From the IMG/VR virus record IMGVR_UViG_3300031873_001030: a DNA stretch of 64,000 bases; one strand, 5' to 3'. The position numbers were made by a program, and so were the translations under genes. This stretch comes from a virus (Duplodnaviria; Heunggongvirae; Uroviricota; Caudoviricetes). Below, one piece after another: positions 1 to 64,000 of the stretch; positions within the stretch are counted from its first letter, which is position 1, and each line of letters opens with the position of its first letter. Below the pieces are notes generated by a model. It made no database searches. It was given only the letters and a program-made list of their open reading frames with translations, and was not told where the DNA came from.

Positions 1-84
1 GAAGAATTTGAAGACGGAGAATGGAGAGAATACTATAATGACGATAGTGAAGACATAATGGAGATGATAGATAATGGGAAATGA
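1..84 (+). CDS. 3' end of an upstream ORF running into the window (acidic tail ...EEFEDGEWREYYNDDSEDIMEMIDNGK*)
   Basis: Open frame from position 1 to TGA at 82-84; partial, no start in window. Confidence 0.2.
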   Translation, partial: EEFEDGEWREYYNDDSEDIMEMIDNGK

Positions 85-295
85 AGATGAATGGGATAAG
101 GTAAGGACAATATGTAAGGATTTGCTATACTTGGCTAAGATGAATGGATATGAGAAAGAATCCTTCTTTACATCTATGATTATACTGACAAACTTGAGGA
201 AGTCTTTGGATAGTGAAGATAATGTATGTATGCTTGAGGAAATGGAAAAGGAATTGAGGGAAGAGATACGTAGAAGGATAGGTGGATTTTCTTGA
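74..295 (+). CDS. hypothetical small protein (73 aa)
   Basis: ATG ORF from track; part of a run of co-oriented small ORFs; no recognisable motif. Confidence 0.3.
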   Translation: MGNEDEWDKVRTICKDLLYLAKMNGYEKESFFTSMIILTNLRKSLDSEDNVCMLEEMEKELREEIRRRIGGFS

Positions 296-371
296 GAGAG
301 GGATTTTGTAAAATAAAGAATGAGTATGCCTTCTGTTATTATTTTTCATTTGGACAGACTTATAATAGTCT

Positions 372-695
372 TTGTGGAAAGTTCAAGATAACTCCCACGA
401 AGAATGGATTTATAGTCAGAGAGAGGTGATACACGTATGTTTGAGGAAGAGGAAGAGATTGAAGAGAATGAGGAAGAAGAAGATGAAAAAGTGGAATGAC
501 AAGAAGTTAGTGAAAAATATAATGAAATACGAAGAAGGACTTATGGAAGACAAAGAAGTTGTGCTATTCTTTCAGTATCTTGTTGATATAGGAATGGCTT
601 GGACTTTACAAGGACACTATGGAAGGACTGCCCAATATCTTATTGACAGAGGATTTGTTGAAGACAAAAGAGGTAGGACGAATGTTGAACATTAA
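372..695 (+). CDS. hypothetical protein (107 aa, basic K/R-rich N-terminus)
   Basis: ORF track; ends 3 nt before palindrome copy 1. Confidence 0.3.
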   Translation: MWKVQDNSHEEWIYSQREVIHVCLRKRKRLKRMRKKKMKKWNDKKLVKNIMKYEEGLMEDKEVVLFFQYLVDIGMAWTLQGHYGRTAQYLIDRGFVEDKRGRTNVEH

Positions 696-697
696 AT

Positions 698-715
698 CAT
701 TAACATATGTTAATG
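698..715. repeat. 18-bp perfect palindrome CATTAACATATGTTAATG (core TTAACATATGTTAA), copy 1
   Basis: Exact palindrome read in sequence; intergenic between ORFs 372-695 and 739-975. Confidence 0.9.
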
Positions 716-738
716 TAAAAAATATGGGATTGGTGTGA

Positions 739-975
739 ATGTTTGACGAGAAATGGATAGCTCATTTGGAGAAGGAACACAACGAGAGATGTTCTGATAG
801 GGATTTGAGAAAGAAGAATAAGATATATGAAGTTTCTAAAAAGTATGCTAAGGATTGTATCAAGTGTCAATATATCTGTGAGAGAAGCAATAATTTTCAA
901 TCCACGTTGAAAGAGTTGAAGAGAATGGGTTGGAAGATATATTTTCCTAAAGTGAGACAAACCAGAGGAGATTGA
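739..975 (+). CDS. hypothetical small protein (78 aa, Cys-containing)
   Basis: ORF track. Confidence 0.3.
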   Translation: MFDEKWIAHLEKEHNERCSDRDLRKKNKIYEVSKKYAKDCIKCQYICERSNNFQSTLKELKRMGWKIYFPKVRQTRGD

Positions 976-985
976 AATCTTATGT

Positions 986-1003
986 CATTAACATATGTTA
1001 AAC
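986..1003. repeat. palindrome core TTAACATATGTTAA copy 2 (core at 988-1001)
   Basis: Exact 14-bp core read in sequence, intergenic. Confidence 0.9.
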
Positions 1004-1195
1004 ATTTTTTTTCTAGCGAACCAAACAGGAAGGTGTAGAATGAAAAAGAAAAAAACATATTGGATAATTGATTGGTGTAATGTGGAAAATTGTAAAGTAG
1101 CATATACATTAACAGAAGCAAGAAAATTTGCGAAAGAATTATATGAAGATAGTTCTCGCGTAATCATATTTCAATATATAGAAGAAAAGAGTTAG
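995..1195 (+). CDS. hypothetical small protein (66 aa)
   Basis: ORF track. Confidence 0.25.
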   Translation: MLNIFFLANQTGRCRMKKKKTYWIIDWCNVENCKVAYTLTEARKFAKELYEDSSRVIIFQYIEEKS

Positions 1196-1206
1196 AGGTG
1201 TAGAAA

Positions 1207-1578
1207 ATGGGAATGTATAGTTCTACTGATTGGTGTGAATTGAAAGTGAAAAGGGGAAAGGAAATAGAATTTTTTGATTGGCTTAAGAGGAATGAAGATT
1301 GGAAAGAAGCGATAGAAGTATTGAATGGCGAAGTAGAGATACAAGTCAGTTGGAAGATTATAAGTTATTGGTATGACAGCTTCCTTGACGAACTTGAACA
1401 GCTTGCTGAATATATTACAGGAAAATGGATATTGCTTTATGAGACAGGAGAAAGCAAAGCCATAATAACATTTACAGAAGATGACGAAGTGAAGATAGAA
1501 GTTGGGGAAATGGATTATCACAAAATTGATATAGATGATTTGAGAAAGGAAAATATGAAAATGGAAAGGAGTGATTAA
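1207..1578 (+). CDS. hypothetical protein (123 aa)
   Basis: ORF preceded by GAGGTG Shine-Dalgarno-like motif 7 nt upstream; stop codon TAA lies inside palindrome copy 3. Confidence 0.4.
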   Translation: MGMYSSTDWCELKVKRGKEIEFFDWLKRNEDWKEAIEVLNGEVEIQVSWKIISYWYDSFLDELEQLAEYITGKWILLYETGESKAIITFTEDDEVKIEVGEMDYHKIDIDDLRKENMKMERSD

Positions 1579-1626
1579 CATATGTTAAGAGAGTCGGCGG
1601 ACCCTGAGTTGCTTAACATATGTTAA
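1575..1626. repeat. pair of palindrome cores (1575-1588, 1613-1626) separated by a 24-nt GC-rich spacer GAGAGTCGGCGGACCCTGAGTTGC
   Basis: Read directly; spacer is near 60% GC in a genome near 33% GC. Confidence 0.9.
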
Positions 1627-1795
1627 GAAGCTTCATCCCGTTTCCATAGTAAATTTAAATACTATGGAAACTAATATTACATATGGTTAGATGGAAAAAA
1701 GATAGCCATATGATATTTGACAGCAACAATATCTATAATGATTTAGGTAATTGTTGGATTGACTTGAAAGCAAAGAAAAAAATGAGGTGATATGA

Positions 1796-1886
1796 AATGC
1801 CTGTTGGAAGACCTAAAGGTTATAGTCCTAAGAGAGATAATCAGAAGTGGAACTATTGCCCAAATTGTGGGAAGAAAGTAAATTGA
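1796..1886 (+). CDS. 29-aa zinc-ribbon micro-ORF (MPVGRPKGYSPKRDNQKWNYCPNCGKKVN)
   Basis: ATG with GAGGTGA 8 nt upstream; CxxC motif; below the 60-aa cutoff of the ORF track. Confidence 0.3.
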
Positions 1887-1905
1887 ACTAAAGAGGTAAT
1901 GAATT

Positions 1906-2094
1906 GTGAATTTGGAGAAGATTGTAAAGAAGATACAATTCCATAAAGAGATATTGATAAAGTTGAAGAATGATATGATTAAGAAGCATAGTCCTTTAGC
2001 TCCTGCGTATATAACTCATATACGTAGTTTGGAAGGTTTCTTGGCATATCTTGAAAAGGAGTTCAAAGCTATTGGAGAACAGAAAGAAGATTGA
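1906..2094 (+). CDS. hypothetical small protein (62 aa)
   Basis: ORF track. Confidence 0.25.
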   Translation: MNLEKIVKKIQFHKEILIKLKNDMIKKHSPLAPAYITHIRSLEGFLAYLEKEFKAIGEQKED

Positions 2095-2313
2095 TATGCT
2101 GAAAGGAAGTCTTTATAGATATTTCTTTTGTAAGGAAAAGAAAGAAAAAGAATATAGGTGTCCAAAATGCGATTGTATTTTGGAGATAGAGATAAAATGT
2201 GGACCCAAGTGATATTGATGAATAAATTACACGTAGATATATTTGGTATGGATATGGATTTTGTTAAATGTAATTCTATAAAAAATTCTCAGACAAGCGC
2301 TTCTGAAGACAAC

Positions 2314-2504
2314 TTAACATATGTTAAGAATTCAGCAGTACCTGCAGCAAGCAACTCATTAACATATGTTAAGTATCTCCATCGAATCATCCTTGGCAAA
2401 CGCCAGACCCAGGAACACAAGTCTTTAACATATGTTAATGTAATCATTGGCCGCATTGCCTCAAACAAGAAAGAAAATCCCAGTCGCCCATTAACATATG
2501 TTAA
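2314..2504. repeat. mini-array of 4 palindrome cores (2314-2327, 2359-2372, 2425-2438, 2491-2504) with unique spacers of 31, 52 and 52 nt
   Basis: Exact repeats read in sequence; spacers are GC-rich and unique; repeat-to-repeat distances 45/66/66 are all multiples of 3. Confidence 0.9.
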
Positions 2505-2641
2505 TAAGTTGGTGCCAGCAATTGCTTGGCAACCAACAGCATACAAAGTGATATTATGAATCATATTCCTTTCATATGAAGCAGATATGTGGAAAATATT
2601 TGATACAATAATAGAAGGGAGAAAAAATGAGTTAAAAAGAG

Positions 2642-2854
2642 ATGCGAATAATGAAAATATTTAATTACAACGTGAGCATAACAATAAAGAAAGATTATCC
2701 TAATTGTAAAGCTCCTATTCAAAAGAGATATAGAGAAAAAAAGAGGATGCGTGGTTTTTGTATAAATGGTGGATGTTGGAACAAAGTTGAAAATAACCGT
2801 TCCAAATGTCCAATCTGTATGGAAAAAGATAGGAAGAGATGGAAAGTGAGATAG
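2642..2854 (+). CDS. small Cys-rich zinc-finger protein (70 aa)
   Basis: CxxC...CxxC pattern (CKAP...CINGGC...CPIC). Confidence 0.35.
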   Translation: MRIMKIFNYNVSITIKKDYPNCKAPIQKRYREKKRMRGFCINGGCWNKVENNRSKCPICMEKDRKRWKVR

Positions 2855-2867
2855 TTAGTGATTATTT

Positions 2868-3089
2868 GTGGACATAATAATTTCAACATTGATAGCATTT
2901 GGCTCTTTGGTATTGGCGATATTTTTCATACTTATTGCGAGGTGGGACGCAAACAAAGTGATAGATAAGTTGTATAGAGAGGAATATAAAGAGAGAAATA
3001 GGATTGATGCGAATGTTGTCAAATCACTTGTAGGGAACTTGAAACAGAAAAGAGATGATGAAATATCTAGTTCGGAATATACAAAATGA
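2868..3089 (+). CDS. small membrane protein (73 aa, one N-terminal TM helix)
   Basis: Hydrophobic stretch IISTLIAFGSLVLAIFFILIA. Confidence 0.3.
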   Translation: MDIIISTLIAFGSLVLAIFFILIARWDANKVIDKLYREEYKERNRIDANVVKSLVGNLKQKRDDEISSSEYTK

Positions 3090-3440
3090 TTTTTAAGTAG
3101 CAACGTGTAATTATTAGATTAGTTAGATATAGAGGAGTGAAGGAAGTAACTAAAGAATCTCGTTTCTTTGGATATTTTCTTTAAGAATAAAGTATAATGG
3201 AGGTGGCAAATGTCATTCTACGAAAGATTGGAGAGGAGAGCAAAAGCACTTAATGATATAATGTGGGGTTCAGACGATGAGACTGAAAGTGAATAACTCT
3301 ACTATTAATACTTTAGCAATTAATTATACTATAGGGACTTTAGGAGTTCCTATGGTATAAAAAATCTAGGGGCTTTGTTCCTAGTTAGAAAGGGATATTC
3401 TTCCTTTCTAAAAATATGGTAAAAATAAGGTGATATATAA

Positions 3441-4010
3441 ATGAAGACAATAGAAGTAGAAATAAAAGGTCCTATTTTGCTGATGCATAATCCGAAGTCT
3501 ATGCTAGACCCACAGACTACTGGAACGAAATCATCAACTGCGAAATATGACTATAATGTCGAAGCAGAGAAGTCTGCTTACAAGACGAAAAAAAATGAAT
3601 TATATATTCCTGCCCAAGCTATGTTCAGTTCCACATTGAATGGAGCTTCTTTCAAGAAAGTAGGAAAATATACTGCCAAGAGCATTATAGCTGGCAATAT
3701 GAGAATAGAGCCAGAAGAAATCCTGATTCTAGATAGCAAAGGGAAAGTCATGACAAAATATGAGATAGACTTGAGGACTGTGGTTATTGCTCAAGGTAAG
3801 AAAAGAAACCGAATAGTCAGGGCAAGAGCTATGGTAAAGGATTGGAGTGCTAGATTCAGAATAGTCTATAACGACCAATTCATAGGCGACCCTGCTATAA
3901 TAGAAGATTGCTTGAAGGATGCAGGTTCAAGGATAGGTCTGTTGGAATACAGACCACAGACAAGTGGAAGCTACGGAACATTTGAGATAGTGAAATTCAA
4001 GGTGATATAA
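3441..4010 (+). CDS. hypothetical protein (189 aa), translationally coupled to the downstream ParB-like gene
   Basis: AAGGTGA Shine-Dalgarno-like motif 8 nt upstream; stop TAA overlaps the ATG of the next gene (TAAATG). Confidence 0.5.
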   Translation: MKTIEVEIKGPILLMHNPKSMLDPQTTGTKSSTAKYDYNVEAEKSAYKTKKNELYIPAQAMFSSTLNGASFKKVGKYTAKSIIAGNMRIEPEEILILDSKGKVMTKYEIDLRTVVIAQGKKRNRIVRARAMVKDWSARFRIVYNDQFIGDPAIIEDCLKDAGSRIGLLEYRPQTSGSYGTFEIVKFKVI

Positions 4011-4895
4011 ATGGCACTATGGGATAGGGAAGAAAGAAAGCATACGGAAAATAAAGTATTGCCACTCAAGGATATAGTATTTGATGAGAACATATATCCA
4101 AGACAAAGTTCATGGTGGCAAACTTCGTATAAATATGCCGAAGAGATGAAAGCAGGCGCAAGGTTTCCTCCAATCACAGTAGGTTTTGTGAATGGAAGAT
4201 ACGTGCTTGTGGATGGGAAGCATAGGAATGACGCACTTCTGATGAATAAGGAGACACATACATCAGTAGTAGTTCTCTATGGTTACACTTTGGATGAACT
4301 CTATATTGAAGCTGTAAAACTCAATAGGGCTCACGGTGTAGGACTTACTTCTTTCGACAAGGTCAAGATAATCAAGAGACTTGAAGATATGAAATATTCA
4401 TTGGGAGACATAGCCACGATAGTCCAGATTCCTTTGGGAAGCATAGAGAAATTTGTAGCACAGAGGATTACGTTAAATCCATTAGGACAAGTCACAGTAT
4501 TGAAATCTCCTCTCAAGTTTATGGCAGGAGGAACTATAACGATGACTGACGAAGAGCAAGATACTCTAAGTGTGAGGAGTGAGATAAGTCTGGTAAATCA
4601 GATGACACAGATATTCTCAAATCCGAAGATGCTAAGGGTTGATATAACATTCGTTGATGCTATCGAGAAGCTTTACCAACTGATTCAAGATTTCCTCAAA
4701 GAACAGAAAATTTTGAATGGAGCTGGAAATACAATAGAAGAAGTTCCAAAAGAGAAAATATACAAGAAAAGAGGAAGACCTAAGAAAATCAAGACTGAAA
4801 GTGAGACTTCAGAACCAAAGAAAAAGGGAAGACCTAAAGGTTCTAAGAACAAGCTTAAAGAACTTGATGTCAGTAACGTCAAAGAACAAGCATAA
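4011..4895 (+). CDS. ParB-like nuclease-domain protein with C-terminal AT-hook motifs
   Basis: N-terminal region with VDGKHRNDAL resembles the ParB/Srx catalytic motif; C-terminus carries two KRGRPKK/KKGRPKG AT-hooks. Confidence 0.55.
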   Translation: MALWDREERKHTENKVLPLKDIVFDENIYPRQSSWWQTSYKYAEEMKAGARFPPITVGFVNGRYVLVDGKHRNDALLMNKETHTSVVVLYGYTLDELYIEAVKLNRAHGVGLTSFDKVKIIKRLEDMKYSLGDIATIVQIPLGSIEKFVAQRITLNPLGQVTVLKSPLKFMAGGTITMTDEEQDTLSVRSEISLVNQMTQIFSNPKMLRVDITFVDAIEKLYQLIQDFLKEQKILNGAGNTIEEVPKEKIYKKRGRPKKIKTESETSEPKKKGRPKGSKNKLKELDVSNVKEQA

Positions 4896-4943
4896 ATAGT
4901 TAATCAGTTAGACTTTATTTGGAAAGAATGAAGCAGGGTTTAG

Positions 4944-5016
4944 TGACAACGAACCTCAGAGATAGAACTTACTGATTCTTAGAATCAGTTGGTTCTTACT
5001 GCGAGGTTCGTTGTCA
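4944..5016 (+). repeat. 73-nt stem-loop element family, copy A (14-bp terminal stem TGACAACGAACCTC / GAGGTTCGTTGTCA)
   Basis: Terminal inverted repeat with a compensatory substitution relative to copies B, C and D; begins 49 nt after the ParB-like stop. Confidence 0.6.
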
Positions 5017-5431
5017 TAGTTCCTTCCCTCTTCATACTTTCTTTAATATTAGGGAATTTATAAAAACTGTAGGTTTTTATTATGAGATAAGGTTCGGTTG
5101 GGTCAGTTGGGGTGGGTTCCGTTCCGATATGGTATGGTAAGATTATATTTATTGGACGTGGTAGGATAGGGTAGGATGCGATATGGTATTGTTACTTGTT
5201 CCGATATGGTTCGGTGATTTGGGGTTAGGTTAGGTCTGTTCCGATAGGGCAAGGTATGGTATTTTATTTATTCGATACGGTTCGGTTTGGTGGGTTTGGG
5301 TTAGGCAAGATAAGATAGGGTTAGACAAGGTATCTTACTTTTGTATCCGATTGGGTAAGGTCTGGTAGTATTCGGTCCGTTGTGGTTAGGCACGATATGG
5401 TGTGGTAAGGTTTGACATTTATAGTCAGTCA

Positions 5432-5491
5432 TTAACATATGATAAAGAGTTGGACCCAGTGCACGGGTGGCATTCCATTAACATATGTTAA
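5432..5491. repeat. variant palindrome (TTAACATATGATAA, 5432-5445) plus canonical core (5478-5491) with a 32-nt GC-rich spacer
   Basis: Read in sequence; sits at the edge of a satellite block. Confidence 0.85.
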
Positions 5492-5513
5492 TGAGAAAAG
5501 ATAAGAAATAATG
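5472..5513 (+). repeat. 42-bp direct repeat ATTCCATTAACATATGTTAATGAGAAAAGATAAGAAATAATG, copy 1 (copy 2 at 5817-5858)
   Basis: Two identical 42-mers flank the ORF 5526-5798; each is followed by a start codon. Confidence 0.85.
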
Positions 5514-5525
5514 TAAAATGATAAT

Positions 5526-5798
5526 ATGAAGAAGATAAAGGAAGAATTTTGCTTTCGCAGGAATGATACTAGAACTTCATATGATATGCAGAAAGGCTAT
5601 CTGATATATGGCAAGATTGATGACATTTATAATATCATCACTTACAATCTATTTGAGATGTGGAATACTACAAAGTGTTTTAAAAGGTTTAGGAAATTGT
5701 TCGTCACTACTTCAAATCACGAATGGATACATTATCTTGTTCCAGATATAAAAGATGGAAGTCTGATGAAGAAGATTGAAAATTGGTTTAACTGGTAA
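5526..5798 (+). CDS. hypothetical protein (90 aa) bracketed by 42-bp direct repeats
   Basis: ORF track; flanking direct repeats. Confidence 0.35.
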   Translation: MKKIKEEFCFRRNDTRTSYDMQKGYLIYGKIDDIYNIITYNLFEMWNTTKCFKRFRKLFVTTSNHEWIHYLVPDIKDGSLMKKIENWFNW

Positions 5799-5816
5799 AA
5801 TGTATCGTTAACCAAA

Positions 5817-5858
5817 ATTCCATTAACATATGTTAATGAGAAAAGATAAGAAATAATG
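5817..5858 (+). repeat. 42-bp direct repeat copy 2 (contains palindrome core 5823-5836)
   Basis: Identical to 5472-5513. Confidence 0.85.
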
Positions 5859-6150
5859 AAAATCAAAAAGAGGTAAAAAAAATGAGATACTATTGCCGAG
5901 AACATAAGGAAAGTTTTGAGACTACTGTCTGCTTTCTTCAACATGTTCTTAAGGAACACCATAGCATATTTGACATCACAAGTGAATAGATATTTATGTG
6001 ATGAGGTGGGGTCAAGTCAGGTCGGTTCTGGTTGCGATACTGACCTTATCACACCAAACCTCACCTTACCAGGGTTCGATAAGTTGTGATTTGGTAGGAT
6101 AGGGTAAAGTTATTTATATTTGAAACACGTAATTATATGTCAAGGAAGTC

Positions 6151-6223
6151 TGACAACAAACCTCAGAGTTGGAACTTTCTGGTTCTAAAAAATCACTTAG
6201 TTCTTTCTGCGAGGTTTGTTGTC
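6151..6223 (+). repeat. 73-nt stem-loop element, copy B (stem TGACAACAAACCTC / GAGGTTTGTTGTC)
   Basis: Embedded in the satellite; stem co-varies with copies A and D. Confidence 0.6.
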
Positions 6224-6948
6224 TTTGTATCGACTTTATCATTCGGTCAGGTAAGGCGGGTTCAGGTGGGGTATAGTTTCGGTTCGGTATGGTAGTTTGA
6301 CATTTATACGATACGGTAAGGTGAGGTTTGGAAGATAGTCTTTATGATTCGGTAAGGTGGGGTCAGTTGCGATTGTGTGAGGTTTGATTTGGTTTGGTCT
6401 GATTTGGTAGTTTGAGGCAAGGTAAAGTTAATTCCTTTTATATGATAAGGTATGGTCTAATTCGGTCTGGTTTGGTTGGATGGGCTACGTTCCGATAAGG
6501 TTCGGTATGGTAATATGACACTTATACGATTAGGTTCGGTCAGGTAAGGTTGGGTCAAATGCGATTAGGTAAGATGAGGTTCGGTCAGATACGGCAAGAT
6601 ATGGTATAATATTTATTCGGTTAGGTGAGGTCAGTTTAGGTCTGGTCTGATGTAGTTTGGCATGGTAGTATAACACTTATCGGTTTGGTTCGGTATGATG
6701 CGATATGGTCAGATTCGGTTTGATATGGTAGTATGACACTTATTGGTCAGGTTTAGTAGAATATGGTAAGGTTCGGTTCGATACGGTGGGATATGGTCAG
6801 TTAGGATTTGGAAAAGGAGAGAATAGTTTCAAGAAAGAATCAGCCCTTGGGTGAGTCCCTTGAAATGAAAAATGCCGCACCAGAGATGGTGATATTAGGT
6901 AAACTAATATAAATCAAGGTTCGAACCGTCCGTTAGGCAACGGTTCTC

Positions 6949-7020
6949 TGACAACAAACCTCAGAGTTAGAACTTACTGGTTCTTGAAATCAGTTGGTTC
7001 TTTCTGCGAGGTTTGTTGTC
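6949..7020 (+). repeat. 73-nt stem-loop element, copy C
   Basis: Embedded in the satellite; loop AGAGTTAGAACTTACTGGTTCTTGAAATCAGTTGGTTCTTTCTGC. Confidence 0.6.
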
Positions 7021-7963
7021 TTCCTCCAAAAAATTACTTATTCGATAGGGTAAGGATAGGTATGCTATGTCAGGGTCAGGTTTGGTTAGGTTTGATATGG
7101 TATGGTAAGGTAATTTAATACTTTTGCTTTGGTGCAATATGGTAATATTCGGTAGGGTATAATTCGGTGGGTTCCGTTAAGGTATGGTAAGGATTATATT
7201 TATGAAATACGTATATAGGAATAGAGATGATGAAAGGGAACTTAAATTTGAAGTTCCAGATAGTATGTCAATAGCTGAAGCATTTGAATTTGCAGAAAGG
7301 AAATGCGCCAGCATGGAGTGATTATAATTTTTGGTCTGGTAGGGTGCGATTAGGTACGATTGGGTTTGGTCAGATAGGATATGATATGGACTATTGTAAT
7401 TTTCGGTTAGGTGCGGTTAGGTCTGGTTTGGTGCGTTCGAGGTGTGGTCAGATAGGATATGGAACTTTCATTCGTACTTTTCGGTAGGGCATTATTCGGT
7501 CCGATATGGTCTGGTCAATTCCGCTCTGGTTCGGTTAGATAGTGTATGGTGATATATGTTAAGTCGTGGTTTGGTTCGGTCTGGTAGAATGAGGTTTATC
7601 TTTTTTGATAGGCTATCGTTCGGTCTGGTGAGGTATGGTTCGGTAGGGTTCGGCAAGGTTTAATCCTTTTAGGAAAGGGTCTTTGATTCATTCCCTTTCT
7701 ATAAAAGATTTATCCCACGTCTTCGGGATTTATCCCTTCTTTCAGAAGGGATTTATATATCACCGAATCTCGTTTTAAACGAGATTCACAAAGAACTTGT
7801 GGTCGGGTCTGATACGGCAAGGTGTGATACGGTAAGATAAGATTGGGTTATGGTCTGGCAAGGAACTTTTTACTTATATGGTTTGGCACGGTCCATTCCG
7901 TTGCGTTTAGGTGTGGTAAGGCTTGGTATGGTTACGATTTATTTGGCGTAACATATGTAATAC

Positions 7964-8632
7964 GTGTATTTAAGGTTTCTTATGTATAGTTATGCTATGG
8001 CAAAAGATGAGAATAGGGAAATAAACGTCAGTGGAAAGACAATTGCCTTAATCCTTATGGTAATCATTACAATATTTTCAGTAGGCAGTCTGATAGTAGC
8101 CATAAATGATAAAGGTCAAGCTTCCTCAGATTCAACTAGCTGGCAGAACAAATATACAACTTGCAGTTCTGGATTAAGCTCTTGCAACTCTCAACTAAGC
8201 TCTTCTCAATCAAGCTCCTCTTCATGCGCTTCACAACTCAATACTTGCAATAGCAACCTTGATTATTATCAGAACACAGGAGGAACTTGCAGTTCAGATT
8301 TGAGCAATTGCAATGCCAATTATAATACCTGCAATGCCAATCTTAACAATTATAAGACACTTTATTCTAATTGCGGTGGCAGTCTGACTAACTATCAGAC
8401 ACTTTATTCTAACTGCCAGTCAAGCTATTCTACTTGTAATTCTAATTTCAATACTCTGACTTCCACTTACAATTCTCTGAAGTCAAATTCTGATGTCATG
8501 GCACAGAATTATGCCAGTATGAAATGCTGTCCAAGCTGGCCATCCACCAAATACAGCTATTACTATACAAGCAATGGAAATGTCTATTGCACTGATACAG
8601 CAACAGCAAGCACAAAACTTACAGGATGCTAA
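7964..8632 (+). CDS. secreted/anchored Ser/Cys/Asn-rich repeat protein (222 aa) with N-terminal TM anchor
   Basis: TM helix IALILMVIITIFSVGSLIVAI; periodic TCNSNL/NCNANY/TCNANL/NCGGSL/NCQSSY/TCNSNF units with a Cys every 10-11 residues. Confidence 0.45.
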   Translation: MYLRFLMYSYAMAKDENREINVSGKTIALILMVIITIFSVGSLIVAINDKGQASSDSTSWQNKYTTCSSGLSSCNSQLSSSQSSSSSCASQLNTCNSNLDYYQNTGGTCSSDLSNCNANYNTCNANLNNYKTLYSNCGGSLTNYQTLYSNCQSSYSTCNSNFNTLTSTYNSLKSNSDVMAQNYASMKCCPSWPSTKYSYYYTSNGNVYCTDTATASTKLTGC

Positions 8633-8793
8633 ATCATGAGAAAATATACATCCGACAAATGGTTGAAACCTGGTGAAAAATATATCAGCACTGCAGAGAA
8701 AGAACCTGTTCCTAAAAAGAAATATGGTCATGTAGAAATTCCAGATATAGAAGACGATTGATAACTAATATTATAATAGTTTTTAAGTGGTAA

Positions 8794-9276
8794 GTGATGA
8801 GTTACGACGAGACAAGTGATTTAGCATATCTGATATTATTCGTCGGTTGTATAATTGGATTGCTCATACTTATCGTTGGCTTAGTCGGATTTTTCAATCT
8901 TGTCCAAGGATTATATTTTTGGGATTGGTTCATACTATTTATCTTGACATTCCTAGCTTCAGAAGTTTTCTTCCTTCTTGTATTCAAGAAAAAACCGACA
9001 GGAAATGTATTCTGGAAGACATTTGGAAATAAGATTTTATCTTGGATGTCAGGTTCGTTGATAATCGCAGAATTTACTTCTTTCTATTATTACATTATTC
9101 TGAACATAATCAGAGATTGGCTTACCGTATTGGAAGTATTGACTACTATAGGAAAAATAATTGGAATAGGTGTGATGATTGCATCACTTATTGCTTTTTA
9201 CGTATGGTTCAACACTTTGAGATATAAAAATATCAAAGAACCTAAAGGGAAACTTAAAAAAGTATACAAGAGGTGA
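8794..9276 (+). CDS. integral membrane protein (160 aa, about 4 TM helices)
   Basis: Four long hydrophobic segments. Confidence 0.45.
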   Translation: MMSYDETSDLAYLILFVGCIIGLLILIVGLVGFFNLVQGLYFWDWFILFILTFLASEVFFLLVFKKKPTGNVFWKTFGNKILSWMSGSLIIAEFTSFYYYIILNIIRDWLTVLEVLTTIGKIIGIGVMIASLIAFYVWFNTLRYKNIKEPKGKLKKVYKR

Positions 9277-9280
9277 TTAG

Positions 9281-9608
9281 TTTCTGATAATTACTCAGAC
9301 ATTCACATTCGGACATAGTGAAAATCTTCTGGCAAGGATATTCTCCTCAAGCACAACACTTGCAAGATGCACATTTGTTTTCAATGAAAGACGCATAATA
9401 GAATATTATATCCGTGAAGAATGGGGTGGAAAAATTGCTGATACAAAAACTATTAATGGTTTCATAGACAGATTATGTAGAGACACCACGCATGAATTTG
9501 TTCATGCTCTTGGAAATTGCCATGTGGAATGGGTACCAAAGATGATGGATAGATGGATGAAAAAACGAATCATATATGCACATTCTGTGGGACAAAGGAA
9601 GGACCTAT
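9281..9608 (+). CDS. possible gene with a non-ATG start (or pseudogene) carrying a HExxHxxGxxH metzincin-type motif
   Basis: About 109 sense codons open from the TAG at 9278-9280 to the TGA at 9606-9608; contains HEFVHALGNCH; no in-frame ATG until codon 88, so absent from the ATG-based track. Confidence 0.25.
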
Positions 9609-9702
9609 GATACAGTTTGACTATGACGACTGGGAATGTGAAAAATGCCATAGGATGGGAAGACACATATCACGTAAATAAATATGAATATCAAAATCAG
9701 AA

Positions 9703-10209
9703 TTGAAATATATGGAAGGATATAGTGTAAAGATTGGAAAGTGTTGTAATTGTAAAAAGGATATAACTAAAATGGGATTGAAAATAATAAAAGCAGAAGT
9801 TTTCACGAAAGAAGTATTTGACAAGATAATGAAAGGTGATTATATCGAAAATGCTAAGAAAGAGTATGAAAGCTTTTCCAATCAAAATCAGAGAAAAGGC
9901 CAATGGTTGTGGAATAAAATATGGGATAAAGTAGTTGATAAAGCAAAGAGACCAGAGAGTGAAAAAGATATTCTTGAAAATGAACAATTAGTTTCACATC
10001 ATCTATGGACTATGAAAGATTCTGAATTTGATGAGATGATGTCAAAGAGGGTAGATTGTTCTAAAATCTTGAAACTGATTGACGAATTTAGTAAAAAGTT
10101 TGATGTTAAGACTTTAGAATTATGTGGAGAAACTATAGAATATATTCCTATAACAATTGCAGACTGGAACAACTTTAAGGAAAAACTCAAGCAAGAGATT
10201 TTGAAATGA
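9703..10209 (+). CDS. hypothetical protein (168 aa)
   Basis: ORF track; no recognised motif. Confidence 0.4.
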   Translation: MKYMEGYSVKIGKCCNCKKDITKMGLKIIKAEVFTKEVFDKIMKGDYIENAKKEYESFSNQNQRKGQWLWNKIWDKVVDKAKRPESEKDILENEQLVSHHLWTMKDSEFDEMMSKRVDCSKILKLIDEFSKKFDVKTLELCGETIEYIPITIADWNNFKEKLKQEILK

Positions 10210-10332
10210 TGATAACAACAGCAATATTCATATTACTGAAACTTTTTGTAGAGAATAATAGTGTATCTTGGTGGTGGATGTTACTTTTCATACTCTTTGA
10301 TTTGATGATGGTTCTTACTATCAGAGTAGATT

Positions 10333-10524
10333 TTGGAAGATGAAATTATGAGTTATAAATGTGAAAATTGTAAAGGAACAGTTCCAAACTGTATGCCACA
10401 AATAAAGATAATTGTAGAAAAGAGAGATAAGACATATCCGAATGGAAGCATTGGTTGGGAAACAGTCAAAGAGAAAGTATTGTGCAGTTCATGCAATAAG
10501 GATAAAGAGGTCAAAAAATCATAG
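10333..10524 (+). CDS. small zinc-ribbon protein (63 aa)
   Basis: CENCKG...CSSCNK motif pairs. Confidence 0.3.
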   Translation: MEDEIMSYKCENCKGTVPNCMPQIKIIVEKRDKTYPNGSIGWETVKEKVLCSSCNKDKEVKKS

Positions 10525-10649
10525 ATTTCAATCAGATAATTGACAAGTATCTGGATAGGGAAAGGAGAGAAAGAAAGATAGGGGAATATTATGTTAGCGA
10601 GATTCCATATTGTTTAAGATTAACTTGGTTTAGATTCAAACAGCCTAAA

Positions 10650-11186
10650 GTGACATCCAAAAAAACACTCAGGCTATTCGAGAGGGGCAATGTGATTCAT
10701 CAATTCATATCAAAAGTCCTATTGAGTTCGGAAGCAGTAAGGGAAGTAAAAAGTGAACAGTCACTAAGGATACCAAGGATATCTGACAACCCTAAGGAAA
10801 ATTTTCTAATCACAGGCAGATTTGATAACTTTATTGAATTAGTAGAAGGGGAAAATGTGCTGATTGAAGTGAAGACGACAAGAAATCTGGATTATCAGAA
10901 ATCAGCTTCATTGCATCATATCATGCAACTGACACCATATCTTTTATACAAGCAAGGTCTGAAAGGTGCCATATTGTATATAGACATGAACTTCCAGACA
11001 AAAGTATTTGAAGTGATTTATGACCCTAAATTGATGCTGGAAATAATGAAAAGGGCAGAAAATTTGCATATGTATTTAGTGGAAGACAAAATGCCGCTAC
11101 CAGAAGCCAAAGACATACCAGAAAAAAATTGGGAATGCAAATACATATGCAATTATAAAGAGGAATGTGATAAATGTGTTACCTAA
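10650..11186 (+). CDS. PD-(D/E)xK nuclease, Cas4/RecB-like, with C-terminal Cys cluster
   Basis: GRFDNF...IEVK (D...ExK) followed by QxxxY-like LYKQ; C-terminal CKYICNYKEECDKC cluster as in Fe-S Cas4-type nucleases. Confidence 0.4.
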   Translation: MTSKKTLRLFERGNVIHQFISKVLLSSEAVREVKSEQSLRIPRISDNPKENFLITGRFDNFIELVEGENVLIEVKTTRNLDYQKSASLHHIMQLTPYLLYKQGLKGAILYIDMNFQTKVFEVIYDPKLMLEIMKRAENLHMYLVEDKMPLPEAKDIPEKNWECKYICNYKEECDKCVT

Positions 11187-12039
11187 AGTCACATTTGCAG
11201 TCTGCGCATACAATGAGGAAAAGATTATCGCAGAATGTCTGAGACACATAAAGAACGTCGATTATCCTAACAAGGAGATAATAGTCGGAAGCGATGGGAC
11301 TGACAGGACAACTGAGATAGCACAAAATATTGGTGGTGTGGAAGTCATATCATCTGGAGAGAGGCTTGGAAAGACTCAGATGCTGATGAAGATAATAGAG
11401 CAAGCCAAAGGAGATATAATAATCATAAATGATGCTGAATTTTTCCTATTTCCAAATGACGCTGTCTACAAGATTGTAGAAAGTTTTGAGAACGAAAGGA
11501 TAGGAGGATTGTCATTTGGCTCTTCAGCTCCTCATGAGATTGACTTCACAAATTGGTGGGGACTCGTGGAACACGTGATACAGGACATATTCAGATATCA
11601 TAGGATGAAAAAGAACCCACTCACGTCATTGAAAGATGCTAATTTTATCATCGTAGCAAATGCTTTCAGAAAGGATATCATAACAAAGCTTGAGACGATA
11701 AATGATGATGCTGAGATAGGATATCAATTACTGTCTAAAAATCATTATCTGCTATATGTCCCTTCAGTCAGTTTCTATACACCTGGAGGTTCTGCAAAGA
11801 ACATAAAGGATAATATAAACCAGAGGTCAAGGACTGCAGTAGGATGGATACAGATAGGAAAGTTGTATAAGATAAACTTCTTGAGATTCTATATAATCTC
11901 TTTCTGGATGATTGTCAAACTGATATTCAGCCTGATAATCTGGACTGGAGTATTCATATTCAGCTACCTGAAAGGAAGATTCCTCTACATCATAGGCAGA
12001 AGGTCTTCAAAGCAAGTATGGACAAAGGTAAGAAGATGA
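11167..12039 (+). CDS. family-2 (GT-A fold) glycosyltransferase with C-terminal TM helices
   Basis: N-terminal FAVCAYNEE...SDGTDRT pattern typical of GT2; hydrophobic C-terminus. Confidence 0.55.
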   Translation: MINVLPKVTFAVCAYNEEKIIAECLRHIKNVDYPNKEIIVGSDGTDRTTEIAQNIGGVEVISSGERLGKTQMLMKIIEQAKGDIIIINDAEFFLFPNDAVYKIVESFENERIGGLSFGSSAPHEIDFTNWWGLVEHVIQDIFRYHRMKKNPLTSLKDANFIIVANAFRKDIITKLETINDDAEIGYQLLSKNHYLLYVPSVSFYTPGGSAKNIKDNINQRSRTAVGWIQIGKLYKINFLRFYIISFWMIVKLIFSLIIWTGVFIFSYLKGRFLYIIGRRSSKQVWTKVRR

Positions 12040-12374
12040 GAAAAAAATTCAATTATGAAAACTATTACAAGAAATATTATGAAAGTCATAAGGATAAGCA
12101 CTTGTATTATGTCAATGAATGGAAGAAGAAGCATAAAGATAGTGTAAGAATTTATTCCAAACGTTATTCCAAAAGTTGGAGATTGAGAAACAAAGAAAGA
12201 TTGAAGAAAACTTCAAAAAGATATTATGACAGGCATATCAGAAGTTCTTGGTTCGATAGGATATTTGGTTTCAAATGCAAAGTATGCGGCAAGAGATATA
12301 AAGATAAAAAGGCTTTGGGTGGGCATACCACATATTGTAAAAGAAAAAGGATTGAACTTATTAACATATGTTAA
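12018..12374 (+). CDS. basic K/R/Y-rich protein with C-terminal C2H2-like zinc finger
   Basis: CKVCGKRYKDKKALGGH motif; N-terminal composition similar to the HNH protein N-terminus. Confidence 0.4.
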   Translation: MDKGKKMRKKFNYENYYKKYYESHKDKHLYYVNEWKKKHKDSVRIYSKRYSKSWRLRNKERLKKTSKRYYDRHIRSSWFDRIFGFKCKVCGKRYKDKKALGGHTTYCKRKRIELINIC

Positions 12375-12411
12375 AAAGATTGCATGCAGATAACTTCTTA
12401 ACATATGTTAA
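12361..12411. repeat. pair of palindrome cores (12361-12374, 12398-12411) with a 23-nt spacer
   Basis: Read in sequence; overlap the stop of 12018-12374 and the annotated ATG of 12405. Confidence 0.9.
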
Positions 12412-12995
12412 TTGCTCGGAAATTCCGAAAAGCAGAAGGTAATGACATGGACCCATTGTGGAACAAGAAATTAGAGATAATAAAGAAGCATGGTATAGAC
12501 AATGCTATTTTGGATTTAGGATGCAACATAGGTGACTTCTCCTCATATTTCGTGAGAAATGGATATGATGTGACTGGCGTCGACATAGACAATGAAAATT
12601 TGCTCATAGCAAACAGCAGAGGGATACATACGAAAAAATGCAATCTGAATCTGAAATTGCCTATGAAAAGCAATTCATATCCTACCATCTTCGCATTGGA
12701 GATAATAGAGCATCTCATCAATCCAGACAATGTCATAAAGGAAGCGCATAGACTGCTCAAAGATGGCGGGAAGTTTTATGTGTCAGTCCCATACTTCGGA
12801 CTAGTAAAAAGAACAGCGATATCGCTGTTCTTTTTTGATGATGTCTTTCTATATAATGGTCCGCATATAAGATTTTTCTCTGAAAAATCTTTCCGTAATA
12901 TATTGACAAAAAATGGATTCAAGATTCTCAAGATTTATAAACTTGGAAGATTCTATCCAGTCTATATGGACATGCTTGCCGTATGCTCTAAATAA
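12405..12995 (+). CDS. class I SAM-dependent methyltransferase (paralog 1; true start possibly 12447)
   Basis: Motif I ILDLGCNIGDF; shared paralog motif KLPMKSNSYP; EIIEHL...LLKDGGKFYVSVP. Confidence 0.6.
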   Translation: MLIARKFRKAEGNDMDPLWNKKLEIIKKHGIDNAILDLGCNIGDFSSYFVRNGYDVTGVDIDNENLLIANSRGIHTKKCNLNLKLPMKSNSYPTIFALEIIEHLINPDNVIKEAHRLLKDGGKFYVSVPYFGLVKRTAISLFFFDDVFLYNGPHIRFFSEKSFRNILTKNGFKILKIYKLGRFYPVYMDMLAVCSK

Positions 12996-13353
12996 GCAAT
13001 ATGCCTACTACAATCAATAACGAAAGCATTACGAAATTTATAAATCTCGAAGAATCAAATGAGATATTCTTCCCATTATACCAAAGGAATACAAAAGGTG
13101 ACATCCAGAAAAAATGTTTGTGCTTCAGTATGAACAGAGTATCTTCAAGAGTAAATTTGCTATGCCTCAAATCTTCTTTATAATCCTTTATGAAACTTTT
13201 TTCTACCAGATGCTTTTCCTCATGCTTTCTGAGCCTTAAGAACAAGCTTCTATTTTTTTTTAGAAATGGTTCCATGTAGATATTGCCATCTTCGACATAG
13301 GCTATGTTGAACGGGTCAAGCTTCTTATAGATAATCTGGTATTTCAAAGTCAT
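12988..13353 (-). CDS. hypothetical protein (121 aa)
   Basis: ORF track; begins the minus-strand block. Confidence 0.35.
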   Translation of the reverse strand: MTLKYQIIYKKLDPFNIAYVEDGNIYMEPFLKKNRSLFLRLRKHEEKHLVEKSFIKDYKEDLRHSKFTLEDTLFILKHKHFFWMSPFVFLWYNGKNISFDSSRFINFVMLSLLIVVGILLI

Positions 13354-13583
13354 TTATCATCATCAGAATCTTTTGTAAACAGAATTCCCAGATATTTCAA
13401 TCTATCTTCCTCTATTCTTTCAAATCTCAATCTTGTATTTCCAAGCCTGTATACTTCATGGTTGGTGCTATAGTTGTAAAACATGAACCTCAATTGGAAT
13501 TGTTCCAAATCTTTTTTCCCATATAATCTTCCTATCTCAAGTTCATTGTCATCCATCATTTCCTTTCTCCTATACATGAGCAA
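13350..13583 (-). CDS. hypothetical protein (77 aa)
   Basis: ORF track; 4-nt overlap with the downstream gene. Confidence 0.3.
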   Translation of the reverse strand: MLMYRRKEMMDDNELEIGRLYGKKDLEQFQLRFMFYNYSTNHEVYRLGNTRLRFERIEEDRLKYLGILFTKDSDDDK

Positions 13584-13723
13584 TTTTCACAAATCCAATA
13601 CATTGAATTTTTCATTTTGTCATGCCTTATTTTTATGCATTTATTTATGCAGGCAGACTTCCCACAGATGACACATGCTGCCAAAGCTGTCCTTTCGGCT
13701 CTACATATTTCACATGCCATTTA

Positions 13724-14488
13724 TTATCCTTTCCAATTATAATAATTTTTGCAATCATCTTTTGATTCGCACTGTTGGCATGATGTATCATCCTTATCAA
13801 AAAGTGTGAAGCAGTCATGAAAAGGTGGTCTCTTTATTATTTTTTTATTGCCCATGAACAATCCTAATTCGACCAATCTATCTGAACATTCGCTATCTTT
13901 AGCAGATATCACTTCTTCTAATTTGATTTTAAATAGCGCTAGCAAGACCATCGCTTGTCCTCTTTCTTTGCTCTCTCCTTTTGGAAAGTGCTTGTCCAGT
14001 TCATCAATAAGTTCTTCTATTACATTTGCAGACAAGATTTCAGAACAAGGATGCTGTTCTGTCCCTCTTGTTTTACAGGATGAATTGTTTGGGTTATCTG
14101 ACTTGCCTTTCAAAAAATTATTACGAACCTTTTTGAAATCATTAATCTCACCTTCAAGAGCTATGCCTCCGCTCCAATGTAATTGCTTCAGTTTTCTCAT
14201 GTTTTCCAATCTCTTGATTTCACTGTCCAGAATCTTAATTACATTGTCTTTTGCAATTCTTTTTTCATATCTGCTTGGATTGAATGAACACTTTTCCCAG
14301 CTCCTTACTTTCCCATCATTATATTCTCCATCCTCAGAAGTTCCGCATATCAAATCACAATGCAGGGCGACTAATCCCAAATCATTATCAGCATGTTTGC
14401 AACTGCCACAAGTCATCAGTTCTTCTTTGTTGCAACTTTTTATTATTATTTTTTTCATATTCATTTTCATTTTTTCATCTTCTGTCAT
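13724..14488 (-). CDS. Cys-rich hypothetical protein (254 aa)
   Basis: Multiple Cys clusters (CGSCKH...HCDLICG; C-terminal CQQCESKDDC). Confidence 0.45.
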   Translation of the reverse strand: MTEDEKMKMNMKKIIIKSCNKEELMTCGSCKHADNDLGLVALHCDLICGTSEDGEYNDGKVRSWEKCSFNPSRYEKRIAKDNVIKILDSEIKRLENMRKLKQLHWSGGIALEGEINDFKKVRNNFLKGKSDNPNNSSCKTRGTEQHPCSEILSANVIEELIDELDKHFPKGESKERGQAMVLLALFKIKLEEVISAKDSECSDRLVELGLFMGNKKIIKRPPFHDCFTLFDKDDTSCQQCESKDDCKNYYNWKG

Positions 14489-14822
14489 ATTTCACTACAA
14501 CAACTGTTTTGTTTTTCATAACGGCAGTAGCGATAGTATGTGCTGTTCCATAACTCCAACCATCCCAGAACGCAATGACAATATTTGAATCATTTACCAT
14601 TTCAATATTCCTTTTGAGATAATTGCCACTATCAGCAGGGAAATGTTCTATTTCAATATTATTCTCTCTTGCATATTCTTCTGCATATTCGTCAGCACTA
14701 TTCTTACAACAACCTTCAATAATTATGTCATCTTTATGCAAATGACATTTCAATGTATCAAATACTAATTCCTTATAAGATTCTTTCGTTCTTGTTCCAC
14801 ATATCAAGACTTTATTCATCAT
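14475..14822 (-). CDS. DUF2493/SLOG-family (DprA-like Rossmann) protein
   Basis: LICGTR...IIEGCCKNSADEYAEEYA...FPADSGNY...VIAFWDGWSYGTAHTIATA matches the phage-associated SLOG pattern. Confidence 0.4.
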   Translation of the reverse strand: MMNKVLICGTRTKESYKELVFDTLKCHLHKDDIIIEGCCKNSADEYAEEYARENNIEIEHFPADSGNYLKRNIEMVNDSNIVIAFWDGWSYGTAHTIATAVMKNKTVVVVKYDRR

Positions 14823-15055
14823 TTCACCTTTCTTTTTTTCTTATTCAAAGGCATCAAGTCATTCGTACCAATAGCAAAATAACCCATCTTTATCATAGGC
14901 GTGCTGTCTCGCAATATCTTTTTGGGATTATTCTTGTCAGCATAGATTGTAGTATTTCCAAATTGCCCTACTATCATGTCTTCACTTTCAAATGTCTCTA
15001 TCCTTGTATTTTTCACCCTCTCTATGAAATCCTTTAATTCTAATTTTATATCCAA
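14819..15055 (-). CDS. hypothetical protein (78 aa)
   Basis: ORF track; overlaps neighbours by 4 nt. Confidence 0.3.
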   Translation of the reverse strand: MDIKLELKDFIERVKNTRIETFESEDMIVGQFGNTTIYADKNNPKKILRDSTPMIKMGYFAIGTNDLMPLNKKKRKVK

Positions 15056-15059
15056 ATCA

Positions 15060-15419
15060 TTACCTCTTTAATTTCTTTTTTCGAAAGAAGGCATTGTCAT
15101 AAGTGCAATTCCATTCTGGTTTTCCAACGAGATAAAATCGTTCCTTGCTCAACTTGCCTCTTTTATATTTCTTCTTTTCAATCTTTCCGTAATGATAGCA
15201 TTTGCCTTCATCAAGGACATCATTGACCACATGCCAGAATTTCCTGAACATCAGATTTGCAGGCTTGTCCATATAATTAATCTTCAACCAATGCTGCATA
15301 TTCTTGTTCATCATGAAGAATCCCATGTCAAACATGGCTCTCAATTCATCTTCAGATATCGGTATCTGCAACCAATCCATATTTTTGTCATCAACTATGT
15401 TAATCGTCACTCTCTTCAT
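15060..15419 (-). CDS. hypothetical protein (119 aa)
   Basis: ORF track. Confidence 0.35.
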   Translation of the reverse strand: MKRVTINIVDDKNMDWLQIPISEDELRAMFDMGFFMMNKNMQHWLKINYMDKPANLMFRKFWHVVNDVLDEGKCYHYGKIEKKKYKRGKLSKERFYLVGKPEWNCTYDNAFFRKKKLKR

Positions 15420-15682
15420 AAGATATTCGCTCCTAGATTTCCTATGTTGAGTGCAAGTTTTTCACATCGCAGCCCATCATCAGTCACATCTATCACTTTA
15501 TATAATACTCCATTTTTATCCATGATTACTTTTCCGATATAGTTCTGCTTGTTGACTCTCATGTCTTTCAGCACTTCTGAAGTTATCGAACTCATGTCAA
15601 GAAATCCTCTTATATCATTTTTTTCTGTCCTTGCTCCAAAAATAATCCTTATGTCTCCCATATCATTCATCCTCCAACTCAT
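15416..15682 (-). CDS. hypothetical protein (88 aa)
   Basis: ORF track; 4-nt overlap coupling. Confidence 0.3.
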   Translation of the reverse strand: MSWRMNDMGDIRIIFGARTEKNDIRGFLDMSSITSEVLKDMRVNKQNYIGKVIMDKNGVLYKVIDVTDDGLRCEKLALNIGNLGANIL

Positions 15683-15765
15683 TCAAATCCTTGTCAAATT
15701 CATATATGGCATTCTCATCTTCTGGCATGCACCATTTTTTCAAGAACTTTTTTAATTTCATTTAA

Positions 15766-15984
15766 TCAACCCTGGCAATAATGTCTTGTTCTCTTCTCAC
15801 CTTTGAAAATCCTTCTCGCTTTCCATATTTCCCGATTCTTGTTTACGACGAAGTTCAGGTATTCGCCATCATTATCCATCTTCTCCAAGTCAGCACAAAG
15901 CATGTTCTCATGATATGGACATGGATAATAGTTTCCTCCGCTTGTCCTGCATCCGCAGGCAAAGTCTGTTCCGATTTGAATCAC
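15766..15984 (-). CDS. small Cys-rich zinc-finger protein (72 aa)
   Basis: CGC...CPYH...C pattern. Confidence 0.3.
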   Translation of the reverse strand: MIQIGTDFACGCRTSGGNYYPCPYHENMLCADLEKMDNDGEYLNFVVNKNREIWKARRIFKGEKRTRHYCQG

Positions 15985-16499
15985 CTAAGCTTTCGTATCT
16001 TGACTTCGATGAATGTCTCGGCATCGAAAAACTTTCCAAACTTCAGAGGAATCCATATTATCTTCCCTCTTTTTCCCATCTGACCCACCTTACATCTAAA
16101 ACTTATTTCATTTATCATAAAATATATTAGTTTCATTAGAATATAAAGTTTTAAATTCAATTATAATACAGCAAATAGAAGTGACAATTATACCAAACCC
16201 AAGTTGAGTCACTGAAATGAGGATTTATAGTTCAATCCAATCTTTACAATTTCCACAGAAGTCTCCACCACTCTTACAGCTTCCATCATAAAAATTTTTA
16301 CAACTACTGCAGCATCTCAAGTTTTAACCTATTTTTAGCTTCTTCTTCCAACTTACATATTTCATTTATCGTATACATCACAATAACCTCCACATCTTCA
16401 ATCTGACAGCGAGTTTATACATATTATGCCAAAACCAACTGCCTTCATTCTTTCTCGCAAACATATATATTCCAACATATGTTATCAATGACATAATTG

Positions 16500-16770
16500 T
16501 AAACCACAGATTACCAGACCATACCCGAACCTATAAGACCACATCACACCTGAGCGAAAAGTGTTAACCATACCACATCAGACTTTATCATGCCTTACCA
16601 GTCCTTAACATATCGTAACTTACCACAACGTAGCATAAATGACAATCCATATCTTACCACACACCAACATATCTTACCAAAACCCACCCTAACCCATCTA
16701 ACCCAATCATAAATATAATCCCTATCTTACCAAATCCCATCACAACGGACCCTACCAAATCAGACCCCGT
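16500..16770 (-). repeat. inverted copy of the (GGTNN)n satellite (reads ACC-rich on +), including the CATAAATGACAA and CATAAATATAATCC punctuation units
   Basis: Reverse complement matches the unit structure of the 5091-7925 array; contains degenerate palindrome TTAACATATCGTAA at 16605-16618. Confidence 0.8.
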
Positions 16771-16868
16771 TAAATAATTATAAGTTTCCCTTTAAAGAAA
16801 CATGGAAGAGGACTTGTTCCTCTTCCCAACCAAATAATACCTTCTTGCCCTCTAAGTCAGTTACTTCT

Positions 16869-17171
16869 TTATCGAATAAAAACGTCGAAAGCTTTTGCCT
16901 TTCGTCCGCTTTTAGTTGAAACTAGACCCTTGAAGACAATTTTCAGTTCCTGACCAATTTTCACTGAACCCATCTGTCTCTCTAAAATCATAGAACCAAA
17001 GACAGTTCTGACTTTTCCAGTGTTGTCTTTGATGTCGTAGACTCTGGACTTACTTCCATCTGGCCTGAAGTAATTTCCATCTCGAATTTGCATGAGAGTT
17101 CCTTCCAGTGAGTCGTCTTCATTTTCGAATCTGAATATTTCTCCACTTGTAGATTGCCAATTTCCTGGCAT
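16869..17171 (-). CDS. hypothetical protein (100 aa)
   Basis: ORF track. Confidence 0.35.
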   Translation of the reverse strand: MPGNWQSTSGEIFRFENEDDSLEGTLMQIRDGNYFRPDGSKSRVYDIKDNTGKVRTVFGSMILERQMGSVKIGQELKIVFKGLVSTKSGRKAKAFDVFIR

Positions 17172-17440
17172 GAATTATCAACTCCATTATTAATTAATAG
17201 AAACTATCAGTCTCTATCTAGATTATTTCATAACTTGGGAATAGTCTAGAATACAGACAAGCTCTTCAGTCTATATAAACATAATTGAAATCTGTGAGAT
17301 AAACTTCAGAAACTTTATCTCATGACTTATATCTTTCAAGATAAAGTTTCCCTGATAGAAAAGAGTATTTATAATCAAACATCAATATAATGACCGATAG
17401 CTTTTTAAAGCTATGCTTTATGTGATAAAGGAGAATAGGA

Positions 17441-17638
17441 ATGATAATAGACTATGGCAAGTTGAAAGGAAAGAAAGTGAAATTGTTATGCGTATTTGAA
17501 GGTCTGAGTCAGACTATCTATTACGATGGCATAATACTAGATTCATCTGAAGTCAATAAGGTTGTGACCATATCAGATAGATTTAGCAAGACAGTTCACA
17601 TTGATATGGATAGTATAAAACAAGTGGTAGAGTTATGA
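17441..17638 (+). CDS. hypothetical small protein (65 aa)
   Basis: ORF with AAGGAGAA upstream. Confidence 0.3.
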   Translation: MIIDYGKLKGKKVKLLCVFEGLSQTIYYDGIILDSSEVNKVVTISDRFSKTVHIDMDSIKQVVEL

Positions 17639-17742
17639 TTGAGAGAAAGAAAGACAGAACAAAGGTGGATAACCATTAGTCCTGCCCTTCATCTGTATAA
17701 GATATTGCTTTTTCTAGTATATAAGTCTTACTTGGTGGTATT

Positions 17743-18933
17743 ATGACGTTGAAGAATCTTGTAACGCCATTGGAACTTAAGACTCTCTGGGATTCTGAAT
17801 ATTACAAATCAATATTGACAGCTACAGCTAGCAGCTGCCAATTTGGAAGGATAAGAGAACACCAACGTAATAATACATTCAAAGAAATCAGAGCCAATCT
17901 GAATGCTCTGATAGTTGGAGAATATGGAATTGGGAAATCCACAATGTTGGACATTAAGAATGTCCCAATAGTCAGGGCTAATACAGTTTCAGTTGCTGGA
18001 CTAGCTGGAACTACGACAAGAAGTGGGGAACACGTTATTGGAGCTGCATATAAAGCTAATAATAAATTACTAATTATAGATGACGTTGGTAGTGGTGAAA
18101 ATTCTTATATAGATAATTCTGTAAAACGATGCATGAATCTGCTATTGGAACCTCCGCATACTTTTTCACGAATGTTAGGATTTAAGATGAACATTCCTGT
18201 GAAAGAGAAGAAGGGTGGAGCTTGGGTGAAAGGAAGTGAGAATCAGTTTACATTGCGTTCTAAGTTCAGTTGCATCGTAGCTACAACATCAGTTGTAATT
18301 CGAAATACTGATGACAAAGCTTGGATGTCAAGATTCGTACCAGTAAAACTACATGGTAGTGTGGATTACATGTTTGAATTTTTATCTGGTTCTAATCCAT
18401 TTACAATTACTGGTTTGAATCGGAAAGTCAAGTTATTTGAATTTCCAGATTATCTGGAATTCTTGGAATTCTATGAAGAACATTTTCGTGGAAGTCTGTG
18501 GGAGAAAAGCATAATAGAAAAGGAAGATGAAGTCGGTTCTATAGCGAGAAATACTGGTGACTTGGTAAGATTGGCTGCTTTCAATTGCGCTGTCGATGAT
18601 AGAATAAATATAGAATTTGAAGATGCCAAGAAAGTTTTTGATAGGTTCTACAATCAGATATGGTTCAATATCCAAGTTGGACCACTGACTCATGAACAAT
18701 ATAGAGTTCTATTACTTCTCAATAAGAAGTTGACTGAAGATGAGATAGCAGAAACTATACAAAGGTCACAGCCTTACGTATCTAAGATGATAGAGAAATT
18801 TGAAAGTAAGGGAATACTTGTAGACAGAAAAGTTGCGAAAGAAGTTGAAAACTTTAAACAAACTTCATGGGAAAAACTCGAACCACAGCAGACTTTATCA
18901 GAATCTGTAAAGTTAGATGGTAGTCATGAGTGA
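17743..18933 (+). CDS. mini-MCM-like AAA+ helicase core with C-terminal winged helix (no N-terminal OB/zinc domain)
   Basis: Walker A LIVGEYGIGKST; MCM-like GLAGTTTRSGEH...LLIIDDVGSGEN block; arginine-finger-like SRFVPVKL; C-terminal wH LTEDEIAETIQRSQPYVSKMIEKFESKGIL. Confidence 0.5.
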   Translation: MTLKNLVTPLELKTLWDSEYYKSILTATASSCQFGRIREHQRNNTFKEIRANLNALIVGEYGIGKSTMLDIKNVPIVRANTVSVAGLAGTTTRSGEHVIGAAYKANNKLLIIDDVGSGENSYIDNSVKRCMNLLLEPPHTFSRMLGFKMNIPVKEKKGGAWVKGSENQFTLRSKFSCIVATTSVVIRNTDDKAWMSRFVPVKLHGSVDYMFEFLSGSNPFTITGLNRKVKLFEFPDYLEFLEFYEEHFRGSLWEKSIIEKEDEVGSIARNTGDLVRLAAFNCAVDDRINIEFEDAKKVFDRFYNQIWFNIQVGPLTHEQYRVLLLLNKKLTEDEIAETIQRSQPYVSKMIEKFESKGILVDRKVAKEVENFKQTSWEKLEPQQTLSESVKLDGSHE

Positions 18934-19184
18934 TTATAAAGATAAATTGCATTATAGTGAACGTGATGATAGATATTACACAATGAGTGACTATGAAAAA
19001 AAATATCGACAAACTAAAAAGTACAAGGAATATAGAAAAAAATATCGGAAAAAACTGAAAGAGAAAAGGTTGATGAGAAGTTACAAATGATATTACAAAA
19101 TCGGCGCGCGCAAGTTTAACTAAAGCTATTAGCTGATGTGATGAGACTACTATGTAGGAGTAATGCTATATGAAGAACTCTAAG

Positions 19185-19520
19185 TAGTAAAAATAAAAAA
19201 ATTATATAATATATATATTAGAGTATATGAATGAAATCGTTGTTGGAGTTAAGGCGTAGAATGTCTCCGTTGGGGTAATTCATCTAGTCTGTATAGAGTA
19301 GAGGAAGAATATTCCAAATCGCAGAACATAGAGAGAGAGAGAGAGAAAATCTTGACTTCTTGTTTTGCCAAATGGAATATTTTGCTAGTAGTCTATAAAG
19401 ACTAGATGAACAAGGCTAACGGAGACAATTTACGCCTTCTTTCCAATAACGAAAAACGCAGTTTTTTTGCCAAAAATGATATTGAAAAAAGCCACTTTTT
19501 CGTTGTTTTTTGAAACAGCA
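19185..19520. other. candidate replication origin: AT-rich tract followed by a 190-bp imperfect palindrome (arms 19251-19330 and 19355-19438) around a (GA)8 centre
   Basis: Arms include AAGGCGTAGAATGTCTCCGTTGG vs the reverse complement of CTAACGGAGACAATTTACGCCTT, CATCTAGTCT vs AGACTAGATG, and AATATTCCAAAT vs ATTCCATTTGGCAAAAC (ORB-like TTCCA...TGG..AAAC); no ORFs; immediately downstream of the MCM-like gene. Confidence 0.4.
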
Positions 19521-19672
19521 CTAAATTCATAGACTAGTAGTAAAAAAAACTCAAATTAAGTATATGCTTCAAAACATACTTCATATGATATAATTTAACG
19601 AAGGATGACATTTCATGCATTGAAGATATTTAAACTTGAAAAACGAAAGTTATCATTAGTTTAAGTGATAAG

Positions 19673-20074
19673 ATGTTGGAAGAAAAACATAAAGGTTCTT
19701 CAAGTTTTTTACTGATTTTGCTTGGAATTTTTATTGGTGTAGCTATTATGTTTTTGATTGGTTTCATTTCAGATTCAAATCCAGATTTTGATTCACCTTC
19801 AGTCAAACTTTTGGGAACTTGGCAGACTTTCATACCAATCAATGGTGTTCAGAATTTATTCACATTCAGTTTTGACAAGAACGCTAGCACAATCATAGCT
19901 TCAGAAACTGCATCAGTCAGTGGAAAATATGAGATTAAAGGTTCAAGTCTGACTATCTTCGATTCCAGCAATCAGACAATTTCAGTTTATACTTATCAAT
20001 TTATTACAGATAACTCTTTGAGTCTGATTCAGTCTGGACAAAATTTAGGAATTATTCTGACTAGATTGGCATAA
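19673..20074 (+). CDS. secreted/anchored hypothetical protein (133 aa)
   Basis: N-terminal TM/signal segment FLLILLGIFIGVAIMFLIGFI. Confidence 0.4.
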   Translation: MLEEKHKGSSSFLLILLGIFIGVAIMFLIGFISDSNPDFDSPSVKLLGTWQTFIPINGVQNLFTFSFDKNASTIIASETASVSGKYEIKGSSLTIFDSSNQTISVYTYQFITDNSLSLIQSGQNLGIILTRLA

Positions 20075-20128
20075 AAATTTTAAAACTTTATAAAGAATGA
20101 TTCCTAAATGAATTGTAGGAAATTTTAA

Positions 20129-20344
20129 TTGGTAAATATGGATTTTATACCTGGAAAATTTTACAGTGTTAAGGAAATAGATGAAGGACTTACAGATTTG
20201 AGAGTCATACACAAGATTAAGGGTGTCGATTATCATCTTTTTAGGAATAAATCACATGATGATGGGAATAGGTATTATCTTATGTATGTTTCAAAAGCGT
20301 ATTGGTTGAAAGAAATACGGGAACGAGGTTTGTTGAAAATATGA
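20129..20344 (+). CDS. hypothetical small protein (71 aa)
   Basis: ORF track. Confidence 0.3.
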   Translation: MVNMDFIPGKFYSVKEIDEGLTDLRVIHKIKGVDYHLFRNKSHDDGNRYYLMYVSKAYWLKEIRERGLLKI

Positions 20345-20502
20345 CAAGAGAAGATAGAAGAAACAAAGTCGCACCAGGATGGAAATTTCTCCATAGCAAG
20401 AATAAGACCCTGCTGTTGAGATACGACAATGAAAATAAATAAAATCAGGAAAGTGAAAAATAGATGACTCACCAAATATAAAGAATAATGAAAGTGAAAT
20501 AG

Positions 20503-21249
20503 ATGAGTATCATAGAAGTCAGAAAAGATGCTGCTTATAGAGCTATGAAAGATATTATTTCGCTGATTAATAATGTTAATACAGTTTATGATGTGGGTGG
20601 GAGGAATGGTTGTGACAAACTTTTGAAGAAAGTGAAAAATGTTATCATTTTGGATAGGAATAAAGAGATGCTTGCAAGAGCACGGAGGAAAGGATTCAGA
20701 ACTATCTGTTGTGATTTGAATTACAAGCTTCCATTGAAAAGCAATTCTATAGAAGCATATTTTTGTGCTAATCTAGTGGAGCACATAGTAAATATAGATA
20801 TACTCATATCTGAGATGTGGAGGACTTTGAAACCAGGTGGAACTTTATTTATTCTGACGCCGAATTTGGTCTCGCTGCATAATCGGTTCTTGTTCTTATT
20901 TGGAAAATTACCGACTTGTTGCTGTGTATCTGATTTGTTCTATGTTGGAAGTTCTGGAGAAGAGGGGATATCCCATCGGCATATAAGAATGCATACATTC
21001 TCGTCTCTTGCGAGACTATTTGAACTTCATGGTTTTGATTCTGTGCTTATGAAGGGTTCTGGGTTCTATCCAAGTTTCCTCAATTTCATGTCAGGTGTAG
21101 TGCCTACATTCTCGGTGTATATAATAGCGGTATTTAGAAAGGGAAAAGTTCCAAAAGATGATGTCAGGAGACTTTTGTATAGGAAGCTATATGATGATGA
21201 TATGGAACTGTTAAAAAGAAAATTGTTAGATAGCAGATATGATTTATAG
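20503..21249 (+). CDS. class I SAM-dependent methyltransferase (paralog 2)
   Basis: VYDVGGRNG motif I; shared KLPLKSNSIE motif; LVEHIVN...LKPGGTLFILTPN. Confidence 0.55.
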   Translation: MSIIEVRKDAAYRAMKDIISLINNVNTVYDVGGRNGCDKLLKKVKNVIILDRNKEMLARARRKGFRTICCDLNYKLPLKSNSIEAYFCANLVEHIVNIDILISEMWRTLKPGGTLFILTPNLVSLHNRFLFLFGKLPTCCCVSDLFYVGSSGEEGISHRHIRMHTFSSLARLFELHGFDSVLMKGSGFYPSFLNFMSGVVPTFSVYIIAVFRKGKVPKDDVRRLLYRKLYDDDMELLKRKLLDSRYDL

Positions 21250-21672
21250 AGACTATGTTTTGGATGTCGGTTGTGGAAAAGGAAATCTTGAAGTGATATT
21301 GGAAAGAAGGGGATTTGAAAATCTTTTTGCATTGGACAGTTCCAAAATGGCATTGGCAGAACTTAAATTGAGAACAAGAAAAAGCAAGACATCCAAAATC
21401 CTATGCAAGTCATAAAGGAATGCATGAGAGTTGGCAGACAAGCTATCATAGCCGTTCCTAATGGATTTTGGGTCGAACTGATACCTAAGAATTGGACTAT
21501 GCCAATTCCAAATTACTATGCACCTACAAAGAAATTGTTGAAATCTGCTGTGCATTGGTTGGGAGGAGAGATAATAGAATGGAATTATTACTATTCAGAT
21601 TTCAGATTCATAAGAAAATTCTTTCCAAGATGGTTCAGTACTAGCTTCATAGTAAGAGTAAAAAAACGATAA
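21237..21672 (+). pseudogene. SAM-dependent methyltransferase split by a frameshift inside an A5 tract (N-part 21237-21417, C-part open from 21367 to 21672)
   Basis: N-part has motif I VLDVGCGKG; C-part (different frame) has the post-motif-II region RVGRQAIIAVPNGFW; frames overlap around AAGAAAAAGCAAG at 21376-21388. Confidence 0.45.
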
Positions 21673-21728
21673 GTTTATATACTTTCACAAACAATATATA
21701 ATATGCTTCAGAGACATGAAGTTAACTA

Positions 21729-22961
21729 TTGGAGATGAAAGTGATGAACATAGGTGAAGTTGAAATTGGAAAACCTTGGCAATATAAGGAAAATTCTATT
21801 GGAATTGTTGTTCCACTTTTAAGGAAGAATCAAGTCAAAAGAAATTATAAGACAGTTGAGGAAGTTAAGGAGATGATGAATATCAAGGATACTGGAAATA
21901 TAGACAGTGTTGAAATTTCCTCAAAAGTCAATGAACCAGTTTTTATCAGGAGCGGGACGATGTTTGAAGGGGTTGGAACTCAGAGCAGGACGCCAACAAC
22001 TAGCATTGTCATAATTCCAAATCAACAGCCTATGAAAGTTCCTGTAAAATGCATACATGCTTCTCATCACATATCTTCTGGAAGCAACTTTAAAGTCGCA
22101 GGTAGTATTCCCCACTATATTGGTTATGCAGCTTTTGGACCAAGGGCTAGTCAATCTCGTGTGTGGTCTTCTGTAAGCATGCAAGCAAGTTCTGTAAGCC
22201 ATCATGCTATGCATCTTTCTGACAATCTTATCGATAACGTAAGAAAAATAGAAACTTTTAAGAAAGATATTGGCGAAGCAGTTAAAAACTATCCGATATT
22301 GAAAAATCAAGTTGGTATAGTTGTTCTTGATTTTAACGGGGTTGTTGGTCTTGAGATGTTTGATAATTCTGAATCTTGGGCAGCAGTATGTAAAGACATA
22401 ATCAATAAGTATTCTGACACAATAACACAGCTTGTTGACAGTCCTTTATTTTCATTGAATGAAGAAAGCATAAAACCAAAGATATTGGAATTCTTGAAGA
22501 AGCTGACAGAAGCAAAAGAAGAGATTATCTTTCAAGCAGATGTGATGAAAACAATCTTATTGGAAAATGGAGATATCATTGGAGAATGTACGAGTATTGA
22601 TGGCAGGATGATACATCTCATGGGAATGAAAAAGAAGGATGAGGAAAGGACATATGGTTCAGTTGCTCCAAATAATTTACCATTTACACCACAAAATTGG
22701 ACAACCAGAGGTTCTAACTATTCTGTGCTATCTGCACTTGGAGATGGAAGTAGGAGATTTTCAGAAATAGAGAAAACAACTAAATTATCCCCAGCTACAG
22801 TAAGCAAAAATTTAAGCAAGTTCCATTCTCTTGGATTTATTGACAAGTCAGCAGAAATAATAAACAACAAGGCCCGTGAAGTTTATAGCCTTACAAGCAA
22901 CGGTAAAAATGCATTTTTTACTATGCATGATGTCAGGAAGAAATTGATGAAGCTTGGATAA
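21729..22961 (+). CDS. putative transcriptional regulator (410 aa) with C-terminal winged helix-turn-helix
   Basis: C-terminal RRFSEIEKTTKLSPATVSKNLSKFHSLGFIDK resembles ArsR/MarR-type wHTH; N-terminal domain unrecognised. Confidence 0.4.
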   Translation: MEMKVMNIGEVEIGKPWQYKENSIGIVVPLLRKNQVKRNYKTVEEVKEMMNIKDTGNIDSVEISSKVNEPVFIRSGTMFEGVGTQSRTPTTSIVIIPNQQPMKVPVKCIHASHHISSGSNFKVAGSIPHYIGYAAFGPRASQSRVWSSVSMQASSVSHHAMHLSDNLIDNVRKIETFKKDIGEAVKNYPILKNQVGIVVLDFNGVVGLEMFDNSESWAAVCKDIINKYSDTITQLVDSPLFSLNEESIKPKILEFLKKLTEAKEEIIFQADVMKTILLENGDIIGECTSIDGRMIHLMGMKKKDEERTYGSVAPNNLPFTPQNWTTRGSNYSVLSALGDGSRRFSEIEKTTKLSPATVSKNLSKFHSLGFIDKSAEIINNKAREVYSLTSNGKNAFFTMHDVRKKLMKLG

Positions 22962-23109
22962 GCCTTAAATACTTTAACAGCCAATATTTTTTAGATATCA
23001 AATGAGAATCTACGATAATGTCACGATATAAGTTACACATTATGTGTAACCTCTCTATCTTTGCCTAGCAAGTGAAGACAGGGACATAAAAGAAAAAGAG
23101 GTAGATTCA

Positions 23110-23427
23110 ATGGTATTAATGTATAGGCAGGGAGACTTGCTTTTCAGAAAAGTAGAGAAGATTCCTTCTAATGCAGATGTCGTTAAAAATGGCGTTATTC
23201 TAAAAGGTGAAGCGACTGGACATGCTCACAAGCTTGTAGGCGGTACAGTATTTTCACAGTCAACTGGATTCATGGGAAATGGTCCAAGACAAATGTTCCT
23301 TCAAGTTGAAAAGAGCGGAAGAGTTGTTCATGAAGAACATAAAACAATTGAACTTGAAATTGGGTTCTACATCGTAATCCGTCAACGTGAATATAACCCA
23401 TACAGAATCTCATTAGTCGGGGATTAG
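23110..23427 (+). CDS. hypothetical protein (105 aa)
   Basis: ORF track; coupled to the next gene. Confidence 0.35.
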   Translation: MVLMYRQGDLLFRKVEKIPSNADVVKNGVILKGEATGHAHKLVGGTVFSQSTGFMGNGPRQMFLQVEKSGRVVHEEHKTIELEIGFYIVIRQREYNPYRISLVGD

Positions 23428-24054
23428 ATGATGGACGAATTCAAGAACACAATGAAAGGATTCTTTCACAGTTTTGATTATCTTCCTGAAGTGTTCAAGA
23501 CTCTTCATATCATAAGGCTAGTTCCAGGAAAGTTCGAGGTCAAGATGAAGCAGCCAATGATAATCCTTGGAAACCTGAGATTCCTGAATGAGACAAAACA
23601 TAGATGGCAGGAATACAATTTCGAAACTTTCTTCCTCAAAAAGAGAATTCCAGATTGCCAATGCAAAGAAGTCATGGATGCTGCAAAGGAATACATCCTA
23701 TTCAAAAGACTGCATGAGAACCAGAAAATCAGTGCAAGAGAAATAATGAATTGCAAAAATCTCGAATTGAGGAGAGCATTACTTGAAAGGTTTGGTTATG
23801 AGAAAATGTTGAATGAGCTTGGTGGACATATGATAGATGCAGAAGGAAATTACATTCTTTTCAAAATGGATTTCAGGGAAGTAAATGAATCTGTAAAATT
23901 AAATGAGGATGTAAAACTTTTGAAGATGAAGGATTCCTCAACAGAAAGATGGTATGTATTAAGGGTTCCTCCAAATGTAAAAAATTGCACTGAAGCTGTG
24001 TCATGGTCTTTCAATACGCCAGTTGAAGAATACAAATTAGAAGTGGAAACATAG
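23428..24054 (+). CDS. hypothetical protein (208 aa)
   Basis: ORF track; ends at the tRNA-like fragment. Confidence 0.4.
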   Translation: MMDEFKNTMKGFFHSFDYLPEVFKTLHIIRLVPGKFEVKMKQPMIILGNLRFLNETKHRWQEYNFETFFLKKRIPDCQCKEVMDAAKEYILFKRLHENQKISAREIMNCKNLELRRALLERFGYEKMLNELGGHMIDAEGNYILFKMDFREVNESVKLNEDVKLLKMKDSSTERWYVLRVPPNVKNCTEAVSWSFNTPVEEYKLEVET

Positions 24055-24100
24055 TGCGTGTGACAGGATTTGAACCTGTAAGGCACTAAGCAACGGATAT
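24054..24100 (-). other. tRNA 3'-half-like fragment (T-arm ACAGGTTCAAATCCTGT + CACACGCA) without a matching 5' acceptor strand
   Basis: Perfect T-stem-loop on the minus strand but no complementary 5' strand within 300 nt; possible att-site remnant or split tRNA. Confidence 0.3.
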
Positions 24101-24415
24101 CCAAGTCCTAATCGTTTAAGTTTACTCTTGGTTTGAGCCTTTGAGTTTGGGCCTCTAAGTCCGCCTATCTTTTAAATAATTATATATGCTGTAATATATA
24201 TTATGAAAAAGCGAAAACTAATTTAACTGTTGAAATTAAAGTTATTGGATATGTCTTACTGTAAAGCATGCAGAATATGCCTTCCTTTCTTAATTCATCA
24301 TGCAATTTTATAATTAAGAAGGTTATAATGTTGACTTTGATACTCTTCTTTCCAGCACAAGCTCATATCTTTTTAATACCTTCCTTATTGCAGCAATGAT
24401 ACTTATCTTTTTCTC

Positions 24416-24479
24416 TTAACATATGTTAATCAGTGATGCAGCATAATGCAAAATTCCTTCAGTCTTTAACATATGTTAA
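24416..24479. repeat. pair of palindrome cores (24416-24429, 24466-24479) with a 36-nt spacer
   Basis: Read in sequence; intergenic between the tRNA fragment and tRNA-Pro. Confidence 0.9.
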
Positions 24480-24601
24480 TGTCAAATTAGAAATGCAATA
24501 CGATTGTTAACAAGAAAGTTAACAAAGTCTCACCTGCCAGAATTGCACCAGCATCTACGAGGCTACAGCTCGTTGTTCTACTGTTGAACTAAGGCGAGTT
24601 G

Positions 24602-24674
24602 TGGGGATGCTGAGATTTGAACTCAGATTATTCGCTTCCAGAGCGAAGGTTCTAACAAGTTATACTACATCCCC
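24602..24674 (-). tRNA. tRNA-Pro (anticodon UGG); D-arm non-canonical by eye
   Basis: Minus-strand read GGGGATG...TTCGC-TCTGGAA-GCGAA...CTGAG-TTCAAAT-CTCAG-CATCCCC-A; acceptor, anticodon and T arms perfect. Confidence 0.6.
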
Positions 24675-24677
24675 AAG

Positions 24678-24751
24678 GGAGAATAGAGGGATTTGAACCC
24701 TCTCTAACAAGTTCACAGCTTGACGTGCTCGCCTACTACACCATATTCTCC
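24678..24751 (-). tRNA. tRNA-His (anticodon GUG) with genome-encoded G-1
   Basis: G-1:C73 pair; acceptor GAGAATA/TATTCTC; D-stem GTGT/GCAC; anticodon loop CTGTGAA; T-arm GAGGG-TTCAAAT-CCCTC; 3 nt from tRNA-Pro. Confidence 0.7.
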
Positions 24752-25212
24752 ATTTTATTATGTTCTTCTCTATGGCAATTTGCACATAGAAGTTTGCATT
24801 TCTGCAATTCTTTTCGTATCACCTCGAGACTATTATGCCATATTCTGGATATTTCATATTTCTTTTCTCCGTTCATATGATGAAATTCAAGTGCTGCGAA
24901 ACATTTGTTATATCCACATTTTTGACATTTACCTCCAAATTCCATTTTCATAATTTTTGTTTTTTCTTGGTTTTTACGCTTTTGTGCTATATACCACAAA
25001 TGTCTCTGAGGGAGAGATGATTTTTGTTTATGTTGTTTTATATATTTTCTCATATATTCTCTATGATATTTTTTCCTTTTTTCTCTGTTTTCAGGGTTTG
25101 ACAACCAAATTTTCCATCGTTCTTTTTCTTGCTCACGGTGTGATTTTCTATATAATCTATTTATTTCACACAATCGTTCTTTGTTTTTTTCATAATATTT
25201 TTTACTGGTCAT
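24736..25212 (-). CDS. HNH endonuclease (158 aa); final 5 codons overlap the 5' end of tRNA-His
   Basis: HNH core CQKCGY...LEFHHMNG...N...CANCHREEHN; basic K/R-rich N-terminus; stop TAG at 24736-24738 lies inside tRNA-His. Confidence 0.6.
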   Translation of the reverse strand: MTSKKYYEKNKERLCEINRLYRKSHREQEKERWKIWLSNPENREKRKKYHREYMRKYIKQHKQKSSLPQRHLWYIAQKRKNQEKTKIMKMEFGGKCQKCGYNKCFAALEFHHMNGEKKYEISRIWHNSLEVIRKELQKCKLLCANCHREEHNKMENMV

Positions 25213-25255
25213 ATAATGTAATTGTTTAATACCATTTATATTTGTTGTTGAACTA

Positions 25256-25330
25256 CGCTCTGGGCAAGACTCGAACTTGCAATTTCTCCGTTAACAGCGG
25301 AGCGCTTGTACCTGTTTAAGCTGCCAGAGC
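25256..25330 (-). tRNA. tRNA-Asn (anticodon GUU)
   Basis: GCTCTGG-CA-GCTT-AAACAGGTAC-AAGC-G-CTCCG-CTGTTAA-CGGAG-AAAT-GCAAG-TTCGAGT-CTTGC-CCAGAGC-G; all stems canonical. Confidence 0.75.
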
Positions 25331-25333
25331 AAG

Positions 25334-25437
25334 TACTCCCCGAATGATTCGAACATTCGTCTCTTGGTTTCTCCAAGTTTCAGATTCTTGTTGAAATTAT
25401 CAAAGCCAAGCATCTTTGTCCACTGGACGAGGGGAGT
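25334..25437 (-). tRNA. tRNA-Gln (anticodon UUG) with A1:U72 pair and a roughly 31-nt intron at position 37/38 (intron about 25368-25398)
   Basis: Acceptor ACTCCCC/GGGGAGT; T-arm GAATG-TTCGAAT-CATTC; anticodon stem CTTGG/CCAAG with loop CTTTGA|intron|A; D-arm fit only approximate. Confidence 0.45.
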
Positions 25438-25469
25438 ATATTGATTGTAGTTCTTTTTAAAAACTATGG

Positions 25470-25545
25470 ACACAAGCGGGAATCGAACTCGCATCTCTTT
25501 CTTGCAAGGGAAGTATCCTACCATTAAACGATTGGCCCGTCATTG
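25470..25545 (-). other. tRNA-like sequence with T-loop TTCGATT that I could not fold into a canonical cloverleaf
   Basis: GCGAG-TTCGATT-CCCGC followed by TTGTGTCCA; no matching 5' acceptor strand found nearby. Confidence 0.2.
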
Positions 25546-25713
25546 AAGAAAAAAGAACTAGCTCTATTGATTTGCCTTATGGGCGGGCTGTTGATTATAT
25601 GCTTCAATAGACATATTAGAAAATTTAGTCTTGATGATTGATTTGATTTTGTATTATGTGATATATAGAATGCAATATATATTTTAGAAGCATTATTTTC
25701 TAGATTTATCCCT

Positions 25714-26358
25714 CTAACGGGATTTATATTTTTCAGTCAATATCTTCTTGATTCTAGTTGAAAGTACGTCTCCTATTCCCTTTGCTTTCTGCAAGTCTTC
25801 CTCACTGGCTAAAAGTACTTTTTCAACAGAACCGAGATTTTCCAACAGCCTTTTGGATATTGTCGAATTTACTCCAGGAATGGAGGAGACTATCTGCTCT
25901 TGTATCTTTGACATTTCTGTCGGCACCTTTTCAAATTTGTATGATACAGTTCTTTTGCTTTCAACTTGCTCTTTTTTCGCAAGATGATATATCATTCTGG
26001 CAGTGTCCATTTTGTCCTTAGTATTTACTATGGAAATGTTGAATCTGATGATTAGACTTGCCATAGCGGCTTTCACAATGTTCACATCTATGCGTTCATT
26101 TGGAAATCCTTCTATGATTATGATGACAATCTTAAAATTGTCCTTCATCCTAGTTGTCTGTTCAAATAACCTTCCATCAAATATTGACGCTACAAAATCT
26201 TGATATGTCTTCCTTTCAATCACTGTCCTATCCGAAACTATGAAGTCTCCAACTTCCAAGAAAGATTCATTCAAGTTGACGTTGGCAAAATTTCTCAGAA
26301 AGTATATCAGCTCTTTTTCCCTGGAATCTGCTGATATCGTGATTTTAAATTCTTCCAT
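25714..26358 (-). CDS. xpf: short XPF/ERCC4-family nuclease with C-terminal (HhH)2
   Basis: GDFIVSDRTVIERKTYQDFVASIFDGRLFEQ (ERCC4 ERK motif); C-terminal IPGVNSTISKRLLENLGSVEKVLLASEEDLQKAKGIG helix-hairpin-helix pair. Confidence 0.6.
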   Translation of the reverse strand: MEEFKITISADSREKELIYFLRNFANVNLNESFLEVGDFIVSDRTVIERKTYQDFVASIFDGRLFEQTTRMKDNFKIVIIIIEGFPNERIDVNIVKAAMASLIIRFNISIVNTKDKMDTARMIYHLAKKEQVESKRTVSYKFEKVPTEMSKIQEQIVSSIPGVNSTISKRLLENLGSVEKVLLASEEDLQKAKGIGDVLSTRIKKILTEKYKSR

Positions 26359-26385
26359 AGTATTATCAGTAATTGCAAAAATATA

Positions 26386-26466
26386 TCTCCGAAATCGGGA
26401 AGGTTACAGATTCACTGGAAACCAGCGAAGCATTGTCGATGCTATGAAATCCTTCCCAGTAGGAGA
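26386..26466. ncRNA. candidate structured small RNA (Y-RNA-like?) upstream of the Ro60-like gene
   Basis: TCTCC-GAAATC-GGGAAGG...CCTTCCC-AGTA-GGAGA long terminal stem with internal loop; inner hairpins CAG-ATTCA-CTG and AGCAT-TGTCG-ATGCT; local GC well above background; strand undetermined. Confidence 0.3.
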
Positions 26467-26598
26467 TAAATTTATTTGTGCAGATAATCTTAAATACTTT
26501 AACAACCGATATAATTGTATCTCTCATACAGCTATGGGATTCATAATACAACAACAGGATGTAGTACAGTTTCCGTAGCGATTTTGGAGGGTACATTT

Positions 26599-26859
26599 AT
26601 GGATACCATCACGCTATATATACTTAGAACAAAGCCAGAGACACATTTCTATGTTGGAATTACTAAAGACCTTGATAAGAGATTAGAACAGCATAAAAAT
26701 AATCCAAATGTCTCTTGGGTAAAAAGAAGAAACTTTAAATTTGATTTAGTATGGAGAGAGAAATTTCCTGATTTGAAATCTGCAAGGAAAAAGGAGAAAT
26801 ATTATAAGAAAATGGAAAGGAAAAGACTCTTAAAAATCATTGGGATAAAAGGAGTGTGA
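26599..26859 (+). CDS. small GIY-YIG nuclease-domain protein (paralog 1; track ORF starts at 26515, likely true start at 26599)
   Basis: FYVGITKDLDKRLEQH...KKEKYYKKMERKRLLKII; GGAGGG 6 nt upstream of 26599; paralog at 35982. Confidence 0.55.
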   Translation: MDTITLYILRTKPETHFYVGITKDLDKRLEQHKNNPNVSWVKRRNFKFDLVWREKFPDLKSARKKEKYYKKMERKRLLKIIGIKGV

Positions 26860-26863
26860 TGGT

Positions 26864-28279
26864 ATGGAACTAAACAAAGGTTCAAAAAGAACGAGAAAAG
26901 TAATTAATCCTGAAGGTTCTATAGTATTGAAACGTTCAGATGAAATCCAGCTATATCTTGAAGCAAGCAATCTCAACATAAAGGAAGATAAGTTCTATCA
27001 GAGTGCTAAGGACAAGCTGGCAAGCTTGATAAAGATGGCTAGGGAAGCCAATCAGGCATACGTCTTTGGTCTTGGAAGATTCTTAACTGACAACGGATTG
27101 AAACTTTCTCCAGTTGTGTTATATTCAGTACTGTCTGACAGACATGTTCCAATTAATGCAAGTGCAATAAAGACATTCAACACTCCTCAAAGAATAGCAG
27201 AAGCTGTATCATTGCAGAATCTTAAGATAGTTAAATTGAACAACCAATTCAAGAAAAAGATTCTTAAGAAAGCCTTGGAAAACATGTCAGAATTTACTTT
27301 GAGAAAGAACAAGATGCTTAAGAGAAAAGTCAAGGAAAAGGACTTGATTAAACTTTTGAGGCCTAAGCCAGCAAATGCAGAAATGGCAAAGCTATACAAG
27401 GCAATTATAGAAGATGACAAGCTTTCAAAGATGAAGGAGACTGAAACATTTGTAAGAGTGAAGTCTTCAAAAGAAATGAACACTAAAGATAAGCTTGATT
27501 ATTTGACAAATAACGTAGACAGGCTTCCAATAAATGAATTGATAAGAAATCTTAAGTTCATCTCTGAAAATGCAGACTTCAGGAAAGACTTTGAATTGAA
27601 GAGCAAAGTGATAGCAAAATTGCAGAATATAAAGGACATGAGGTTCTTGAACGTTTTTGATTTGATAACCACTGTGGTTTATGTTCCAGACTTCAGCAAG
27701 GCACTGTCAGAAGTTGTAAAGAAATTTTGCGATGATGTTAAAGCTAAGTTTGACTACAATGAAAGTGCAACTGTATTATTTGACTTGTCTGGAAGTATGG
27801 AAGGGGAGGGAATAGAAAAAGGTTTTAAGTACTTGGTACTGTTTGCAAATATATTTGGCAATTTGAAATTGAGATGCTTTAGTGAAGAATTGCTTAAGGA
27901 CACTTACCAGAATGTCATCACTGACATAAATAAAGGAAATTACAAGATTGCATTGAACAAGCTTGACACTATCGGTGGAACTGCATTGCTTGATTCTTTG
28001 GACAAACTTATAGATGAGGGAAAGACTGAATCTAATATAATCATTATAAGCGATGAAGTGAGCTGGCTTGAAGGAGATGACTTGAGTGTGAGAATAAAGG
28101 AAATTTCAGACAAGCTTAAGGGAAAGAAAGTGATACTGGTAAATCCTGTAGTTTATAAGGGAACAGTATTCAGGGACAATATAATTGCATTTGCAAGCCT
28201 TACCTCAAATGTCATTTACAATCTGATGATAGGAACAAAGCCAGAAGCATTTGTAAAGATGATAAAAGAATATAAGTGA
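26864..28279 (+). CDS. rsr: Ro60/TROVE + vWA protein (Rsr-like)
   Basis: C-terminal vWA with MIDAS DLSGSM...GGTALLDSL; N-terminal segments IKEDKFYQSAKDKLASLIKMA and LPINELIRNLKFISENA parallel the Ro60 TROVE segments [21 protein letters not shown] and PLTALLRNLGKMTANS (recalled from memory). Confidence 0.55.
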   Translation: MELNKGSKRTRKVINPEGSIVLKRSDEIQLYLEASNLNIKEDKFYQSAKDKLASLIKMAREANQAYVFGLGRFLTDNGLKLSPVVLYSVLSDRHVPINASAIKTFNTPQRIAEAVSLQNLKIVKLNNQFKKKILKKALENMSEFTLRKNKMLKRKVKEKDLIKLLRPKPANAEMAKLYKAIIEDDKLSKMKETETFVRVKSSKEMNTKDKLDYLTNNVDRLPINELIRNLKFISENADFRKDFELKSKVIAKLQNIKDMRFLNVFDLITTVVYVPDFSKALSEVVKKFCDDVKAKFDYNESATVLFDLSGSMEGEGIEKGFKYLVLFANIFGNLKLRCFSEELLKDTYQNVITDINKGNYKIALNKLDTIGGTALLDSLDKLIDEGKTESNIIIISDEVSWLEGDDLSVRIKEISDKLKGKKVILVNPVVYKGTVFRDNIIAFASLTSNVIYNLMIGTKPEAFVKMIKEYK

Positions 28280-28299
28280 TAAAAAAGGAAGTGAAATAA

Positions 28300-28599
28300 A
28301 TGGGAATGTTTGATTATGTATTGGCAGATTTCAAATGTCCTTACTGCAAATTTATTGTTGCACAAGAAAGCATGCAGAAAAGTGTAAACACTGGGGAATA
28401 TGACACATGGCAAACAAAAGATTTGAGTTGCGGTTTGAGGATAATAAAGGTTGGTGACAAGATAAAATTAAGTGGGATGCATATCGGAAAAGGATTCCTA
28501 AACATTCATCACATATGCCCAAAATGCGACAAGCTTGTCGAAGCAAGAATCAAAATAAAGAATTACAAGCTTACAAACAAAAAGAGATACATAATATGA
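28300..28599 (+). CDS. zinc-ribbon protein (99 aa)
   Basis: CPYCKF...CPKCDK. Confidence 0.35.
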   Translation: MGMFDYVLADFKCPYCKFIVAQESMQKSVNTGEYDTWQTKDLSCGLRIIKVGDKIKLSGMHIGKGFLNIHHICPKCDKLVEARIKIKNYKLTNKKRYII

Positions 28600-28844
28600 A
28601 CTTTGAAGACTCATCAAGAGAAAGGATAGAATCCATGAAGAAATTAAAGGACGAATTTTTAGAGGAAGTATTCAAGAAATTTGGAATGTCCAAAACTGGA
28701 AGTAATGATATCTATAAGGTGAAGGACATGTCAATAGGTATCGTTAGAGATGAACTATATCAAGTGTTCAGAAAATTGGCAAAGCAGGAATTGCGAAATA
28801 CCTTTACTAAATTATGCAAGGAAATAGATGGTGATGAAGATTAA
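28596..28844 (+). CDS. hypothetical protein (82 aa; track ORF 28515 probably starts at the internal ATG coupled to the upstream stop)
   Basis: ATGA start/stop overlap at 28596-28599. Confidence 0.3.
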   Translation: MNFEDSSRERIESMKKLKDEFLEEVFKKFGMSKTGSNDIYKVKDMSIGIVRDELYQVFRKLAKQELRNTFTKLCKEIDGDED

Positions 28845-29322
28845 GCAATACAAGATAGTCTATCCAAAAGAGTTTGAGGTCAACGAAACTTGGGGAAAAT
28901 CATTTGTTTTTCCATTTGAACCATTGGATTTGTCAAATAAGCCAGATAGCTTGGGAAGAATTGAGTGGCATATAGAACTTGTAATGGATAAGAAAAAGAG
29001 CAAGGTCAGCAAATCATTTTCAAAATATTACATAAAGGAATTGTGGGTATTTGCCACACAGACAAAAGATAAGAGGTACATAGGTAAAATATTCAAGATA
29101 CCGTGCCATACAGAAACTCTTACTGCTTCTTCTTTCCATCCTGAGGACTATTTGAACAACTTATGGAAATTCACATTCTGCGATGAGCACAAGAACCCAC
29201 TCTTTTCTGCATATCCAAAAGATGAGCACAAATATTTTGTGATTGATGCATCAAGTTCCATTTCAATAGAACCAAAATTCATGTCAAAATTACCTGTTAA
29301 AGATGTACTGCATAAGAGTTAG
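28828..29322 (+). CDS. hypothetical protein (164 aa)
   Basis: ORF track. Confidence 0.4.
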   Translation: MVMKIKQYKIVYPKEFEVNETWGKSFVFPFEPLDLSNKPDSLGRIEWHIELVMDKKKSKVSKSFSKYYIKELWVFATQTKDKRYIGKIFKIPCHTETLTASSFHPEDYLNNLWKFTFCDEHKNPLFSAYPKDEHKYFVIDASSSISIEPKFMSKLPVKDVLHKS

Positions 29323-29483
29323 AATAAAGTAATGATGTAAAATGTATGTTGCGATATATAATTTCTGAAATCTAAAACAATATTAATCATCTTTCATAAA
29401 TTTTATTCTGCTCCTAAAAGTTTGTCTTAATAAGCTAGCTTTACGGAGTATTTGATAAGTAAGTAAGTAACTAGGTAATAATA

Positions 29484-29903
29484 ATGGATAAGCCTAAATC
29501 AAATGAAGAGGAAAAGTTTGAGAAGGGAGCAGAGGCTAGTTCATCTACCCTTGCTCCTTCTTCAAAATTAAAAGAAGAGAGAAAAATTCCTGAGGCGACT
29601 TTTGTGGTTCCTACTTCTACTATTGGGACTTTTGTGAAGAAGGATGATAAAGACGTTTCATTTCCAGAATGGGAGGGACGGTATAGGAAACGGGCTAGGA
29701 GGCTTGGGATTATTTTCACGGTCTGCTGTATTTTGGCTGTCATTTGGTTGTTATACATTTACATTGCTGGAAACAAGGATGTCCTTAGTACGATAACATA
29801 TACTCTTCTGATGTGGATACTTGTGATAGTGTTCCTGAAGTTTGCTGTGAATAGGAGAGTAAAGCAGAAAGAGAATTCCTATAGAAAGAAAGCGGAGGGC
29901 TAG
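29484..29903 (+). CDS. membrane protein (139 aa, 2 TM)
   Basis: Hydrophobic helices in the C-terminal half. Confidence 0.4.
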   Translation: MDKPKSNEEEKFEKGAEASSSTLAPSSKLKEERKIPEATFVVPTSTIGTFVKKDDKDVSFPEWEGRYRKRARRLGIIFTVCCILAVIWLLYIYIAGNKDVLSTITYTLLMWILVIVFLKFAVNRRVKQKENSYRKKAEG

Positions 29904-29905
29904 TT

Positions 29906-30238
29906 GTGGGAAATTACAGATTTCTTATAACTCTTGAGCTCCTTGGGAGATTAGTCTTGGGTGTGAGCTGGCTTATTTTCGTCAGCGCTTTTGTGCGGTT
30001 TGGTGAATATTTTTCGGCTTTTGCGTTTGTAGTTTTTGGATTGTCATCTATCGCAATGGTTTACTGGATGTTCGTTCCATTCTTCATTCCTGTTGCTTTA
30101 TTGACCCCACTGATGGGGTTGACAAGAAAGAAAGATGAGAAACTGGATAGCAGAAGGAAACCAGAGGAATTTTCTGGAATGATACTTTTCAACTTGGCCT
30201 ATGAAAGATTAAAACAGAGAGTAGAGCGAGGTTCATAA
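29906..30238 (+). CDS. membrane protein (110 aa, 3 TM)
   Basis: Hydrophobic helices. Confidence 0.4.
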   Translation: MGNYRFLITLELLGRLVLGVSWLIFVSAFVRFGEYFSAFAFVVFGLSSIAMVYWMFVPFFIPVALLTPLMGLTRKKDEKLDSRRKPEEFSGMILFNLAYERLKQRVERGS

Positions 30239-30241
30239 TCA

Positions 30242-31066
30242 ATGGCTAAACTTACTGCTACTGTAAATGATGTTGTCATGTTCAAGTCTCTTTTTGGTCT
30301 GTTGTGCAGGAATTCTGATATGCTAAAATTTAAAGTCGATAAGGAAGGTATAAGTTCTGTTACTATGCCTGCGGATATGGCGACTTTTCTTAGTGTTTTG
30401 ATAAAGCCAAATTTCTTTGAGGAATGGAATTTTGAAGGTTCGTTCATGTATTGCTATTTTGACCCGCAGCAATTTTCTCGGATGATGAAGAATCTTACCT
30501 CGAAGAAGATTGAGATGGTGCTTGATGAGAATTATATAAATTTCAGTCTTGAGAACGAGGGAAGAAAGAAACATATCTCATTGGTACAGATTACTGGAGA
30601 ATTGTCAGAGCTTCCTGGGAATTTGGGAACTGATTTTGATTTTTCATGGATTATTGAGATAGAGACTTTGAAAAGCATTGTGGATGATATTGTCAATGTC
30701 GATGACAATGCGGATTTGTCTTCCATCTATTTCACATGGGAAAAAGACAGTCTGAAAGTTGAAGCAAGGGAGAGTAAGGTCATGAAGTTTGAGACTATTA
30801 TTGGCCCACCTTTTGTGAAATGTGGTAGCGGGCATTCTTCTTTTAGGACCAATTATTTTTCAAAGATAGTCTGGGCTGGTCTTGGTAAGATTAGATTTTC
30901 AATCTTGAATACTGACGGTCCAGCTTTTATGGAGACTTGTGATGATAGCAAGTTCTCATTGAAATTTATTGTGGCGCCTTTTGTGGCAAGTAATCCTGAT
31001 ATGGATATCACGTCCGAGAATGACGGTAAAAGTTCACAAGATAGTGAGGTGGTAAGTGATGGGTAA
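30242..31066 (+). CDS. PCNA-like sliding-clamp candidate (274 aa)
   Basis: N-terminal pattern VNDVVMFKSLFGLLCRNSDMLKFKVDKEGISSVTMPADMATFLSVL...FEGSF...NLTSKKIEMVLDEN parallels PCNA domain-1 topology; weak and by eye only. Confidence 0.3.
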   Translation: MAKLTATVNDVVMFKSLFGLLCRNSDMLKFKVDKEGISSVTMPADMATFLSVLIKPNFFEEWNFEGSFMYCYFDPQQFSRMMKNLTSKKIEMVLDENYINFSLENEGRKKHISLVQITGELSELPGNLGTDFDFSWIIEIETLKSIVDDIVNVDDNADLSSIYFTWEKDSLKVEARESKVMKFETIIGPPFVKCGSGHSSFRTNYFSKIVWAGLGKIRFSILNTDGPAFMETCDDSKFSLKFIVAPFVASNPDMDITSENDGKSSQDSEVVSDG

Positions 31067-31520
31067 ATGTACAGCGTGTGGAAAAAACATAGGAATGTTT
31101 GGTAGCAGCAAGTCTTGCGATGCTGAAGATTGTAAAGTTGAAGGTCTGTGCAAGGAATGTTCGTCTGCCAAATTGTCAGACTGCGAAAAATGCGGATATA
31201 CATTCTGCATTGCTCACATAAAAAATCATGAATGCGAAGAGGAAAGTGATAAGGAAGAGAGTGAGGATTCTGAAGATGGAGAAGAGGAGGAAGAGCCTGT
31301 TGAATTGTCTGAAGATGATGTCCATATCTCAAAGGATAAGAAATTTAAGATGCTTCTTTTGGAAGATTACTATAATGAAGATATTGTAAACTTCCTTGAA
31401 GAGACGGAAAAGGAAGGGTATGTGCTTATCGGCACCGATATGGGCAATAGCATGTACTTATTCAAGAACTTTTCTTTAGAAAAGAAAAGTTCACAAAAGA
31501 AAGAAGGAGAAAGTGCATGA
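31056..31520 (+). CDS. Cys-rich zinc-binding protein with acidic linker (154 aa)
   Basis: CTACGK...CKEC...CEKCGY...C...H pattern; E/D-rich tract. Confidence 0.4.
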   Translation: MMGKCTACGKNIGMFGSSKSCDAEDCKVEGLCKECSSAKLSDCEKCGYTFCIAHIKNHECEEESDKEESEDSEDGEEEEEPVELSEDDVHISKDKKFKMLLLEDYYNEDIVNFLEETEKEGYVLIGTDMGNSMYLFKNFSLEKKSSQKKEGESA

Positions 31521-31556
31521 AGAATCAAGAATCAGAAAATTCTTTGTATACTTTCT

Positions 31557-32483
31557 TTGAAGAAAGTATTTGGAGGTTATAAAGAAATGATAATGACAAC
31601 AGGAAGTTGGATATTGGCAGGATTAGGTGCCTTCATATTCATAATGTTTCTTTCTGGAATAAGGATAGTAAGGCCTTTGGAAAGGGGTTTGGTTGAAAGG
31701 TTTGGTAAGTATCATAGGTTTGCCATGCCAGGTTTCAATTGGATAATCCCAGTATTTGACAGCATGTACAGAATCAACATCACCGAGACTATGGTGAATG
31801 CTGAACCTCAGCAGATTATTACTATGGATAAACTGAATGCCACAGTTGATGCGCAGGTTTATTTCAAGGTAAAAGATGATGAGACTTCTGTGAAGGCTTC
31901 TCAATATAACGTCTACAACTACAGGTACCAGATTGTAAATCTTGCGAGGACTACTCTGAGAAACATCATAGGTACGATGTCCCTTACTGATGCAAATAGC
32001 AAGAGGGATGTGATAAACAAGGATTTGATGGATACTCTCAGTGTCGAGACAAAGAATTGGGGTATACAAGTTGTGAGGACTGAATTGAAGGAGATAGACC
32101 CGCCAGAAGATGTACAAGCTACAATGAACAGGGTAGTGAAAGCGGAGAATGAAAAGATGGCTGCCATAGACTTTGCAACAGCTGCAGAGACTCAGGCAGA
32201 TGGTCTTAAGAGAGCGAAGATAAAGGAAGCGGAAGGTCTGAGGCAATTTGAGATATTGCGTGCAGAAGGTAATAAGCAGGCGACTATACTTGAAGCTGAC
32301 GGAAGAGCTCAGGCTATCAAGCTTGTGAATGAGGCTGCAGAAAAGTATTTCATTGGAAATGCCCAGAAATTGAAGACTCTCGAAGTCACTCAGAGTTCAT
32401 TGGAAAGCAATACAAAAATAATAGTTCCGAACGACCAGAAAATCATAAATGTGATAGGAAACTTAATCGGCGAAAAATTATAG
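31557..32483 (+). CDS. SPFH/band-7 (stomatin/prohibitin-like) membrane protein
   Basis: N-terminal TM then VRPLERGLVERFGKYHRFAMPGFNWIIP... SPFH pattern with a coiled-coil-like C-terminus. Confidence 0.6.
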   Translation: MKKVFGGYKEMIMTTGSWILAGLGAFIFIMFLSGIRIVRPLERGLVERFGKYHRFAMPGFNWIIPVFDSMYRINITETMVNAEPQQIITMDKLNATVDAQVYFKVKDDETSVKASQYNVYNYRYQIVNLARTTLRNIIGTMSLTDANSKRDVINKDLMDTLSVETKNWGIQVVRTELKEIDPPEDVQATMNRVVKAENEKMAAIDFATAAETQADGLKRAKIKEAEGLRQFEILRAEGNKQATILEADGRAQAIKLVNEAAEKYFIGNAQKLKTLEVTQSSLESNTKIIVPNDQKIINVIGNLIGEKL

Positions 32484-32564
32484 AGAAACTTTTTCAAAAA
32501 AGTTTCATCAAAAAATCTGTGGTAGGGTTTGGTATATTGATTTTGTTAGTGAGGAGTATATAAA

Positions 32565-32807
32565 ATGACGAAAACAATAGTTGAGGAAAGTGTGATGCCG
32601 CATAAAAATGATTTCAGTTTTGACGAAGGAAAATCTTTTCTTGTAGAGGAATTTAAGATTAATGATAATCTTAGAAGAAGATATGTGAAGCTTATTGACC
32701 AGCATGGAAAATTCGAATTGTCTTTGTCACAGTTCAAATGGATTGTTGAAAAAGTCAATTGCATAGAATCTGAAGTAAATGTATATGAAAAACAATTGAG
32801 ATTGTGA
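32565..32807 (+). CDS. hypothetical protein (80 aa)
   Basis: ORF track. Confidence 0.3.
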   Translation: MTKTIVEESVMPHKNDFSFDEGKSFLVEEFKINDNLRRRYVKLIDQHGKFELSLSQFKWIVEKVNCIESEVNVYEKQLRL

Positions 32808-33193
32808 ATATGAAAAATATAAAGATAACGACAAAAATTTGTGACAAGCATTTTGCAATTTTGAGATATGAAAGTGATGATATGATTAGTGCGAAGAAGG
32901 TTTTCAATAAGCTGAATTGTAAGTTTAATTTCAAAGAGACTTGGTTCGTATCTGTTGATGGGATGATTTTTTCCATATCTTTCTGCCTTTATACTTGGTC
33001 GAAATACAAGTCGATGATTTATGCAAAAGGTATTTCAAAGAATTTCCGTGAAGGATGTTTGAAGGATAGGTGCGGTTGTCTTGTGTTGAAACCTGGCTGC
33101 AAGTTTAAAGTATTGTACAAATTCAATCAGGAGCGTTCGAATCAGGAACTTAAGAATAGCATTCAAGATATATTAACTAGGAAAGAATTATAA
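32804..33193 (+). CDS. hypothetical protein (129 aa)
   Basis: ORF track; 4-nt overlap coupling. Confidence 0.35.
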   Translation: MNMKNIKITTKICDKHFAILRYESDDMISAKKVFNKLNCKFNFKETWFVSVDGMIFSISFCLYTWSKYKSMIYAKGISKNFREGCLKDRCGCLVLKPGCKFKVLYKFNQERSNQELKNSIQDILTRKEL

Positions 33194-33195
33194 TT

Positions 33196-33501
33196 ATGGA
33201 GAACTTTCTTCAAAGAAAGTTCACAAAGAAATTGGAGGTAACTGGTATGAGTAAAGAAGCTGCAAGTAAGGAAGATGGTAGAGGAAGAAACGCAGTTTCT
33301 TCCCTAATGCATAAGCTGAAGATGGAAAAAAGATATAAAGGTAAGAAGATTGTTTCGATGAAGGAACGGTTCCTTAAGACTGCGCATCAGAGAGGGAAGA
33401 TGAAAAAAGGAATGACTAAATCCCAGATGAAGAAAGAAATCAAGCAAAGATTAAAAGATAAAAAACCAATATATCAATCAAGGCTTACCGATTATGTTTA
33501 A
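33196..33501 (+). CDS. basic K/R-rich protein (101 aa)
   Basis: ORF track. Confidence 0.35.
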   Translation: MENFLQRKFTKKLEVTGMSKEAASKEDGRGRNAVSSLMHKLKMEKRYKGKKIVSMKERFLKTAHQRGKMKKGMTKSQMKKEIKQRLKDKKPIYQSRLTDYV

Positions 33502-33829
33502 GAAGAAAAAAGTTTCGGCGAGACAGGAAGTAGAAGATATACGGAATAAAGTACATCAATCTGTACATTCTAAAGATAGGATGTCTTTAAAGGAAGAGCT
33601 TGATGAACTTCATGCACAGATACATGAGTCTGGAAAAGTTCGGATGCCTACTAGGGGGGAGATATATGGACATCCAACAAAGCCGATTGGAATCTGCTTG
33701 AAATGCAAAAAGATGTTTCCGACTGAGCAGCTTCAACGTTATTATATAAATCCAGAAGAGTGTTATTGGTTGTGTCCAAAGTGCGGTTTCAAGAAAAGAA
33801 TGAGAGAAAAGTTTTCATCGAGATTATAA
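33494..33829 (+). CDS. zinc-ribbon protein (111 aa)
   Basis: CLKCKK...CPKCGF. Confidence 0.35.
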   Translation: MFKKKKVSARQEVEDIRNKVHQSVHSKDRMSLKEELDELHAQIHESGKVRMPTRGEIYGHPTKPIGICLKCKKMFPTEQLQRYYINPEECYWLCPKCGFKKRMREKFSSRL

Positions 33830-33878
33830 TTAAGTGATAAGAGGCAATAGAAAGTGAAAGAAGAAATCATTAATTTCT

Positions 33879-34622
33879 TTGTATACTTTCTTTGAAGAAA
33901 GTATTATGATAGAAGATGAAATTATAAGCGGGAGAATTTCTATTGGTCGGGTTGGTATTTATCTTAATGCTAAGACTAAAGGTGGTTACAATATAGGATT
34001 TAATTTTCTTAATAGTCCAGAGCTGAGGACTGCGGGCGTGTGCAATATCACGAAGGACCAGATGTTTATAATGTTTGCTGATTTTGACAATATAGGTTAT
34101 GAAAAACTTAAAGACCAGTTGGATTTCATAAATAGGAATCATGATGTGAGCAATTTTCTTGTTCTTACGACTGGAAAGAATCGATATCATGTGATAAGTT
34201 TTGAAAAATTCTGGAAACAGGAATTAGTTGACATATTGAAGAATACTTTCTGCGATTATACGTATAAAAGTTTTGTTCCGTTGAAAGTTGACAAGGGCTG
34301 GATACTTAGGGTGACTGAAAAGAGGGATTTGGATAATAATGTTGTGAAGGACAGGCCTGAATATGTAGAATCGTTTTCTTATTCTGAAGTCCCTAAGAGG
34401 AGATTGTCGCGTGCTCACGTAGAATTTTTTTCGAGAATGTATCCTGAATTCAGGAAATTTGCAGAGGAGAAGCTTGATAAAAATTATTGGGATGAGTTTA
34501 CTGTGATTCAGCTGCTGAAATATGGGACAAGCCATGAGAATCTTATTGCAAAATTTGACTTGAAGGATTTGATAGATTCCAAGAAGCTTGAAATAGTGTG
34601 GAAGGACAATATATTTGATTAG
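33879..34622 (+). CDS. primase-polymerase (AEP/PrimPol-like) candidate
   Basis: FIMFADFDN (motif I, DxD), LTTGKNRYHVISF (motif II, sGxxxH), later KVDKGW (motif III-like); 247 aa. Confidence 0.4.
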   Translation: MYTFFEESIMIEDEIISGRISIGRVGIYLNAKTKGGYNIGFNFLNSPELRTAGVCNITKDQMFIMFADFDNIGYEKLKDQLDFINRNHDVSNFLVLTTGKNRYHVISFEKFWKQELVDILKNTFCDYTYKSFVPLKVDKGWILRVTEKRDLDNNVVKDRPEYVESFSYSEVPKRRLSRAHVEFFSRMYPEFRKFAEEKLDKNYWDEFTVIQLLKYGTSHENLIAKFDLKDLIDSKKLEIVWKDNIFD

Positions 34623-34695
34623 TGACAATGAACCTCAGAGTAGGAACCAACTGGAAAGTGGAATCAGCAAGTCATAACTGCGAGGTTCATTGTCA
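34623..34695 (+). repeat. 73-nt stem-loop element, copy D (stem TGACAATGAACCTC / GAGGTTCATTGTCA)
   Basis: Starts 1 nt after the PrimPol-like stop; stem carries a compensatory AT/AT pair relative to other copies. Confidence 0.6.
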
Positions 34696-34739
34696 GGCTT
34701 TTATTGTACAAAAACGAAGATTAATATTGAGGACCTTTT

Positions 34740-35402
34740 ATGACCGATATCGATGCCGAAAAAGTTTGGAGCTCTCTTAGAAGGGAAAAGACATTGGATT
34801 TGTTAGGGCTTACTGACAGTGAATTGAGGGATATTGTTGATTCGCTTATTGATGAGGCTGGATTTCCTGCGACTAATTTGGGAGATGAAGCTAGGGAATT
34901 GCTGACAGATGAGGCTAGAAAGGAAGCTGGTCCTGAGGAGGAAGTTGAAAGAGAAAAAGAGATAGAGGAAGCAGAAGAAGTCACTGAAGAAGAGCTTGAA
35001 GCTGCTAGGGAAGGAAGAGCTGAAGAGAGAAGGGAAGAGCGTCTTGAACGTCTTGGAGAAAGGAGACCAAGAAGGGAAAGAGGAGTTGGAATTGAGCCTA
35101 TGGAATTGCCTAAAGTGAAGATTCCAGAAGAGAGGATTCCAGAAATAAGAGTTCCTCCTGGAGTTGAACTTCCAGTTATTCGGGAATTTGAAACTCCATC
35201 TAAGCGCATGGAAAGGGTCATAGGTGAAGTTGAGGGTGGTGTAGAGAAGAGAATAAAAGAGACTGATGAAAAGACAAAAGAGATTAGTAAAGGTCCAGTT
35301 AGTTTTGGCCAGAGAGTTGCCGATACTGCAAGAAATGTGAGGGATACTGTTATTAATGTTTCAAAGCGTATAATTGATAGAATAAGGCAATTAGGTAGAT
35401 AA
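34740..35402 (+). CDS. highly charged Glu/Arg-rich protein (220 aa)
   Basis: ORF track; low-complexity EEAEEVTEEELEAAREGRAEERREERLERLGERR. Confidence 0.4.
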   Translation: MTDIDAEKVWSSLRREKTLDLLGLTDSELRDIVDSLIDEAGFPATNLGDEARELLTDEARKEAGPEEEVEREKEIEEAEEVTEEELEAAREGRAEERREERLERLGERRPRRERGVGIEPMELPKVKIPEERIPEIRVPPGVELPVIREFETPSKRMERVIGEVEGGVEKRIKETDEKTKEISKGPVSFGQRVADTARNVRDTVINVSKRIIDRIRQLGR

Positions 35403-35414
35403 TCTTTATGTGAT

Positions 35415-35500
35415 GAGTTAGGGTCCGATGGGGTAAGTTAGGATATTGTGAGGTCGGATGTGGTATGTTTGGTGAGGTAAGGTATGGTCCGATATGGTTT
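35415..35500 (+). repeat. short block of the (GGTNN)n satellite
   Basis: GGGTCCGATGGGGTAAGTTAGGATATTGTGAGGTCGGATGTGGTATGTTTGGTGAGGTAAGGTATGGTCCGATATGG. Confidence 0.7.
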
Positions 35501-35502
35501 AA

Positions 35503-35982
35503 GTGATTGATATGAAAATTGAAGTAAGGATGCACCATCTTAGCGAACTTAAGAGAAAGTTGCTTGATTCTGATATGAATCATACCAAGTATATTTTACT
35601 GGATGAGATGAGAGCGACGATAGATAAGTTGAAGGGTGACAGGAATCTCATGTTCAAGATTGTTGCTATGATGTCGAAAGTGACTACTGCTTCTCGGTTG
35701 ACTACTGAAGGGATGATAATGGCTTTGGAAAATATGGTTTTGTTTGATATAATGCAATATGATATTTTACAGGATGGTGATGTGACTGTTTTGAATCTGA
35801 ATGTTGATGATAATTATTTTGAGATTTTTAACAAGATTCCTCTGATTGGCAGGTTTATCTCAACTCTTTCTGGAGGAAGAAAAAGATATTTGGAAGAGGT
35901 GAGAAAAACTATAGAGGAGGATTATACAAAAGATTATACACTGAAAATAATCATGGATGATACAAAGGAGGTTCATGAATAA
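35503..35982 (+). CDS. hypothetical protein (159 aa)
   Basis: ORF track. Confidence 0.4.
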   Translation: MIDMKIEVRMHHLSELKRKLLDSDMNHTKYILLDEMRATIDKLKGDRNLMFKIVAMMSKVTTASRLTTEGMIMALENMVLFDIMQYDILQDGDVTVLNLNVDDNYFEIFNKIPLIGRFISTLSGGRKRYLEEVRKTIEEDYTKDYTLKIIMDDTKEVHE

Positions 35983-36239
35983 TGAATCGCGTCACATTGT
36001 ACATATTAAAATGCGATAATGGAATGTTTTATACTGGTATTACTAGAGATTTAAAAAAGAGACTTTTTCAGCATAGAAATTGTAAAAGTTCTTCATTTGT
36101 AAAAAGAAGAAATTTAAATTTTGATGTTGTTTATACTGAAACTTTTGGGAATTGGACACTTGCTAGAAAAAAGGAAAAATATTATAAGAAGATGAATAGG
36201 GAAAAATTAAAAAAAATTATAAAGAGTGTGACGCGATGA
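35982..36239 (+). CDS. small GIY-YIG nuclease-domain protein (paralog 2)
   Basis: FYTGITRDLKKRLFQH...KKEKYYKKMNREKLKKII; TAATG start/stop coupling; AGGAGG upstream. Confidence 0.55.
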   Translation: MNRVTLYILKCDNGMFYTGITRDLKKRLFQHRNCKSSSFVKRRNLNFDVVYTETFGNWTLARKKEKYYKKMNREKLKKIIKSVTR

Positions 36240-36646
36240 ATTCACTTGTGTGGATTTTGTTGATACTTTATGTTCTGATAGGTGTTGGAGTAGCTGTCAG
36301 CAAGAAATGGATAACGAATAGCACGGGTGAGATAAACTTGCAGAATGTGTTGAGGCTGCAGACTTGGACAAGATTGTTTTTCAATCCATGGACTGTTTTG
36401 ATTTTAGCGGTCTCTATAGGATTGTTCGGAGTTTCTATGTGGGTGTTTTCTCTTGAGAAAGCTAACAGTATAATTTTAGTGAGCATGGTTCTTGGATTAC
36501 CAGCTACGTTGTTCAACGTATTCTTGAATAAGAGGATTCTTGGTGAGATTGTGTCATCTTCACAGTACGTTCCAATTTCTATGACTGTTGTCGGTTATAT
36601 GCTGATGATTGCTGGAGTCTGGTATTTCGTTGGAGGGATAAAGTGA
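36236..36646 (+). CDS. small 4-TM membrane protein (136 aa)
   Basis: Four hydrophobic helices; size and topology resemble GtrA-like proteins, unverified. Confidence 0.4.
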   Translation: MNSLVWILLILYVLIGVGVAVSKKWITNSTGEINLQNVLRLQTWTRLFFNPWTVLILAVSIGLFGVSMWVFSLEKANSIILVSMVLGLPATLFNVFLNKRILGEIVSSSQYVPISMTVVGYMLMIAGVWYFVGGIK

Positions 36647-36767
36647 AATTGTCAGATGAAGATAAAAAAGTCTTGAAGGATAAGAAATGGTGGGTTCTTT
36701 TAGCGTTTTCTTTGCTGCTTCTTGGAGTTTTTATATGGTTTGTTAGTTCTCACAGTGGAGCAGGTTT

Positions 36768-37862
36768 ATGAAGATAGCAATTCTATTTGATTTCATAGAA
36801 GGATGTGCGGGTGGAGAGAAGTTGTTAAAATTCCTAGCTCAAAAATATGATGCTGATATTTATACTGGCTATGTGGATTGGGACAATACTTATCCAGAAT
36901 TTAAGAATATGCGTATAACTGTCATAGGAAAAATATCAAAGATTCAGATATTGAAGCAGGAGATGCTGATAAGAAGTTTCAGGAAATTGGATTTGTCTGG
37001 ATATGATAAGATAATATGTCTTGGATTGTATTCAATCTACGCAGCGGAGAACTTTTCTTTGAAGAAAAGTTCACAAAAGAAATCAGAGATAATTTGGTAT
37101 CCTTATGGAGTGAGTCCTTTCTACAAAAAGAGAGCCAATATGGATGATAGTTTTGCTAATCAGAGTTTGATTTGGAAGATAGGTGCTTGGATATTGACGC
37201 AAAGGACTAAAGGATATAATAAAAAGATTGTTCAAAATAATATTGACAGGATAGTGACGATATCCACGTATTCAAGGAAATCTTTCAGGGAATATTATGG
37301 AAGGGATTCTGCTGTGATATCGCCGCCAGTGGATATGGATAAACATTATTGGAAACAAAACAAAGGATACTATCTGATTGTATCAAGGTTGCTTGCTGGA
37401 AAGAGAGTTGACTTGGTGATAGAGGCTTTCAAAAAAATGCCAGACAAGATTCTTTATATCGAAGGGATAGGTCATATGGAAAATAAATTGAAGGAGCTTG
37501 CAAATGGATATGATAATATAAAATTTCTTGGAAGGATTCAGTCTGACAAGCTTCCAGAACTTTATTCTGAATGCATAGCTTTTGTGGGAACTGCTCTATA
37601 TGATGATTGGAGCATGCCTATGGTGGAAGCTTTGGCATCAGGGAAACCTTGCATAGCTGTGAATAAGGGGGCATATCCTGAAATCATAAATGACAGGGTT
37701 GGCATATTGGTTGAAGGGACGCCAGAAGGGATAATTGCAGGTGTGAATAAGATTACTCCAGGAATCGCTGAGAGCATGAAGGATGAGTGCATCAAAAGGG
37801 CAAGAAGATGGGGCATGGTAGAATTTGGAAATAAATGGGATAAGATATGCGAAGTATATTAA
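36768..37862 (+). CDS. family-1 (GT-B, GT4-like) glycosyltransferase
   Basis: C-terminal EALASGKPCIAVNKGAYPEIINDRVGILVE signature of GT1. Confidence 0.6.
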   Translation: MKIAILFDFIEGCAGGEKLLKFLAQKYDADIYTGYVDWDNTYPEFKNMRITVIGKISKIQILKQEMLIRSFRKLDLSGYDKIICLGLYSIYAAENFSLKKSSQKKSEIIWYPYGVSPFYKKRANMDDSFANQSLIWKIGAWILTQRTKGYNKKIVQNNIDRIVTISTYSRKSFREYYGRDSAVISPPVDMDKHYWKQNKGYYLIVSRLLAGKRVDLVIEAFKKMPDKILYIEGIGHMENKLKELANGYDNIKFLGRIQSDKLPELYSECIAFVGTALYDDWSMPMVEALASGKPCIAVNKGAYPEIINDRVGILVEGTPEGIIAGVNKITPGIAESMKDECIKRARRWGMVEFGNKWDKICEVY

Positions 37863-39082
37863 AATGCAGGTCATGTGGTAGTAAAAAATTGATTCCTTTA
37901 CTGTCATTGGGAAATCAATACATATCTAATTTTGTAAAAAAATCTGAAGAGAGGGGAAAGAAGATACCTCTGACTCTTCTGTTGTGTGAAAATTGCAAAT
38001 TGGTGCAGTCGAAATATACAGCGCCTCGGGAATTGCTATATTCAAAGTATTGGTACAAATCTGGGATAAGTTCTACAATCAGGGATGACTTGAAAGATAT
38101 AGTAGATAGTGTGAAAAAATTTGTTGCTTTGGAGAGGAATGACAAAGTGATTGACATAGGTTGCAATGATGGGACTTTGCTGCGGTATTATAAGAATGAT
38201 GTGGTCAAGATAGGATTTGAACCGTCGGATTTGTATAAGGAAGCTGAAGATGGAAATGATTGGATAGTCCATGATTATTTCAGTCTGCATCCCAAAGGGT
38301 TGGGATATGAAAATTTCTTTGATGTCAGGGCAAAAGTTGTGACTGCAATCTCGATGTTCTATGACTTGGATGACCCGAACCAATTTCTTGAGGATGTGAA
38401 AAATATTCTGCATGAGGATGGCATATTTGTCATACAGCAGAATTATCTTGTGTCCATGATGGAGCAGAATGCTTTTGATAACATTGTACATGAGCATCTG
38501 GAATATTATTCATTGTATTCTTTGGAGAAACTTTTGGACAGGCATGGCATGGAAATTTTTGATGTCAAGATAAGCGGCATAAATGGCGGAAGTTTTAGGA
38601 CATACATAAGATTGAAGAAAGGAAATAAAATCCCGTCAAGACGGGATAAATGTTCTTCTTATTCTCTAAAGTCAATGAGAAAAAAAGAAAAACTTTTGAA
38701 GTTGGACAAAAAAGAAATTTATATGAGATTTGGAAAAAGGGTAAAAAAAATAAGAAGAGATTTGAAATCATTGCTGCTAAAGCTGAAAAAACAGAAGAAG
38801 AGCATAGGGATATATGGGGCATCGACAAGGGGAAATACGATTCTCCAATATTGCGGCATAGACAAATCCATAGTTGATTTTGCGACAGACAAGAATCCAG
38901 ATAAATGGGGCAAGCATACAATCACGATGATACCGATAATATCAATAGAAGAATATAGGAAAAGAAAACCAGATGTCCTTCTTGTGATGACTTGGCATTT
39001 CTTTGACGAGATAAAAAAACAGGAAAAAGATTATGAAGGTGTATTCATAATTCCAATGCCTAAGGTGAGGCTAGTAGCATGA
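37847..39082 (+). CDS. sugar C-methyltransferase-like protein (N-terminal Zn ribbon + class I MTase + C-terminal MTase domain)
   Basis: CRSCGSKKLIPLLSLGNQYISNF opening typical of TylCIII/NovU-type C-methyltransferases; central VIDIGCNDGTLL motif I. Confidence 0.5.
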   Translation: MRSILKCRSCGSKKLIPLLSLGNQYISNFVKKSEERGKKIPLTLLLCENCKLVQSKYTAPRELLYSKYWYKSGISSTIRDDLKDIVDSVKKFVALERNDKVIDIGCNDGTLLRYYKNDVVKIGFEPSDLYKEAEDGNDWIVHDYFSLHPKGLGYENFFDVRAKVVTAISMFYDLDDPNQFLEDVKNILHEDGIFVIQQNYLVSMMEQNAFDNIVHEHLEYYSLYSLEKLLDRHGMEIFDVKISGINGGSFRTYIRLKKGNKIPSRRDKCSSYSLKSMRKKEKLLKLDKKEIYMRFGKRVKKIRRDLKSLLLKLKKQKKSIGIYGASTRGNTILQYCGIDKSIVDFATDKNPDKWGKHTITMIPIISIEEYRKRKPDVLLVMTWHFFDEIKKQEKDYEGVFIIPMPKVRLVA

Positions 39083-39209
39083 TGTTATGGATAAAAATTG
39101 TGATTGGAATTGCATCGTTCATAGTTGCTGCATTCATATTTTTGGTGATTTCTTTCTACTTTCTGATGAAAGAGCTTGAGAAACGGGAAAGGGAGATGGG
39201 GGAATCTCA

Positions 39210-40823
39210 ATGATGGAAATAAAATTTGACCCATATCTGATTGTTTTTATTATCATCGCTCTCGGTGTTTTGGTATTTGAATTGATTGTGACTGTCGGCA
39301 AGCCTCTGGCTTTCGGTGACGAGGCATATCATGCTTACATCGGAAAATATATTGGAACTACGCATACATTTCCAAAGGACCTTCCAGGATTCGGAGGTCT
39401 TTACACGTATTCTCCATTGTTGCATATCATATTGGGTGTGATATATGTATTGCCTTCTGCGTTATGGGTATTGGCAAAGACTGTAGTGCCATTGACTGTT
39501 CTTGTGATAGGGATGTCGATGTTCATTCTTCTGTCGAAATTATATAATAGCAGGCTGGCATTTGTAGCTTCAGTGATAATAATCGCATTGCCGATATTTG
39601 TGACTTATTCAGTTTTGATTTATACTGACATGCTGATGGTATTGTTTTTCTTCCTTTCATTTGCTTTCACATTATTGGCAGATAAATTTGGTAGTAAAAA
39701 ATATTGGTTTCTTGCTGTCGTATTTGCATCTCTTTCTTACTTGTCAAAAACTCCAGGAATAGTGAGTTTCTTGTTCATCGGTGGGTTGCTGGTATATAAA
39801 TTTGCGAAGAAGGAATTGTCTCTGAAACAATTCTTGGCAATATCATTGATATCTATCGGGATTGTGGCAGCATTAGTCGGTTGGTGGTGGGTGAGGAATT
39901 ATGTTGATTTCAAGACGATTGATTGCAATCTTCCTCTTACATTTTTCAACACCGTTATCGGTGTCAAATCAGAATGTTACAATCTGTCGGATGTGATTAC
40001 TAAGGAGAGTGCTGATAAGTTTGCTGGATATGTTGCACCGACTGGTTCGAATCTGGACGTGCTTCATTTTGGATTGAAAGGATTCATGGAATTTGTGTAT
40101 GGAAAAATGTTGTTGGTTCCACTGTTCGTATTTTGTGGAATAATTCTGATGTTGAGAAGGAGAGAACGGAATGACATTTATTTGCTGGTATTATTGCTGC
40201 TGTCTGTATTGCCAGTGATATTTGTAAGTTCTGCAAGAGTGGAGGATGTTGGAAGGTATATAATTCTGTCAACTGTGACTTTTGCCCTGATGTCTGCAGT
40301 TTTTCTTGAGGAGTTTTTCAAGTCAGTGCAAAAGTTTTGGAAATACATACCTGTGTTAATCATCATTGTGATGCTGATATTGTTTTGGCCTGTGTTTAAG
40401 AGCAGGTTGGATACGATGTCACAAGTGAAGACTTTCTCTCCATTGTTCTTTGATGCGTGCGATTGGATAAAAGGAAATACGCCAAATGATGGGATATTCC
40501 TGTCTTTATGGTCAGCTCCTACTGCATATAATTGCGAAAGGACATCAAAATGGAGCACTAATGATTTGCCTGATATTGTACTGAGTCAGAATGTGACGAT
40601 TGTATTGGATGCGTTGGAAAGTGAAAAAATAAATTATATATTCATCCAGAAATTTGCAATGAGCGGTGCTGCATATATAACCATGGTTCCTTACAATTTT
40701 GTAGTATTTCTAGAGAGTAATCCAAATAACTTTCAGAAGGTTTATGAGAATGGACCTTCCTTGAATGATTGTGCGAGTGCTGGCGGATGTGACGGAACTA
40801 TAGTTTATAAAGTGATAAAATGA
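39210..40823 (+). CDS. GT-C fold glycosyltransferase (ArnT/PMT-like) polytopic membrane protein
   Basis: At least 10 TM helices; FGDEAYHAY first-loop DE motif characteristic of the GT39/GT83 family. Confidence 0.5.
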   Translation: MMEIKFDPYLIVFIIIALGVLVFELIVTVGKPLAFGDEAYHAYIGKYIGTTHTFPKDLPGFGGLYTYSPLLHIILGVIYVLPSALWVLAKTVVPLTVLVIGMSMFILLSKLYNSRLAFVASVIIIALPIFVTYSVLIYTDMLMVLFFFLSFAFTLLADKFGSKKYWFLAVVFASLSYLSKTPGIVSFLFIGGLLVYKFAKKELSLKQFLAISLISIGIVAALVGWWWVRNYVDFKTIDCNLPLTFFNTVIGVKSECYNLSDVITKESADKFAGYVAPTGSNLDVLHFGLKGFMEFVYGKMLLVPLFVFCGIILMLRRRERNDIYLLVLLLLSVLPVIFVSSARVEDVGRYIILSTVTFALMSAVFLEEFFKSVQKFWKYIPVLIIIVMLILFWPVFKSRLDTMSQVKTFSPLFFDACDWIKGNTPNDGIFLSLWSAPTAYNCERTSKWSTNDLPDIVLSQNVTIVLDALESEKINYIFIQKFAMSGAAYITMVPYNFVVFLESNPNNFQKVYENGPSLNDCASAGGCDGTIVYKVIK

Positions 40824-40978
40824 AATCAAAGGAACGGAGATTGCTATTGGCATGTGAAAAGCTGTCTAAGTTAAAACAAGAGGAAAGAGAATTGGAAGAT
40901 AAGTTATATCATGTAAGGATAAAAATTGAAGAATTGTATTATGGGAAGAGGCAAGCAAATGAAATCAGTAAATATTAG
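40820..40978 (+). CDS. 52-aa coiled-coil micro-protein, translationally coupled (ATGA)
   Basis: ATGA overlap with upstream stop; below track cutoff. Confidence 0.25.
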   Translation: MKSKERRLLLACEKLSKLKQEERELEDKLYHVRIKIEELYYGKRQANEISKY

Positions 40979-41086
40979 GACAGAATCAAAATCAGTGACT
41001 TATGTTTCTTATGAGGATAATCCAGATGAAAAGGAAATGAGAGACTATATTTTGAAGACATTGAACTTTAGAGGTGACTTTCTTTT

Positions 41087-41671
41087 ATGACAGATTTGAG
41101 CAGAGTGATAGAAAATAGCGGGGTAGTGTTGAAATATTGCGAGGGGATTAAGAATCCGAAGATAATAGAATTTGGCGGTGGAAACAATAGGTTGGTGCTT
41201 CCATACAAAGTTGATGAATTGGATTACATAAGATTGAAGAAAGGCGATATGATTGCGGATTTGGAAAAGAGACTTCCGATAAAGAGCAATTCTTATGATA
41301 TCATATTCTCATCATCAGTCTTCGAACATGTGTTCAACATCAAGCAGCTTTTCAATGAATGCCATAGGATACTCAGACCAGAAGGGAAATTGATATGTTT
41401 CATTCCGCATTTTGCATCGTTATCGTCTATACACTTTCTGCATCAGAAATTCTTTTCAACAACATCTTTTGGAGTTCTGACCGAAATTGATACTGATTTC
41501 AATTATGAGTTTAGAGGAAAGTTGTGGAAGATAGTTGAGATGAGAATAACTTGTCCGTTGAAATTCTTGGAGCCATTGATAAACTTGAACCAGAGATTTT
41601 ATGAAGGTACGATACTGAAAAATATAGTTCCTCCACGATTCTTGGTTGTTGTGCTGGAAAAGGTTTTATAA
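41087..41671 (+). CDS. class I SAM-dependent methyltransferase (paralog 3)
   Basis: Shared RLPIKSNSYD motif; SVFEHVFN...LRPEGKLICFIP. Confidence 0.55.
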   Translation: MTDLSRVIENSGVVLKYCEGIKNPKIIEFGGGNNRLVLPYKVDELDYIRLKKGDMIADLEKRLPIKSNSYDIIFSSSVFEHVFNIKQLFNECHRILRPEGKLICFIPHFASLSSIHFLHQKFFSTTSFGVLTEIDTDFNYEFRGKLWKIVEMRITCPLKFLEPLINLNQRFYEGTILKNIVPPRFLVVVLEKVL

Positions 41672-41698
41672 ACTTTGATTACCAATTATTATGACAGC

Positions 41699-41745
41699 GT
41701 ATGGTTAGGTCTGGTTGGATGTGATAAGATAAGGTTTGGTAAGAT
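41699..41745 (+). repeat. short block of the (GGTNN)n satellite
   Basis: TATGGTTAGGTCTGGTTGGATGTGATAAGATAAGGTTTGGTAAG. Confidence 0.6.
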
Positions 41746-41763
41746 AATAAAGAGGTAATGTAA

Positions 41764-42054
41764 ATGGGAATACTTGATATGTTTACGCAATCTGACAGAC
41801 TGAAAAATGTTTTGTTGGGAATTATTAATATGTTGCTTCTTTTGGGAATTTTTCTTCTTGGCCATAATTCTGCGATATGGACAAATGAACAAATACAAAC
41901 ATATTGTTCCATAGATTGGTGCAATGCTTATCGCATGAATACAGGAATTTTCAATACTTCTATCATAACTGGTGTGAATGATACTTTTAATATTTCAGAT
42001 TTAGGTCTGAATCCGAAATTGAATTTTACATTGGTGAATGTAAGTGGTAGCTAG
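41764..42054 (+). CDS. small secreted protein (96 aa) with N-X-S/T sequons
   Basis: N-terminal hydrophobic segment; several NxS/T. Confidence 0.3.
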   Translation: MGILDMFTQSDRLKNVLLGIINMLLLLGIFLLGHNSAIWTNEQIQTYCSIDWCNAYRMNTGIFNTSIITGVNDTFNISDLGLNPKLNFTLVNVSGS

Positions 42055-42583
42055 AATCTTGAATGTCGGTTGTGGTAATGATACCTATGGAACGGATTTT
42101 ATAGACATGTATCCGATGAGAAAGGAAGTAAGAAGATGCGATATTGAGAATGAGAAGCTTCCATTCAAGGATAATACTTTTGACGAAGTGTATTCTGAAA
42201 ACTTTTTTGAGCATCTGAAAAATCCAAGCAATGTGTTGAAGGAAATGAGAAGAGTGTTGAAGCATGGAGGCAAGCTTGTAGTCATAACAGATAATGCTGG
42301 ATTCTGGGCATTTCATATTGCTGGTGCTACTACTCACTATGGAGGATATGAGAAGAAAAGTTTTGGAAAATTGGACAGGCATTTCGGATTGTTCACCCCT
42401 TGGCATCTGAAAAATCATTTTGAAGATATCGGACTGAAAAATATCATGTATAAATATAGGTTATTGAGAAAGAAAAATCCTTATTGGTATGTGAGAATAA
42501 TTTCAAATGTCATAAGTGTTGTGACTAAGAGAATGGGACAATCGCAGATAAGGATTGAAGGTATTAAACAATTTACCAAATAA
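42044..42583 (+). CDS. class I SAM-dependent methyltransferase (paralog 4)
   Basis: ILNVGCGNDTYG motif I; shared KLPFKDNTFD motif; LKHGGKLVVITDN. Confidence 0.55.
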   Translation: MVARILNVGCGNDTYGTDFIDMYPMRKEVRRCDIENEKLPFKDNTFDEVYSENFFEHLKNPSNVLKEMRRVLKHGGKLVVITDNAGFWAFHIAGATTHYGGYEKKSFGKLDRHFGLFTPWHLKNHFEDIGLKNIMYKYRLLRKKNPYWYVRIISNVISVVTKRMGQSQIRIEGIKQFTK

Positions 42584-43328
42584 TTTGGTACAATTCAATT
42601 GTTCTATTTGGAAAACCAAAAGAATTTGATGTGTTTACTTCTTCATCATTTTGAGGTTCGATGAAAATTCTACCTTTGTCTGTAGTGTTGAATATTATTA
42701 TTGCATGCCCTATTGTGTAATTTTTCCATTCAATATATACTAAGCCAATACTGATGTGTTGTTTAAGAGAATTTAATATGATGTCTCGACTAAAGTCCCA
42801 ACAATTATAAGTTTCATTATATGTGTTTTCATTTGTCTTATCAGTAGCTATGAAATTTTTCATATCATTATATGTTGGGTCTTGAGAATTTTCATAGAAA
42901 AGGTAGTCATTTAAATTCCACGTATTACGATAGAATGTTGTCAAGTTAGTTGTGTTAAAGACTGATATATTTGTTATGTTCAATACTGTCAAATTAGTTG
43001 TGTTAAAGACTGATATATTTGTTATGTTCAATACTGTCAAATTAGTTGTGTTAAAGACTGATATATTTGTTATGTTCAATGTTGTCAATTCTGTTATGTT
43101 CGTTACGTTTAATACTGTGATATTAGTTATGTTAAGAATTTTGATGTTTGATATCGAACTGTTGACTAAATTTATCTTATCGTCTAAAAGAGTTTTTACA
43201 CTGCTTAGTTCATTTTGTGTGGAAGTTAGACTTTTTTGTATTTCAGATGTTTTTTGAATCTGAAAAATTATTGTAATCAAGGTTGCAATAAAAATTGTGG
43301 AAAAGACGAAGATTGTCTTTGAATCCAT
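42573..43328 (-). CDS. secreted sequon-repeat protein with transglutaminase-like (Cys-His-Asp) core
   Basis: N-terminal TM; 16-aa tandem repeats ITNISVFNTTNLTVLN; C-terminal YNCWDFSRD...GHAIIIFNT...EPQNDE fits a papain/transglutaminase-like triad. Confidence 0.4.
   Translation of the reverse strand: MDSKTIFVFSTIFIATLITIIFQIQKTSEIQKSLTSTQNELSSVKTLLDDKINLVNSSISNIKILNITNITVLNVTNITELTTLNITNISVFNTTNLTVLNITNISVFNTTNLTVLNITNISVFNTTNLTTFYRNTWNLNDYLFYENSQDPTYNDMKNFIATDKTNENTYNETYNCWDFSRDIILNSLKQHISIGLVYIEWKNYTIGHAIIIFNTTDKGRIFIEPQNDEEVNTSNSFGFPNRTIELYQIIW
42939..43100. repeat. 48-bp DNA tandem repeat (about 3 copies; perfect copies 42961-43008 and 43009-43056) inside CDS 42573-43328
   Basis: Unit ACTGATATATTTGTTATGTTCAATACTGTCAAATTAGTTGTGTTAAAG read twice exactly plus partial copies. 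Confidence 0.9.
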
Positions 43329-44138
43329 AATTTATCATAGTGTTCGTTGAACTTAAGACAATCGCAGATTCTGCAACATACAGGTTGAGTCTTGTATATA
43401 CGTAGAATCATGTCCTAAACTATATGATTAAGCTTATATATTTCCAAAGCTTAATTACTAATTGTGACCAAATTACATAAAACTTTTATCCCGAAGACGG
43501 GATTTAAGAGAAATTTGTTGAATCCTATTTCACAGAGGATGAGTTTTGTATTTCCTGTTTCTTTTTACAGATTGTTGGGAGGCATCAGTATGAAGTACAA
43601 TCGTGATATGACATATATCATGATGGAAGCTGTGAATGAATGGACGATGAAGAGGGAAGGAATAAATCTTGCAGAACTTTCAAACAATGGAAGAAAAATA
43701 AAAATAGGAGGTAGATTGTAAATGGGCGGTGAATCGATAGAAGATAAGATTGCAGGTACGATACCATTAGTCATAACTACTGGAGTTGCTATGAATGTCT
43801 ATGAGAGGACTTTGGGCAGTAGCGGAAAGAAACCGAAGAAAAAGATGGTGAATAAAGTATTTGGTGCGAAGAAAATTTCTTTCGGGAATTCAAAGAAAAA
43901 TGGATTGTATGACTTGTGATGTGAGTTGAAGAAAACATGTCACATGGGGAAAAAAGACAGAGAAGGAAAAAAACTAAGAAGCAAAGGCAAAGAAAAAGGA
44001 TGAAAGAGAGGAGAGACAAAGGGAGGTAATCTATGAATGAGATTGACATCCATGAAATGAATTATTTCATCGACATGGTGTCACCAGCTTATCAAGATGA
44101 GTTGTGAAAAAAATGAGATGCGAAAACAATAGGGGTAA

Positions 44139-47100
44139 TTGCCCAATTTGGAGGGTTTTGTAATGGCAAATAGTATTTTTGGTCAGCCTCAGCCAAATCC
44201 ATTTTCACCAGGCACGACATTGCCGTCATCAAATGTAAGTGTGACGCCAAGTATGCCCATTGGTGGATTGACTGTAGGATTAGGAGGAAGTGGAAATGTT
44301 TATTATGGAGGAGCGCCTGCTGGAGGAGTTGGTCAGACTACAACAACAACTGGAGGTCCTGCGATTTATATTCCTCCACAGGAGACTGCAAAAGCAGCAG
44401 AAAAAACAATAACTCCTGCTTTGATTCCTGAAATAAAACCGCCAACTTTAAAAGTTGGTGTCGGCGGATTGGTAGAAGGTTTGGGAAAATCTGGTAATGT
44501 ATATGAAGGTGGTGTGCTTGTTGGAGGTACTACTCCATGGGGTCCTGTAGTTAAGGAAGGTGGTGTCAGTTATGTCCCAACTGGAAGGACAGCTGAAACT
44601 GGAGAGACAATTTATTCTGGAACTCAGATAAGTTCTGCAACACCTATTGGAACTTTTGTGCCTGCAAAGAGAATTGAAATAACTCCACTGATGCCAGAGA
44701 TTAGTGTACAACCAGCTACAGCTGGTGCTATAGGTCTTTCATTTCCTGCAGGTGTTTTGTCTGTAAAATCTGGTCCAGTTGATGTGAGCAAACTTTCTCC
44801 AGATGTGCAGACTGCGTTGGGAAATCTTCAAGGAAAGGTGCAGGCTGAATATCCAGGATTCAAGCTTGCAAGTTGGACTCGTGAAGGTGATGAGCTGAAA
44901 GGTGTTTTGGAACCTGTGAAGTATGTCTCACTTGGAACTGATGTTACGAAAGCGACTGCTGCCATAAAGGATTTGGGATTGAAAGAAGGTGATTATAAAT
45001 TATATACTGGAATTGGTGGGGATTATCAGCTTGTGACTGATAAGGTGTCAAGCCAGAAATACGTGAGTGGTCTTCTTTCCAGTTATTCAGTTATTCCTAT
45101 AACTGGGTATGGACAGTATAGAGGGTCTGATGAGAGGATTGCATTGAAGTTTCTTGATAAGGAAGGTTATATCAAAGATGGTGTGATAAGCAAAGATGTT
45201 CAAGTGATAGGGGATATAGGAGTAGGAGGAACTGGTGCGATGATAGTTTTAAAGGGAAGTACAAAGAGTTCTGAAGATTTGTCAAAGACTTATTTTTCTT
45301 CCTTGACTGAAGTGCAGAAGGAAGATACTGCGATGGCAAGAGGAGAGTTGCAGATTGCTCAGGAAAAGGAACTTTTGAGACAACCTGGTATGAGTGTTGA
45401 AAAGGGAGCTGCTTGGTGGAATTTGAATGTTGGTCCTTATATGCTTTCTCCAAAGGACCCTCTTGGTCTGAGGAGTGCTTACATAGGAGTTGAAGGTTTG
45501 GTAAAAGGAACTCCTGTCAGTGTCATACAAAAGGACATAGAAGCTAGCAGGCTTTCTGCAGAACAGGAATTTCTTCAGAGAAAATATATGGGAGAGTCTT
45601 GGACTAAATCATTATGGGAAGCTCCTGCAACGCAGCCTTTGAAAGTTGCTGCTACTTGGTATGGCGGTGGTCTTTTGTTGGGAGGTGCTGCTGGAGTTCT
45701 TAAAACTGCTGAAGTAGGTGCTGGTATAGTATCAAAAGCTCCATGGCTTGCAACTACAGGAAGAGTTATTTCAACTGCTGGAAAAGTTGCGACAAGTGTT
45801 CCAGGACAAGTTGTAATTGGTTCAGGATTGTATGGTTTTACTGAAAGAGGAAATATAATGGCACTTGCAAAAGGAGGTGTTCCAAGAGACATTGTTCCTG
45901 GAATGATTTTTGACGCATCACAATTTGGATTTGCATATGGCGGTGCAGCTGCAGGTTTTCCAGTTGGTTATTCTAGAGGTGCTGGATTGGGTTATGCTTT
46001 CAAGCCTGGTGCATTGCCTCCATCTGAAACATTCGTGGCAGAAATCAGAGGGACTGGAGTATCTGGAATTCCAGGTGAATTGCAAGGATTGAAACTTGGG
46101 ACAAGGGTTGCTGGAGAAGTTCCAAAGGGTTTTGTTCCAAAAGGATTTAGTGAAGGTGTTCCTTATAGGGCGTTCTTGCAGGAGGGTGTGACAGTTACAA
46201 GAGCTGGAGAAGTTGTACCTTCTGGGACTTTGATGCCAACTATTGCAGAAATGGAACCTGCAAAACCTTTGATGCAGAGGATTGCCACTGCAATGACAAA
46301 GCCAAGCGAATTGATTCCTAAGATGCTTCCTGGAGGACCTACTGTTGAAGCTCCTTTTCTTGAATCAATCAGATATGGTGAAGAAAAGATAGCGAAAGGA
46401 GGAACTAAGGATATTTATGCTGCAGGTTATCAGCCAGGAACTACAATATGGTCAAGATTGAAGATGCCTGTTGAAGGAGCGCAGTATGGGATTGCTGAAG
46501 GTTTTAAGACTGTTACAGCTGAGAGTCCTCTTGCTTCGTTGACAGAAAAATACACTACAAGGATGGCATTGAGAGCTACTGGCGCTCCTATTGAAGCGGG
46601 AGATGTTGTTCCAGTGAAAATAATGGCAAAGACAGATTTTATTGTAAATGATGAAGGGATAGCTGCGATGTTGAAATCTGGAAAGAATCTTGCAGATATT
46701 GAAAAATTGAAAGGTGCTGATATAATACAGCGTGATATTGAATTTGCAGATAAGCCTGCTGTAAGGTACACTAGATTTATTGATAAGGAAACTGGAAAAT
46801 CTTTGGTTGTGTTGAAGCAGACTGCAGCTCCTACAATAGAGGAAGTTGTTGCTTTGGCAGAGGAAGGAAAGACTTTGATAAAACCTGAATATGTTGGAGG
46901 AAAGGTTGCAGGCTATAGTATAAGAGGTACTGAAATAGTTGGAGAGGGGAAAGAATTTGCAGGAGGAGTGCGTTATAAAAAGGGTGTTGAAGTAGTTGGT
47001 AAGGAACAAGTGACAGGAATAGCTCTTGATGATAAGACATTTAACGCATTGATGGATAAATATGGAAACAAGATATTGAGGGTTTCATCTCCGACAACTG

Positions 47101-48161
47101 CAAGAGATATAGCAGCTCTTGAGGCAAGTGCTGAAGGCGGTGTCACAAGAGGGACAAGCGAGCTTTCTGTCATCAGATACGTCTCAAGGGGACAATTTGA
47201 AGATTATCTGAAATCAAGAACTGGAGTAAGTAGTGTGAAGGGTGGTGAATATCCTCCTACTGAAGCTGGAACTTTTGGAACTGTTTCAATTGAAAGGCCT
47301 GAAGTTCCTAGACTTCCTAAGGTACCAGAAGAAAAAATAGTTCCACCTGAAGCTGGAGTTTCAAAAGGAGGTCTTATGTCTGAAGGCGAGAGAGTGATGT
47401 CAATTGCTCTTTCAGAAGAAGTTGGAAGACCAGCAGTCGGATTGGAAGAACGTCCTTTGAGATTCACTGAAAAGTATTTTGGGATGCAAACTCCATCCTT
47501 TGGAGTGACATCTGTTGAAGGTGCAGGGATAATAAGTTCTGACATAGCCATTGCTACAAAGTCTGCTGTTGGAATGCGTGAACAATTAGTTGCAGCTCCA
47601 GAGATTAGTGTTAGAACTATGTTGAAACCATCTGCAATTATGACTAGTGTAAATATTGAGGATGTGTTGCTTAAGATTTCTGAAAGTATTTTAGGCAAGT
47701 TGCAGCCAAGGATAAGTACTGATATCACTGATGTAGGAATGAGGATTGAACCGATAACTTCTCCTATTGTTACAACTAAGGTTACAACTGCTGTTGATAT
47801 AACACCTATACCTATGAATTTGATAGCTCCTATTACAACTTTTAAAGGACCAATTGTGACTGTCAGACCTCCAATAATACCTCCTGGTGGTGGGGGCGGT
47901 GGTGGAGAAGGTAAAAAACCTGAAAGAGAATATTTTGGATATTTCGGTCGTAAAAAAGCAGGAAAGAGAATTTTAAGTTCTGATTTGTTTTCTGTTGCTG
48001 TGTCTCAGGCTGCGTATGGAAAAGCCACTACTCCAAAGTTTAGTAGGAAAGAAGTTTCTGAACTTGAGAGCAGAGGTTTGATAAGAGTTCCTACAGCTGA
48101 GATATCTGGAATCCCAAGTTCTGGAGAATTATTGAAAAGATTGTTAGGAGGTAGAAAATGA
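44139..48161 (+). CDS. large Gly/Val/Thr/Pro-rich protein (1340 aa), structural or surface-associated
   Basis: Recurrent GGSGNVYYGG / GKSGNVYEGG glycine-rich repeats; C-terminal PPIIPPGGGGGGGEGKK; no TM; first gene of a coupled operon. Confidence 0.5.
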   Translation: MPNLEGFVMANSIFGQPQPNPFSPGTTLPSSNVSVTPSMPIGGLTVGLGGSGNVYYGGAPAGGVGQTTTTTGGPAIYIPPQETAKAAEKTITPALIPEIKPPTLKVGVGGLVEGLGKSGNVYEGGVLVGGTTPWGPVVKEGGVSYVPTGRTAETGETIYSGTQISSATPIGTFVPAKRIEITPLMPEISVQPATAGAIGLSFPAGVLSVKSGPVDVSKLSPDVQTALGNLQGKVQAEYPGFKLASWTREGDELKGVLEPVKYVSLGTDVTKATAAIKDLGLKEGDYKLYTGIGGDYQLVTDKVSSQKYVSGLLSSYSVIPITGYGQYRGSDERIALKFLDKEGYIKDGVISKDVQVIGDIGVGGTGAMIVLKGSTKSSEDLSKTYFSSLTEVQKEDTAMARGELQIAQEKELLRQPGMSVEKGAAWWNLNVGPYMLSPKDPLGLRSAYIGVEGLVKGTPVSVIQKDIEASRLSAEQEFLQRKYMGESWTKSLWEAPATQPLKVAATWYGGGLLLGGAAGVLKTAEVGAGIVSKAPWLATTGRVISTAGKVATSVPGQVVIGSGLYGFTERGNIMALAKGGVPRDIVPGMIFDASQFGFAYGGAAAGFPVGYSRGAGLGYAFKPGALPPSETFVAEIRGTGVSGIPGELQGLKLGTRVAGEVPKGFVPKGFSEGVPYRAFLQEGVTVTRAGEVVPSGTLMPTIAEMEPAKPLMQRIATAMTKPSELIPKMLPGGPTVEAPFLESIRYGEEKIAKGGTKDIYAAGYQPGTTIWSRLKMPVEGAQYGIAEGFKTVTAESPLASLTEKYTTRMALRATGAPIEAGDVVPVKIMAKTDFIVNDEGIAAMLKSGKNLADIEKLKGADIIQRDIEFADKPAVRYTRFIDKETGKSLVVLKQTAAPTIEEVVALAEEGKTLIKPEYVGGKVAGYSIRGTEIVGEGKEFAGGVRYKKGVEVVGKEQVTGIALDDKTFNALMDKYGNKILRVSSPTTARDIAALEASAEGGVTRGTSELSVIRYVSRGQFEDYLKSRTGVSSVKGGEYPPTEAGTFGTVSIERPEVPRLPKVPEEKIVPPEAGVSKGGLMSEGERVMSIALSEEVGRPAVGLEERPLRFTEKYFGMQTPSFGVTSVEGAGIISSDIAIATKSAVGMREQLVAAPEISVRTMLKPSAIMTSVNIEDVLLKISESILGKLQPRISTDITDVGMRIEPITSPIVTTKVTTAVDITPIPMNLIAPITTFKGPIVTVRPPIIPPGGGGGGGEGKKPEREYFGYFGRKKAGKRILSSDLFSVAVSQAAYGKATTPKFSRKEVSELESRGLIRVPTAEISGIPSSGELLKRLLGGRK

Positions 48162-48304
48162 AACTTACAAAGGAAAAGATAGCGTATTTCATCAAGGACG
48201 AGAAGAAAGCTGTGAAGGAATATCACAAGTATGGCCTGCACAATCTTGAAAAGGACGAGCGCAAGCATAAGAAATTCCTGCTTAAAAAATTAGGGGGAAA
48301 GTAA
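48158..48304 (+). CDS. 48-aa lysine-rich micro-protein, coupled on both sides (ATGA ... TAAATG)
   Basis: Start overlaps the upstream stop and its stop overlaps the downstream start; below track cutoff. Confidence 0.3.
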   Translation: MKLTKEKIAYFIKDEKKAVKEYHKYGLHNLEKDERKHKKFLLKKLGGK

Positions 48305-48928
48305 ATGCCAGAAGAAAAATGGAGGAAAAGATTAACATTTCAACCTTCTCCTGGAGCTTCTATAATGGATGCTTTTAAGATTGCAGAAGATTTGCCGCAA
48401 CTGACTACAGGAAAATTGCCATTGGGAGAAACAGAAAGAGAAATCAAGTCAAAAGAATGGTATGGGGCGACACGTCCAGAGGAATATGAGGAAAGGGAAC
48501 GGATAAAGAGAGAGGCTATGGTAAGGGAAGGAGTTAGGAGAAATCCGAAGTTGCCTGAACCTGAGATGGTTGGTGGGAAGGAAGGAATTGAAATTTTTAG
48601 TCCTGCTAAATCCTCGCTAACTTATGGTAGTCAGCCTCAAATAAGGGAAGCTGAAGATGTTCTCTCAAGGAAAGAAAAACTTAGAGCTAGGGCGCAAGTA
48701 TTGTCTGAAAAGGTTGAAGCAGAAAGTTTAAGAAGAAGAGAATTTGAAGAATGGAGAAGTTCTCCGAAAGGTGCTCCATTGAGATTTGCAGAGACTGTTG
48801 GTGCAAGATTTCTTAATCCAAGAGAGCTTCGTAGGATTCCCGCAATACCAAAAATGCCATTTGGCGGGTATAAAAAATATGGAAGGGGAATTGAAAGGAG
48901 AAAAGCTAAATTGCTTTTCAGCAGGTAA
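48305..48928 (+). CDS. charged hypothetical protein (207 aa)
   Basis: ORF track. Confidence 0.4.
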   Translation: MPEEKWRKRLTFQPSPGASIMDAFKIAEDLPQLTTGKLPLGETEREIKSKEWYGATRPEEYEERERIKREAMVREGVRRNPKLPEPEMVGGKEGIEIFSPAKSSLTYGSQPQIREAEDVLSRKEKLRARAQVLSEKVEAESLRRREFEEWRSSPKGAPLRFAETVGARFLNPRELRRIPAIPKMPFGGYKKYGRGIERRKAKLLFSR

Positions 48929-49089
48929 AATAAAAATGGGAGATTCAAGATGAAATTAGTTAAAAGGAATGGTCAGTTCTTGGAGGAATGAACTAAGATG
49001 AATATCACTAGACAATTGTGGTTAGAAAAAAATAGAGATATGATTAGTGATTATAATAAAAATTATTATCTGAAGGAGGAAAAAAAATA

Positions 49090-49320
49090 ATGAGATTAAA
49101 AAAAGTCAAAGGTCAGTTTCTCATAGTTTCCATGATTGCCACATTTATGACAGTGACGGCATTCATCGTAATCTATCCGATATTGAGCAGCCAGATAAAT
49201 TCAGCAGTTGGAGATATGGATGTTTATTCTGCAACTATGCTGAAACTGACTCCGTTCTTCATATTGGTTAGCATAATACTGACGATAGTGTTCGCATCAA
49301 TGCCTATGAGAGAAGGTTGA
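49090..49320 (+). CDS. small membrane protein (76 aa, 2 TM)
   Basis: Two hydrophobic helices; AAGGAGGA upstream. Confidence 0.35.
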   Translation: MRLKKVKGQFLIVSMIATFMTVTAFIVIYPILSSQINSAVGDMDVYSATMLKLTPFFILVSIILTIVFASMPMREG

Positions 49321-49388
49321 ACACCGATAACGGTGTTGAAGAACTTTTTCAAATTAGGAGGAACTGACATGAAAGTAAAGAGTACAAT

Positions 49389-52300
49389 ATGCATTGGAAA
49401 CATTTACTTACTCATAAGTCTCTTTTTCTGGAGGGGATTCGAATCAGTATAAGATTGTCAAAGGCAACTGTAAAGATTACAAGCTTGATATTCGCATTGG
49501 CTCTGATTGGAACTTTTGGCTATCTTTTTATCTCCAATGTCAGCAACAAAGTGAGTGGAGATTCTTATAATGACATAAATATGAGTGATATAGTCAATAA
49601 TACTATAGTGACAGCATCTAGTTATTCGAATTATGAATATGAGGTGACTAAAAATGTATACAAGACTTATTTCCAAGACAATATCAATTCAGGTGAAGCT
49701 GTAAGGTTTGAGAAGGATGGATATTATTTCATATATGATTTGAGTGGTGGAAAGATTCAGTGGGCAGAACAAGATGGAAACCCTACGAAGACAAAGTCCA
49801 TAGGAGCAATATTATCTTCTCCGATAAGTCTTGCTGGTGATAAAGTTTATTACAATGATGCTTTTGCATATACAAATGTGAGTTATCTTATCTTGAATGA
49901 CATGCTCAAAGAGAATTTCATATTGTCATCATCGTTGCCGATAGATGACACATACTTGTATTTGGAATATACTGGTGAGATAAAGCATTCGGATAGTCTG
50001 ATGATTTATGCAAATGATAAGAATCAGACTGAAAAGAATTTTGTAACTCAAGGTAAGATAGAATTCAAGGATGTAAATGGAACTACGATATTTTTCTTAC
50101 CAGCACCTACAGTAACTGATTCGAATGGAAAGTCGGAATATGGTTTTTATGATATAAAAATTTCCAGTGGAAAGATTGCATTCAATCTTAGAGTGAACAG
50201 CACTTTCTTGAAAAATGCCGCTTACCCAGTGTATATAGACCCAACTATTAGAACTTTCAATGATACATTATCATCAAAAAACTTGACATTTATATGGAAT
50301 CAGAATCAGACACTTTATATATCAATACCAAAAAATGCTATAGTTACAAATGCTTACTTGAATTTGAGTGGATTCCCGGCACAGAATAATGTAAATTTCT
50401 TTGACCCCTTAGACAATGGAAATTATATTAGTTCAACCAATGCTATAGTAAGTGGCGGGCAAATAACATTAAATCGTCAAAACAATACAGGGGAAAGTTT
50501 TACTTCACCTCCCTGCAGTGAAATACAATATATAGGCGGTACCGTACCAGGTACTTATGCAACTGCACAATCCTTTAGAGCATCGGGTGTGTATCTTTCA
50601 TATATTAAAGTCAAGTTCTTCAATCAAGTCACCGCAACATTATCAATAAGGTCGAGTTTAGCTGGAGCCAATCTTGTTTCTACAAGTGTTGCAAGCGGAG
50701 ATGAGAGATATTATGAATGGTATATCACAAACCCACCAGCGCTCACTGTTGGTAATACTTACTACATAGTTCTTACATGGAGTTCTGACGGAAGCAATTA
50801 TGGAGGCTTGAGACAGGCTTGCTACAATTATTTGTATCCGAACGGAACTTATTATGCTTACTTGTTAAGTTCCTGGAACACTGAACCGAATGGGGCTTAC
50901 TATGACCATGCTTTTGAAACAAAATACTGGGAGTATGATACAAGCAATTATGTTAATTCAGTTGCAATAGACACCACATCATATTATTTGAATGCAACCT
51001 TAACAAAATCAGATAACATACCAGCAGGAACATCAATAACTTATTATTTAAGTTCAAATGGTGGCGCGTCTTGGGAACAAGTCACCTCAGGCATAAATCA
51101 TACATTCTCTAATATCGGGCAAGATATCAGATGGAGAGGAGTATTGACAACAAATTCTGATAGGTCATCAACACCAACACTTTATAACATGACTGTGAAT
51201 GCATCTCAAGGGTATTGGCCAATGAATCCTTATCTTGATATTTCTGGGGATGGAGACGTGGAATGGAATTATACAGGAACATTTAATCAATCAAACAATA
51301 GGACAGCAAACTTATCCTCTGAAATAAACACATATTTGTCGACTTGTACACCAACAAGTGGGAATTGCACAATGCCATTAGTATTCCATTCAGATACAGC
51401 AGGAATAATTCAGGTTTCAGATATCAACATAACATATAATGTGCCTTTTATATCGGTTTGGAATACTTCAAAGGCAGGAACTAGCAACTCTACACAGATT
51501 GAATTGCCTTTATACAATGGAGGCACTTATGCATTTACAGTGGACTGGGGTGATGGAACAACAGATTACATCACTTCATATCTGAATGATAACCACACTT
51601 ATGCGACAGCAGGGGTTTACGTTGTGAACATAGCTGGGACTATAAATGGATTCAGGTTCAACAATGGTGGCGACAGATTAAAGATTATCAACATCACACA
51701 ATGGGGAGACTTGAATGTAGGAAATTCTGGTAATTATTTTCACGGTTGTGCTAATTTGAATAGCAATGCCACTGATAACTTGAATTTGGCAGGAACTACG
51801 GATTTGTCTAATATGTTTTATTCAGCTACTTCCTTCAATGGAAGTATTTCAGGCTGGGATACAAGTGGTGTCACTTCCATGTATACTATGTTCTATGGCG
51901 CTTCTAATTTTAATTCGAATATTTCAAGCTGGAATACAGGAAATGTAATCAATATGGAATATATGTTTTATACCGCTTCTTCCTTTAATCAGAATATTTC
52001 AAACTGGAATACAGGAAAAGTCACTAGTATGTTAAGTATGTTTCATGGTGCCACTTCTTTCAATCAGAACATAAGCAATTGGGATGTCAGTAAAGTCACT
52101 ACTATGTCTGATATGTTTCATAGTGCTACTTCCTTCAATGGAAATATTTCAGGCTGGAATGTAGTCAATGTCACTACTATGTATGATATGTTCCATAGTG
52201 CCACTTCTTTCAATCAGAGTATGAGTAGTTGGAATACAGGAAATGTTGCTACTATGTTTTCCATGTTTTATGGTGCTACTGCTTTCAATGGCAATATTTC

Positions 52301-55300
52301 AGGCTGGAATACAGGAAATGTCAATAATATGGTAGCTATGTTTTATAATACTCCTTTTAATCAGAATATTGGAAATTGGAATGTCAGCAGTGTCACTACC
52401 ACATATCAGATGTTTTATAGTGCTTCTATTTTCAATCAGAATATCAGTAGTTGGAACACAAGTAAAGTCATTACTATGAGTGAGATGTTTCGTGGTGCTT
52501 CTGCTTTCAATCAGAATATAAGCAATTGGGATACAAGCAAAGTCACTACTATGACCAATATGTTTTATGATGCTACTTCATTCAATGGCAATGTTTCAGG
52601 CTGGAATATAGGAAATGTCACTACTATTGATTATATGTTCCGTGGTGCTACTTCTTTCAACCAGAGTATGAATAATTGGAACACAAGTAAAGTCACTACT
52701 ATGTATGCTATGTTCTATGGCGCTTCTAATTTTAATGGAAATATTTCAAATTGGAATACAAGCAATGTCATTGCCATGGATTATATGTTTTATAATACTG
52801 CTTTCAATCAGAATATTTCAAGCTGGAATACAGGAAAAGTCGCTAGTATGGCAGGTATGTTTCAGAGTGCTGCTTCCTTCAATCAGAATCTTAGTTCTTG
52901 GAATGTCAGTTCAGTGACTAATGCGGCAAATATGTTTTTGTCTGTGACATTATCTACTCCCAATTATGATTCCTTGCTTGTTGGATGGGGCAGCAGGGTT
53001 GAAAAGAATGCTACTGTTTTTTCGGGAGGTAATTCCAAGTATTCTGCTGCTGGTCTTGCTGGCAGGAATAATTTGACTGGTATTTATAATAATTGGACTA
53101 TCACTGATGGTGGTCCTGTGGACATAATTAATCCGACATATACTAACTTCGGTTCAGATTACACGAATAACACAGCAGTAAATGGCGGAAGTATTTTAAC
53201 TTATTATGCGAAATGGATAGATAATATCCAATTAGACAAATGTGTAAACTCAAGCAAGATAAATACCTCAGGCAGCTGGACTAATGGAACTTGGGCATCA
53301 GCAGGAACAGGTAACTGGACTAACTACACAGTAAAATTTCCAGCAGAAGTAGGAAGCAACTATACAGTAAAAATCTATTGTAACGATACTTCTGGATACA
53401 TGAATGTGACTGGAACTTTATTCTGGTGGGCAGAGAGTTTTGTGATAACTCAGAATCATACTTGGCAAGGTACGACATTGGAAGATGACAATACATTCGC
53501 ATATTCTCCAACGTTGAATGTGAGTTTCCAGATGACTGCATTGAATTTTGACAATGGAACATTTGAATTTGACGGAGCTAATTATACAATTTCTACAAAT
53601 CCAAAAGTTTACAACAATACCAATGGAGTTTATTGGATTAATTTTACAAATAAAAAACCAGGAAATTATAATTTCAAATGGTATGCCAGTACGATTAGTG
53701 GAATATGGAAAAATACAAGTCAAGTGACTTTGATAGTTACAAAGGCATATCCTGCATTTTCAAATTCAGTTACAACACCGATAAATTATCTTACTGCATC
53801 TGATTATGCAAGTAATGGAAATAATTTAGGTTGTGATGACTGTACATATTATACAAAAAGGAATGGAACTCAGATATGTGTTGGAGCTTGTTCAGATACG
53901 ACTGTATTAGGAGCAAGTGCATATAATTATACAATCTATACGGCTGGAGGTGAGAATTATACTTCAGGCCAGAGTGAATTGGATTTGACTGTGAATAAAA
54001 TCATATTGTCAGGTACGATAAATTCTCCTGATGTGACTTATCCTACTGGAATGTCAATAACTGGAAGCGAATCAAATACTGGAGATGGAGATGTCGCATA
54101 TCAAACTTGTTTAGATAATGTATGTACATTAGGCAAGGGACCAAATACTTTTAATTATGGTGCGAATACTTACACTTGCAAGTTCAACACCACTGGAGCT
54201 ACTTTTGAAAACTATACGGCAAGTGCAAGCATAGCTATAGACTCATGCACTATAAACAAAGGTACGTCACTTTCGCTGTCGATAAATTCAAATGTGACAT
54301 CACCGATAACATATCCTATACCATCATCGATAAACGGAAGTGGGTGTGTGTTTGGAGCTGGTTATGGGACAGATATAGTTTGTACTTTATACAGAGGAAA
54401 TTCAACTTGGTCAGGAACTGGAAATGATACGGCAATCTTAGGAGCGGGCATCTATGCATATAATTATTCTACTCCAGGAGGAACAAACTGGACTGCAACA
54501 TCTGCAAGCAATTATACACTGATAGTGAACAGGGGAAGTCTTTCTTTATCGATAAATTCCAATGTCACGTCTCCGATAACATATCCTACACCATCATCGG
54601 TAAATGGAAGTGGATGTGCAGGAAGTGATGTAGTCTGCACTTTATACAGAGGAAATTCGTCTTGGTCTGGAACAGGAAATGATTCTGCAGTTTTATCTGC
54701 AGGTGTGTATGCATATAATTATTCCACTCCAGGTGGAACTAACTATTCAGCAGCATCTGCTGTTAATTATACATTGGTAGTGCTTGGTAATACTCCGCCA
54801 ACATATTCGTATTTTGGTGCAACTGTTCCAAATAATACAGTAGTGGTTGGTGGAAGTGTTGTGACTTATTATGCAAAATGGTCAGATGATGTCCAATTGG
54901 ATAAGTGTGCAAATTCTTCGAGAGTGAATAATTCAGCATGGGTTAATGGGACATGGGTATCTCCAGGAACAGGCAATTGGACGAACTATACAGTAGCATT
55001 TCCATCTGAGCGTGGGAGCAACTTGACAATAAGGATTTATTGCAATGATAGTGTCGGGCAGATGGTTGAGACTGGAACTTTGTTCTGGATTATAGATTAT
55101 TATCCATATTCAAATTCTACAGGACAAGCAAGCAATTCGATACCTTCAGGGACTAACAACACGTTATTTTCTAAATTATTTGCTGGTGGCGGAGGCACTA
55201 CACTTAGTTGGGCATGGCTATCTACAAATGAAACAGGAGCGTGGAAAAATTATACAATTACTAATTATACGTATTATAGTGTAATCTTAAATGAATCAAA

Positions 55301-58300
55301 TAGTGGTAATATTGGTGATACTTTTGAGGCAGGTAGTAGTAATCCTAATATAAATAATGGTATATATCCAAGTCTGGAAGTCTATGCATTTTATGGTATG
55401 CGAACATTTTTGTTGTGGAATTTGTCAATAATACCAACAGGTGCTACAATAGTTAGTGCTAATTTGTCTTTATATGGGTATGATATTGCACATGGTGGAC
55501 TTGGTTCAAGATTGTATAATGCATATAATACATCTACATATACTCTCAATGATTGTGGGCAGCAATGGATAGAAGGAACAAGGAACCAGTCAGCTAATGT
55601 GACCTGTAATGAATTGGTATATAACAATCAGCCATCTTTGAATATTTTACAGGATTCTATTTGGACTGGAACTACAAGTAATGTTTGGTTATCTTGGAAT
55701 GTGACAAACGCCACTATATCAACTTATTCAAATACAACCAATAAAAATATGAGCATAGTAATAAAAGAAAATACTGAAGTTGACAATATTTATTCACTTT
55801 TCTTCTCAAAAGAATATACAGGTAACATAGCATTAAGGCCACAATTGAATATAACATATGCATTGCCTTCTCCTTATATTGCTGGAAGTTTATTCAATTG
55901 GGTTAATTTCACGTGGCAGAACAATTCCATAATTGCTGGAAACATAATAGGTTGGAAGATATATTTCAATGATTCTTTAGGGCATGAAAATGTGACTGAG
56001 ACATATAACTTTACTATTGAGAGTAGCAAACCGATAATATCCCAGAATCATACTTGGCAAGGTACGACATTGGAAGATGATAATACATTTACATATTCTC
56101 CAACTTTGAATGTCAGTTTCCAGATTACTGCATGGGCTTATGATTTGAACATTCTTACTGCGACATTTGAATTTAACGGAGTCAATTATACAAATTCAAC
56201 AACAACTAGGGTCTATAATAATACAAATAATGTGTTCTGGATTAACTTCACTTCGATGAAAGCTGGCAATTATAATTTCAGGTGGTATGTCAATGATACT
56301 GTAGGTGGATGGAGCAATACAAGTCAAGTTGTATTGGCAATAGGTAAAGCTACATTGGTTGGAACAATATCCTCTCCAGATGTGTATTTTCCTGCTGACA
56401 TGTCACTGACTGGTTTGGAAAGCAATGCAGGAGATGTGGATGTTGCATATCAGACTTGTCTAGGTGATGCATGTAAACCTGGATTAGGACCAAATCTTTT
56501 TGGTTCATGTTGTGAATATCCTGCAGATACTTACACTTGCAAATTCAATACGACTGGAGCTGTCTTTGAGAATTATACTTCAAATGCCAACATAGCTACA
56601 GATTCTTGTACAATCAATAAAGGAGGACTTGTAGGAACAATAACAAGTCCAGATGTAACTTATCCAGCTGACTTATTTTTAACTGGTTCAGAGAGCAATG
56701 TAGGTGATACAGATGTCACATATCAGACTTGTGTCAGCAACATATGTAAGGCAGGTTTGGGTGCGAATAGTTTTGATATTGGAGGAGGAACATATAATTG
56801 CATATTCAATACTACAGGAGCTACTTTTGCAAATTGGACGGCAAGTGCAAGCATGCAGACTGACAGTTGCACTGTAAACAAAGGAATATTGACAGGAAGT
56901 TCTTCATCACCAGCAGTGACTTATCCTGCTGGATTGACAGCGACAGGAACTGAAACTAACACAGTGGATACTGATGTCGCATACAGGGAATATTGTGAAT
57001 TAGGAACAAAAGGAGTTTTGATGGGTTCTGCCTTAGGTGGAAATCCTTCAGGAACTGTTGTGCTTGATGTAGGGACATGGACATGCAAGCTTAACACCAC
57101 AGGCGGACCATTTGCCAATTGGACTGCATCCGCAAGCATAGGAACATCTGTTGGAATAGTAAGCATAGGAACATTGACTGGGACTATATCATCTCCAGAT
57201 GTCACTTATCCGACTGATATGACAATCACTGGAATTGAGACTAATACTGGTGATAGTGATGTTGCTTATAGGACTTGTTTAAGTGGCAGTGGTGAATGCA
57301 AGTCAGGAAAGGGACCAAATACTTTTGATTATCCTCCTGGAACTTATAGTTGCGTATTTAACACTACAGGTGCGGCATTTGCAAATTGGACGTCATCATC
57401 AAATATTGCTACGGATGTGTGTGTCATAAACAATGGAACGCTTACAATACAATTGTCAACACCAACTCCTATAACTTATGAAGCTGTAGCTGGTATCGAA
57501 GGATGGATTACTAATAACGCTGGAGATGGTGGATGTACTTATATCTTATTGAGGAATGGCACTCAAATCAATACCAGTATTCATGTCACTGATAACACAA
57601 TACTAGGTGCTGGATATTACAACTATACTTATTATACAGCAGGTTGTGCAAATTATACTATCAATAGGCTTGCTGATGTGCCATTGACTGTGAATCAGAA
57701 AAATGCATTTGTAAGAGTCTATCCATGGACAGGTCCTATAACATATGAGACAAGTGTATTTCAATATTGTACATCCTTATCTACATTGGTAAATTGTACG
57801 ATGTACAGGAATGGAACTACAGTTACGAATGGAACGAATATAGTATTAGGAGTTGGAGCTTATCTTTTCAAGGCTAACATATCAGATGCTGCCAATTATA
57901 CAAATTATGATGACTTGAATATTCTGACTGTCGATAAAAAACAGTTGGCAGCAAATTTATGGATTAATGGTCACTTGAATCAGAATACAACTGTGGTTCA
58001 AACATTCCCATACATTCCTAAATATGCGACTTCAAATGCGACGAATATCAATGGATTGAGTGGTTCTCTATATAGAGATGATGCACCTGTTGCAGGTGAT
58101 ACTGATACAATTCCACCTGTGCAAGGAACATATAAATACAAGGCCAATGCGACTGGAAATGTAAATTATACAAGCGATTCTGTAGGGCAGACATTTTATG
58201 CAAGTGTCATCTCAGCTCACAACATAACAATCTCAAGTCCAGTAAATGGAAGTTCGATTGGGATATTGCCAAATACAAATAAGAGTGTCCAAATAAATTA

Positions 58301-60647
58301 TACGGTTGGAAATCCAGTTTCAATTGTTTGCGCATATGCGATAGATGCTGGAATCAATACATCATATCGTGTAAATATGCTGACATGTGAGAATGTGACT
58401 TCTATTGGCATAAGTCAGATTGGGAGCCATAACTTGACAGTAGCTGTTTGGGATACGTTCTTCACTACATATAATGAAAGCAGTGTCTTCTTTGACATAG
58501 ATTTTGTCAATCAGTGGATTGTGACTAATGGCGGTGGTGTTGTGCTGACTGATGGAAATGTATCATTTTCAAATGGAACGTATAGCTTTAACTTGTCTAC
58601 AACTAATGGAACGTTTTCGACAAATACATCTCTGCTTCCGAAAGGTAATGTGTCAGCTACATTCAAAGATTTTGTGACGTATGCAGATAAAACTGTATAC
58701 TACAATGTGACTAATGAGACTCAAATTTCTACAACTATTGTTCTTTCATTTTCTGGAGTCACTATAAGGGTATTTGGAGAAGATTCGCTTTCTCCGATAA
58801 ATTGGTATAAAGTGACGATGACAAATGGGACTGCAAGCACTGGAGCGTATACTACGCAATTGACAGTTGGAAAGGGAAATCCTGGGGGTTACTTGATAAA
58901 TTTCCTTGATGATGATATCAATACTTATGAGAGCAATCTGAATGCCTTGTTCACTTATGAATTTGGATTTACAAATGCGACATTTGCATTGACATATAAT
59001 ATATCTGATGCTGTTGGAAATAGCACCAATCTTACATTGAAGATTTATAACAATACAGTAGGTGCATGGGATACTGTCTTCAATCTGACAAATTCTGGAA
59101 ATAGTGGAGGAATCACGACAAGATATTTCACGATAGACAATAGTCCGTCGATATATGCAAATTATGGGGACATATTCACAAGCTGTCTTGGAACATATTG
59201 CCCATTGTTCATGATGAACATGACACCAGCTGGTTCTGCAGTGATAAAAGTTTATGAGATGAGATTGACAGAACCATATACTTATGATACAAACGGATTT
59301 GCACAGATTAATTTCACAAAGTTCCCGATTACTAGCGGAACTAGCAGATTCATGTTTCAATCTCCTGTATATGCTTCATCATTGAATAATTATGGACTGA
59401 GGACTTATTTCATAAATCCATCTGCGATGGCTACGATAAATTTGGATGCATATCTTAGTAACTTATGTTATATACAGCAGTTCCAAACTGTCCAATCTAG
59501 TTTGGCTACTACAAATCCTATTCCAGTTCCTGATGTGTTGCTTACATTGATGAAGGTATTTGGAACTGAATTGAAGATAGTCGACCAGCAGAAGAGCGAT
59601 TATTCTGGCATTGCAAGATTGTGTGTGGAAGCTGGTTATCCATATACTATGACTTTTGTGAAGAGTGGATATCAGACACAGACTGCTTATGATGAAGTGT
59701 TTTCAAACGCTGGTCCTTATTATGTCAACATGTTTACAGTGAACGCAAGCGATTACTTTTCAAACCCATATTCTACAAACATTTCGATAACTCCTGCAGA
59801 TAATTATATACACAATTCTACAACAATCTATACATGTGCTGTACTGGCTCCATATAATCCATGGGGACCTTCTGGAAATGTATTACTCTCATCTTTCCTT
59901 AGAATATATCATTCTTATGAGTTTGCTGCATATCCTCCAAACATATCTTCAGCGTTATATCCACCAAGTTCTGGATTCTGTAATGGTACTGCTCCATTTT
60001 GCACTAACTATTATACAAATACGACTTGTGCAGCAGTTGTAGGATGTAATTGGGTAAATTGGATTGTTACTGGTGCTTGTAATGGACCACCAACTTGCCT
60101 TAGTCATCTGAAAGAATCAACTTGTTTGAATGAGACTGGATGTGATTGGACACGTTTTGGACCATTTGGAATATCAACATTGCATAATTCGACATTGGTA
60201 TCTAATCAGACTTCAACAAATCCGCTTGGAGCTATATTCACTTATGGATTGAATGAGTCTGGAACTTACAACATAACTTGTGGAGGATATTTTCGTGTAG
60301 TGAATGATACTTCAATCTTCAATGCGACTGGGAGTATTATCGAAATTTCTAAGCAGAGGGTAATATGGGTAGAACCTACTGGAGGTGGAATAGCTGGTGC
60401 TGGAAAAGACTTGATAGGAAACATAAGCGAATCTGCGTTATATTTTGTAGTGCTGATATTGGATATGATTATAACAAGTTTCTTTGTCCGTCACTTTGGT
60501 ATGAAAAGTGCGTTTATATTCCTTGTAGTATGGGCTATGGCAATGGTGATATTAGGAGGTTGGGGTTTCAATGCACAGACTGGAGTATTCTCAGTTGGAT
60601 TTTTGTTATGGATAGCACTCATGTTCTATCCATATAGGAGGGAATAA
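49389..60647 (+). CDS. giant surface protein (3752 aa) with DUF285/BspA-like repeats, internal duplications, dense N-X-S/T sequons and a C-terminal multi-TM anchor (exact start uncertain)
   Basis: N-terminal signal-anchor ITSLIFALALIGTFGYLFI; about 14 tandem 26-aa repeats FN.NIS.WNT..VT.M..MF..A (DNA about 51790-52930); duplicated blocks TYTNFG...LFWW and QNHTWQGTTLEDDNTF...; C-terminal three-TM tail. Confidence 0.7.
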   Translation: MHWKHLLTHKSLFLEGIRISIRLSKATVKITSLIFALALIGTFGYLFISNVSNKVSGDSYNDINMSDIVNNTIVTASSYSNYEYEVTKNVYKTYFQDNINSGEAVRFEKDGYYFIYDLSGGKIQWAEQDGNPTKTKSIGAILSSPISLAGDKVYYNDAFAYTNVSYLILNDMLKENFILSSSLPIDDTYLYLEYTGEIKHSDSLMIYANDKNQTEKNFVTQGKIEFKDVNGTTIFFLPAPTVTDSNGKSEYGFYDIKISSGKIAFNLRVNSTFLKNAAYPVYIDPTIRTFNDTLSSKNLTFIWNQNQTLYISIPKNAIVTNAYLNLSGFPAQNNVNFFDPLDNGNYISSTNAIVSGGQITLNRQNNTGESFTSPPCSEIQYIGGTVPGTYATAQSFRASGVYLSYIKVKFFNQVTATLSIRSSLAGANLVSTSVASGDERYYEWYITNPPALTVGNTYYIVLTWSSDGSNYGGLRQACYNYLYPNGTYYAYLLSSWNTEPNGAYYDHAFETKYWEYDTSNYVNSVAIDTTSYYLNATLTKSDNIPAGTSITYYLSSNGGASWEQVTSGINHTFSNIGQDIRWRGVLTTNSDRSSTPTLYNMTVNASQGYWPMNPYLDISGDGDVEWNYTGTFNQSNNRTANLSSEINTYLSTCTPTSGNCTMPLVFHSDTAGIIQVSDINITYNVPFISVWNTSKAGTSNSTQIELPLYNGGTYAFTVDWGDGTTDYITSYLNDNHTYATAGVYVVNIAGTINGFRFNNGGDRLKIINITQWGDLNVGNSGNYFHGCANLNSNATDNLNLAGTTDLSNMFYSATSFNGSISGWDTSGVTSMYTMFYGASNFNSNISSWNTGNVINMEYMFYTASSFNQNISNWNTGKVTSMLSMFHGATSFNQNISNWDVSKVTTMSDMFHSATSFNGNISGWNVVNVTTMYDMFHSATSFNQSMSSWNTGNVATMFSMFYGATAFNGNISGWNTGNVNNMVAMFYNTPFNQNIGNWNVSSVTTTYQMFYSASIFNQNISSWNTSKVITMSEMFRGASAFNQNISNWDTSKVTTMTNMFYDATSFNGNVSGWNIGNVTTIDYMFRGATSFNQSMNNWNTSKVTTMYAMFYGASNFNGNISNWNTSNVIAMDYMFYNTAFNQNISSWNTGKVASMAGMFQSAASFNQNLSSWNVSSVTNAANMFLSVTLSTPNYDSLLVGWGSRVEKNATVFSGGNSKYSAAGLAGRNNLTGIYNNWTITDGGPVDIINPTYTNFGSDYTNNTAVNGGSILTYYAKWIDNIQLDKCVNSSKINTSGSWTNGTWASAGTGNWTNYTVKFPAEVGSNYTVKIYCNDTSGYMNVTGTLFWWAESFVITQNHTWQGTTLEDDNTFAYSPTLNVSFQMTALNFDNGTFEFDGANYTISTNPKVYNNTNGVYWINFTNKKPGNYNFKWYASTISGIWKNTSQVTLIVTKAYPAFSNSVTTPINYLTASDYASNGNNLGCDDCTYYTKRNGTQICVGACSDTTVLGASAYNYTIYTAGGENYTSGQSELDLTVNKIILSGTINSPDVTYPTGMSITGSESNTGDGDVAYQTCLDNVCTLGKGPNTFNYGANTYTCKFNTTGATFENYTASASIAIDSCTINKGTSLSLSINSNVTSPITYPIPSSINGSGCVFGAGYGTDIVCTLYRGNSTWSGTGNDTAILGAGIYAYNYSTPGGTNWTATSASNYTLIVNRGSLSLSINSNVTSPITYPTPSSVNGSGCAGSDVVCTLYRGNSSWSGTGNDSAVLSAGVYAYNYSTPGGTNYSAASAVNYTLVVLGNTPPTYSYFGATVPNNTVVVGGSVVTYYAKWSDDVQLDKCANSSRVNNSAWVNGTWVSPGTGNWTNYTVAFPSERGSNLTIRIYCNDSVGQMVETGTLFWIIDYYPYSNSTGQASNSIPSGTNNTLFSKLFAGGGGTTLSWAWLSTNETGAWKNYTITNYTYYSVILNESNSGNIGDTFEAGSSNPNINNGIYPSLEVYAFYGMRTFLLWNLSIIPTGATIVSANLSLYGYDIAHGGLGSRLYNAYNTSTYTLNDCGQQWIEGTRNQSANVTCNELVYNNQPSLNILQDSIWTGTTSNVWLSWNVTNATISTYSNTTNKNMSIVIKENTEVDNIYSLFFSKEYTGNIALRPQLNITYALPSPYIAGSLFNWVNFTWQNNSIIAGNIIGWKIYFNDSLGHENVTETYNFTIESSKPIISQNHTWQGTTLEDDNTFTYSPTLNVSFQITAWAYDLNILTATFEFNGVNYTNSTTTRVYNNTNNVFWINFTSMKAGNYNFRWYVNDTVGGWSNTSQVVLAIGKATLVGTISSPDVYFPADMSLTGLESNAGDVDVAYQTCLGDACKPGLGPNLFGSCCEYPADTYTCKFNTTGAVFENYTSNANIATDSCTINKGGLVGTITSPDVTYPADLFLTGSESNVGDTDVTYQTCVSNICKAGLGANSFDIGGGTYNCIFNTTGATFANWTASASMQTDSCTVNKGILTGSSSSPAVTYPAGLTATGTETNTVDTDVAYREYCELGTKGVLMGSALGGNPSGTVVLDVGTWTCKLNTTGGPFANWTASASIGTSVGIVSIGTLTGTISSPDVTYPTDMTITGIETNTGDSDVAYRTCLSGSGECKSGKGPNTFDYPPGTYSCVFNTTGAAFANWTSSSNIATDVCVINNGTLTIQLSTPTPITYEAVAGIEGWITNNAGDGGCTYILLRNGTQINTSIHVTDNTILGAGYYNYTYYTAGCANYTINRLADVPLTVNQKNAFVRVYPWTGPITYETSVFQYCTSLSTLVNCTMYRNGTTVTNGTNIVLGVGAYLFKANISDAANYTNYDDLNILTVDKKQLAANLWINGHLNQNTTVVQTFPYIPKYATSNATNINGLSGSLYRDDAPVAGDTDTIPPVQGTYKYKANATGNVNYTSDSVGQTFYASVISAHNITISSPVNGSSIGILPNTNKSVQINYTVGNPVSIVCAYAIDAGINTSYRVNMLTCENVTSIGISQIGSHNLTVAVWDTFFTTYNESSVFFDIDFVNQWIVTNGGGVVLTDGNVSFSNGTYSFNLSTTNGTFSTNTSLLPKGNVSATFKDFVTYADKTVYYNVTNETQISTTIVLSFSGVTIRVFGEDSLSPINWYKVTMTNGTASTGAYTTQLTVGKGNPGGYLINFLDDDINTYESNLNALFTYEFGFTNATFALTYNISDAVGNSTNLTLKIYNNTVGAWDTVFNLTNSGNSGGITTRYFTIDNSPSIYANYGDIFTSCLGTYCPLFMMNMTPAGSAVIKVYEMRLTEPYTYDTNGFAQINFTKFPITSGTSRFMFQSPVYASSLNNYGLRTYFINPSAMATINLDAYLSNLCYIQQFQTVQSSLATTNPIPVPDVLLTLMKVFGTELKIVDQQKSDYSGIARLCVEAGYPYTMTFVKSGYQTQTAYDEVFSNAGPYYVNMFTVNASDYFSNPYSTNISITPADNYIHNSTTIYTCAVLAPYNPWGPSGNVLLSSFLRIYHSYEFAAYPPNISSALYPPSSGFCNGTAPFCTNYYTNTTCAAVVGCNWVNWIVTGACNGPPTCLSHLKESTCLNETGCDWTRFGPFGISTLHNSTLVSNQTSTNPLGAIFTYGLNESGTYNITCGGYFRVVNDTSIFNATGSIIEISKQRVIWVEPTGGGIAGAGKDLIGNISESALYFVVLILDMIITSFFVRHFGMKSAFIFLVVWAMAMVILGGWGFNAQTGVFSVGFLLWIALMFYPYRRE

Positions 60648-60649
60648 TC

Positions 60650-61099
60650 ATGAAAATGATATATAGGAAAGCAGCATCGTTGACTTTATTATTATCCATA
60701 TGGGCTGGAATAATAGGAGTTGGTGTATTGGCATATCCAAGCGGATATAAATCTACTTGGGACCAGATACAGACAGTATATTCAAATCCAGTTGGTGCAA
60801 TTCCAGTGATAATTAAGAATGCATTTTCAGCAGGGAATCTTGGTATGTTTGGAGGATTGTTAGTTGCTGGAGCAGTATCTGCAGTGATATTTACAACTTC
60901 TGTCTTGGGTGGTGGATTTTCCCAGCTGTTTGCAATTCCACTATTGATTATATTTGCAGTTGTCAATATGTTTGTCTTGCCAACGACTCAGATATTGTCA
61001 GAAAGTGGTGCGCCTTATGCAGTGCAGGTAATCTATACGCTTTTCATAGGGACACTTACTATTTTGACGGCATTGACATTCACTTCAGGTAGACCATAA
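60650..61099 (+). CDS. polytopic membrane protein (149 aa)
   Basis: 4-5 hydrophobic helices; ATG 3 nt after the giant gene stop. Confidence 0.45.
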   Translation: MKMIYRKAASLTLLLSIWAGIIGVGVLAYPSGYKSTWDQIQTVYSNPVGAIPVIIKNAFSAGNLGMFGGLLVAGAVSAVIFTTSVLGGGFSQLFAIPLLIIFAVVNMFVLPTTQILSESGAPYAVQVIYTLFIGTLTILTALTFTSGRP

Positions 61100-61149
61100 G
61101 AGGCAAATGATATGAAAAAAGAAGATACAGAGAAGGAGGGAATGAGAAA

Positions 61150-61425
61150 ATGGTAGTATCTTTTCCATTCTTATGGGATGAATTGATTCAACAATTGTTA
61201 CTTAGTGTGACAGGTAGCCCATTACTTGTTGGTCTAATCGGAATATTTTTCATCGGAGTGTTAGGATTGGCAATGAGATTGACATTAGAGATACAGCTAA
61301 TTGCGATGTTCTTTTTTATAATGCTAATTGCTGTCGCATATATACCATGGATAAGTGGAGTTGTGCTAATTGTAGCTGGAATATTCGTTGGAATGTTTTT
61401 CTTTTACACGTTTTTCAGAGGATAA
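61150..61425 (+). CDS. small membrane protein (91 aa)
   Basis: Three hydrophobic helices. Confidence 0.4.
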   Translation: MVVSFPFLWDELIQQLLLSVTGSPLLVGLIGIFFIGVLGLAMRLTLEIQLIAMFFFIMLIAVAYIPWISGVVLIVAGIFVGMFFFYTFFRG

Positions 61426-61615
61426 TATGGAATTTGAAAAAGAATTGCAGTGCCCAAGATGCAGGACAAATTCACTGATAGATATAGGTGATTGGGATGA
61501 TGAGAATCTTTTCAAGTGCGTGTCTTGCAGATATTGGTTTCTGGAATCTTACATAAGAGGAAAAAATAATGATGCGTTGTGTCTGCATGAAGTGCCGATA
61601 GGAGATTTAAAATGA
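61388..61615 (+). CDS. zinc-ribbon protein (75 aa)
   Basis: CPRC...CVSC. Confidence 0.35.
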   Translation: MECFSFTRFSEDNMEFEKELQCPRCRTNSLIDIGDWDDENLFKCVSCRYWFLESYIRGKNNDALCLHEVPIGDLK

Positions 61616-61830
61616 AATATCTGTACAACAAAGTTTCAGAAAAAATAGATGAGCTGATAAGGAAGAGCCCGAAGAGGGAGTTGGATATGGAATTATTGAA
61701 GAGGAGTCTTCCAAATAAGATAAGGCTTACAAGATTTGACGTATTGAGCATTGTGAGAGAAATGGAAAAAGATGGTTGTTTCGTTATCGATGGCAATAAA
61801 CTCAGAAAGGAGGTGAAAACCGATGGTTGA
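61612..61830 (+). CDS. hypothetical protein (72 aa)
   Basis: ATGA coupling to the upstream gene. Confidence 0.3.
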   Translation: MKYLYNKVSEKIDELIRKSPKRELDMELLKRSLPNKIRLTRFDVLSIVREMEKDGCFVIDGNKLRKEVKTDG

Positions 61831-61979
61831 ATACATTGTGAAAATATATAAAAGGAAAAGAGACGGAACTCTGACTGCTAATCTTGTGAGGCATTCTTAT
61901 AAGAAAGGAAAGGCTATAAAGATGGCTAAAGTCAATATTTGATGAATTAAGATATAAAATAGTGGAGGTGAAAAAGAAA

Positions 61980-62054
61980 TGGCAAAAAAATGTTCAAATA
62001 AAGGAAAATTACTCAAAGTCAAGGGAAAAGTTCCCAAAGGTTGGAAAAAATGAA
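61980..62054 (+). CDS. 24-aa Lys-rich micro-ORF (MAKKCSNKGKLLKVKGKVPKGWKK), copy 1 of a tandem duplicated module
   Basis: GGAGGTGA 7 nt upstream; ends ...GKVPKGWKK-TGA with a downstream ATGA-coupled MKEL ORF. Confidence 0.3.
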
Positions 62055-62092
62055 AGAGTTGAAAAATATAAGATGATGGGGGTGAAAAAGAA

Positions 62093-62206
62093 ATGCAAAA
62101 ATGGAAAATTGAAAAAAGCAAAGTGAAAAAATTGAAAAAAATGAAAGGGAAATTTGATAAGATTGACATATATGAAGGAAAAGTTCCAAAAGGTTGGAAA
62201 AAATGA
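62093..62206 (+). CDS. 37-aa Lys-rich micro-ORF (…EGKVPKGWKK), copy 2, followed by an ATGA-coupled 48-aa ORF (62203-62349)
   Basis: GGGGGTGA 7 nt upstream; the same 37-nt tail GGAAAAGTTCC[C/A]AAAGGTTGGAAAAAATGAAAGAGTT as copy 1. Confidence 0.3.
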   Translation: MQKWKIEKSKVKKLKKMKGKFDKIDIYEGKVPKGWKK

Positions 62207-62345
62207 AAGAGTTAGGAACTGTGAAAAGAGGCAAGGTGAAGATATATTCAGAGAAACAGATGAAGTATCTTCATTTTAAGGAATTGCCTCACACTCACTA
62301 TAAGTATGTTGGAGGAAAGTTAATAAAAAAGAGGCATATATATAC

Positions 62346-64000
62346 ATGACGCTTAAATTTGGAAAAATCAATAAGTTTAGTATGAGATGGCTTATCCTAT
62401 TAGCTATAGTGCCACTGATATTTTTCTCAGGATGTACTAGTCAACCAGGCATAATTTTATCTGCACCAAGCGGTAATCAGACTATATTTTTGACTCATGT
62501 TAATACGACTGTATTTGCATGGAATGGAACAGCTTTATCAGATTTGAATATGAGCATGTATTCGATAATAAATGCGACTTGGGTTAATACCACAAATATA
62601 AATGTCAGTCAGATTTGTTTCAATGGAACTTGTCTATTGTCATGGCCTATAAATTCATCTGCACAGATTATTGCTGTAATAAATAATTCTGGATATTACA
62701 ATATCACAGCTGCGATAGCTTCATACATAAATAATGCGACTGAGAGAAATCTGTTTACTGCGACATATAACATAACTTACAATACATGGGCATACAACCA
62801 GACATCTCCAGCAGTCAGCTATATAGATTGGTTGATACTTGTTTTTAATTCCACTTGGAATTCTACGTATAATGTTACGTATGATACTTGGGCTTATAAC
62901 CAGACAACACCTGCAGTAAATTATGTAGATTGGATTGTAGATACTTTCAATTCAACTTGGAACACCACTTATAACTCGACGTATGACACATGGGCATATA
63001 ACCAGACCACTCCAGCAGTCAGTTATACAAATTGGATTGTAGATATTTTCAACGCGACTTGGAACACAACTTATAATTCTACTTATGACCAATGGACTTA
63101 TAATCAAACACTTCCTGCTATCACATATGCGAACAGTCAATTCATAAATATGTCAAATGCAACTGTAAACCAATGGTTATACAATCAGACAACTCCTGCT
63201 ATAGACTGGGTTATAGCTCAAGGGTACATTAGCCAAGAATCAGAATATAATTCCAATCCACTTGGTTACATAAATGATACTTCGTGGAACATAACTGCAT
63301 GGAACGGTACTTTAGCTTTCAATAATACTTTATCAACTTATGACACATGGGCATATAACCAGACTACACCAGCTATAGATTGGGTCATAGCTCAAGGATA
63401 TACTGGAAATGCTTCATGGAACCAATCGTTAGCTGATACGTTATATTACAGTATCTTGAATCCGAATAATTTCATAAACAGTAGTTATAATGCAACTTAT
63501 GATACATGGTCATACAATCAGACTACTCCAGCTATTGACTGGGTCACAGCTCAAAATTATACTACTAGTAATTTTACATGGAACCAGTCATTAGCAGATA
63601 CACTTTACTACTGGATAACAAATCCAGATAATTTTGTGAATAATACTTATAATTCTACCTATGATACATGGGCTTATAATCAAACAACTCCAGCTATAGA
63701 TTACATACTGTCAAATCCTTATGGCTGGCTTAATACGAGTTATAACTCAACGTATAACACTTATGCTTATAACCAGACACAGCCAGCAATAGATTGGGTT
63801 ATAGCTCAAGGGTACATTAGTCAAGAGTCAGAGTATAACTCAAATCCACTTGGTTACATAAATGATACAAGTTGGAACATATCAGCTTGGAATGGTACTT
63901 TAGCTTTTAACGACACATTGGCTACATATGATACTTGGGCATATAACCAGACACTTCCAGCAATAGATTATGCAAATAGCCAATTCATAAACATGACTAA
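62346..64000 (+). CDS. partial (3'-truncated) lipoprotein-like secreted protein with about 40-aa sequon-rich repeats (Y[DN]TWAYNQTTPAIDWV...)
   Basis: Signal peptide + Cys (LIFFSGC); runs open to the window end; at least 12 repeat units each with 3-5 N-X-S/T. Confidence 0.55.
   Translation, partial: MTLKFGKINKFSMRWLILLAIVPLIFFSGCTSQPGIILSAPSGNQTIFLTHVNTTVFAWNGTALSDLNMSMYSIINATWVNTTNINVSQICFNGTCLLSWPINSSAQIIAVINNSGYYNITAAIASYINNATERNLFTATYNITYNTWAYNQTSPAVSYIDWLILVFNSTWNSTYNVTYDTWAYNQTTPAVNYVDWIVDTFNSTWNTTYNSTYDTWAYNQTTPAVSYTNWIVDIFNATWNTTYNSTYDQWTYNQTLPAITYANSQFINMSNATVNQWLYNQTTPAIDWVIAQGYISQESEYNSNPLGYINDTSWNITAWNGTLAFNNTLSTYDTWAYNQTTPAIDWVIAQGYTGNASWNQSLADTLYYSILNPNNFINSSYNATYDTWSYNQTTPAIDWVTAQNYTTSNFTWNQSLADTLYYWITNPDNFVNNTYNSTYDTWAYNQTTPAIDYILSNPYGWLNTSYNSTYNTYAYNQTQPAIDWVIAQGYISQESEYNSNPLGYINDTSWNISAWNGTLAFNDTLATYDTWAYNQTLPAIDYANSQFINMT

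What the first reader, a model, noticed from the sequence alone, without database searches (positions are those of the whole stretch)
25714..28279. Ro60/TROVE-vWA (Rsr-like) protein with an adjacent candidate Y-like structured RNA, flanked by XPF and GIY-YIG nucleases
The 471-aa protein has a C-terminal vWA domain with a MIDAS motif (DLSGSM ... GGTALLDSL). Its N-terminal segments (IKEDKFYQSAKDKLASLIKMA; LPINELIRNLKFISENA) line up with the corresponding Ro60 TROVE segments as I recall the human Ro60 sequence. Ro60/Rsr orthologs are almost always encoded next to one or more Y RNAs, and they are uncommon in archaea. About 400 bp upstream there is a GC-rich, ORF-free 81-nt sequence (26386-26466) that folds into a long stem formed by its two ends (TCTCC/GGAGA and GGGAAGG/CCTTCCC, separated by an asymmetric internal loop) with internal hairpins. 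This is the general Y-RNA architecture, and the 5' arm includes UCCGAAA, reminiscent of the GGUCCGA Ro-binding element. The neighbours are a short XPF nuclease (divergent) and a coupled GIY-YIG nuclease. Together they could form an RNA/DNA surveillance or repair module on a mobile element.
Basis: partly seen in the sequence, partly recalled or inferred. Interest (0 to 1): 0.75.

Follow-up and report, generated by a model that had tools for sequence, protein, structure and literature searches.

The report
Ro60 protein with new Y-like RNAs
A probable archaeal virus or mobile element encodes a divergent relative of the RNA-quality-control protein Ro60, and just upstream lie two copies of a structured small RNA from a family not found in Rfam or the papers searched; in related elements this RNA forms tandem arrays in front of the Ro60 gene, and some copies mimic tRNA.

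Summary
The protein call is right. The 471-aa ORF (26864-28279, +) gets no Pfam TROVE or vWA hit. A profile of 51 homologues matches the solved Ro60 of Thermus phage phiLo at E 1.8e-27. An AlphaFold model (pLDDT 85.7) has Ro60 structures as its 12 best PDB matches. The MIDAS residues are invariant.

The RNA call is right in place and shape, but the strand is wrong and it is incomplete. The hairpin at 26386-26466 belongs to a conserved RNA family and reads on the minus strand (26384-26471). A second copy lies at 26517-26592 (+). A core covariance model trained only on other loci scores them 43.8 and 45.6 bits (E about 1e-6).

Across 21 loci, 50 copies lie 3-1544 nt upstream of the Ro60 gene, 49 on its strand, in arrays of one to five. 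Of 500 aligned pair cells, 99.4% pair and 129 carry compensatory changes, against 24 in shuffles. Longer relatives carry a T-arm, capped acceptor-like hairpin and D-arm, as in bacterial YrlA. The canonical GNCGAA motif is absent, and Rfam does not detect the family above threshold.

The XPF and GIY-YIG genes are real but are not conserved neighbours. Verdict: a new variant of the Ro60/Y-RNA system. Binding and expression are untested.

The parts
26864..28279 (+). Ro60-like protein (TROVE HEAT-repeat ring plus C-terminal vWA domain with an intact MIDAS motif), 471 aa
   Evidence: phmmer against PDB hits phiLo phiRo60 (9kop/9l5y) at 3.1e-6. A profile of 51 homologues hits it at 1.8e-27 over residues 16-464. 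The AF2 model has pLDDT 85.7 and pTM 0.83. The top 12 Foldseek PDB hits are all Ro60 structures, TM 0.55-0.70. D307, S309, S311, T373 and D397 are invariant. There is no Pfam, NCBIfam or PHROGs family hit.
26384..26471 (-). Y-like RNA module A, short form. Terminal helix AUCUCC/GGAGAU, internal loop (5' UACU, 3' CGAUUUC), helix GGGAAGG/CCUUCCC, apical UUUCAUA, and two small hairpins.
   Evidence: R2 (core model trained on 10 non-window modules) gives 43.8 bits, E 2.7e-6 in 231 kb. R1 gives 24.3 bits on minus against 8.4 on plus. The MFE fold reproduces the family structure at -32.0 kcal/mol, z -4.5. The aligned motifs are shown.
26517..26592 (+). Y-like RNA module B, short form. Terminal helix CUCUC/GGAGG, loop AUACA / GAUUUUG, helix GCUAUGGGA/UUUCCGUAGC, apical UUCAUA. 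Its 3' GGAGG lies 9 nt before the GIY-YIG start codon at 26599.
   Evidence: R2 gives 45.6 bits, E 1.1e-6. R1 gives 19.3 bits. The MFE fold reproduces the family structure at -19.8 kcal/mol, z -2.9, and the reverse strand folds poorly at z -1.3.
26489..26507 (+). Promoter-like motif CTTAAATACTTTAACAACC with a TATA-like core, midway between the two divergent RNA modules and about 25 nt from each inferred 5' end
   Evidence: There are two matches in the window within 3 mismatches (22964 and 26489) against 0.03 expected. A related copy lies near 21668. The promoter function and bidirectional use are inferred, not shown.
26599..26859 (+). Stand-alone GIY-YIG nuclease domain (86 aa), sitting exactly between module B and the Ro60 start codon; probably a mobile insertion
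   Evidence: Pfam PF01541 at 2.8e-14. It is absent from all related loci. In 12 of 21 loci the last module ends 3-25 nt before the Ro60 start codon.
25714..26358 (-). Short archaeal-type XPF (ERCC4 nuclease plus HhH2), 214 aa, transcribed away from Ro60 and preceded by module A
   Evidence: Pfam ERCC4 at 3.2e-26. The best PDB match is Aeropyrum pernix XPF 2bhn at 6.9e-33. The only virus homologues are in viruses of Methanobacteriales. It is not conserved next to Ro60.
24527..25538 (-). tRNA gene cluster (Tyr, Pro, His, Asn and one degenerate tRNA-like gene at 25468-25538) with an HNH endonuclease gene (24736-25212) inside it
   Evidence: ARAGORN tRNAs and Rfam. The HNH gene hits PHROGs at 3.9e-22. 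tRNA clusters also flank Ro60 in L002, L004, L005/L019, L028 and L029.

Best explanation
The locus is a Ro60/Y-RNA system of a divergent clade known only from metagenomes, carried on what is most likely an archaeal virus or extrachromosomal element.

Shown here:
- The 471-aa protein has the Ro60 architecture, an alpha-helical TROVE ring closed by a vWA domain with an intact MIDAS site.
- The 240-nt spacer upstream holds two divergently oriented copies of a conserved, covarying RNA module.
- Each module has a short terminal helix, usually CUC/GAG. Next comes a conserved asymmetric internal loop, 5' AUA(C/A)A opposite 3' G(A)UUUYG. Then there is a 7-bp helix of free sequence, followed by an invariant UWCAUA and a variable apical part.
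- In relatives, one to five such modules stand head to tail directly upstream of the Ro60 gene on its strand.
- One module per array often carries a tRNA-like T-arm, a tetraloop-capped acceptor-like hairpin and a D-arm, as in bacterial YrlA.

Inferred:
- The modules are transcribed from a shared TATA-like promoter region. Module B leads the GIY-YIG and Ro60 genes. Module A leads XPF and probably the tRNA cluster.
- They are released as stable RNAs of about 70-90 nt.
- The Ro60 ring binds them through the conserved loop-helix module, using a basic patch. Six of the eight phiRo60 RNA-contact positions are K or R in this family.
- As with known Ro60/Y RNPs, the RNA would gate or tether Ro60 for surveillance of misfolded or damaged small RNAs. 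The element's own tRNAs are the obvious clients.
- Because the 3' strand of the last module ends in GGAG 3-25 nt before the next start codon, the module may also mask that ribosome-binding site. That would give Ro60 feedback on its own operon.
For: Protein:
- The family profile hits phiRo60 at E 1.8e-27 over the full length.
- Foldseek's top 12 PDB hits are all Ro60 structures. MIDAS residues are invariant.
- Basic residues align with phiRo60 K141, K142, R163, R169, R173 and R178. This comes from the alignment mapped to PMC12135203 numbering with an offset of 8 that I inferred.

RNA:
- A conserved element of about 130 nt upstream of Ro60 was found by all-against-all blastn and aligned.
- RNAalifold finds the long stem, T-arm and D-arm with compensatory pairs.
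- The acceptor-like hairpin covaries and is capped by GAAA, GCAA, UUCG or CUCG tetraloops in seven of the nine long variants (AUAA and UAUU in the other two).
- Model R1 finds many shorter variants plus both window copies.
- Model R2 was trained without window sequences. It gives 50 hits at E<1e-3 in 211 kb, all 3-1544 nt upstream of Ro60 and 49 of 50 on its strand.
- Held-out loci L033 and L034 carry arrays in the gene-free gap before Ro60.
- Covariation: 99.4% of 500 cells pair against 69.5% shuffled; there are 129 double-sided changes against 23.9; slid controls give 39-57%. A4 shows the same pattern.
- An alignment-free test gives a perfect 7-bp helix in 67% of own 5'/3' arm pairs against 6% of cross pairs.

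Context:
- tRNA clusters flank Ro60 in several loci, and an RNA ligase lies next to it in L030.
Against: - There is no expression or binding data of any kind.
- The canonical Ro-binding motif (GNCGAAN0-1G on the 5' strand, or GGUCCGA) is absent.
- Rfam YrlA reaches only 25.1 bits against a gathering score of 69, and only on the tRNA-like core of one relative. Nothing hits in the window.
- Neither window copy has the tRNA-like domain.
- Module A is the only copy of 50 on the strand opposite Ro60.
- The 3' GGAG looks like a Shine-Dalgarno sequence and often sits at RBS distance from a start codon, so part of the conservation could reflect translation signals.
- The loci were collected through the Ro60 protein, so exclusivity to Ro60 neighbourhoods is tested only within about 5-10 kb flanks and the 64-kb window.
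- The covariation alignments were fitted to the models.
Confidence: 0.7

Rival explanations
1. The modules are cis-acting mRNA leader elements, not free Y RNAs. The terminal helix sequesters the GGAG ribosome-binding site of the next gene, and a protein (possibly Ro60), a ligand or temperature opens or closes it.
For: In 12 of 21 loci the last module ends 3-25 nt before the Ro60 start codon. In the window, module B's GGAGG is 9 nt before the GIY-YIG ATG. Other modules directly precede small ORFs, for example in L003, L005, L006 and L013.
Against: Modules stand head to tail in arrays with no ORF between them, for example L018 1830-1932/1933-2059, L013 3864-3965/3967-4086 and L025 1071-1383. GGAG is conserved in those internal copies too. 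Terminal-helix variants such as GUC/GAC, CUA/UAG and CUGA/UCAG keep the pairing but destroy the SD. A tRNA-mimic domain has no obvious role in an RBS switch. The two readings are not mutually exclusive.
Confidence: 0.17
2. The modules are degenerate or permuted tRNA-derived sequences, or a mobile repeat spreading within tRNA-rich regions, with no link to Ro60 function.
For: Long variants contain a tRNA-like T-arm and D-arm. One sits between two tRNA-Arg genes in L005. tRNA clusters are common near these genes.
Against: No copy occurs elsewhere in the 64-kb window or in the flanks. Copies in one array differ in helix sequence but keep pairing and loop motifs, which indicates selection on structure. 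The acceptor-like hairpin is closed by stable tetraloops in most long variants, not by a processing site. Most copies, including both in the window, lack any tRNA-like part.
Confidence: 0.05
3. One reading: Ro60, the RNA, XPF and GIY-YIG form one RNA/DNA surveillance or repair module.
For: The genes are adjacent in this window. Module A precedes XPF and module B precedes GIY-YIG. Asgard 'Nidhogg' viruses are reported to carry both Ro60 and XPF-like genes (bioRxiv 10.1101/2021.07.29.454249).
Against: tblastn finds XPF and GIY-YIG in none of 28 related Ro60 loci. Neighbours in other long contigs are PolB and nucleotide-metabolism genes with an RNA ligase, a helicase, or ORFans. The GIY-YIG ORF occupies the spot where relatives have the module abutting the Ro60 gene, which fits a selfish insertion.
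Confidence: 0.04
4. The 81-nt hairpin is a chance palindrome or a bidirectional terminator between divergent genes.
For: It is an inverted repeat that folds on both strands.
Against: The flanking genes diverge, so there is nothing to terminate. The terminator scan places no site there. Loop and apical motifs match a family model built from other loci at E about 1e-6.
Confidence: 0.02

Closest known systems
phiRo60 with Yrl1/Yrl2 of Thermus phage phiLo (PDB 9KOP, 9L5Y; PMC12135203)
   Same: It is the closest solved relative of the protein (profile E 1.8e-27, TM about 0.65). Both are virus-encoded, with a TROVE ring plus vWA. Both have two small stem-bulge-stem RNAs encoded just upstream of the gene, and the basic RNA-contact patch is largely conserved.
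   Different: Identity is only about 18% in the structural alignment. The phiLo RNAs were picked by a CGAA motif in the bulge, whereas here the conserved loop is AUA(C/A)A opposite G(A)UUUYG, plus an apical UWCAUA. The host is probably archaeal, not Thermus. Relatives have arrays of up to five copies, some with tRNA-like domains.
Bacterial and mycobacteriophage Rsr with YrlA/YrlB (Rfam RF02553; PMC4201824)
   Same: The RNAs lie within 4 kb of Ro60 on the same strand, often upstream and several per locus. A long stem is formed by the two ends. Long variants have the same T-arm, acceptor-like stem-loop and D-arm order, with tRNA-like T-loop (UUCGAUU) and D-loop (AAUGGUA) sequences. Shorter partners without the full tRNA mimic resemble YrlB.
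   Different: There is no GNCGAAN0-1G motif. Rfam YrlA scores 25 bits against a gathering score of 69. The conserved recognition elements lie on both strands of the stem and in the apical loop. The head-to-tail arrays are dense, and the 3' end doubles as an SD-like GGAG.
Deinococcus radiodurans Rsr-Yrn1-PNPase (RYPER) and metazoan Ro60-Y RNA
   Same: The ring protein fold is shared (TM 0.55-0.70 to 2nvo, 1yvp and 9nep), as is the general Y RNA plan of a terminal stem, internal loop and variable loop.
   Different: The bulged GGUCCGA helix is absent. No PNPase partner is known for archaea, where an exosome or another nuclease would have to take that role. There is no Rfam Y_RNA hit.
TROVE-domain genes in archaeal tRNA gene clusters, Borgs and Asgard 'Nidhogg' viruses (PMC6333295, PMC11208441, bioRxiv 10.1101/2021.07.29.454249)
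   Same: These are Ro60-type genes on archaeal mobile elements next to tRNA clusters, homing endonucleases, XPF-like nucleases and RNA ligases.
   Different: In the passages I read, those reports annotate only the protein and describe no partner RNA. Sequence relatedness of those proteins to this clade was not tested here.

Membership tests
Ro60 / Rsr (TROVE plus vWA) protein family | Ring of alpha-helical HEAT-like repeats closed by a C-terminal vWA domain | tested here: met
   The AF2 model has pLDDT 85.7. Foldseek's top 12 PDB hits are all Ro60 structures at full length, E 5e-12 to 2e-9, TM 0.55-0.70.
Ro60 / Rsr (TROVE plus vWA) protein family | Sequence-profile match to the TROVE family | tested here: inconclusive
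   Pfam PF05731 gives no hit at E<=1, and no vWA family hits either. The profile of 51 homologues matches the PDB chain deposited as 'TROVE domain-containing protein' (phiRo60) at 1.8e-27 over residues 16-464. D. radiodurans Rsr matches only at 0.28, on the vWA part.
Ro60 / Rsr (TROVE plus vWA) protein family | MIDAS motif DxSxS...T...D in the vWA domain | tested here: met
   D307, S309, S311, T373 and D397 are invariant in 51 sequences.
Ro60 / Rsr (TROVE plus vWA) protein family | Binds Y RNA or misfolded RNA through a basic outer surface and the central hole | not testable with these tools
   Indirect only. Six of the eight phiRo60 contact residues (PMC12135203) align with K or R in the family consensus (with my own numbering offset).
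YrlA-type bacterial/phage Y RNA (Rfam RF02553; PMC4201824) | Encoded within about 4 kb of the Ro60 gene on the same strand | tested here: met
   49 of 50 family members meet this, at 3-1544 nt upstream. In the window module B meets it and module A is on the opposite strand.
YrlA-type bacterial/phage Y RNA (Rfam RF02553; PMC4201824) | GNCGAAN0-1G motif near the 5' end (the presumed Ro60 contact) | tested here: not met
   The consensus 5' strand is AUA-CUC-AUA(C/A)A-helix. The only CGA lies on the 3' strand, as YGAUUUYGG.
YrlA-type bacterial/phage Y RNA (Rfam RF02553; PMC4201824) | tRNA-like domain in the order T-arm, acceptor-like stem-loop, D-arm | tested here: inconclusive
   This is met, with covariation, in long variants of relatives: L005, L012, L014, L016, L017, L018, L022, L023, L025 and L033. 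It is absent from both window copies.
YrlA-type bacterial/phage Y RNA (Rfam RF02553; PMC4201824) | Reaches the Rfam gathering score | tested here: not met
   The best score is 25.1 bits against 69, on L022 1193-1249. There is no hit in the window at E<=10.
Y RNA in the broad sense | An RNA of 80-130 nt whose ends form a long stem interrupted by a conserved internal loop, with a large variable loop | tested here: met
   The structure is supported by 129 compensatory cells and 99.4% pairing. The window copies span about 70-88 nt and the long forms about 125-150 nt.
Y RNA in the broad sense | Expressed as a stable small RNA and bound by Ro60 | not testable with these tools
   No transcript or binding data are available.
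Metazoan Y RNA (Rfam RF00019) | Bulged helix with GGUCCGA / UUGACU-type strands | tested here: not met
   There is no Rfam hit, and the motif is absent from the consensus.
Proposed Ro60-XPF-GIY-YIG module | Conserved co-occurrence of the three genes | tested here: not met
   tblastn finds XPF and GIY-YIG only in L001, which is the same sequence as the window. Neighbours differ.

The most novel reading that the evidence does not exclude
These modules are the first Y RNAs recognised for archaeal viruses or elements. They form a new class with its own Ro60-recognition code: AUA(C/A)A opposite G(A)UUUYG, plus UWCAUA. They are organised as processed head-to-tail arrays, sometimes embedded in viral tRNA arrays. 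The last unit also masks the ribosome-binding site of the Ro60 operon, so the RNP both polices viral tRNAs and small RNAs and feeds back on its own synthesis.
Probability: 0.3. Interest if true: 0.75.

Novelty: new variant of a known kind. Interest (0 to 1): 0.62.

Why it matters
Ro60/Y RNPs are well studied in animals and a few bacteria. For archaea and their viruses I found only protein annotations, in three literature searches and Rfam 15.

Here a clade of about 100 metagenomic Ro60 homologues that Pfam cannot see is paired with an RNA family whose structure has strong comparative support. This gives three things:
- A ready covariance model for annotating such loci.
- A natural series of RNAs, from short forms to partial (T-arm only) and full tRNA mimics, for asking which part of a Y RNA binds Ro60 and which part recruits effectors.
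- A different recognition motif, which tests how Ro60-RNA specificity evolves.

The link to virus-encoded tRNA clusters and RNA ligases also bears on how viruses protect or police tRNAs during infection.

Tried and rejected
- Pfam, NCBIfam and PHROGs on the 471-aa protein returned only noise (CotO 0.02, PyrR 0.03, phrog_35267 0.0045).
- Rfam on the whole window (gathering) and on 24-29 kb at E<=10 gave only tRNAs and noise. Rfam on 20 loci gave tRNAs and one tmRNA.
- blastn of the 240-nt spacer against all loci found no homologue, only a promoter-like repeat. Sequence search alone would have rejected the RNA.
- A protein-pattern scan of GTDB genomes found no relative. IMG/VR gave one distant locus, L002. 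tblastn of Ro60 against 50,697 phage records found no match.
- Three RNA-motif scans of IMG/VR gave 0 hits. One GTDB hit in Cyclobacterium (L032) was not confirmed by R2 and has no Ro60, so it is chance.
I used a smaller alignment, A5, instead.
- The regex anchors in the alignment-free test failed or mis-fired on about 10 of 32 sequences. The result stands but understates the pairing.
- PolB of L030 against virus records was uninformative: 22-24% identity to T4-like phages and haloviruses.
- The tRNA-Met A1:U72 check in L005 and L023 was not decisive for the domain of life.
- I considered a kink-turn reading of the internal loop. By inspection the GA comes directly after the helix, not after a 3-nt bulge.
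- I considered permuted tRNA genes. The acceptor-like hairpin is tetraloop-capped in most long variants, and most copies lack tRNA parts.
- The sigma-70 promoter scan gave no more hits than shuffles.


Full report
**Observation**

ORF 26864-28279 (+) encodes 471 aa and carries the quoted peptides. XPF/ERCC4 with HhH lies at 25714-26358 (-). A GIY-YIG domain starts at the ATG at 26599 and ends 4 nt before the Ro60 start codon. The 81-nt stretch 26386-26466 folds into the described two-helix stem with inner hairpins: -26.4 kcal/mol, z -3.2, and 0 of 200 shuffles fold as well. Four tRNA genes, a fifth degenerate tRNA-like gene and an HNH gene lie just beyond XPF on the minus strand.

**The protein**

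Pfam, NCBIfam and PHROGs give no meaningful hit; neither TROVE nor vWA is detected. Against PDB sequences the protein alone hits one molecule, the Ro60 homologue of Thermus phage phiLo (9KOP/9L5Y), at 3.1e-6.

The large protein database returned 97 homologues. All come from metagenome or read-archive assemblies, none carries an informative name, and only one carries a Pfam domain (PF05762). A profile of 51 of them matches phiRo60 at 1.8e-27 over residues 16-464.

An AlphaFold2 model built on that alignment has pLDDT 85.7 and pTM 0.83. Its 12 best Foldseek matches in the PDB are all Ro60 structures: phiLo, Xenopus, the newer 9ne/9nf Ro60 entries and D. radiodurans. They match over the full length with TM 0.55-0.70.

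The MIDAS residues D307, S309, S311, T373 and D397 are invariant. I mapped the phiRo60 mutagenesis data (PMC12135203) onto the alignment, using a chain-numbering offset of 8 that I inferred. Six of the eight RNA-contact residues correspond to K or R in this family. The protein is therefore a Ro60-type protein of a divergent clade.

**The RNA**

blastn of the 240-nt spacer found nothing in 28 related loci. An all-against-all comparison of the regions upstream of the Ro60 homologues did find something. It revealed a conserved element of about 130 nt in at least nine loci.

Its middle reads as GGGUUCGAUUCCC, then a short hairpin of free sequence, then GUGU-AAUGGUA-GCAC:
- The first part is a 5-bp stem with a canonical T-loop.
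- The hairpin is capped by a GAAA, GCAA, UUCG or CUCG tetraloop in seven of the nine sequences (AUAA and UAUU in the other two).
- The last part is a D-arm with A14, G18, G19 and A21.

This is the order T-arm, acceptor-like stem-loop, D-arm that defines bacterial YrlA (PMC4201824). The two ends form a long interrupted stem. The T-loop and D-loop fix the strand as that of the Ro60 gene.

A covariance model of this element (R1) recovered the nine training sequences at 130-152 bits. It also found many shorter relatives upstream of Ro60 in other loci. In the window it found two hits: 26381-26488 on the minus strand (24.3 bits, against 8.4 bits for the plus strand there) and 26508-26595 on the plus strand (19.3 bits).

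I then built a core model (R2) from ten short modules, none from the window:
- In 231 kb it scored the window copies at 45.6 bits (26517-26592 +, E 1.1e-6) and 43.8 bits (26384-26471 -, E 2.7e-6). There was no other window hit at E<1.
- Over 21 loci, 50 hits reached E<1e-3. All lie 3-1544 nt upstream of the Ro60 start and 49 are on its strand. They form arrays of one to five that often abut head to tail.
- Two loci fetched afterwards by protein identity, L033 and L034, carry arrays in the gene-free gap before Ro60. L033 includes a full tRNA-like form at 138 bits.

**Structure support**

- On the 50-sequence alignment, 99.4% of 500 pair cells are standard pairs, against 69.5% in shuffles and 39-57% when partners are slid.
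- All ten pairs show double-sided changes. There are 129 such cells against 23.9 expected, and the covariation score is 0.79 against 0.18.
- The 32-sequence alignment of the full model gives the same picture for the T-arm, D-arm and a 3-bp anticodon-stem-like helix.
- These alignments are model-fitted, so I also ran an alignment-free test. The 10 nt after the 5' motif and the 10 nt before the 3' motif contain a perfect 7-bp helix in 67% of modules. When arms from different modules are combined the figure is 6%.

The consensus is AUA-[CUC]-A-UA(C/A)A-[7 bp]-A(U)-U(U/A)CAUA ... [7 bp]-G(A)UUU(U/C)G-[GAG]-AA. The bases U.CAUA are invariant in 50 of 50 copies. Terminal-helix variants GUC/GAC, UCC/GGA, CUA/UAG and CUGA/UCAG keep the pairing. 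The single-sequence MFE folds of both window copies reproduce this structure.

**Comparison with known Y RNAs**

The architecture, the position next to Ro60 and the tRNA mimic in long forms match YrlA/YrlB. The hallmark GNCGAAN0-1G near the 5' end is absent, and so is the metazoan GGUCCGA helix. Rfam's YrlA model reaches only 25.1 bits, against a gathering score of 69, on the tRNA-like core of one relative. It finds nothing in the window. Both window copies are short forms without a T-arm or D-arm.

I therefore do not file them as YrlA members. They work like Y RNAs and belong to a distinct family. I found no description of it in Rfam 15 or in the literature searches.

**Context**

XPF and GIY-YIG are not conserved neighbours. 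Other contigs show different genes beside Ro60:
- L030: PolB, thymidylate synthase, dUTPase, thymidylate kinase and an RNA ligase 0.8 kb downstream.
- The other long contigs: a DEAD/ResIII-type helicase, a Prim-Pol, or many small ORFans.

tRNA clusters flank Ro60 in L004, L005 (22 tRNAs), L028, L029 and L002. This echoes published TROVE/tRNA-cluster links in archaea (PMC6333295) and phages.

Several results point to an archaeal virus or extrachromosomal element, though none proves it:
- The XPF is the short Aeropyrum type (2bhn, 6.9e-33).
- Its only homologues among 50,697 virus records are in viruses of Methanobacteriales.
- A weak PCNA-like gene lies 4 kb away.
- A TATA-like motif recurs before genes.

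No capsid or terminase gene was identified among the window ORFs I scanned.

In the window, the block from the tRNAs to module A is on the minus strand, while nearly everything else is on the plus strand. This suggests an inversion with a breakpoint between the two modules. The GIY-YIG ORF sits exactly where relatives have the last module abutting the Ro60 start, which suggests a selfish insertion.

**Mechanism**

Shown: a Ro60-fold protein, and a covarying RNA family strictly co-located with it.

Inferred:
- The modules are transcribed from the central promoter-like region and processed to small RNAs.
- Ro60 binds them through the conserved loop-helix module.
- The RNP acts in surveillance of structured small RNAs, plausibly the element's tRNAs. 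The tRNA-like forms in relatives could recruit tRNA-handling enzymes or a nuclease.

In 12 of 21 loci the last module's GGAG lies 3-25 nt before the next start codon, so RBS masking or autoregulation is a live possibility. It is also the main rival reading, in which the modules are purely cis-acting leaders. ORF-free head-to-tail arrays and SD-destroying compensatory variants argue that the modules are more than ribosome-binding sites.

**Verdict**

This is a new variant of a known kind of system. Interest is moderate to high for RNA biologists, and it depends on expression and binding experiments.

Noticed in passing
window 25468-25538 (-): A tRNA-like gene found by Rfam (37.5 bits) but not by ARAGORN. 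It reads as tRNA-Ala(UGC)-like, with mismatches in the acceptor, anticodon and T stems, so it may be a decaying or non-canonical tRNA.
   Followed up: partly
window 24527-26471: The tRNAs, HNH gene, XPF and Y-like module A are all on the minus strand, while almost all other genes in the window are on the plus strand. GC skew dips here. This looks like an inverted block with one breakpoint between the two RNA modules. The HNH ORF overlaps tRNA-His by 15 nt.
   Followed up: no
window 22964-22982 and 26489-26507 (related copy near 21668-21698): The motif CTTAAATACTTTAACARCC, with a TATA-like core, recurs upstream of genes or RNAs: 2 matches against 0.03 expected. It is possibly an archaeal-type promoter of this element.
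   Followed up: partly
window 30242-31066 (+): A 274-aa protein with weak similarity to crenarchaeal PCNA subunits (E 0.003-0.008), 4 kb from the short XPF. Characterised short crenarchaeal XPF enzymes depend on PCNA (from my own knowledge).
   Followed up: partly
L030 12233-12784 (also L031 6113-6664): An RNA ligase (PF09414) lies 0.8 kb downstream of the Ro60 homologue on a 60-kb groundwater contig. The contig also carries PolB, ThyA, dUTPase and Tmk. This recalls the bacterial rsr-yrlBA-rtcBA repair operon.
   Followed up: no
L005 3320-3460: The long tRNA-like Y variant sits between two tRNA-Arg genes inside a 12-tRNA array. In all, 22 tRNA genes flank the Ro60 gene in this locus.
   Followed up: partly
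L028 1433-1686 and 112-2439: A distant Ro60 homologue (27% identity) lies directly downstream of 10 tRNA genes and a tmRNA gene. That suggests a bacterial-virus branch of the same theme. Models R1 and R2 give no convincing hit there.
   Followed up: no
A3 alignment (L012, L014, L016, L017, L018, L022, L025): There may be covariation of the tRNA Levitt pair in the long variants. The D-loop second base and the base before the T-stem are A/U in five sequences and U/A in two (L014, L017). L005 and L023 do not fit.
   Followed up: no
window 49389-60647 (+) and 44139-48161 (+): A 3752-aa ORF is made of DUF285/BspA-like repeats (Pfam 2.8e-138). A 1340-aa ORF has no family hit. They sit beside a run of glycosyltransferase and methyltransferase genes.
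   Followed up: no
window 21729-24054 (+): An ARPP-1 domain protein fused to a winged-helix domain (PF20208, 2.8e-25) and a DUF6745 protein lie upstream of the tRNA block. Their function is unknown.
   Followed up: no

What the first reader, a model, noticed from the sequence alone, without database searches (positions are those of the whole stretch)
30242..34695. Dispersed replication/repair gene set (PCNA-like, PrimPol-like, MCM-like, XPF) suggesting an integrated element with its own replisome parts
Within 17 kb the window encodes an MCM-core helicase (17743), a short XPF (25714; crenarchaeal XPF needs PCNA), a PCNA-like protein (30242) and an AEP/PrimPol-like protein (33879) ending 1 nt before stem-loop copy D. 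These sit among Zn-ribbon micro-proteins and an SPFH protein rather than in canonical host operons. Such a collection is typical of archaeal integrated elements or large viruses rather than chromosomal core.
Basis: inference. Interest (0 to 1): 0.5.

Follow-up and report, generated by a model that had tools for sequence, protein, structure and literature searches.

The report
Replication genes of an orphan archaeal element
The window belongs to a roughly 92 kb, gene-dense mobile element of archaeal type (plasmid or virus) with almost no database relatives. It carries its own very divergent sliding clamp, a truncated MCM-type helicase, a flap nuclease and a probable new kind of primase, which is interesting but not unprecedented for archaeal mobile elements.

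Summary
Three of the four gene calls hold and the fourth is probable.
- **PCNA (30242-31066):** a real, full-length but extremely divergent sliding clamp. Pfam misses it. NCBIfam clamp models score E 7e-11, and a 3-sequence profile hits 87 PDB chains, all PCNA.
- **Nuclease (25714-26358, minus strand):** an intact ERCC4+HhH2 nuclease, closer to the euryarchaeal Hef nuclease domain than to crenarchaeal XPF. It has no PIP box.
- **MCM-like (17743-18933):** an MCM AAA+ core plus winged helix, without the MCM N-terminal domain. hhalign against six viral MCMs gives 97.6%, against 55% for Orc1/Cdc6.

The "mobile element" reading is supported. About 79 kb of the 92 kb contig contains no housekeeping genes. 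"Integrated" is not supported: I found no integrase or host flanks, but did find a ParB-like gene and clustered palindromes. No DNA polymerase or clamp loader was found, so the element presumably uses the host's. This is a new member of a known kind, of moderate interest.

The parts
16869..17171 (-). 100-aa protein transcribed divergently from the MCM-like gene. It could be a small OB-fold or ssDNA-binding protein, but this is unconfirmed.
   Evidence: A 43%-identical homologue sits beside the MCM-like homologue in L010. The only family signal is a faint OB-fold hit at E 0.09. PDB and PHROGs give nothing.
17172..17440 (.). AT-rich divergent intergenic region at the strand switch. It is a candidate replication origin or promoter region (inferred).
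   Evidence: The local cumulative GC-skew minimum lies at about 17.2 kb. AGATAAA(C/G)TTTC-type repeats are seen by eye. Skew follows gene strand here, so this is weak evidence.
17441..17638 (+). 65-aa protein conserved immediately upstream of the MCM-like gene.
   Evidence: A homologue occupies the same position in L010. No family hit.
17743..18933 (+). Mini-MCM: an MCM-family AAA+ core with lid and C-terminal winged helix, lacking the MCM N-terminal OB/Zn domain.
   Evidence: hhalign of the 4-sequence alignment A6 against six archaeal-virus MCMs gives Prob 97.6%, E 3.4e-12. Query 51-365 aligns to the MCM AAA+ core through the C-terminal winged helix. Walker A (K65), the GLTA-like SVAGLAG motif, Walker B (D113/D114), the SRF arginine finger (R197) and sensor 2 (R269) are all in register. 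The reversed-template control gives 0.3%. Orc1/Cdc6 gives 55% over lid plus winged helix only. Pfam MCM matches 4 of 4 orthologues, best E 2e-5. MarR-type wHTH lies at residues 315-359.
24527..25538 (-). Cluster of five tRNA genes (Tyr, Pro, His, Asn and one found by Rfam only).
   Evidence: ARAGORN and Rfam.
25714..26358 (-). Stand-alone XPF/Hef-type structure-specific nuclease (ERCC4 domain plus HhH2).
   Evidence: Pfam ERCC4 E 3e-26, HHH_5 E 3e-7. NCBIfam Hef nuclease C-terminal domain 3.6e-58, archaeal Xpf 4.3e-29. The GDx(n)ERKx3D signature is intact in the sequence (VGDF...IERKTYQDF). No PIP box.
26599..26859 (+). GIY-YIG nuclease-domain protein. A second one lies at 35982-36239.
   Evidence: Precomputed Pfam PF01541.
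30242..31066 (+). Highly divergent full-length PCNA sliding clamp with a C-terminal acidic tail of about 25 aa.
   Evidence: Only two relatives are known: P0002 at 61% identity and L002:956-1711 at 24%.
31059..31520 (+). Cys-rich (Zn-ribbon-like) acidic protein overlapping the end of the PCNA gene.
   Evidence: ORF and sequence. phrog_18518, unknown function, E 3e-4.
31557..32483 (+). SPFH/Band 7 membrane protein. Its position next to PCNA is conserved.
   Evidence: Band_7 E 5.6e-37. The same PCNA-then-Band_7 order occurs in L002.
32804..33829 (+). Three small genes (129, 101 and 111 aa; the last has a C-terminal CxxC...CxxC motif) that always precede the AEP-like gene.
   Evidence: Homologues lie in the same order in L002, L006, L007 and L008. 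No family assignment.
33906..34622 (+). Probable archaeo-eukaryotic-primase-fold protein of an uncharacterised family (238 aa).
34621..34695 (+). Stem-loop copy D, starting at the AEP-like stop codon. It may be a terminator or a structured RNA/DNA element.
   Evidence: Four copies in the window against 0 expected. The outer stem is 13 bp with two compensatory pairs; RNAalifold gives -32.4 kcal/mol. It is not conserved next to AEP homologues elsewhere.
31540..31562 (+). 23-nt exact repeat TTCTTTGTATACTTTCTTTGAAG. The second copy lies at 33875-33897, 8 nt before the AEP-like ATG. It may be a shared promoter or operator.
   Evidence: Two exact copies and one inverted 2-mismatch copy, against 0 expected.
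35503..35982 (+). 159-aa protein conserved downstream of the AEP-like gene in related elements. Function unknown.
   Evidence: Homologues at 38-39% identity in L002, L007 and L008. No family hit.
4011..4895 (+). ParB-like protein flanked by clustered TTAACATATGTTAA palindromes. Probable partition module.
   Evidence: phrog_1033 ParB-like, E 6e-6. 15 palindrome copies against 0.03 expected. L002 carries an HTH_ParB gene between its SPFH and AEP-like genes.
10650..11186 (+). PD-(D/E)XK nuclease-superfamily protein.
   Evidence: PF12705 E 5.8e-7.

Best explanation
The window is most of a roughly 92 kb autonomous archaeal-type mobile element, either a plasmid-like replicon or a non-tailed or unrecognised virus. 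It is not a stretch of host chromosome.

**Core replication module (partly shown, partly inferred).** The core is a truncated MCM-family helicase (AAA+ core plus winged helix, 17743-18933) and a small stand-alone protein with an archaeo-eukaryotic primase fold (33906-34622). In a related contig these two genes lie 2 kb apart. In this element they are separated by about 15 kb of accessory genes.

**Likely working order (inferred).**
1. The winged-helix MCM is loaded at or near the divergent AT-rich region beside its gene and unwinds DNA.
2. The AEP-fold protein lays down primers.
3. The element's own PCNA ring tethers a host polymerase.
4. A Hef/XPF-type nuclease, an ATP-dependent DNA ligase (just upstream of the window) and a PD-(D/E)XK nuclease process flaps and stalled forks and seal nicks.
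5. A ParB-like protein acting on clustered palindromes segregates the replicon.

No DNA polymerase or clamp loader is encoded in the 79 kb I could see, so the element depends on the host for these.

**Status of each part.**
- Shown: the identities of PCNA, the nuclease, the MCM core, SPFH and the ligase; the orphan status of the lineage; the conserved synteny.
- Inferred: primase activity, origin position, dependence on host polymerase, extrachromosomal state and the host.
For: - **PCNA:**
- **Nuclease:**
- **MCM core:** hhalign 97.6% against 55% for Orc1/Cdc6 and 0.3% for the reversed control. Pfam MCM matches all four orthologues.
- **AEP fold, motifs:** motifs I-IV in canonical order, conserved in a 99-sequence alignment: D59 97/99, D61 99/99, H95 83/99, D117 97/99, R135 99/99. 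This matches the motif scheme, including the motif IV Arg, in PMC5862659.
- **AEP fold, context:** distant family members lie in a [P-loop ATPase]-[AEP-like]-[142 aa]-[family B polymerase] operon. In L010 the MCM-like and AEP-like homologues are 2 kb apart.
- **Mobile-element nature:** no housekeeping Pfam hits over about 79 kb. Proteins are singletons. Two GIY-YIG genes, one HNH-like gene and five tRNAs are present. ParB and palindromes. DNA ligase upstream.
- **Possible completeness:** two independent assemblies give nearly the same length, 91,950 and 92,011 bp.
- **No polymerase:** tblastn with a PolB from the related lineage finds nothing in the window or its flanks.
Against: - The AEP-like protein has no significant sequence-profile match to any AEP family tested.
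- Foldseek finds nothing significant.
- The MCM assignment rests on a shallow 4-sequence profile and a home-made 6-sequence template set. The AF2 model of this protein failed at pLDDT 30.
- About 13 kb of the contig, including both ends, could not be read. An integrase, polymerase, capsid gene or host flank could lie there.
- No capsid or terminase was found, and no relatives exist in IMG/VR or INPHARED. 'Virus' versus 'plasmid' is therefore open.
- The archaeal host is inferred only from archaeal-type genes and from MAG labels of distant family members.
Confidence: 0.6

Rival explanations
1. The genes belong to an element integrated in an archaeal chromosome (a provirus or integrated plasmid), and the window contains the island plus host DNA.
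For: Archaeal integrated elements often carry MCM, primase and PCNA genes (background knowledge; see also PMC6563490, listed). tRNA genes are present. About 13 kb of the contig was not inspected.
Against: No integrase or recombinase Pfam hit appears anywhere in about 79 kb. The tRNAs form an internal 5-gene cluster rather than a single boundary tRNA. No block of housekeeping genes lies on either side. ParB and clustered palindromes suggest autonomous maintenance. Gene orientation and composition are uniform across the window.
Confidence: 0.15
2. The contig is a piece of the chromosome of a small, fast-evolving archaeon (for example a DPANN lineage). The PCNA, MCM-like, nuclease and AEP-like proteins would then be its own highly diverged core replication proteins.
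For: Distant members of the AEP-like family are labelled Nanopusillaceae or Aenigmatarchaeota in NCBI MAGs. Giant surface-type ORFs and glycosylation genes are common in such genomes. GC is about 35%.
Against: A cellular chromosome should show ribosomal, translation or RNA polymerase genes within 79 kb, and none is seen. Cellular PCNA and MCM are readily found by Pfam, but these are not. The MCM lacks the N-terminal domain required in all cellular MCMs. The proteins have 0-2 relatives in 5.8 billion sequences. Homing-endonuclease-type genes and many tiny ORFs are typical of mobile elements.
Confidence: 0.07
3. The 238-aa protein is not a primase. It could be another metal-dependent nucleotidyltransferase or nuclease on an RRM-like fold, or a replication accessory protein such as a terminal protein that uses the invariant Tyr206. 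The rest of the picture would be unchanged.
Confidence: 0.3

Closest known systems
MCM helicases of archaeal viruses and plasmids (BJ1, HSTV-1, HRTV-29, Altiarchaeum virus, MFTV1, TPV1) and MCM-like helicases of bacterial mobile elements
   Same: The AAA+ core has MCM-type Walker A, a GLTA-like segment, Walker B, the SRF(D) arginine finger, sensor 2 and a C-terminal winged helix. It is encoded on a mobile element beside a primase-type gene.
   Different: At 396 aa it is only about half the length of those MCMs (554-776 aa in my set). The entire N-terminal OB-fold/Zn domain is absent. It is too divergent for Pfam's threshold. No hit in INPHARED or IMG/VR.
Archaeo-eukaryotic primase superfamily, in particular small stand-alone or mobile-element families (HP0184/2atz subfamily, CAPP Prim-Pol, PolpTN2 and the PrimPol-PV1 supergroup of PMC5862659)
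   Different: No detectable sequence-profile similarity to the Pfam AEP models (except one E 0.019 hit), the pRN1/phage PrimPol set or the PolpTN2 set. There is no fused helicase, PriCT or PriL-like domain. The close subfamily has an extra N-terminal beta-sheet of about 45 aa.
Archaeal PCNA, and virus-encoded PCNA of archaeal viruses
   Same: Full-length two-domain clamp alignable end to end with Sulfolobus and yeast PCNA.
   Different: Scores 42 bits against NCBIfam cut-offs of 207-293 bits. It has an acidic C-terminal extension. Only two relatives are known. No clamp loader and no PIP-box partner could be identified in the element.
Hef nuclease domain and short crenarchaeal XPF
   Same: ERCC4 catalytic domain with an intact ERK motif plus tandem helix-hairpin-helix. 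It is the same size as short XPF (214 aa).
   Different: It is closer to the Hef C-terminal domain (197 bits) than to crenarchaeal Xpf (102 bits). It lacks the Hef helicase domain and lacks the C-terminal PCNA-interaction motif of crenarchaeal XPF.

Membership tests
PCNA (PF00705/PF02747; NCBIfam DNA polymerase sliding clamp) | Significant profile similarity over both clamp domains | tested here: met
   Profile A2 against PDB finds 87 chains, all PCNA, with residues 10-247 aligned to 7-242 of 1ud9_A at E 2.7e-9. NCBIfam NF002220 E 6.8e-11 and NF002222 aligned over 6-248. The L002 orthologue hits PF00705 at 9e-7.
PCNA (PF00705/PF02747; NCBIfam DNA polymerase sliding clamp) | Passes the curated family thresholds | tested here: not met
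   No Pfam hit for the window protein. NCBIfam scores are 25-42 bits against cut-offs of 207-293 bits. It is a homologue, not an equivalog.
PCNA (PF00705/PF02747; NCBIfam DNA polymerase sliding clamp) | Ring-forming trimer that binds PIP-box partners | not testable with these tools
   No canonical PIP box was found in the nuclease, MCM-like, AEP-like or other candidate partners. Oligomeric state was not modelled.
XPF/Hef (ERCC4 nuclease) | ERCC4 domain with the GDx(n)ERKx3D catalytic signature plus C-terminal HhH2 | tested here: met
   PF02732 E 3.2e-26 (above cut-off), HHH_5 E 3e-7. The motif VGDF...ERKTYQDF is visible in the translation.
Crenarchaeal short XPF (PCNA-dependent) | C-terminal PCNA-interaction motif, and closest to the Arch_Xpf model | tested here: not met
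   The Hef nuclease domain scores 197 bits against 102 bits for Arch_Xpf (cut-off 300). No PIP-like motif.
MCM helicase (PF00493) | MCM-type AAA+ core: Walker A/B, GLTA segment, SRFD arginine finger and sensor 2 in register | tested here: met
   hhalign of A6 against six viral MCMs gives Prob 97.6%, E 3.4e-12, 287 columns. Controls: Orc1/Cdc6 55% over 96 columns, reversed MCM 0.3%.
MCM helicase (PF00493) | Passes the Pfam gathering threshold | tested here: not met
   17 bits against a cut-off of 23.3, covering residues 42-92 only. Best E among four orthologues is 2.1e-5.
MCM helicase (PF00493) | N-terminal OB-fold/Zn-finger domain (PF17207, PF14551) | tested here: not met
   Only about 50 residues precede Walker A. 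The hhalign match starts at template column 380 of 752. No Pfam MCM_N or MCM_OB hit.
MCM helicase (PF00493) | Hexameric 3'-5' helicase activity | not testable with these tools
   The AF2 model failed at pLDDT 30. No biochemistry is available.
Orc1/Cdc6 initiator | Initiator-clade AAA+ core followed by lid and winged helix | tested here: inconclusive
   The overall architecture and length (396 aa) match. However, hhalign against six Orc1/Cdc6 proteins aligns only the lid and winged helix (55%). The spacing from Walker A to Walker B is 48 aa, which leaves no room for an initiator-specific insert (sequence).
AEP superfamily (archaeo-eukaryotic primase fold) | Catalytic motifs I (hhhDxD), II (sxH) and III (hD), plus motif IV Arg/Lys, in order | tested here: met
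   In the 99-sequence alignment: D59 97/99, D61 99/99, H95 83/99, D117 97/99, R135 99/99, K139 96/99. In the model, DxD lies at the end of strand 54-61 and H95 in hairpin 83-102. Motif definitions come from PMC5862659.
AEP superfamily (archaeo-eukaryotic primase fold) | Structural similarity to solved AEP catalytic domains | tested here: inconclusive
Prim-Pol family (PF09250) and DNA_primase_S (PF01896) | Significant sequence-profile match | tested here: not met
   No Pfam hit in 99 family members. One of eight close members gives PF01896 at E 0.019. hhalign against the pRN1/phage PrimPol set and the PolpTN2 set gives Prob below 1%. The PDB profile search is empty.
Integrated mobile element / provirus | Integrase plus att junction with flanking host genes | tested here: not met
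   No integrase Pfam hit and no host block in about 79 kb of the 92 kb contig. The outermost 13 kb was not readable.
Tailed archaeal virus (Caudoviricetes) | Terminase large subunit, portal and HK97 capsid genes | tested here: not met
   No such Pfam or PHROG hits. There is one faint 'minor head protein' hit at E 0.0011. No relatives in IMG/VR or INPHARED.

The most novel reading that the evidence does not exclude
The 238-aa protein may found a large, previously undescribed family of minimal stand-alone archaeo-eukaryotic primases. The family has at least 587 clusters at 50% identity and no Pfam, PHROG, NCBIfam or PDB sequence relative. It would work with a domain-stripped MCM as a two-protein helicase-primase module in a hitherto unsampled lineage of large (32-92 kb) extrachromosomal elements or viruses of uncultured, possibly DPANN, archaea. 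In some relatives a family B polymerase would be added.
Probability: 0.4. Interest if true: 0.55.

Novelty: new member of a known kind. Interest (0 to 1): 0.4.

Why it matters
Mobile elements of archaea that carry MCM, primase and PCNA genes are well known, so the general picture is not surprising. Three things are worth having.

1. **An orphan lineage.** This roughly 92 kb replicon has replication proteins with essentially no relatives in 5.8 billion sequences and none in viral databases. It samples an unexplored part of the archaeal mobilome.
2. **A large unannotated protein family.** It carries a complete set of primase-type catalytic motifs and is linked in different elements to an MCM-like ATPase and to a family B polymerase. 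If it is a primase, it is among the smallest stand-alone AEPs. It would also fill an annotation gap in many DPANN-labelled metagenomic bins.
3. **A minimal MCM.** A natural MCM reduced to its AAA+ core plus winged helix is a useful minimal system for asking what the N-terminal domain is needed for.

Tried and rejected
- **AF2 of the MCM-like protein:** with a 3-sequence alignment the model had pLDDT 30 and was unusable.
- **Sequence profiles of the MCM-like protein against PDB:** these gave only wHTH regulators and a marginal MCM8 hit. The question was resolved only by a home-made profile-profile test.
- **Sequence tests of the AEP-like family:** Pfam on 99 members, NCBIfam, PHROGs, PDB profiles and hhalign against pRN1, PolpTN2 and phage PrimPols were all negative.
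- **Structure searches of the AEP-like model:** Foldseek against PDB and BFVD was non-significant. The AFDB library was unavailable.
- **Searches for relatives:** IMG/VR with four queries and INPHARED with two found nothing. One GTDB hit lies in a 'Clostridiaceae' MAG contig and is probably mis-binned.
- **Small SSB hypothesis:** I considered that the 100-aa protein next to the MCM-like gene is a small SSB. The only signal is a faint OB hit, and PDB and PHROGs were empty, so this is left as an idea.
- **PIP-box links to PCNA:** none found.
- **P-loop ATPase next to distant AEP-like genes:** I tested whether this 258-aa protein is homologous to the mini-MCM. Only a Walker-A-region match appeared (Prob 17-59%), so this is unresolved.
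- **Contig ends:** I tried to read them for terminal repeats or circularity.
- **Sample accessions:** none was found in the literature library.

Full report
**What is in the sequence.**
The window has about 35% GC. From 17.4 kb onward nearly all genes are on the plus strand, and a short minus-strand block lies at 13.0-17.2 kb. Their neighbours are:
- a 5-tRNA cluster at 24527-25538;
- two GIY-YIG genes and an HNH-like gene;
- an SPFH/Band 7 protein at 31557-32483;
- several Cys-rich micro-proteins;
- further away, glycosyl- and methyltransferases and giant ORFs of 1340 and 3752 aa.

**PCNA-like protein (30242-31066).**
- Pfam finds nothing.
- The ten best phmmer hits in the PDB are all archaeal PCNAs, best E 0.003.
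- Five NCBIfam sliding-clamp models match directly, best E 6.8e-11. The scores are 25-42 bits against cut-offs of 207-293 bits.
- The protein has only two relatives: one at 61% identity among 5.8 billion proteins, and a 24%-identical protein in contig L002.
- A profile of the three sequences hits 87 PDB chains, all PCNA, aligned from end to end. The L002 orthologue reaches PF00705 at 9e-7.

This is a genuine two-domain sliding clamp on a very long branch.

**Nuclease (25714-26358, minus strand).**
- It has ERCC4 (E 3e-26) plus a tandem helix-hairpin-helix.
- The GDx(n)ERKx3D signature is intact in the translation.
- It matches the C-terminal nuclease domain of euryarchaeal Hef (197 bits) better than crenarchaeal Xpf (102 bits).
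- It has no PIP-box-like motif, and neither do the other candidate clamp partners.

The co-occurrence itself is real.

**MCM-like protein (17743-18933).**
Single-sequence and shallow-profile searches give only a sub-threshold Pfam MCM hit over the Walker A region, plus clear MarR-type winged-helix hits at residues 315-365. AlphaFold failed at pLDDT 30. Because the architecture (AAA+ core, lid, winged helix, 396 aa) is also that of Orc1/Cdc6, I built two comparison sets from annotated public records:
- six MCMs of archaeal viruses;
- six haloarchaeal Orc1/Cdc6 proteins.

Profile-profile results for the four orthologues (alignment A6):

| Template set | Probability | E-value | Aligned columns |
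|---|---|---|---|
| MCM | 97.6% | 3.4e-12 | 287 (Walker A through C-terminal winged helix) |
| Orc1/Cdc6 | 55% | 1.2e-4 | 96 (lid and winged helix only) |
| Reversed MCM (control) | 0.3% | 0.23 | 62 |

In the MCM alignment, Walker A, the MCM-typical GLTA-like segment, Walker B, the SRF(D) arginine finger and sensor 2 are all in register. The match begins at template column 380 of 752, so the MCM N-terminal OB/Zn domain is absent. The protein is an MCM AAA+ core with a winged helix, a "mini-MCM".

**AEP/PrimPol-like protein.**
Public assemblies call this gene from the ATG at 33906, giving 238 aa.

*Sequence evidence is negative.* The tests were:
- Pfam, PHROGs and NCBIfam on the protein;
- PDB profiles;
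- Pfam on 99 family members;
- hhalign against pRN1 ORF904, PolpTN2, and alignments of the PrimPol and PolpTN2 families.

The single exception is one of eight close homologues touching PF01896 (PriS) at E 0.019.

*Other evidence is positive.* It has three parts.

1. **A large family with conserved catalytic-type residues.**
   - An exhaustive HMMER search finds 587 cluster representatives (243 at E<=1e-10). Most are stand-alone proteins of 170-240 aa.
   - In a 99-sequence alignment the conserved positions are G44, D59xD61, H95, K101, D117, R135, K139, P151, S168, H171, D196 and Y206.
   - That gives a DxD at the end of a hydrophobic strand, a His in the following beta-hairpin, a third Asp and an invariant Arg.
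   - These are AEP motifs I-IV as laid out by Kazlauskas et al. (PMC5862659).

   These have the longest alignments in the list. Foldseek is not significant.
3. **Gene neighbourhood.**
   - Distant family members are labelled Nanopusillaceae or Aenigmatarchaeota in NCBI MAGs. There the gene sits in an operon [P-loop ATPase]-[AEP-like]-[142 aa]-[family B DNA polymerase].
   - In contig L010 the AEP-like and mini-MCM homologues are 2 kb apart.

I read this as a probable AEP-fold primase of an undescribed family, with about 60-65% confidence. It is not a member of the Prim-Pol family PF09250.

**What kind of DNA this is.**
- The window maps to an ENA contig of 91,950 bp. A JGI assembly gives 92,011 bp.
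- I could read contig positions 11.7-90.6 kb.
- In that span no housekeeping gene, integrase, capsid or terminase is detected.
- Just upstream of the window lie an ATP-dependent DNA ligase (PF01068; phrog_114, E 5e-21) and a MoxR-vWA pair.
- The window also has a ParB-like gene. It is flanked by most of the 15 copies of the palindrome TTAACATATGTTAA (0.03 expected). A PD-(D/E)XK nuclease is also present.
- A second contig of 32 kb (L002) repeats the order PCNA - SPFH - ... - ParB-HTH - ... - three small genes - AEP-like - 159-aa protein, all on one strand, at 24-58% identity.
- Shorter contigs from other samples repeat the AEP-proximal part.
- No relative is present in IMG/VR or INPHARED.
- tblastn with the PolB of the distant lineage finds nothing in the window or its flanks, and no clamp loader was seen.

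**Interpretation.**
The evidence favours an autonomous replicon (plasmid-like, or a virus whose structural genes are unrecognisable) over an integrated one.
- The conserved core is the mini-MCM plus the AEP-fold protein.
- PCNA, the Hef/XPF-type nuclease, the ligase and other nucleases are accessory parts.
- The polymerase and clamp loader are presumably borrowed from the host.

Still inferred rather than shown are the origin position (possibly the AT-rich divergent region at 17172-17440 at the skew minimum), primase activity, the extrachromosomal state and the host.

**Novelty.**
Archaeal plasmids and viruses with MCM, AEP and PCNA genes are well documented, so this is a new member of a known kind. 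The specific points of interest are:
- the orphan status of the lineage;
- the domain-stripped MCM;
- the large unannotated family with AEP-type motifs.

**Limits.**
- The MCM result uses shallow, self-assembled profiles.
- The AEP result lacks any significant sequence match and relies on a medium-confidence model.
- 13 kb of the contig, including both ends, was not inspected.

Noticed in passing
window 700-2504, 5432-5836, 12361-12411, 24416-24479: The 14-bp perfect palindrome TTAACATATGTTAA occurs 14 times exactly and once with one mismatch (0.03 expected). Copies come mostly in closely spaced pairs, and eleven lie around the ParB-like gene (4011-4895). They are candidate parS or operator sites.
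   Followed up: partly
window 4942-5016, 6149-6224, 6947-7021, 34621-34695: A family of four stem-loops of about 75 nt. Each has a 13-bp outer stem kept by two compensatory base-pair changes (RNAalifold -32.4 kcal/mol). Three copies lie in a 3 kb non-coding tract and the fourth starts at the stop codon of the AEP-like gene. The family is not found next to AEP-like homologues in other contigs.
   Followed up: partly
window 4900-7950; also 35419-35493, 41696-41759 and, reverse-complemented, 16507-16772: A non-coding tract of about 3 kb is made of degenerate GGT-containing repeats with a 5-nt period (for example TTCGGTTAGGTGAGGTCAG). It has high GC and negative AT skew. Short tracts of the same kind lie just upstream of two genes that are conserved in related elements. 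No Rfam family matches.
   Followed up: no
window 31540-31562 and 33875-33897 (inverted 2-mismatch copy at 33208-33230): The 23-nt sequence TTCTTTGTATACTTTCTTTGAAG is repeated exactly, directly upstream of the SPFH gene and of the AEP-like gene. This suggests a shared promoter or operator.
   Followed up: partly
window 30242-32483 and L002:956-2692: The gene order PCNA then SPFH/Band 7 is conserved between two elements whose PCNAs are only 24% identical. This is an unexplained association of a sliding clamp with a membrane-scaffold protein.
   Followed up: partly
window 26864-28279: A 471-aa protein with no family hit. Its C-terminal half carries a DxSxS (LFDLSGSM) MIDAS-like motif typical of vWA domains. 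It sits beside a GIY-YIG gene, the nuclease and the tRNA cluster.
   Followed up: no
window 44139-48161, 49389-60647; L012:11697-20450: A run of giant ORFs (1340, 3752, 1736 and more than 1460 aa) with internal repeats. The 3752-aa protein has DUF285 (BspA-type) repeats. L002 also ends in a 1360-aa ORF.
   Followed up: no
L020 (NCBI GCA_038893655.1, JAWAQX010000003.1), L021-L023: Distant AEP-like family members lie in a [258-aa P-loop ATPase]-[AEP-like]-[142 aa]-[family B polymerase] operon. The contig also carries QueC, a radical-SAM QueE-like gene and GTP cyclohydrolase I. This looks like a virus or plasmid with 7-deazaguanine genes binned as Nanopusillaceae.
   Followed up: partly
L016:1933-7247 (0.6-5.9 kb upstream of window position 1): A MoxR-type AAA ATPase (bpMoxR), a 540-aa vWA protein and a 274-aa ATP-dependent DNA ligase lie on the same contig just outside the window.
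   Followed up: partly
window 21729-22961 and 23428-24054: An ARPP-1 domain protein fused to a winged helix (PF20208, E 3e-25) and a DUF6745 protein (E 3e-16) lie between the mini-MCM and the tRNA cluster. Both domains are poorly characterised.
   Followed up: no

What the first reader, a model, noticed from the sequence alone, without database searches (positions are those of the whole stretch)
44139..61830. Nine-gene coupled operon built around a 3752-aa DUF285/BspA-like surface protein
Genes from 44139 to 61830 are all on the + strand. Stops overlap or abut starts at five junctions (ATGA at 48158, TAAATG at 48305, a 3-nt gap at 60650, a 38-nt overlap at 61388 and ATGA at 61612), with 36-160 nt gaps at the remaining three. 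The operon begins with a 1340-aa Gly/Val-rich protein that has no TM segment. A strong AGGAGG site, 7 nt later, opens a 27-aa ORF (49369-49452) that overlaps the annotated start of the giant gene in another frame, so the giant gene's true start or translational control is unclear. The giant protein has about 14 tandem 26-aa FN.NIS.WNT..VT.M..MF repeats (DUF285-like, as in Mycoplasma/BspA surface proteins). It has at least three internally duplicated 90-100-aa blocks, on the order of 300 N-X-S/T sequons, and a C-terminal three-TM tail. It is followed by small polytopic membrane proteins that could be a dedicated export or anchoring apparatus.
Basis: partly seen in the sequence, partly recalled or inferred. 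Interest (0 to 1): 0.6.

Follow-up and report, generated by a model that had tools for sequence, protein, structure and literature searches.

The report
Archaeal spindle-virus capsid and adhesin module
This gene cluster is most likely the particle-building module of a large, uncatalogued virus-like element of archaea: a small capsid-protein gene sits directly upstream of a 3,752-residue, sugar-site-rich attachment protein whose DUF285 repeat region is an exchangeable binding head.

Summary
The + strand gene array, the 3,752-aa ORF, the DUF285 repeats (Pfam E 2.8e-138; 15 repeats of 25 aa), the internal duplications, the three C-terminal hydrophobic helices and the AGGAGG-led 27-aa uORF are all present. 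Corrections: 185 N-X-S/T sequons, not ~300 (still twice expectation). The first gene starts at ATG 44163 (1,332 aa). The 38-nt overlap is an ORF-calling artefact. Only two of the four downstream genes are polytopic. The array extends beyond both stated ends.

The decisive gene was the overlooked 76-aa, two-helix protein at 49090-49320. It is related to the major capsid protein of archaeal spindle-shaped viruses (SSV19 VP1, PDB 7XDI; His1 VP21). The same gene order recurs in six further distinct loci (eight fetched contigs): a large Cys-free protein (969-1,332 aa), then the capsid-like gene, a giant protein, a 4-helix protein and, in all but one, a 3-helix protein. In the giants only the C-terminal ~700 aa is conserved. 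The N-terminal heads differ: DUF285 here, Laminin_G_3 or DUF2341 elsewhere.

I read the cluster as a virion morphogenesis and host-attachment module, not a cellular surface-protein operon with its own export apparatus. No relative was found in IMG/VR, GenBank phage records or GTDB representative genomes. The host is unknown.

The parts
43539..43721 (+). 60-aa Arc/ribbon-helix-helix-like protein. First gene of the + strand array, after a 210-nt divergent intergenic region.
   Evidence: phrog_11411 Arc-like repressor, E 5.5e-4. Homologues sit at the head of the module in L008, L014 and L018 at 50-60% identity. Gene call.
43722..43919 (+). 65-aa basic protein, abutting the previous gene, with AGGAGG 10 nt upstream.
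   Evidence: Gene call; SD site. No family match.
44163..48161 (+). 1,332-aa Gly/Val/Ala-rich protein with no Cys, no hydrophobic segment above threshold and only one sequon. Only a poly-Gly tract plus the C-terminal ~75 aa are conserved. Function unknown; inferred to be an internal virion or assembly protein.
   Evidence: Start and gene call. Composition. The C-terminal 40-115 aa are 37-55% identical to the 1,254-, 1,150-, 1,077- and 969-aa proteins at the same position in L008, L014, L018 and L016. No other homologue, Pfam, PHROG or phage match.
48158..48304 (+). 48-aa Lys-rich protein, ATGA overlap with the previous gene.
48305..48928 (+). 207-aa Glu/Arg/Lys-rich protein. Positional counterpart of charged proteins of 109-765 aa in other loci.
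   Evidence: similar composition; only L009 and L014 counterparts share detectable similarity with each other. No family match.
49090..49320 (+). 76-aa alpha-hairpin protein related to the major capsid protein of spindle-shaped archaeal viruses ('A-type' MCP-like gene). The most conserved gene of the module.
   Evidence: phrog_11172 virion structural protein, E 0.001. hhalign against SSV1 VP1/VP3 + His1 VP21: probability 92.9%, E 3.8e-7, with controls at ~1%. tblastn against 50,697 phage records hits only VP1 of three SSVs. PDB profile search gives 7xdi_A VP1 as the only hit with E below 0.01: E 1.7e-6, or 0.0024 with A-type sequences only. AF2 gives two helices, pLDDT 86.9, and Foldseek rank 1 is 7xdi_A. 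50-92% identical homologues lie next to giants in other loci.
49322..49349 (+). 7-bp hairpin (AACACCG/CGGTGTT) followed by T5, directly after the capsid-like gene. Candidate partial terminator or attenuator.
   Evidence: Fold -12.3 kcal/mol, z -2.2. It is the only intergenic run of 5 or more T on the + strand between 43300 and 62400. Function is inferred.
49369..49452 (+). 27-aa upstream ORF with a strong SD (AGGAGG, 7-nt spacer). It overlaps ATG 49389 out of frame. Its stop (49450-49452) lies 2 nt before an in-frame TTG (49455, codon 23 of the giant).
   Evidence: Sequence. Every other intergenic AGGAGG + ATG in this region is a called gene start. Homologous giants have a short signal peptide directly after an SD and no uORF.
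49389..60647 (+). 3,752-aa giant protein: N-terminal signal/anchor, variable binding region, repeated beta-rich stalk, conserved C-terminal domain and three terminal hydrophobic helices. Inferred host-attachment (tail-spike/adhesin) protein.
51690..52958 (+). DUF285/BspA-type repeat region (residues ~768-1190; 15 clear 25-aa repeats at 816-1183). This is the exchangeable head.
   Evidence: Pfam PF03382 E 2.8e-138. Repeat map; TRF array 51805-52903. 37-46% identical stretches in 114 phage records. Absent from the homologous giants, which carry Laminin_G_3/DUF2341.
53133..57758 (+). Internally duplicated blocks and ~90-aa sequon- and Cys-containing repeats (the stalk).
   Evidence: Segment-versus-whole BLASTP. 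Similar repeats in P0003.
58497..60644 (+). Conserved C-terminal domain (residues ~3037-3752), ending in three hydrophobic helices (~3681-3745, nt 60429-60623).
   Evidence: 33-43% identity to P0002, P0003 and the L009, L010 and L018 giants. Only 22 representatives at E<=1e-3 among 1.84 billion proteins; among the long hits (1,215-4,512 aa) the match lies at the C-terminal end, and the shorter hits look like fragments. Helices from hydropathy and the AF2 secondary structure.
60650..61099 (+). 149-aa protein with four hydrophobic helices, starting 2 nt after the giant's stop. Conserved partner.
   Evidence: 35-47% identity to the gene at the same position in L008, L009, L010, L016 and L018. No Pfam, PHROG or PDB match.
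61150..61425 (+). 91-aa protein with three hydrophobic helices. Conserved partner in most loci.
   Evidence: 29-47% identity at the same position in L008, L009, L010 and L018. An 85-aa gene holds that position in L016 but gave no BLASTP match. No family match.
61427..61615 (+). 62-aa protein with CxxC...CxxC motifs (probable Zn ribbon); soluble.
   Evidence: Gene call; sequence. Two sub-threshold Pfam matches: TackOD1 E 6.6e-4 (19.7 bits, cut-off 32) and Zn_ribbon_IS1595 E 0.0023 (18.3 bits, cut-off 25.4). Homologue in L009.
61612..61942 (+). 72-aa (61612-61830) and 39-aa (61823-61942) small basic proteins, conserved after the membrane partners. Possibly DNA-binding.
   Evidence: 33-63% and 54-74% identity in L008, L009, L010 and L018. 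No family match.
62203..64000 (+). 48-aa conserved gene (62203-62349), then the start of a second giant gene (62346 onward; 1,736 aa in the full contig). That protein has a lipobox-like N-terminus and 9.7 sequons per 100 aa. A third protein of at least 1,460 aa with DUF2341 follows.
36768..42583 (+). Upstream glycan-related gene block: GT1 glycosyltransferase, sugar C-methyltransferase, GT-C type PMT_2 membrane glycosyltransferase and two SAM methyltransferases. Inferred to decorate the sequon-rich proteins.
   Evidence: Pfam and precomputed Pfam. The link to the giant is an inference.

Best explanation
Window 43539-64000 is the structural (morphogenesis and host-attachment) arm of a large double-stranded-DNA virus, or virus-like mobile element, of an uncultivated archaeon. 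It is related to the spindle-shaped viruses (Fuselloviridae, Halspiviridae and relatives).

Proposed roles:
- The 76-aa alpha-hairpin protein (49090-49320) is a capsid-lattice protein.
- The 3,752-aa protein is the host-recognition spike. A signal peptide takes it across the membrane and its ectodomain is N-glycosylated at many of its 185 sequons.
- The DUF285 leucine-rich-repeat-like block is the exchangeable receptor-binding head. The duplicated beta-rich repeats form a stalk.
- The conserved C-terminal domain with three hydrophobic helices plugs the protein into the hydrophobic capsid-protein lattice. This parallels the three-helix bundle of SSV19 VP4, on which the VP1 strands start.
- The conserved 4-helix (149 aa) and 3-helix (91 aa) proteins are further hydrophobic tail or base components.
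- The large Cys-free, sequon-poor 1,332-aa protein and the small basic proteins are internal or cytoplasmic assembly or DNA-binding components.
- The hairpin+T5 after the capsid gene, and the SD-led uORF overlapping the SD-less giant start, would keep spike synthesis low relative to capsid protein.

Shown: the homologies, the synteny, the domain swap and the sequon enrichment. Inferred: virion location, glycosylation, the stoichiometry control and the roles of the unannotated proteins.
For: (1) Capsid homology of the 76-aa gene.
- PHROG 11172 'virion structural protein': E 0.001 for the window protein, 0.0012 and 0.0032 for two homologues, all on the same profile region.
- hhalign against SSV1 VP1/VP3 + His1 VP21: 92.9%, E 3.8e-7. 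Two other SSV1 two-helix proteins score ~1%.
- tblastn against all phage records returns only VP1 of Sulfolobus spindle-shaped viruses.
- Profile searches of 177,635 PDB sequences return SSV19 VP1 (7xdi_A) as the only hit with E below 0.01: E 1.7e-6, 1e-7 for the paralogue family, and 0.0024 for A-type sequences alone.
- A paralogue family in sister loci matches Pfam His1_capsid, one member above the curated cut-off (28.9 bits against 27). It is linked to the 76-aa family at E 1e-11 to 1e-15.
- AF2 gives a two-helix hairpin, pLDDT 86.9. Foldseek rank 1 of 350,542 chains is 7xdi_A, TM 0.53-0.57.

(2) Conserved module in six further distinct loci, L008, L009, L010, L014, L016/L017 and L018/L019, with variable giant heads and a conserved C-terminus. 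Three of these are cut at one end or lack one partner.

(3) The architecture matches known spindle-virus spikes. SSV1 VP4 has a signal peptide, sequons and a hydrophobic multi-helix C-terminus, and is followed by overlapping small polytopic genes B78 and C166. SSV19 VP4 has N-glycans at NXT and a C-terminal three-helix bundle on which VP1 stacks (PMC9351363). An adjacent MCP + adhesin pair is the recognised morphogenetic module of spindle viruses (bioRxiv 10.1101/2021.07.29.453957).

(4) Mobile-element gene content, with no housekeeping genes found. The window holds a short XPF nuclease, PD-(D/E)XK, GIY-YIG, a ParB-like protein, a sub-threshold MCM-like P-loop/wHTH protein and five tRNAs. Sister loci carry four DNA methyltransferases or QueC/D/E.

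(5) No relative of the giant's C-terminal domain or of the capsid-like gene was found in 185,579 GTDB species genomes.

(6) DUF285 blocks occur in 114 phage genome records, which shows the repeat is common in viruses.
Against: - The window's own 76-aa protein is below Pfam cut-offs (VP1_VP3 E 0.58).
- With A-type sequences alone the support is moderate: PDB E 0.0024, hhalign 57%.
- The Foldseek E-value is not significant (1.7), as expected for a helical hairpin.
- The His1-capsid-like 'B-type' paralogue present in L008, L009, L010 and L018 was not found in the window or the 7 kb after it.
- The giant, the 149-aa and the 91-aa proteins show no sequence similarity to SSV1 VP4/C166/B78 or to SSV19 tail proteins. 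Their roles rest on analogy.
- The AF2 model of the C-terminal domain was unusable (pLDDT 39).
- No morphogenesis ATPase or integrase was identified. No virions, host or CRISPR link are known.
- About 9 kb upstream and 12 kb downstream of what I could read in the 92-kb contig were not inspected.
- IMG/VR holds no relative. That fits either an unrecognised virus lineage or a non-viral element.
Confidence: 0.7

Rival explanations
1. A non-viral mobile element, such as a plasmid or a vesicle-forming plasmid-like element. It would use capsid-like hydrophobic hairpin proteins and a giant adhesin for cell-cell contact or vesicle-mediated transfer rather than building true virions.
For: No packaging or morphogenesis ATPase, integrase or other virus hallmark was recognised apart from the capsid-like gene. 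A ParB-like protein and a 2-kb repeat-rich ORF-free region suggest plasmid-style maintenance. IMG/VR holds no relative.
Against: The literature read here identifies spindle-shaped viruses by these hydrophobic alpha-helical capsid proteins (PMC9894754). The capsid gene + adhesin adjacency and the N-glycan-rich spike with a three-helix tail match known virions. tRNA clusters, DNA-modification genes and nucleases fit large viruses.
Confidence: 0.15
2. One reading: a chromosomal operon of a cell (for example a small-genome archaeon or a wall-less bacterium). It would encode a giant BspA/DUF285 surface adhesin together with a dedicated export or anchoring apparatus made of the small membrane proteins.
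For: The DUF285 repeats are real. The small membrane proteins do co-occur with the giant gene. Two related contigs sit in NCBI genome assemblies, GCA_053495555.1 and GCA_964352345.1.
Against: DUF285 is not conserved among the homologous giants. The partners match no secretion, sortase or anchoring family. Two of the four 'partners' are soluble. A capsid-protein homologue sits directly upstream. No housekeeping gene was found among the window ORFs scanned or in any sister locus. No relative was found in 185,579 species genomes. The short XPF, the sequon enrichment and the spindle-type capsid gene point to archaea, not Mollicutes.
Confidence: 0.1
3. A tail module of a head-tailed virus, with the 1,332-aa Gly-rich protein as tape measure and the giant as tail fibre.
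For: The size and low complexity of the 1,332-aa protein, its position upstream of a huge fibre-like gene, and DUF285 blocks in many tailed phages.
Against: The large ORFs tested gave no HK97 capsid, portal, terminase, tail-tube or baseplate match in Pfam or PHROGs. The 1,332-aa protein has no phage match. The giant ends in three hydrophobic helices and is flanked by hydrophobic hairpin proteins, which is not a tailed-phage arrangement.
Confidence: 0.03

Closest known systems
Fuselloviridae structural genes (SSV1 VP1/VP3 capsid proteins; VP4 = C792 with B78 and C166; SSV19 VP1, VP4, B210, C131; PDB 7XDI)
   Same: A ~75-aa two-helix hydrophobic capsid protein, detectably homologous. The largest structural gene encodes a signal-peptide-bearing, sequon-rich spike ending in hydrophobic helices, and is followed by overlapping genes for small polytopic proteins. 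In SSV19 the VP4 three-helix bundle seeds the VP1 lattice and VP4 is N-glycosylated. Small basic and Zn-ribbon/HTH-type proteins lie nearby.
   Different: No sequence similarity between the giant, 149-aa or 91-aa proteins and VP4, C166, B78 or the SSV19 tail proteins. The spike is 3-5 times larger (3,752 aa against 792-~1,160). Contigs are 66-106 kb against ~15 kb. In SSV1 the capsid genes and VP4 are in separate transcripts; here they are adjacent. A conserved large Cys-free protein (969-1,332 aa) has no fusellovirus counterpart that I could detect.
Halspiviridae (His1: VP21 capsid protein, VP26/VP27 anchored proteins, GT1 glycosyltransferase)
   Same: His1_capsid (PF25665) matches the B-type paralogues of sister loci. 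The capsid gene is followed by small membrane proteins and by large proteins with a signal peptide and a C-terminal anchor. CxxC mini-proteins and a virus-encoded GT1 are present.
   Different: The B-type gene was not found in this window. His1 is 14.5 kb with a protein-primed polymerase, and its anchored proteins are about 280-500 aa.
Metagenomic spindle-shaped virus groups (Wyrdviruses of Asgard archaea; Itzamnaviridae and Tepeuviridae of ANME-1; Huangdivirus of Bathyarchaeia)
   Same: They were identified by the same hydrophobic capsid-protein signature. They carry one or two capsid paralogues, an MCP + receptor-binding-adhesin module, many Zn-finger/HTH mini-proteins, a large genome split into structural and enzymatic arms (up to 72.6 kb stated), Que genes, and sequons with a viral glycosyltransferase.
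   Different: No sequence match to any record in the GenBank phage and archaeal-virus collection for the giant's C-terminal domain, the 1,332-aa protein or the B-type capsid gene. I could not confirm whether those published genomes are in that collection. Giant adhesins with interchangeable DUF285/LamG heads are not mentioned in the passages I read.
DUF285 / BspA-type leucine-rich-repeat surface proteins (Mycoplasma, Listeria, jumbo phages, cyanophages)
   Same: 15 canonical 25-aa repeats, Pfam E 2.8e-138. 37-46% identity to repeat blocks in 114 phage records.
   Different: Here the repeat block is about 11% of a protein whose conserved identity lies elsewhere, and it is absent from the orthologous giants. 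The context is an archaeal spindle-virus-like module.

Membership tests
DUF285 (PF03382) / BspA-type repeat proteins | Pfam PF03382 match above the curated cut-off | tested here: met
   453.5 bits against a cut-off of 25, E 2.8e-138, four stretches.
DUF285 (PF03382) / BspA-type repeat proteins | Tandem ~25-26-residue repeats with the FN.NIS.WN...V..M..MF signature | tested here: met
   15 repeats at residues 816-1183, spacing 23-26 aa and mostly 25. TRF array of 75/150-nt periods.
Spindle-shaped-virus major capsid protein (SSV VP1/VP3 PF06281; His1_capsid PF25665) | Small (~70-100 aa) protein made of two hydrophobic alpha-helices joined by a short loop | tested here: met
   76 aa. Hydropathy segments at 10-28 and 53-71. 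AF2 helices at 2-40 and 45-70, pLDDT 86.9. SSV19 VP1 has helices 15-44 and 54-83.
Spindle-shaped-virus major capsid protein (SSV VP1/VP3 PF06281; His1_capsid PF25665) | Pfam family match above the curated cut-off | tested here: not met
   Window protein: VP1_VP3 10.6 bits against a cut-off of 25 (E 0.58), and no His1_capsid hit. Only a paralogue family in sister loci reaches it (P0061, 28.9 bits against 27).
Spindle-shaped-virus major capsid protein (SSV VP1/VP3 PF06281; His1_capsid PF25665) | Detectable homology to experimentally verified capsid proteins by profile methods | tested here: met
   PDB profile search: 7xdi_A VP1 is the only hit with E below 0.01, at E 1.7e-6 (A3) and 0.0024 (A-type only). 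hhalign 92.9% (A3) and 57% (A8). PHROG 11172 E 0.001. Controls ~1%.
Spindle-shaped-virus major capsid protein (SSV VP1/VP3 PF06281; His1_capsid PF25665) | Forms the shell of spindle-shaped virions | not testable with these tools
   Needs particle isolation, proteomics or electron microscopy.
Fusellovirus VP4-type tail spike / terminal-fibre adhesin | Sequence or profile homology to VP4 (SSV1 C792, SSV19 VP4) | tested here: not met
   hhalign probability 0.4% against SSV1 C792. No PDB hit, 7XDI VP4 included.
Fusellovirus VP4-type tail spike / terminal-fibre adhesin | Architecture: signal peptide, N-glycan sequon-rich beta-rich ectodomain, C-terminal hydrophobic three-helix module, encoded next to small hydrophobic structural genes | tested here: met
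   compared with the SSV19 description. This is resemblance of design, not proof of homology.
Spindle-shaped virus genome (morphogenetic module as used in metagenomic classification) | MCP gene(s) together with a large receptor-binding adhesin gene, conserved across related contigs | tested here: met
   The MCP-like gene and the giant are seen together in six distinct loci including the window (directly adjacent in five; small genes intervene in L016). L010 is cut before the MCP position. Criterion as stated.
Spindle-shaped virus genome (morphogenetic module as used in metagenomic classification) | AAA+ morphogenesis ATPase (SSV1 B251-like / pI-like) | tested here: inconclusive
   The only P-loop protein seen (17743-18933) has sub-threshold MCM/helicase-like matches plus a wHTH, and shares only the Walker A motif with SSV1 B251. 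About 20 kb of the contig was not inspected.
Head-tailed virus tail module (tape measure + fibre) | HK97-fold capsid, portal, terminase or tail proteins on the same element | tested here: not met
   The ORFs scanned gave no such Pfam or PHROG match.
Dedicated secretion/anchoring operon for a surface protein | Partner proteins belonging to a known export, sortase or anchoring family | tested here: not met
   The 149-, 91-, 62- and 72-aa proteins have no match above any Pfam cut-off, and the three tested (149, 91, 72 aa) have no PHROG match; the 149- and 91-aa families have no PDB match. Two of the four lack membrane segments.

The most novel reading that the evidence does not exclude
These contigs (66-106 kb, from several sediment and other metagenomes) represent an uncatalogued family-level or higher lineage of very large spindle-shaped archaeal viruses. 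Their host-recognition spike is a 1,400-4,500-aa modular glycoprotein that swaps whole binding heads between relatives (DUF285 LRR-type, Laminin-G lectin-type, DUF2341). The element carries its own glycan-building genes, including a GT-C transferase, to decorate the spike. At 3,752 aa here and 4,512 aa in a sister locus, these would be far larger than the SSV1 and SSV19 spikes (792 and about 1,160 aa). A uORF and terminator arrangement would set the spike-to-capsid ratio.
Probability: 0.45. Interest if true: 0.65.

Novelty: new variant of a known kind. Interest (0 to 1): 0.55.

Why it matters
If correct, a lineage of large archaeal virus-like elements has escaped standard viral catalogues. No relative was found in IMG/VR, and the GenBank phage collection holds only weak matches of the capsid-like gene to fusellovirus VP1. 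The lineage can be recognised only through a 76-aa capsid-like gene.

It gives a natural example of head-swapping in an archaeal virus receptor-binding protein: LRR-type against lectin-type heads on a conserved capsid-embedding base. That is directly useful for predicting host range and for finding the still unknown host.

It extends DUF285/BspA repeats, known from Mollicutes, Firmicutes and jumbo phages, to an archaeal virus spike.

It offers a testable case of virus-encoded glycosylation and of uORF- or terminator-based control of capsid-to-spike stoichiometry.

For annotation practice, it shows that a 'giant surface protein operon' can be a virion module, and that the informative gene may be the smallest one.

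Tried and rejected
- **Tape-measure / tailed-phage reading of the 1,332-aa protein.** No Pfam, PHROG, tblastn or IMG/VR support.
- **Homologue search for the 1,332-aa protein.** Only itself was found by the word-indexed search. Relatives were recognised only by position and a conserved C-terminal ~75 aa.
- **Exact look-up with the TTG 44139 start.** It failed, which showed that the recorded start is ATG 44163.
- **Structure of the giant's conserved C-terminal domain.** AF2 with 3 sequences gave pLDDT 39, so no fold search was attempted. The sequence search of the PDB was empty.
- **Sequence links of the giant, 149-aa and 91-aa proteins to SSV1 VP4/C166/B78 and SSV19 tail proteins.** None found.
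- **ATPase comparison with SSV1 B251.** Only the Walker A motif matches.
- **Host or taxon identification.** The sample accessions appear in no paper. Both GTDB genome scans found nothing. The organisms behind the NCBI assemblies could not be looked up.
- **First profile job.** It failed on profile length and was rerun with a shorter alignment.
- **Look-up of the 1,736-aa downstream protein.** The upstream 9 kb were also not retrieved.
- **Sigma-70 promoter / intrinsic terminator scanner.** Not used, because the element appears archaeal. I looked only for oligo-T runs and hairpins.
- **uORF as a relic of an ancestral signal peptide.** This rests on 'MK...hydrophobic...W', as in the L009 and L008 giants. 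It is too short to test and is kept only as a suggestion.

Full report
**Source and gene calls.** The window is part of a ~92-kb metagenomic contig (ENA ERZ27247974 k141_1406800, 91,950 bp; a 92,011-bp version is also on record).
- The first large gene is recorded from ATG 44163 (1,332 aa, GGAGG 8 nt upstream), not TTG 44139.
- The '75-aa' gene is recorded from ATG 61427 (62 aa), so the 38-nt overlap disappears.
- The other junctions are as described: ATGA at 48158 and 61612, TAA|ATG at 48304/48305, a 2-nt gap at 60650, and gaps of 161, 68 and 50 nt.
- Tight coupling is not specific to this cluster. 11 of 13 junctions among the 14 + strand genes called upstream of it also overlap.
- The array extends upstream to 43539 and downstream beyond the window end.

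**The giant protein.**
- Pfam gives DUF285 at E 2.8e-138.
- There are 15 repeats of 25 aa at residues 816-1183.
- Internal duplications are extensive.
- There are 185 N-X-S/T sequons (118 NXT, 67 NXS), against 89 +/- 8 in shuffles. That is a real twofold enrichment, but not ~300.
- A hydrophobic N-terminal segment and three C-terminal hydrophobic helices are present.
- The other proteins of the cluster have almost no sequons, and the 1,332-aa protein has no Cys and 1% Asn. This suggests they stay on the cytoplasmic or internal side while the giant is exposed.

**What is conserved.** A search with the last 903 residues found two relatives. A profile search of 1.84 billion representatives found only 22 at E<=1e-3; among the long hits (1,215-4,512 aa) the match lies at the C-terminal end. 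Fetching the contexts gave six further distinct loci (eight contigs) with the same gene order:
- a small RHH-like gene,
- a large Cys-free protein (969-1,332 aa) sharing only a poly-Gly tract and ~75 C-terminal residues,
- a charged protein,
- a 72-82-aa two-helix protein,
- the giant,
- a 143-166-aa four-helix protein,
- a 93-97-aa three-helix protein (an 85-aa gene sits at this position in L016 but gave no BLASTP match),
- small Zn-ribbon-like and basic proteins,
- often a second ~75-aa two-helix protein,
- and then another giant.

L010 and L014 are cut at one end, so not every locus shows every gene. The heads of the giants differ. This window has DUF285, L009 has five Laminin_G_3 domains plus DUF2341, and the others have DUF2341 and/or Laminin_G_3. 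The giants tested are all sequon-enriched 1.6- to 2.2-fold.

**The key gene.** The 76-aa protein at 49090-49320 is the most conserved member (50-92% identity; 51 family members found). Independent lines tie it to the major capsid protein of spindle-shaped archaeal viruses:
- PHROG 11172, E 0.001.
- hhalign 92.9% against SSV1 VP1/VP3 + His1 VP21, with ~1% for two control hairpin proteins.
- tblastn hits only to SSV VP1.
- SSV19 VP1 (7xdi_A) as the only hit with E below 0.01 in PDB profile searches.
- An AF2 alpha-hairpin whose best Foldseek match is 7xdi_A.
- A paralogue family in sister loci that matches Pfam His1_capsid and is linked to the 76-aa family at 1e-11 to 1e-15.

On its own the window protein is below Pfam cut-offs, and the A-type-only profile gives moderate scores. 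I therefore treat homology as probable, not certain.

**Comparison with known viruses.**
- SSV1 VP4 (C792) has a signal peptide, sequons and a hydrophobic multi-helix C-terminus. It is followed by overlapping genes for the small polytopic proteins B78 and C166.
- In the SSV19 virion, VP4 is the N-glycosylated tail spike. Its C-terminal three-helix bundle sits in a ring on which each VP1 strand starts. The adaptor B210 also has a three-helix bundle and the nozzle C131 is a four-helix bundle (PMC9351363).
- His1 shows capsid gene, then small membrane proteins, then large anchored proteins, plus a GT1.
- MCP + adhesin is the accepted morphogenetic module of metagenomic spindle viruses, and genomes of 70 kb and more with structural and enzymatic arms are described.

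The present giant, 149-aa and 91-aa proteins have no sequence similarity to the fusellovirus proteins. The functional assignment of these three is by analogy.

**Context.** Among the window ORFs scanned there are no housekeeping genes. Instead there are a short XPF (ERCC4+HhH) nuclease, PD-(D/E)XK, GIY-YIG, a ParB-like protein, a protein with sub-threshold MCM-like P-loop and wHTH matches, several methyltransferases, five tRNAs and a glycan-gene block directly upstream. The glycan block comprises GT1, a sugar C-methyltransferase and a GT-C PMT_2. Sister loci carry four DNA methyltransferases or QueC/D/E. No relative of the giant's C-terminal domain or of either capsid family was found in IMG/VR. 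None was found for the C-terminal domain or the A-type capsid family in 185,579 GTDB species genomes. GenBank phage records gave only the weak VP1 hits. The archaeal assignment rests on three things: the spindle-type capsid gene, which the literature read here treats as archaea-specific, the short XPF, and the sequon enrichment. The host is unknown.

**Start of the giant and expression control.** AGGAGG + 7 nt + ATG 49369 is very likely a working initiation site, because every other intergenic AGGAGG + ATG nearby is a gene start. The annotated ATG 49389 has no SD and lies inside this uORF. The uORF stop (49450-49452) is 2 nt before an in-frame TTG (49455), which would give MSKATVK + a hydrophobic core, a textbook signal peptide. 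Homologous giants start with a short signal peptide right after an SD, 3-18 nt behind the capsid gene in the four loci where the two are adjacent. The window's arrangement therefore looks derived, perhaps a by-product of the head swap. Immediately after the capsid gene lies a 7-bp hairpin plus T5, the only intergenic oligo-T in the array. I infer that both features lower spike output relative to capsid protein. Which start is used cannot be decided computationally.

**Verdict.** The main uncertainty is whether true virions are made, and what the non-homologous partners do.

Noticed in passing
window 42939-43088 (inside the - strand ORF 42573-43328): A near-perfect 48-bp (16-codon) tandem repeat, 3.1 copies. 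The ENA version of the contig has exactly one copy fewer, so copy number varies between assemblies or populations.
   Followed up: partly
window ~6000-7960: A 2-kb stretch with no ORF of 70 aa or more, higher G+C (40%) and negative AT skew. It is packed with degenerate GGT-periodic short repeats and has two ~75-nt palindromic elements (6149-6225 and 6947-7022, 91-94% identical). It lies downstream of a ParB-like gene (4011-4895). Possibly an origin or partition region. No Rfam match.
   Followed up: partly
window 24527-25538 (- strand): A cluster of tRNA genes: Tyr, Pro, His and Asn by ARAGORN, and a fifth tRNA at 25468-25538 found only by Rfam (37.5 bits). A short XPF-type nuclease gene (ERCC4+HhH, 25714-26358) is next to it.
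   Followed up: no
window 36768-42583: A glycan-related gene block just upstream of the structural array: GT1, an NDP-sugar C-methyltransferase (Methyltransf_13/23/14), a 537-aa GT-C PMT_2-like membrane transferase and two SAM methyltransferases. It may glycosylate the sequon-rich giants.
   Followed up: partly
window 62346-64000 and beyond (L001 11697-20450): A second giant gene (1,736 aa) with a lipobox-like N-terminus (LIFFSGC). It has 168 sequons (9.7 per 100 aa; shuffles give 60) in YNSTYDTWAYNQTTPAIDW-type repeats. A third protein of at least 1,460 aa with DUF2341 follows.
   Followed up: partly
window 48998-49090: An uncalled 30-aa ORF with GGAGG 11 nt upstream. Its stop overlaps the start of the capsid-like gene (TAATG). 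It would fill most of the '161-nt gap' and is not conserved in sister loci.
   Followed up: no
window 45224-45242: An in-frame internal ATG (45240) of the 1,332-aa gene lies 10 nt after AGGAGG and could give a 973-aa N-terminally shortened product. It may equally be a chance by-product of Gly/Glu codons.
   Followed up: no
giant residues 613-683 (window 51225-51437) against L014 giant residues 2378-2448: A 71-aa stretch is 63% identical but sits at very different positions in the two giants, which indicates domain shuffling between relatives.
   Followed up: no
window 7964-8632: A 222-aa ORF with one N-terminal hydrophobic segment and a Ser/Asn/Cys-rich repetitive body (C..N..N-type periodicity). 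No Pfam match.
   Followed up: no
window 61962-62210: A Lys-rich, low-complexity repeat region (23-31-nt periods) at the position where sister loci carry the His1-capsid-like B-type gene. It may mark loss or replacement of that gene here.
   Followed up: partly
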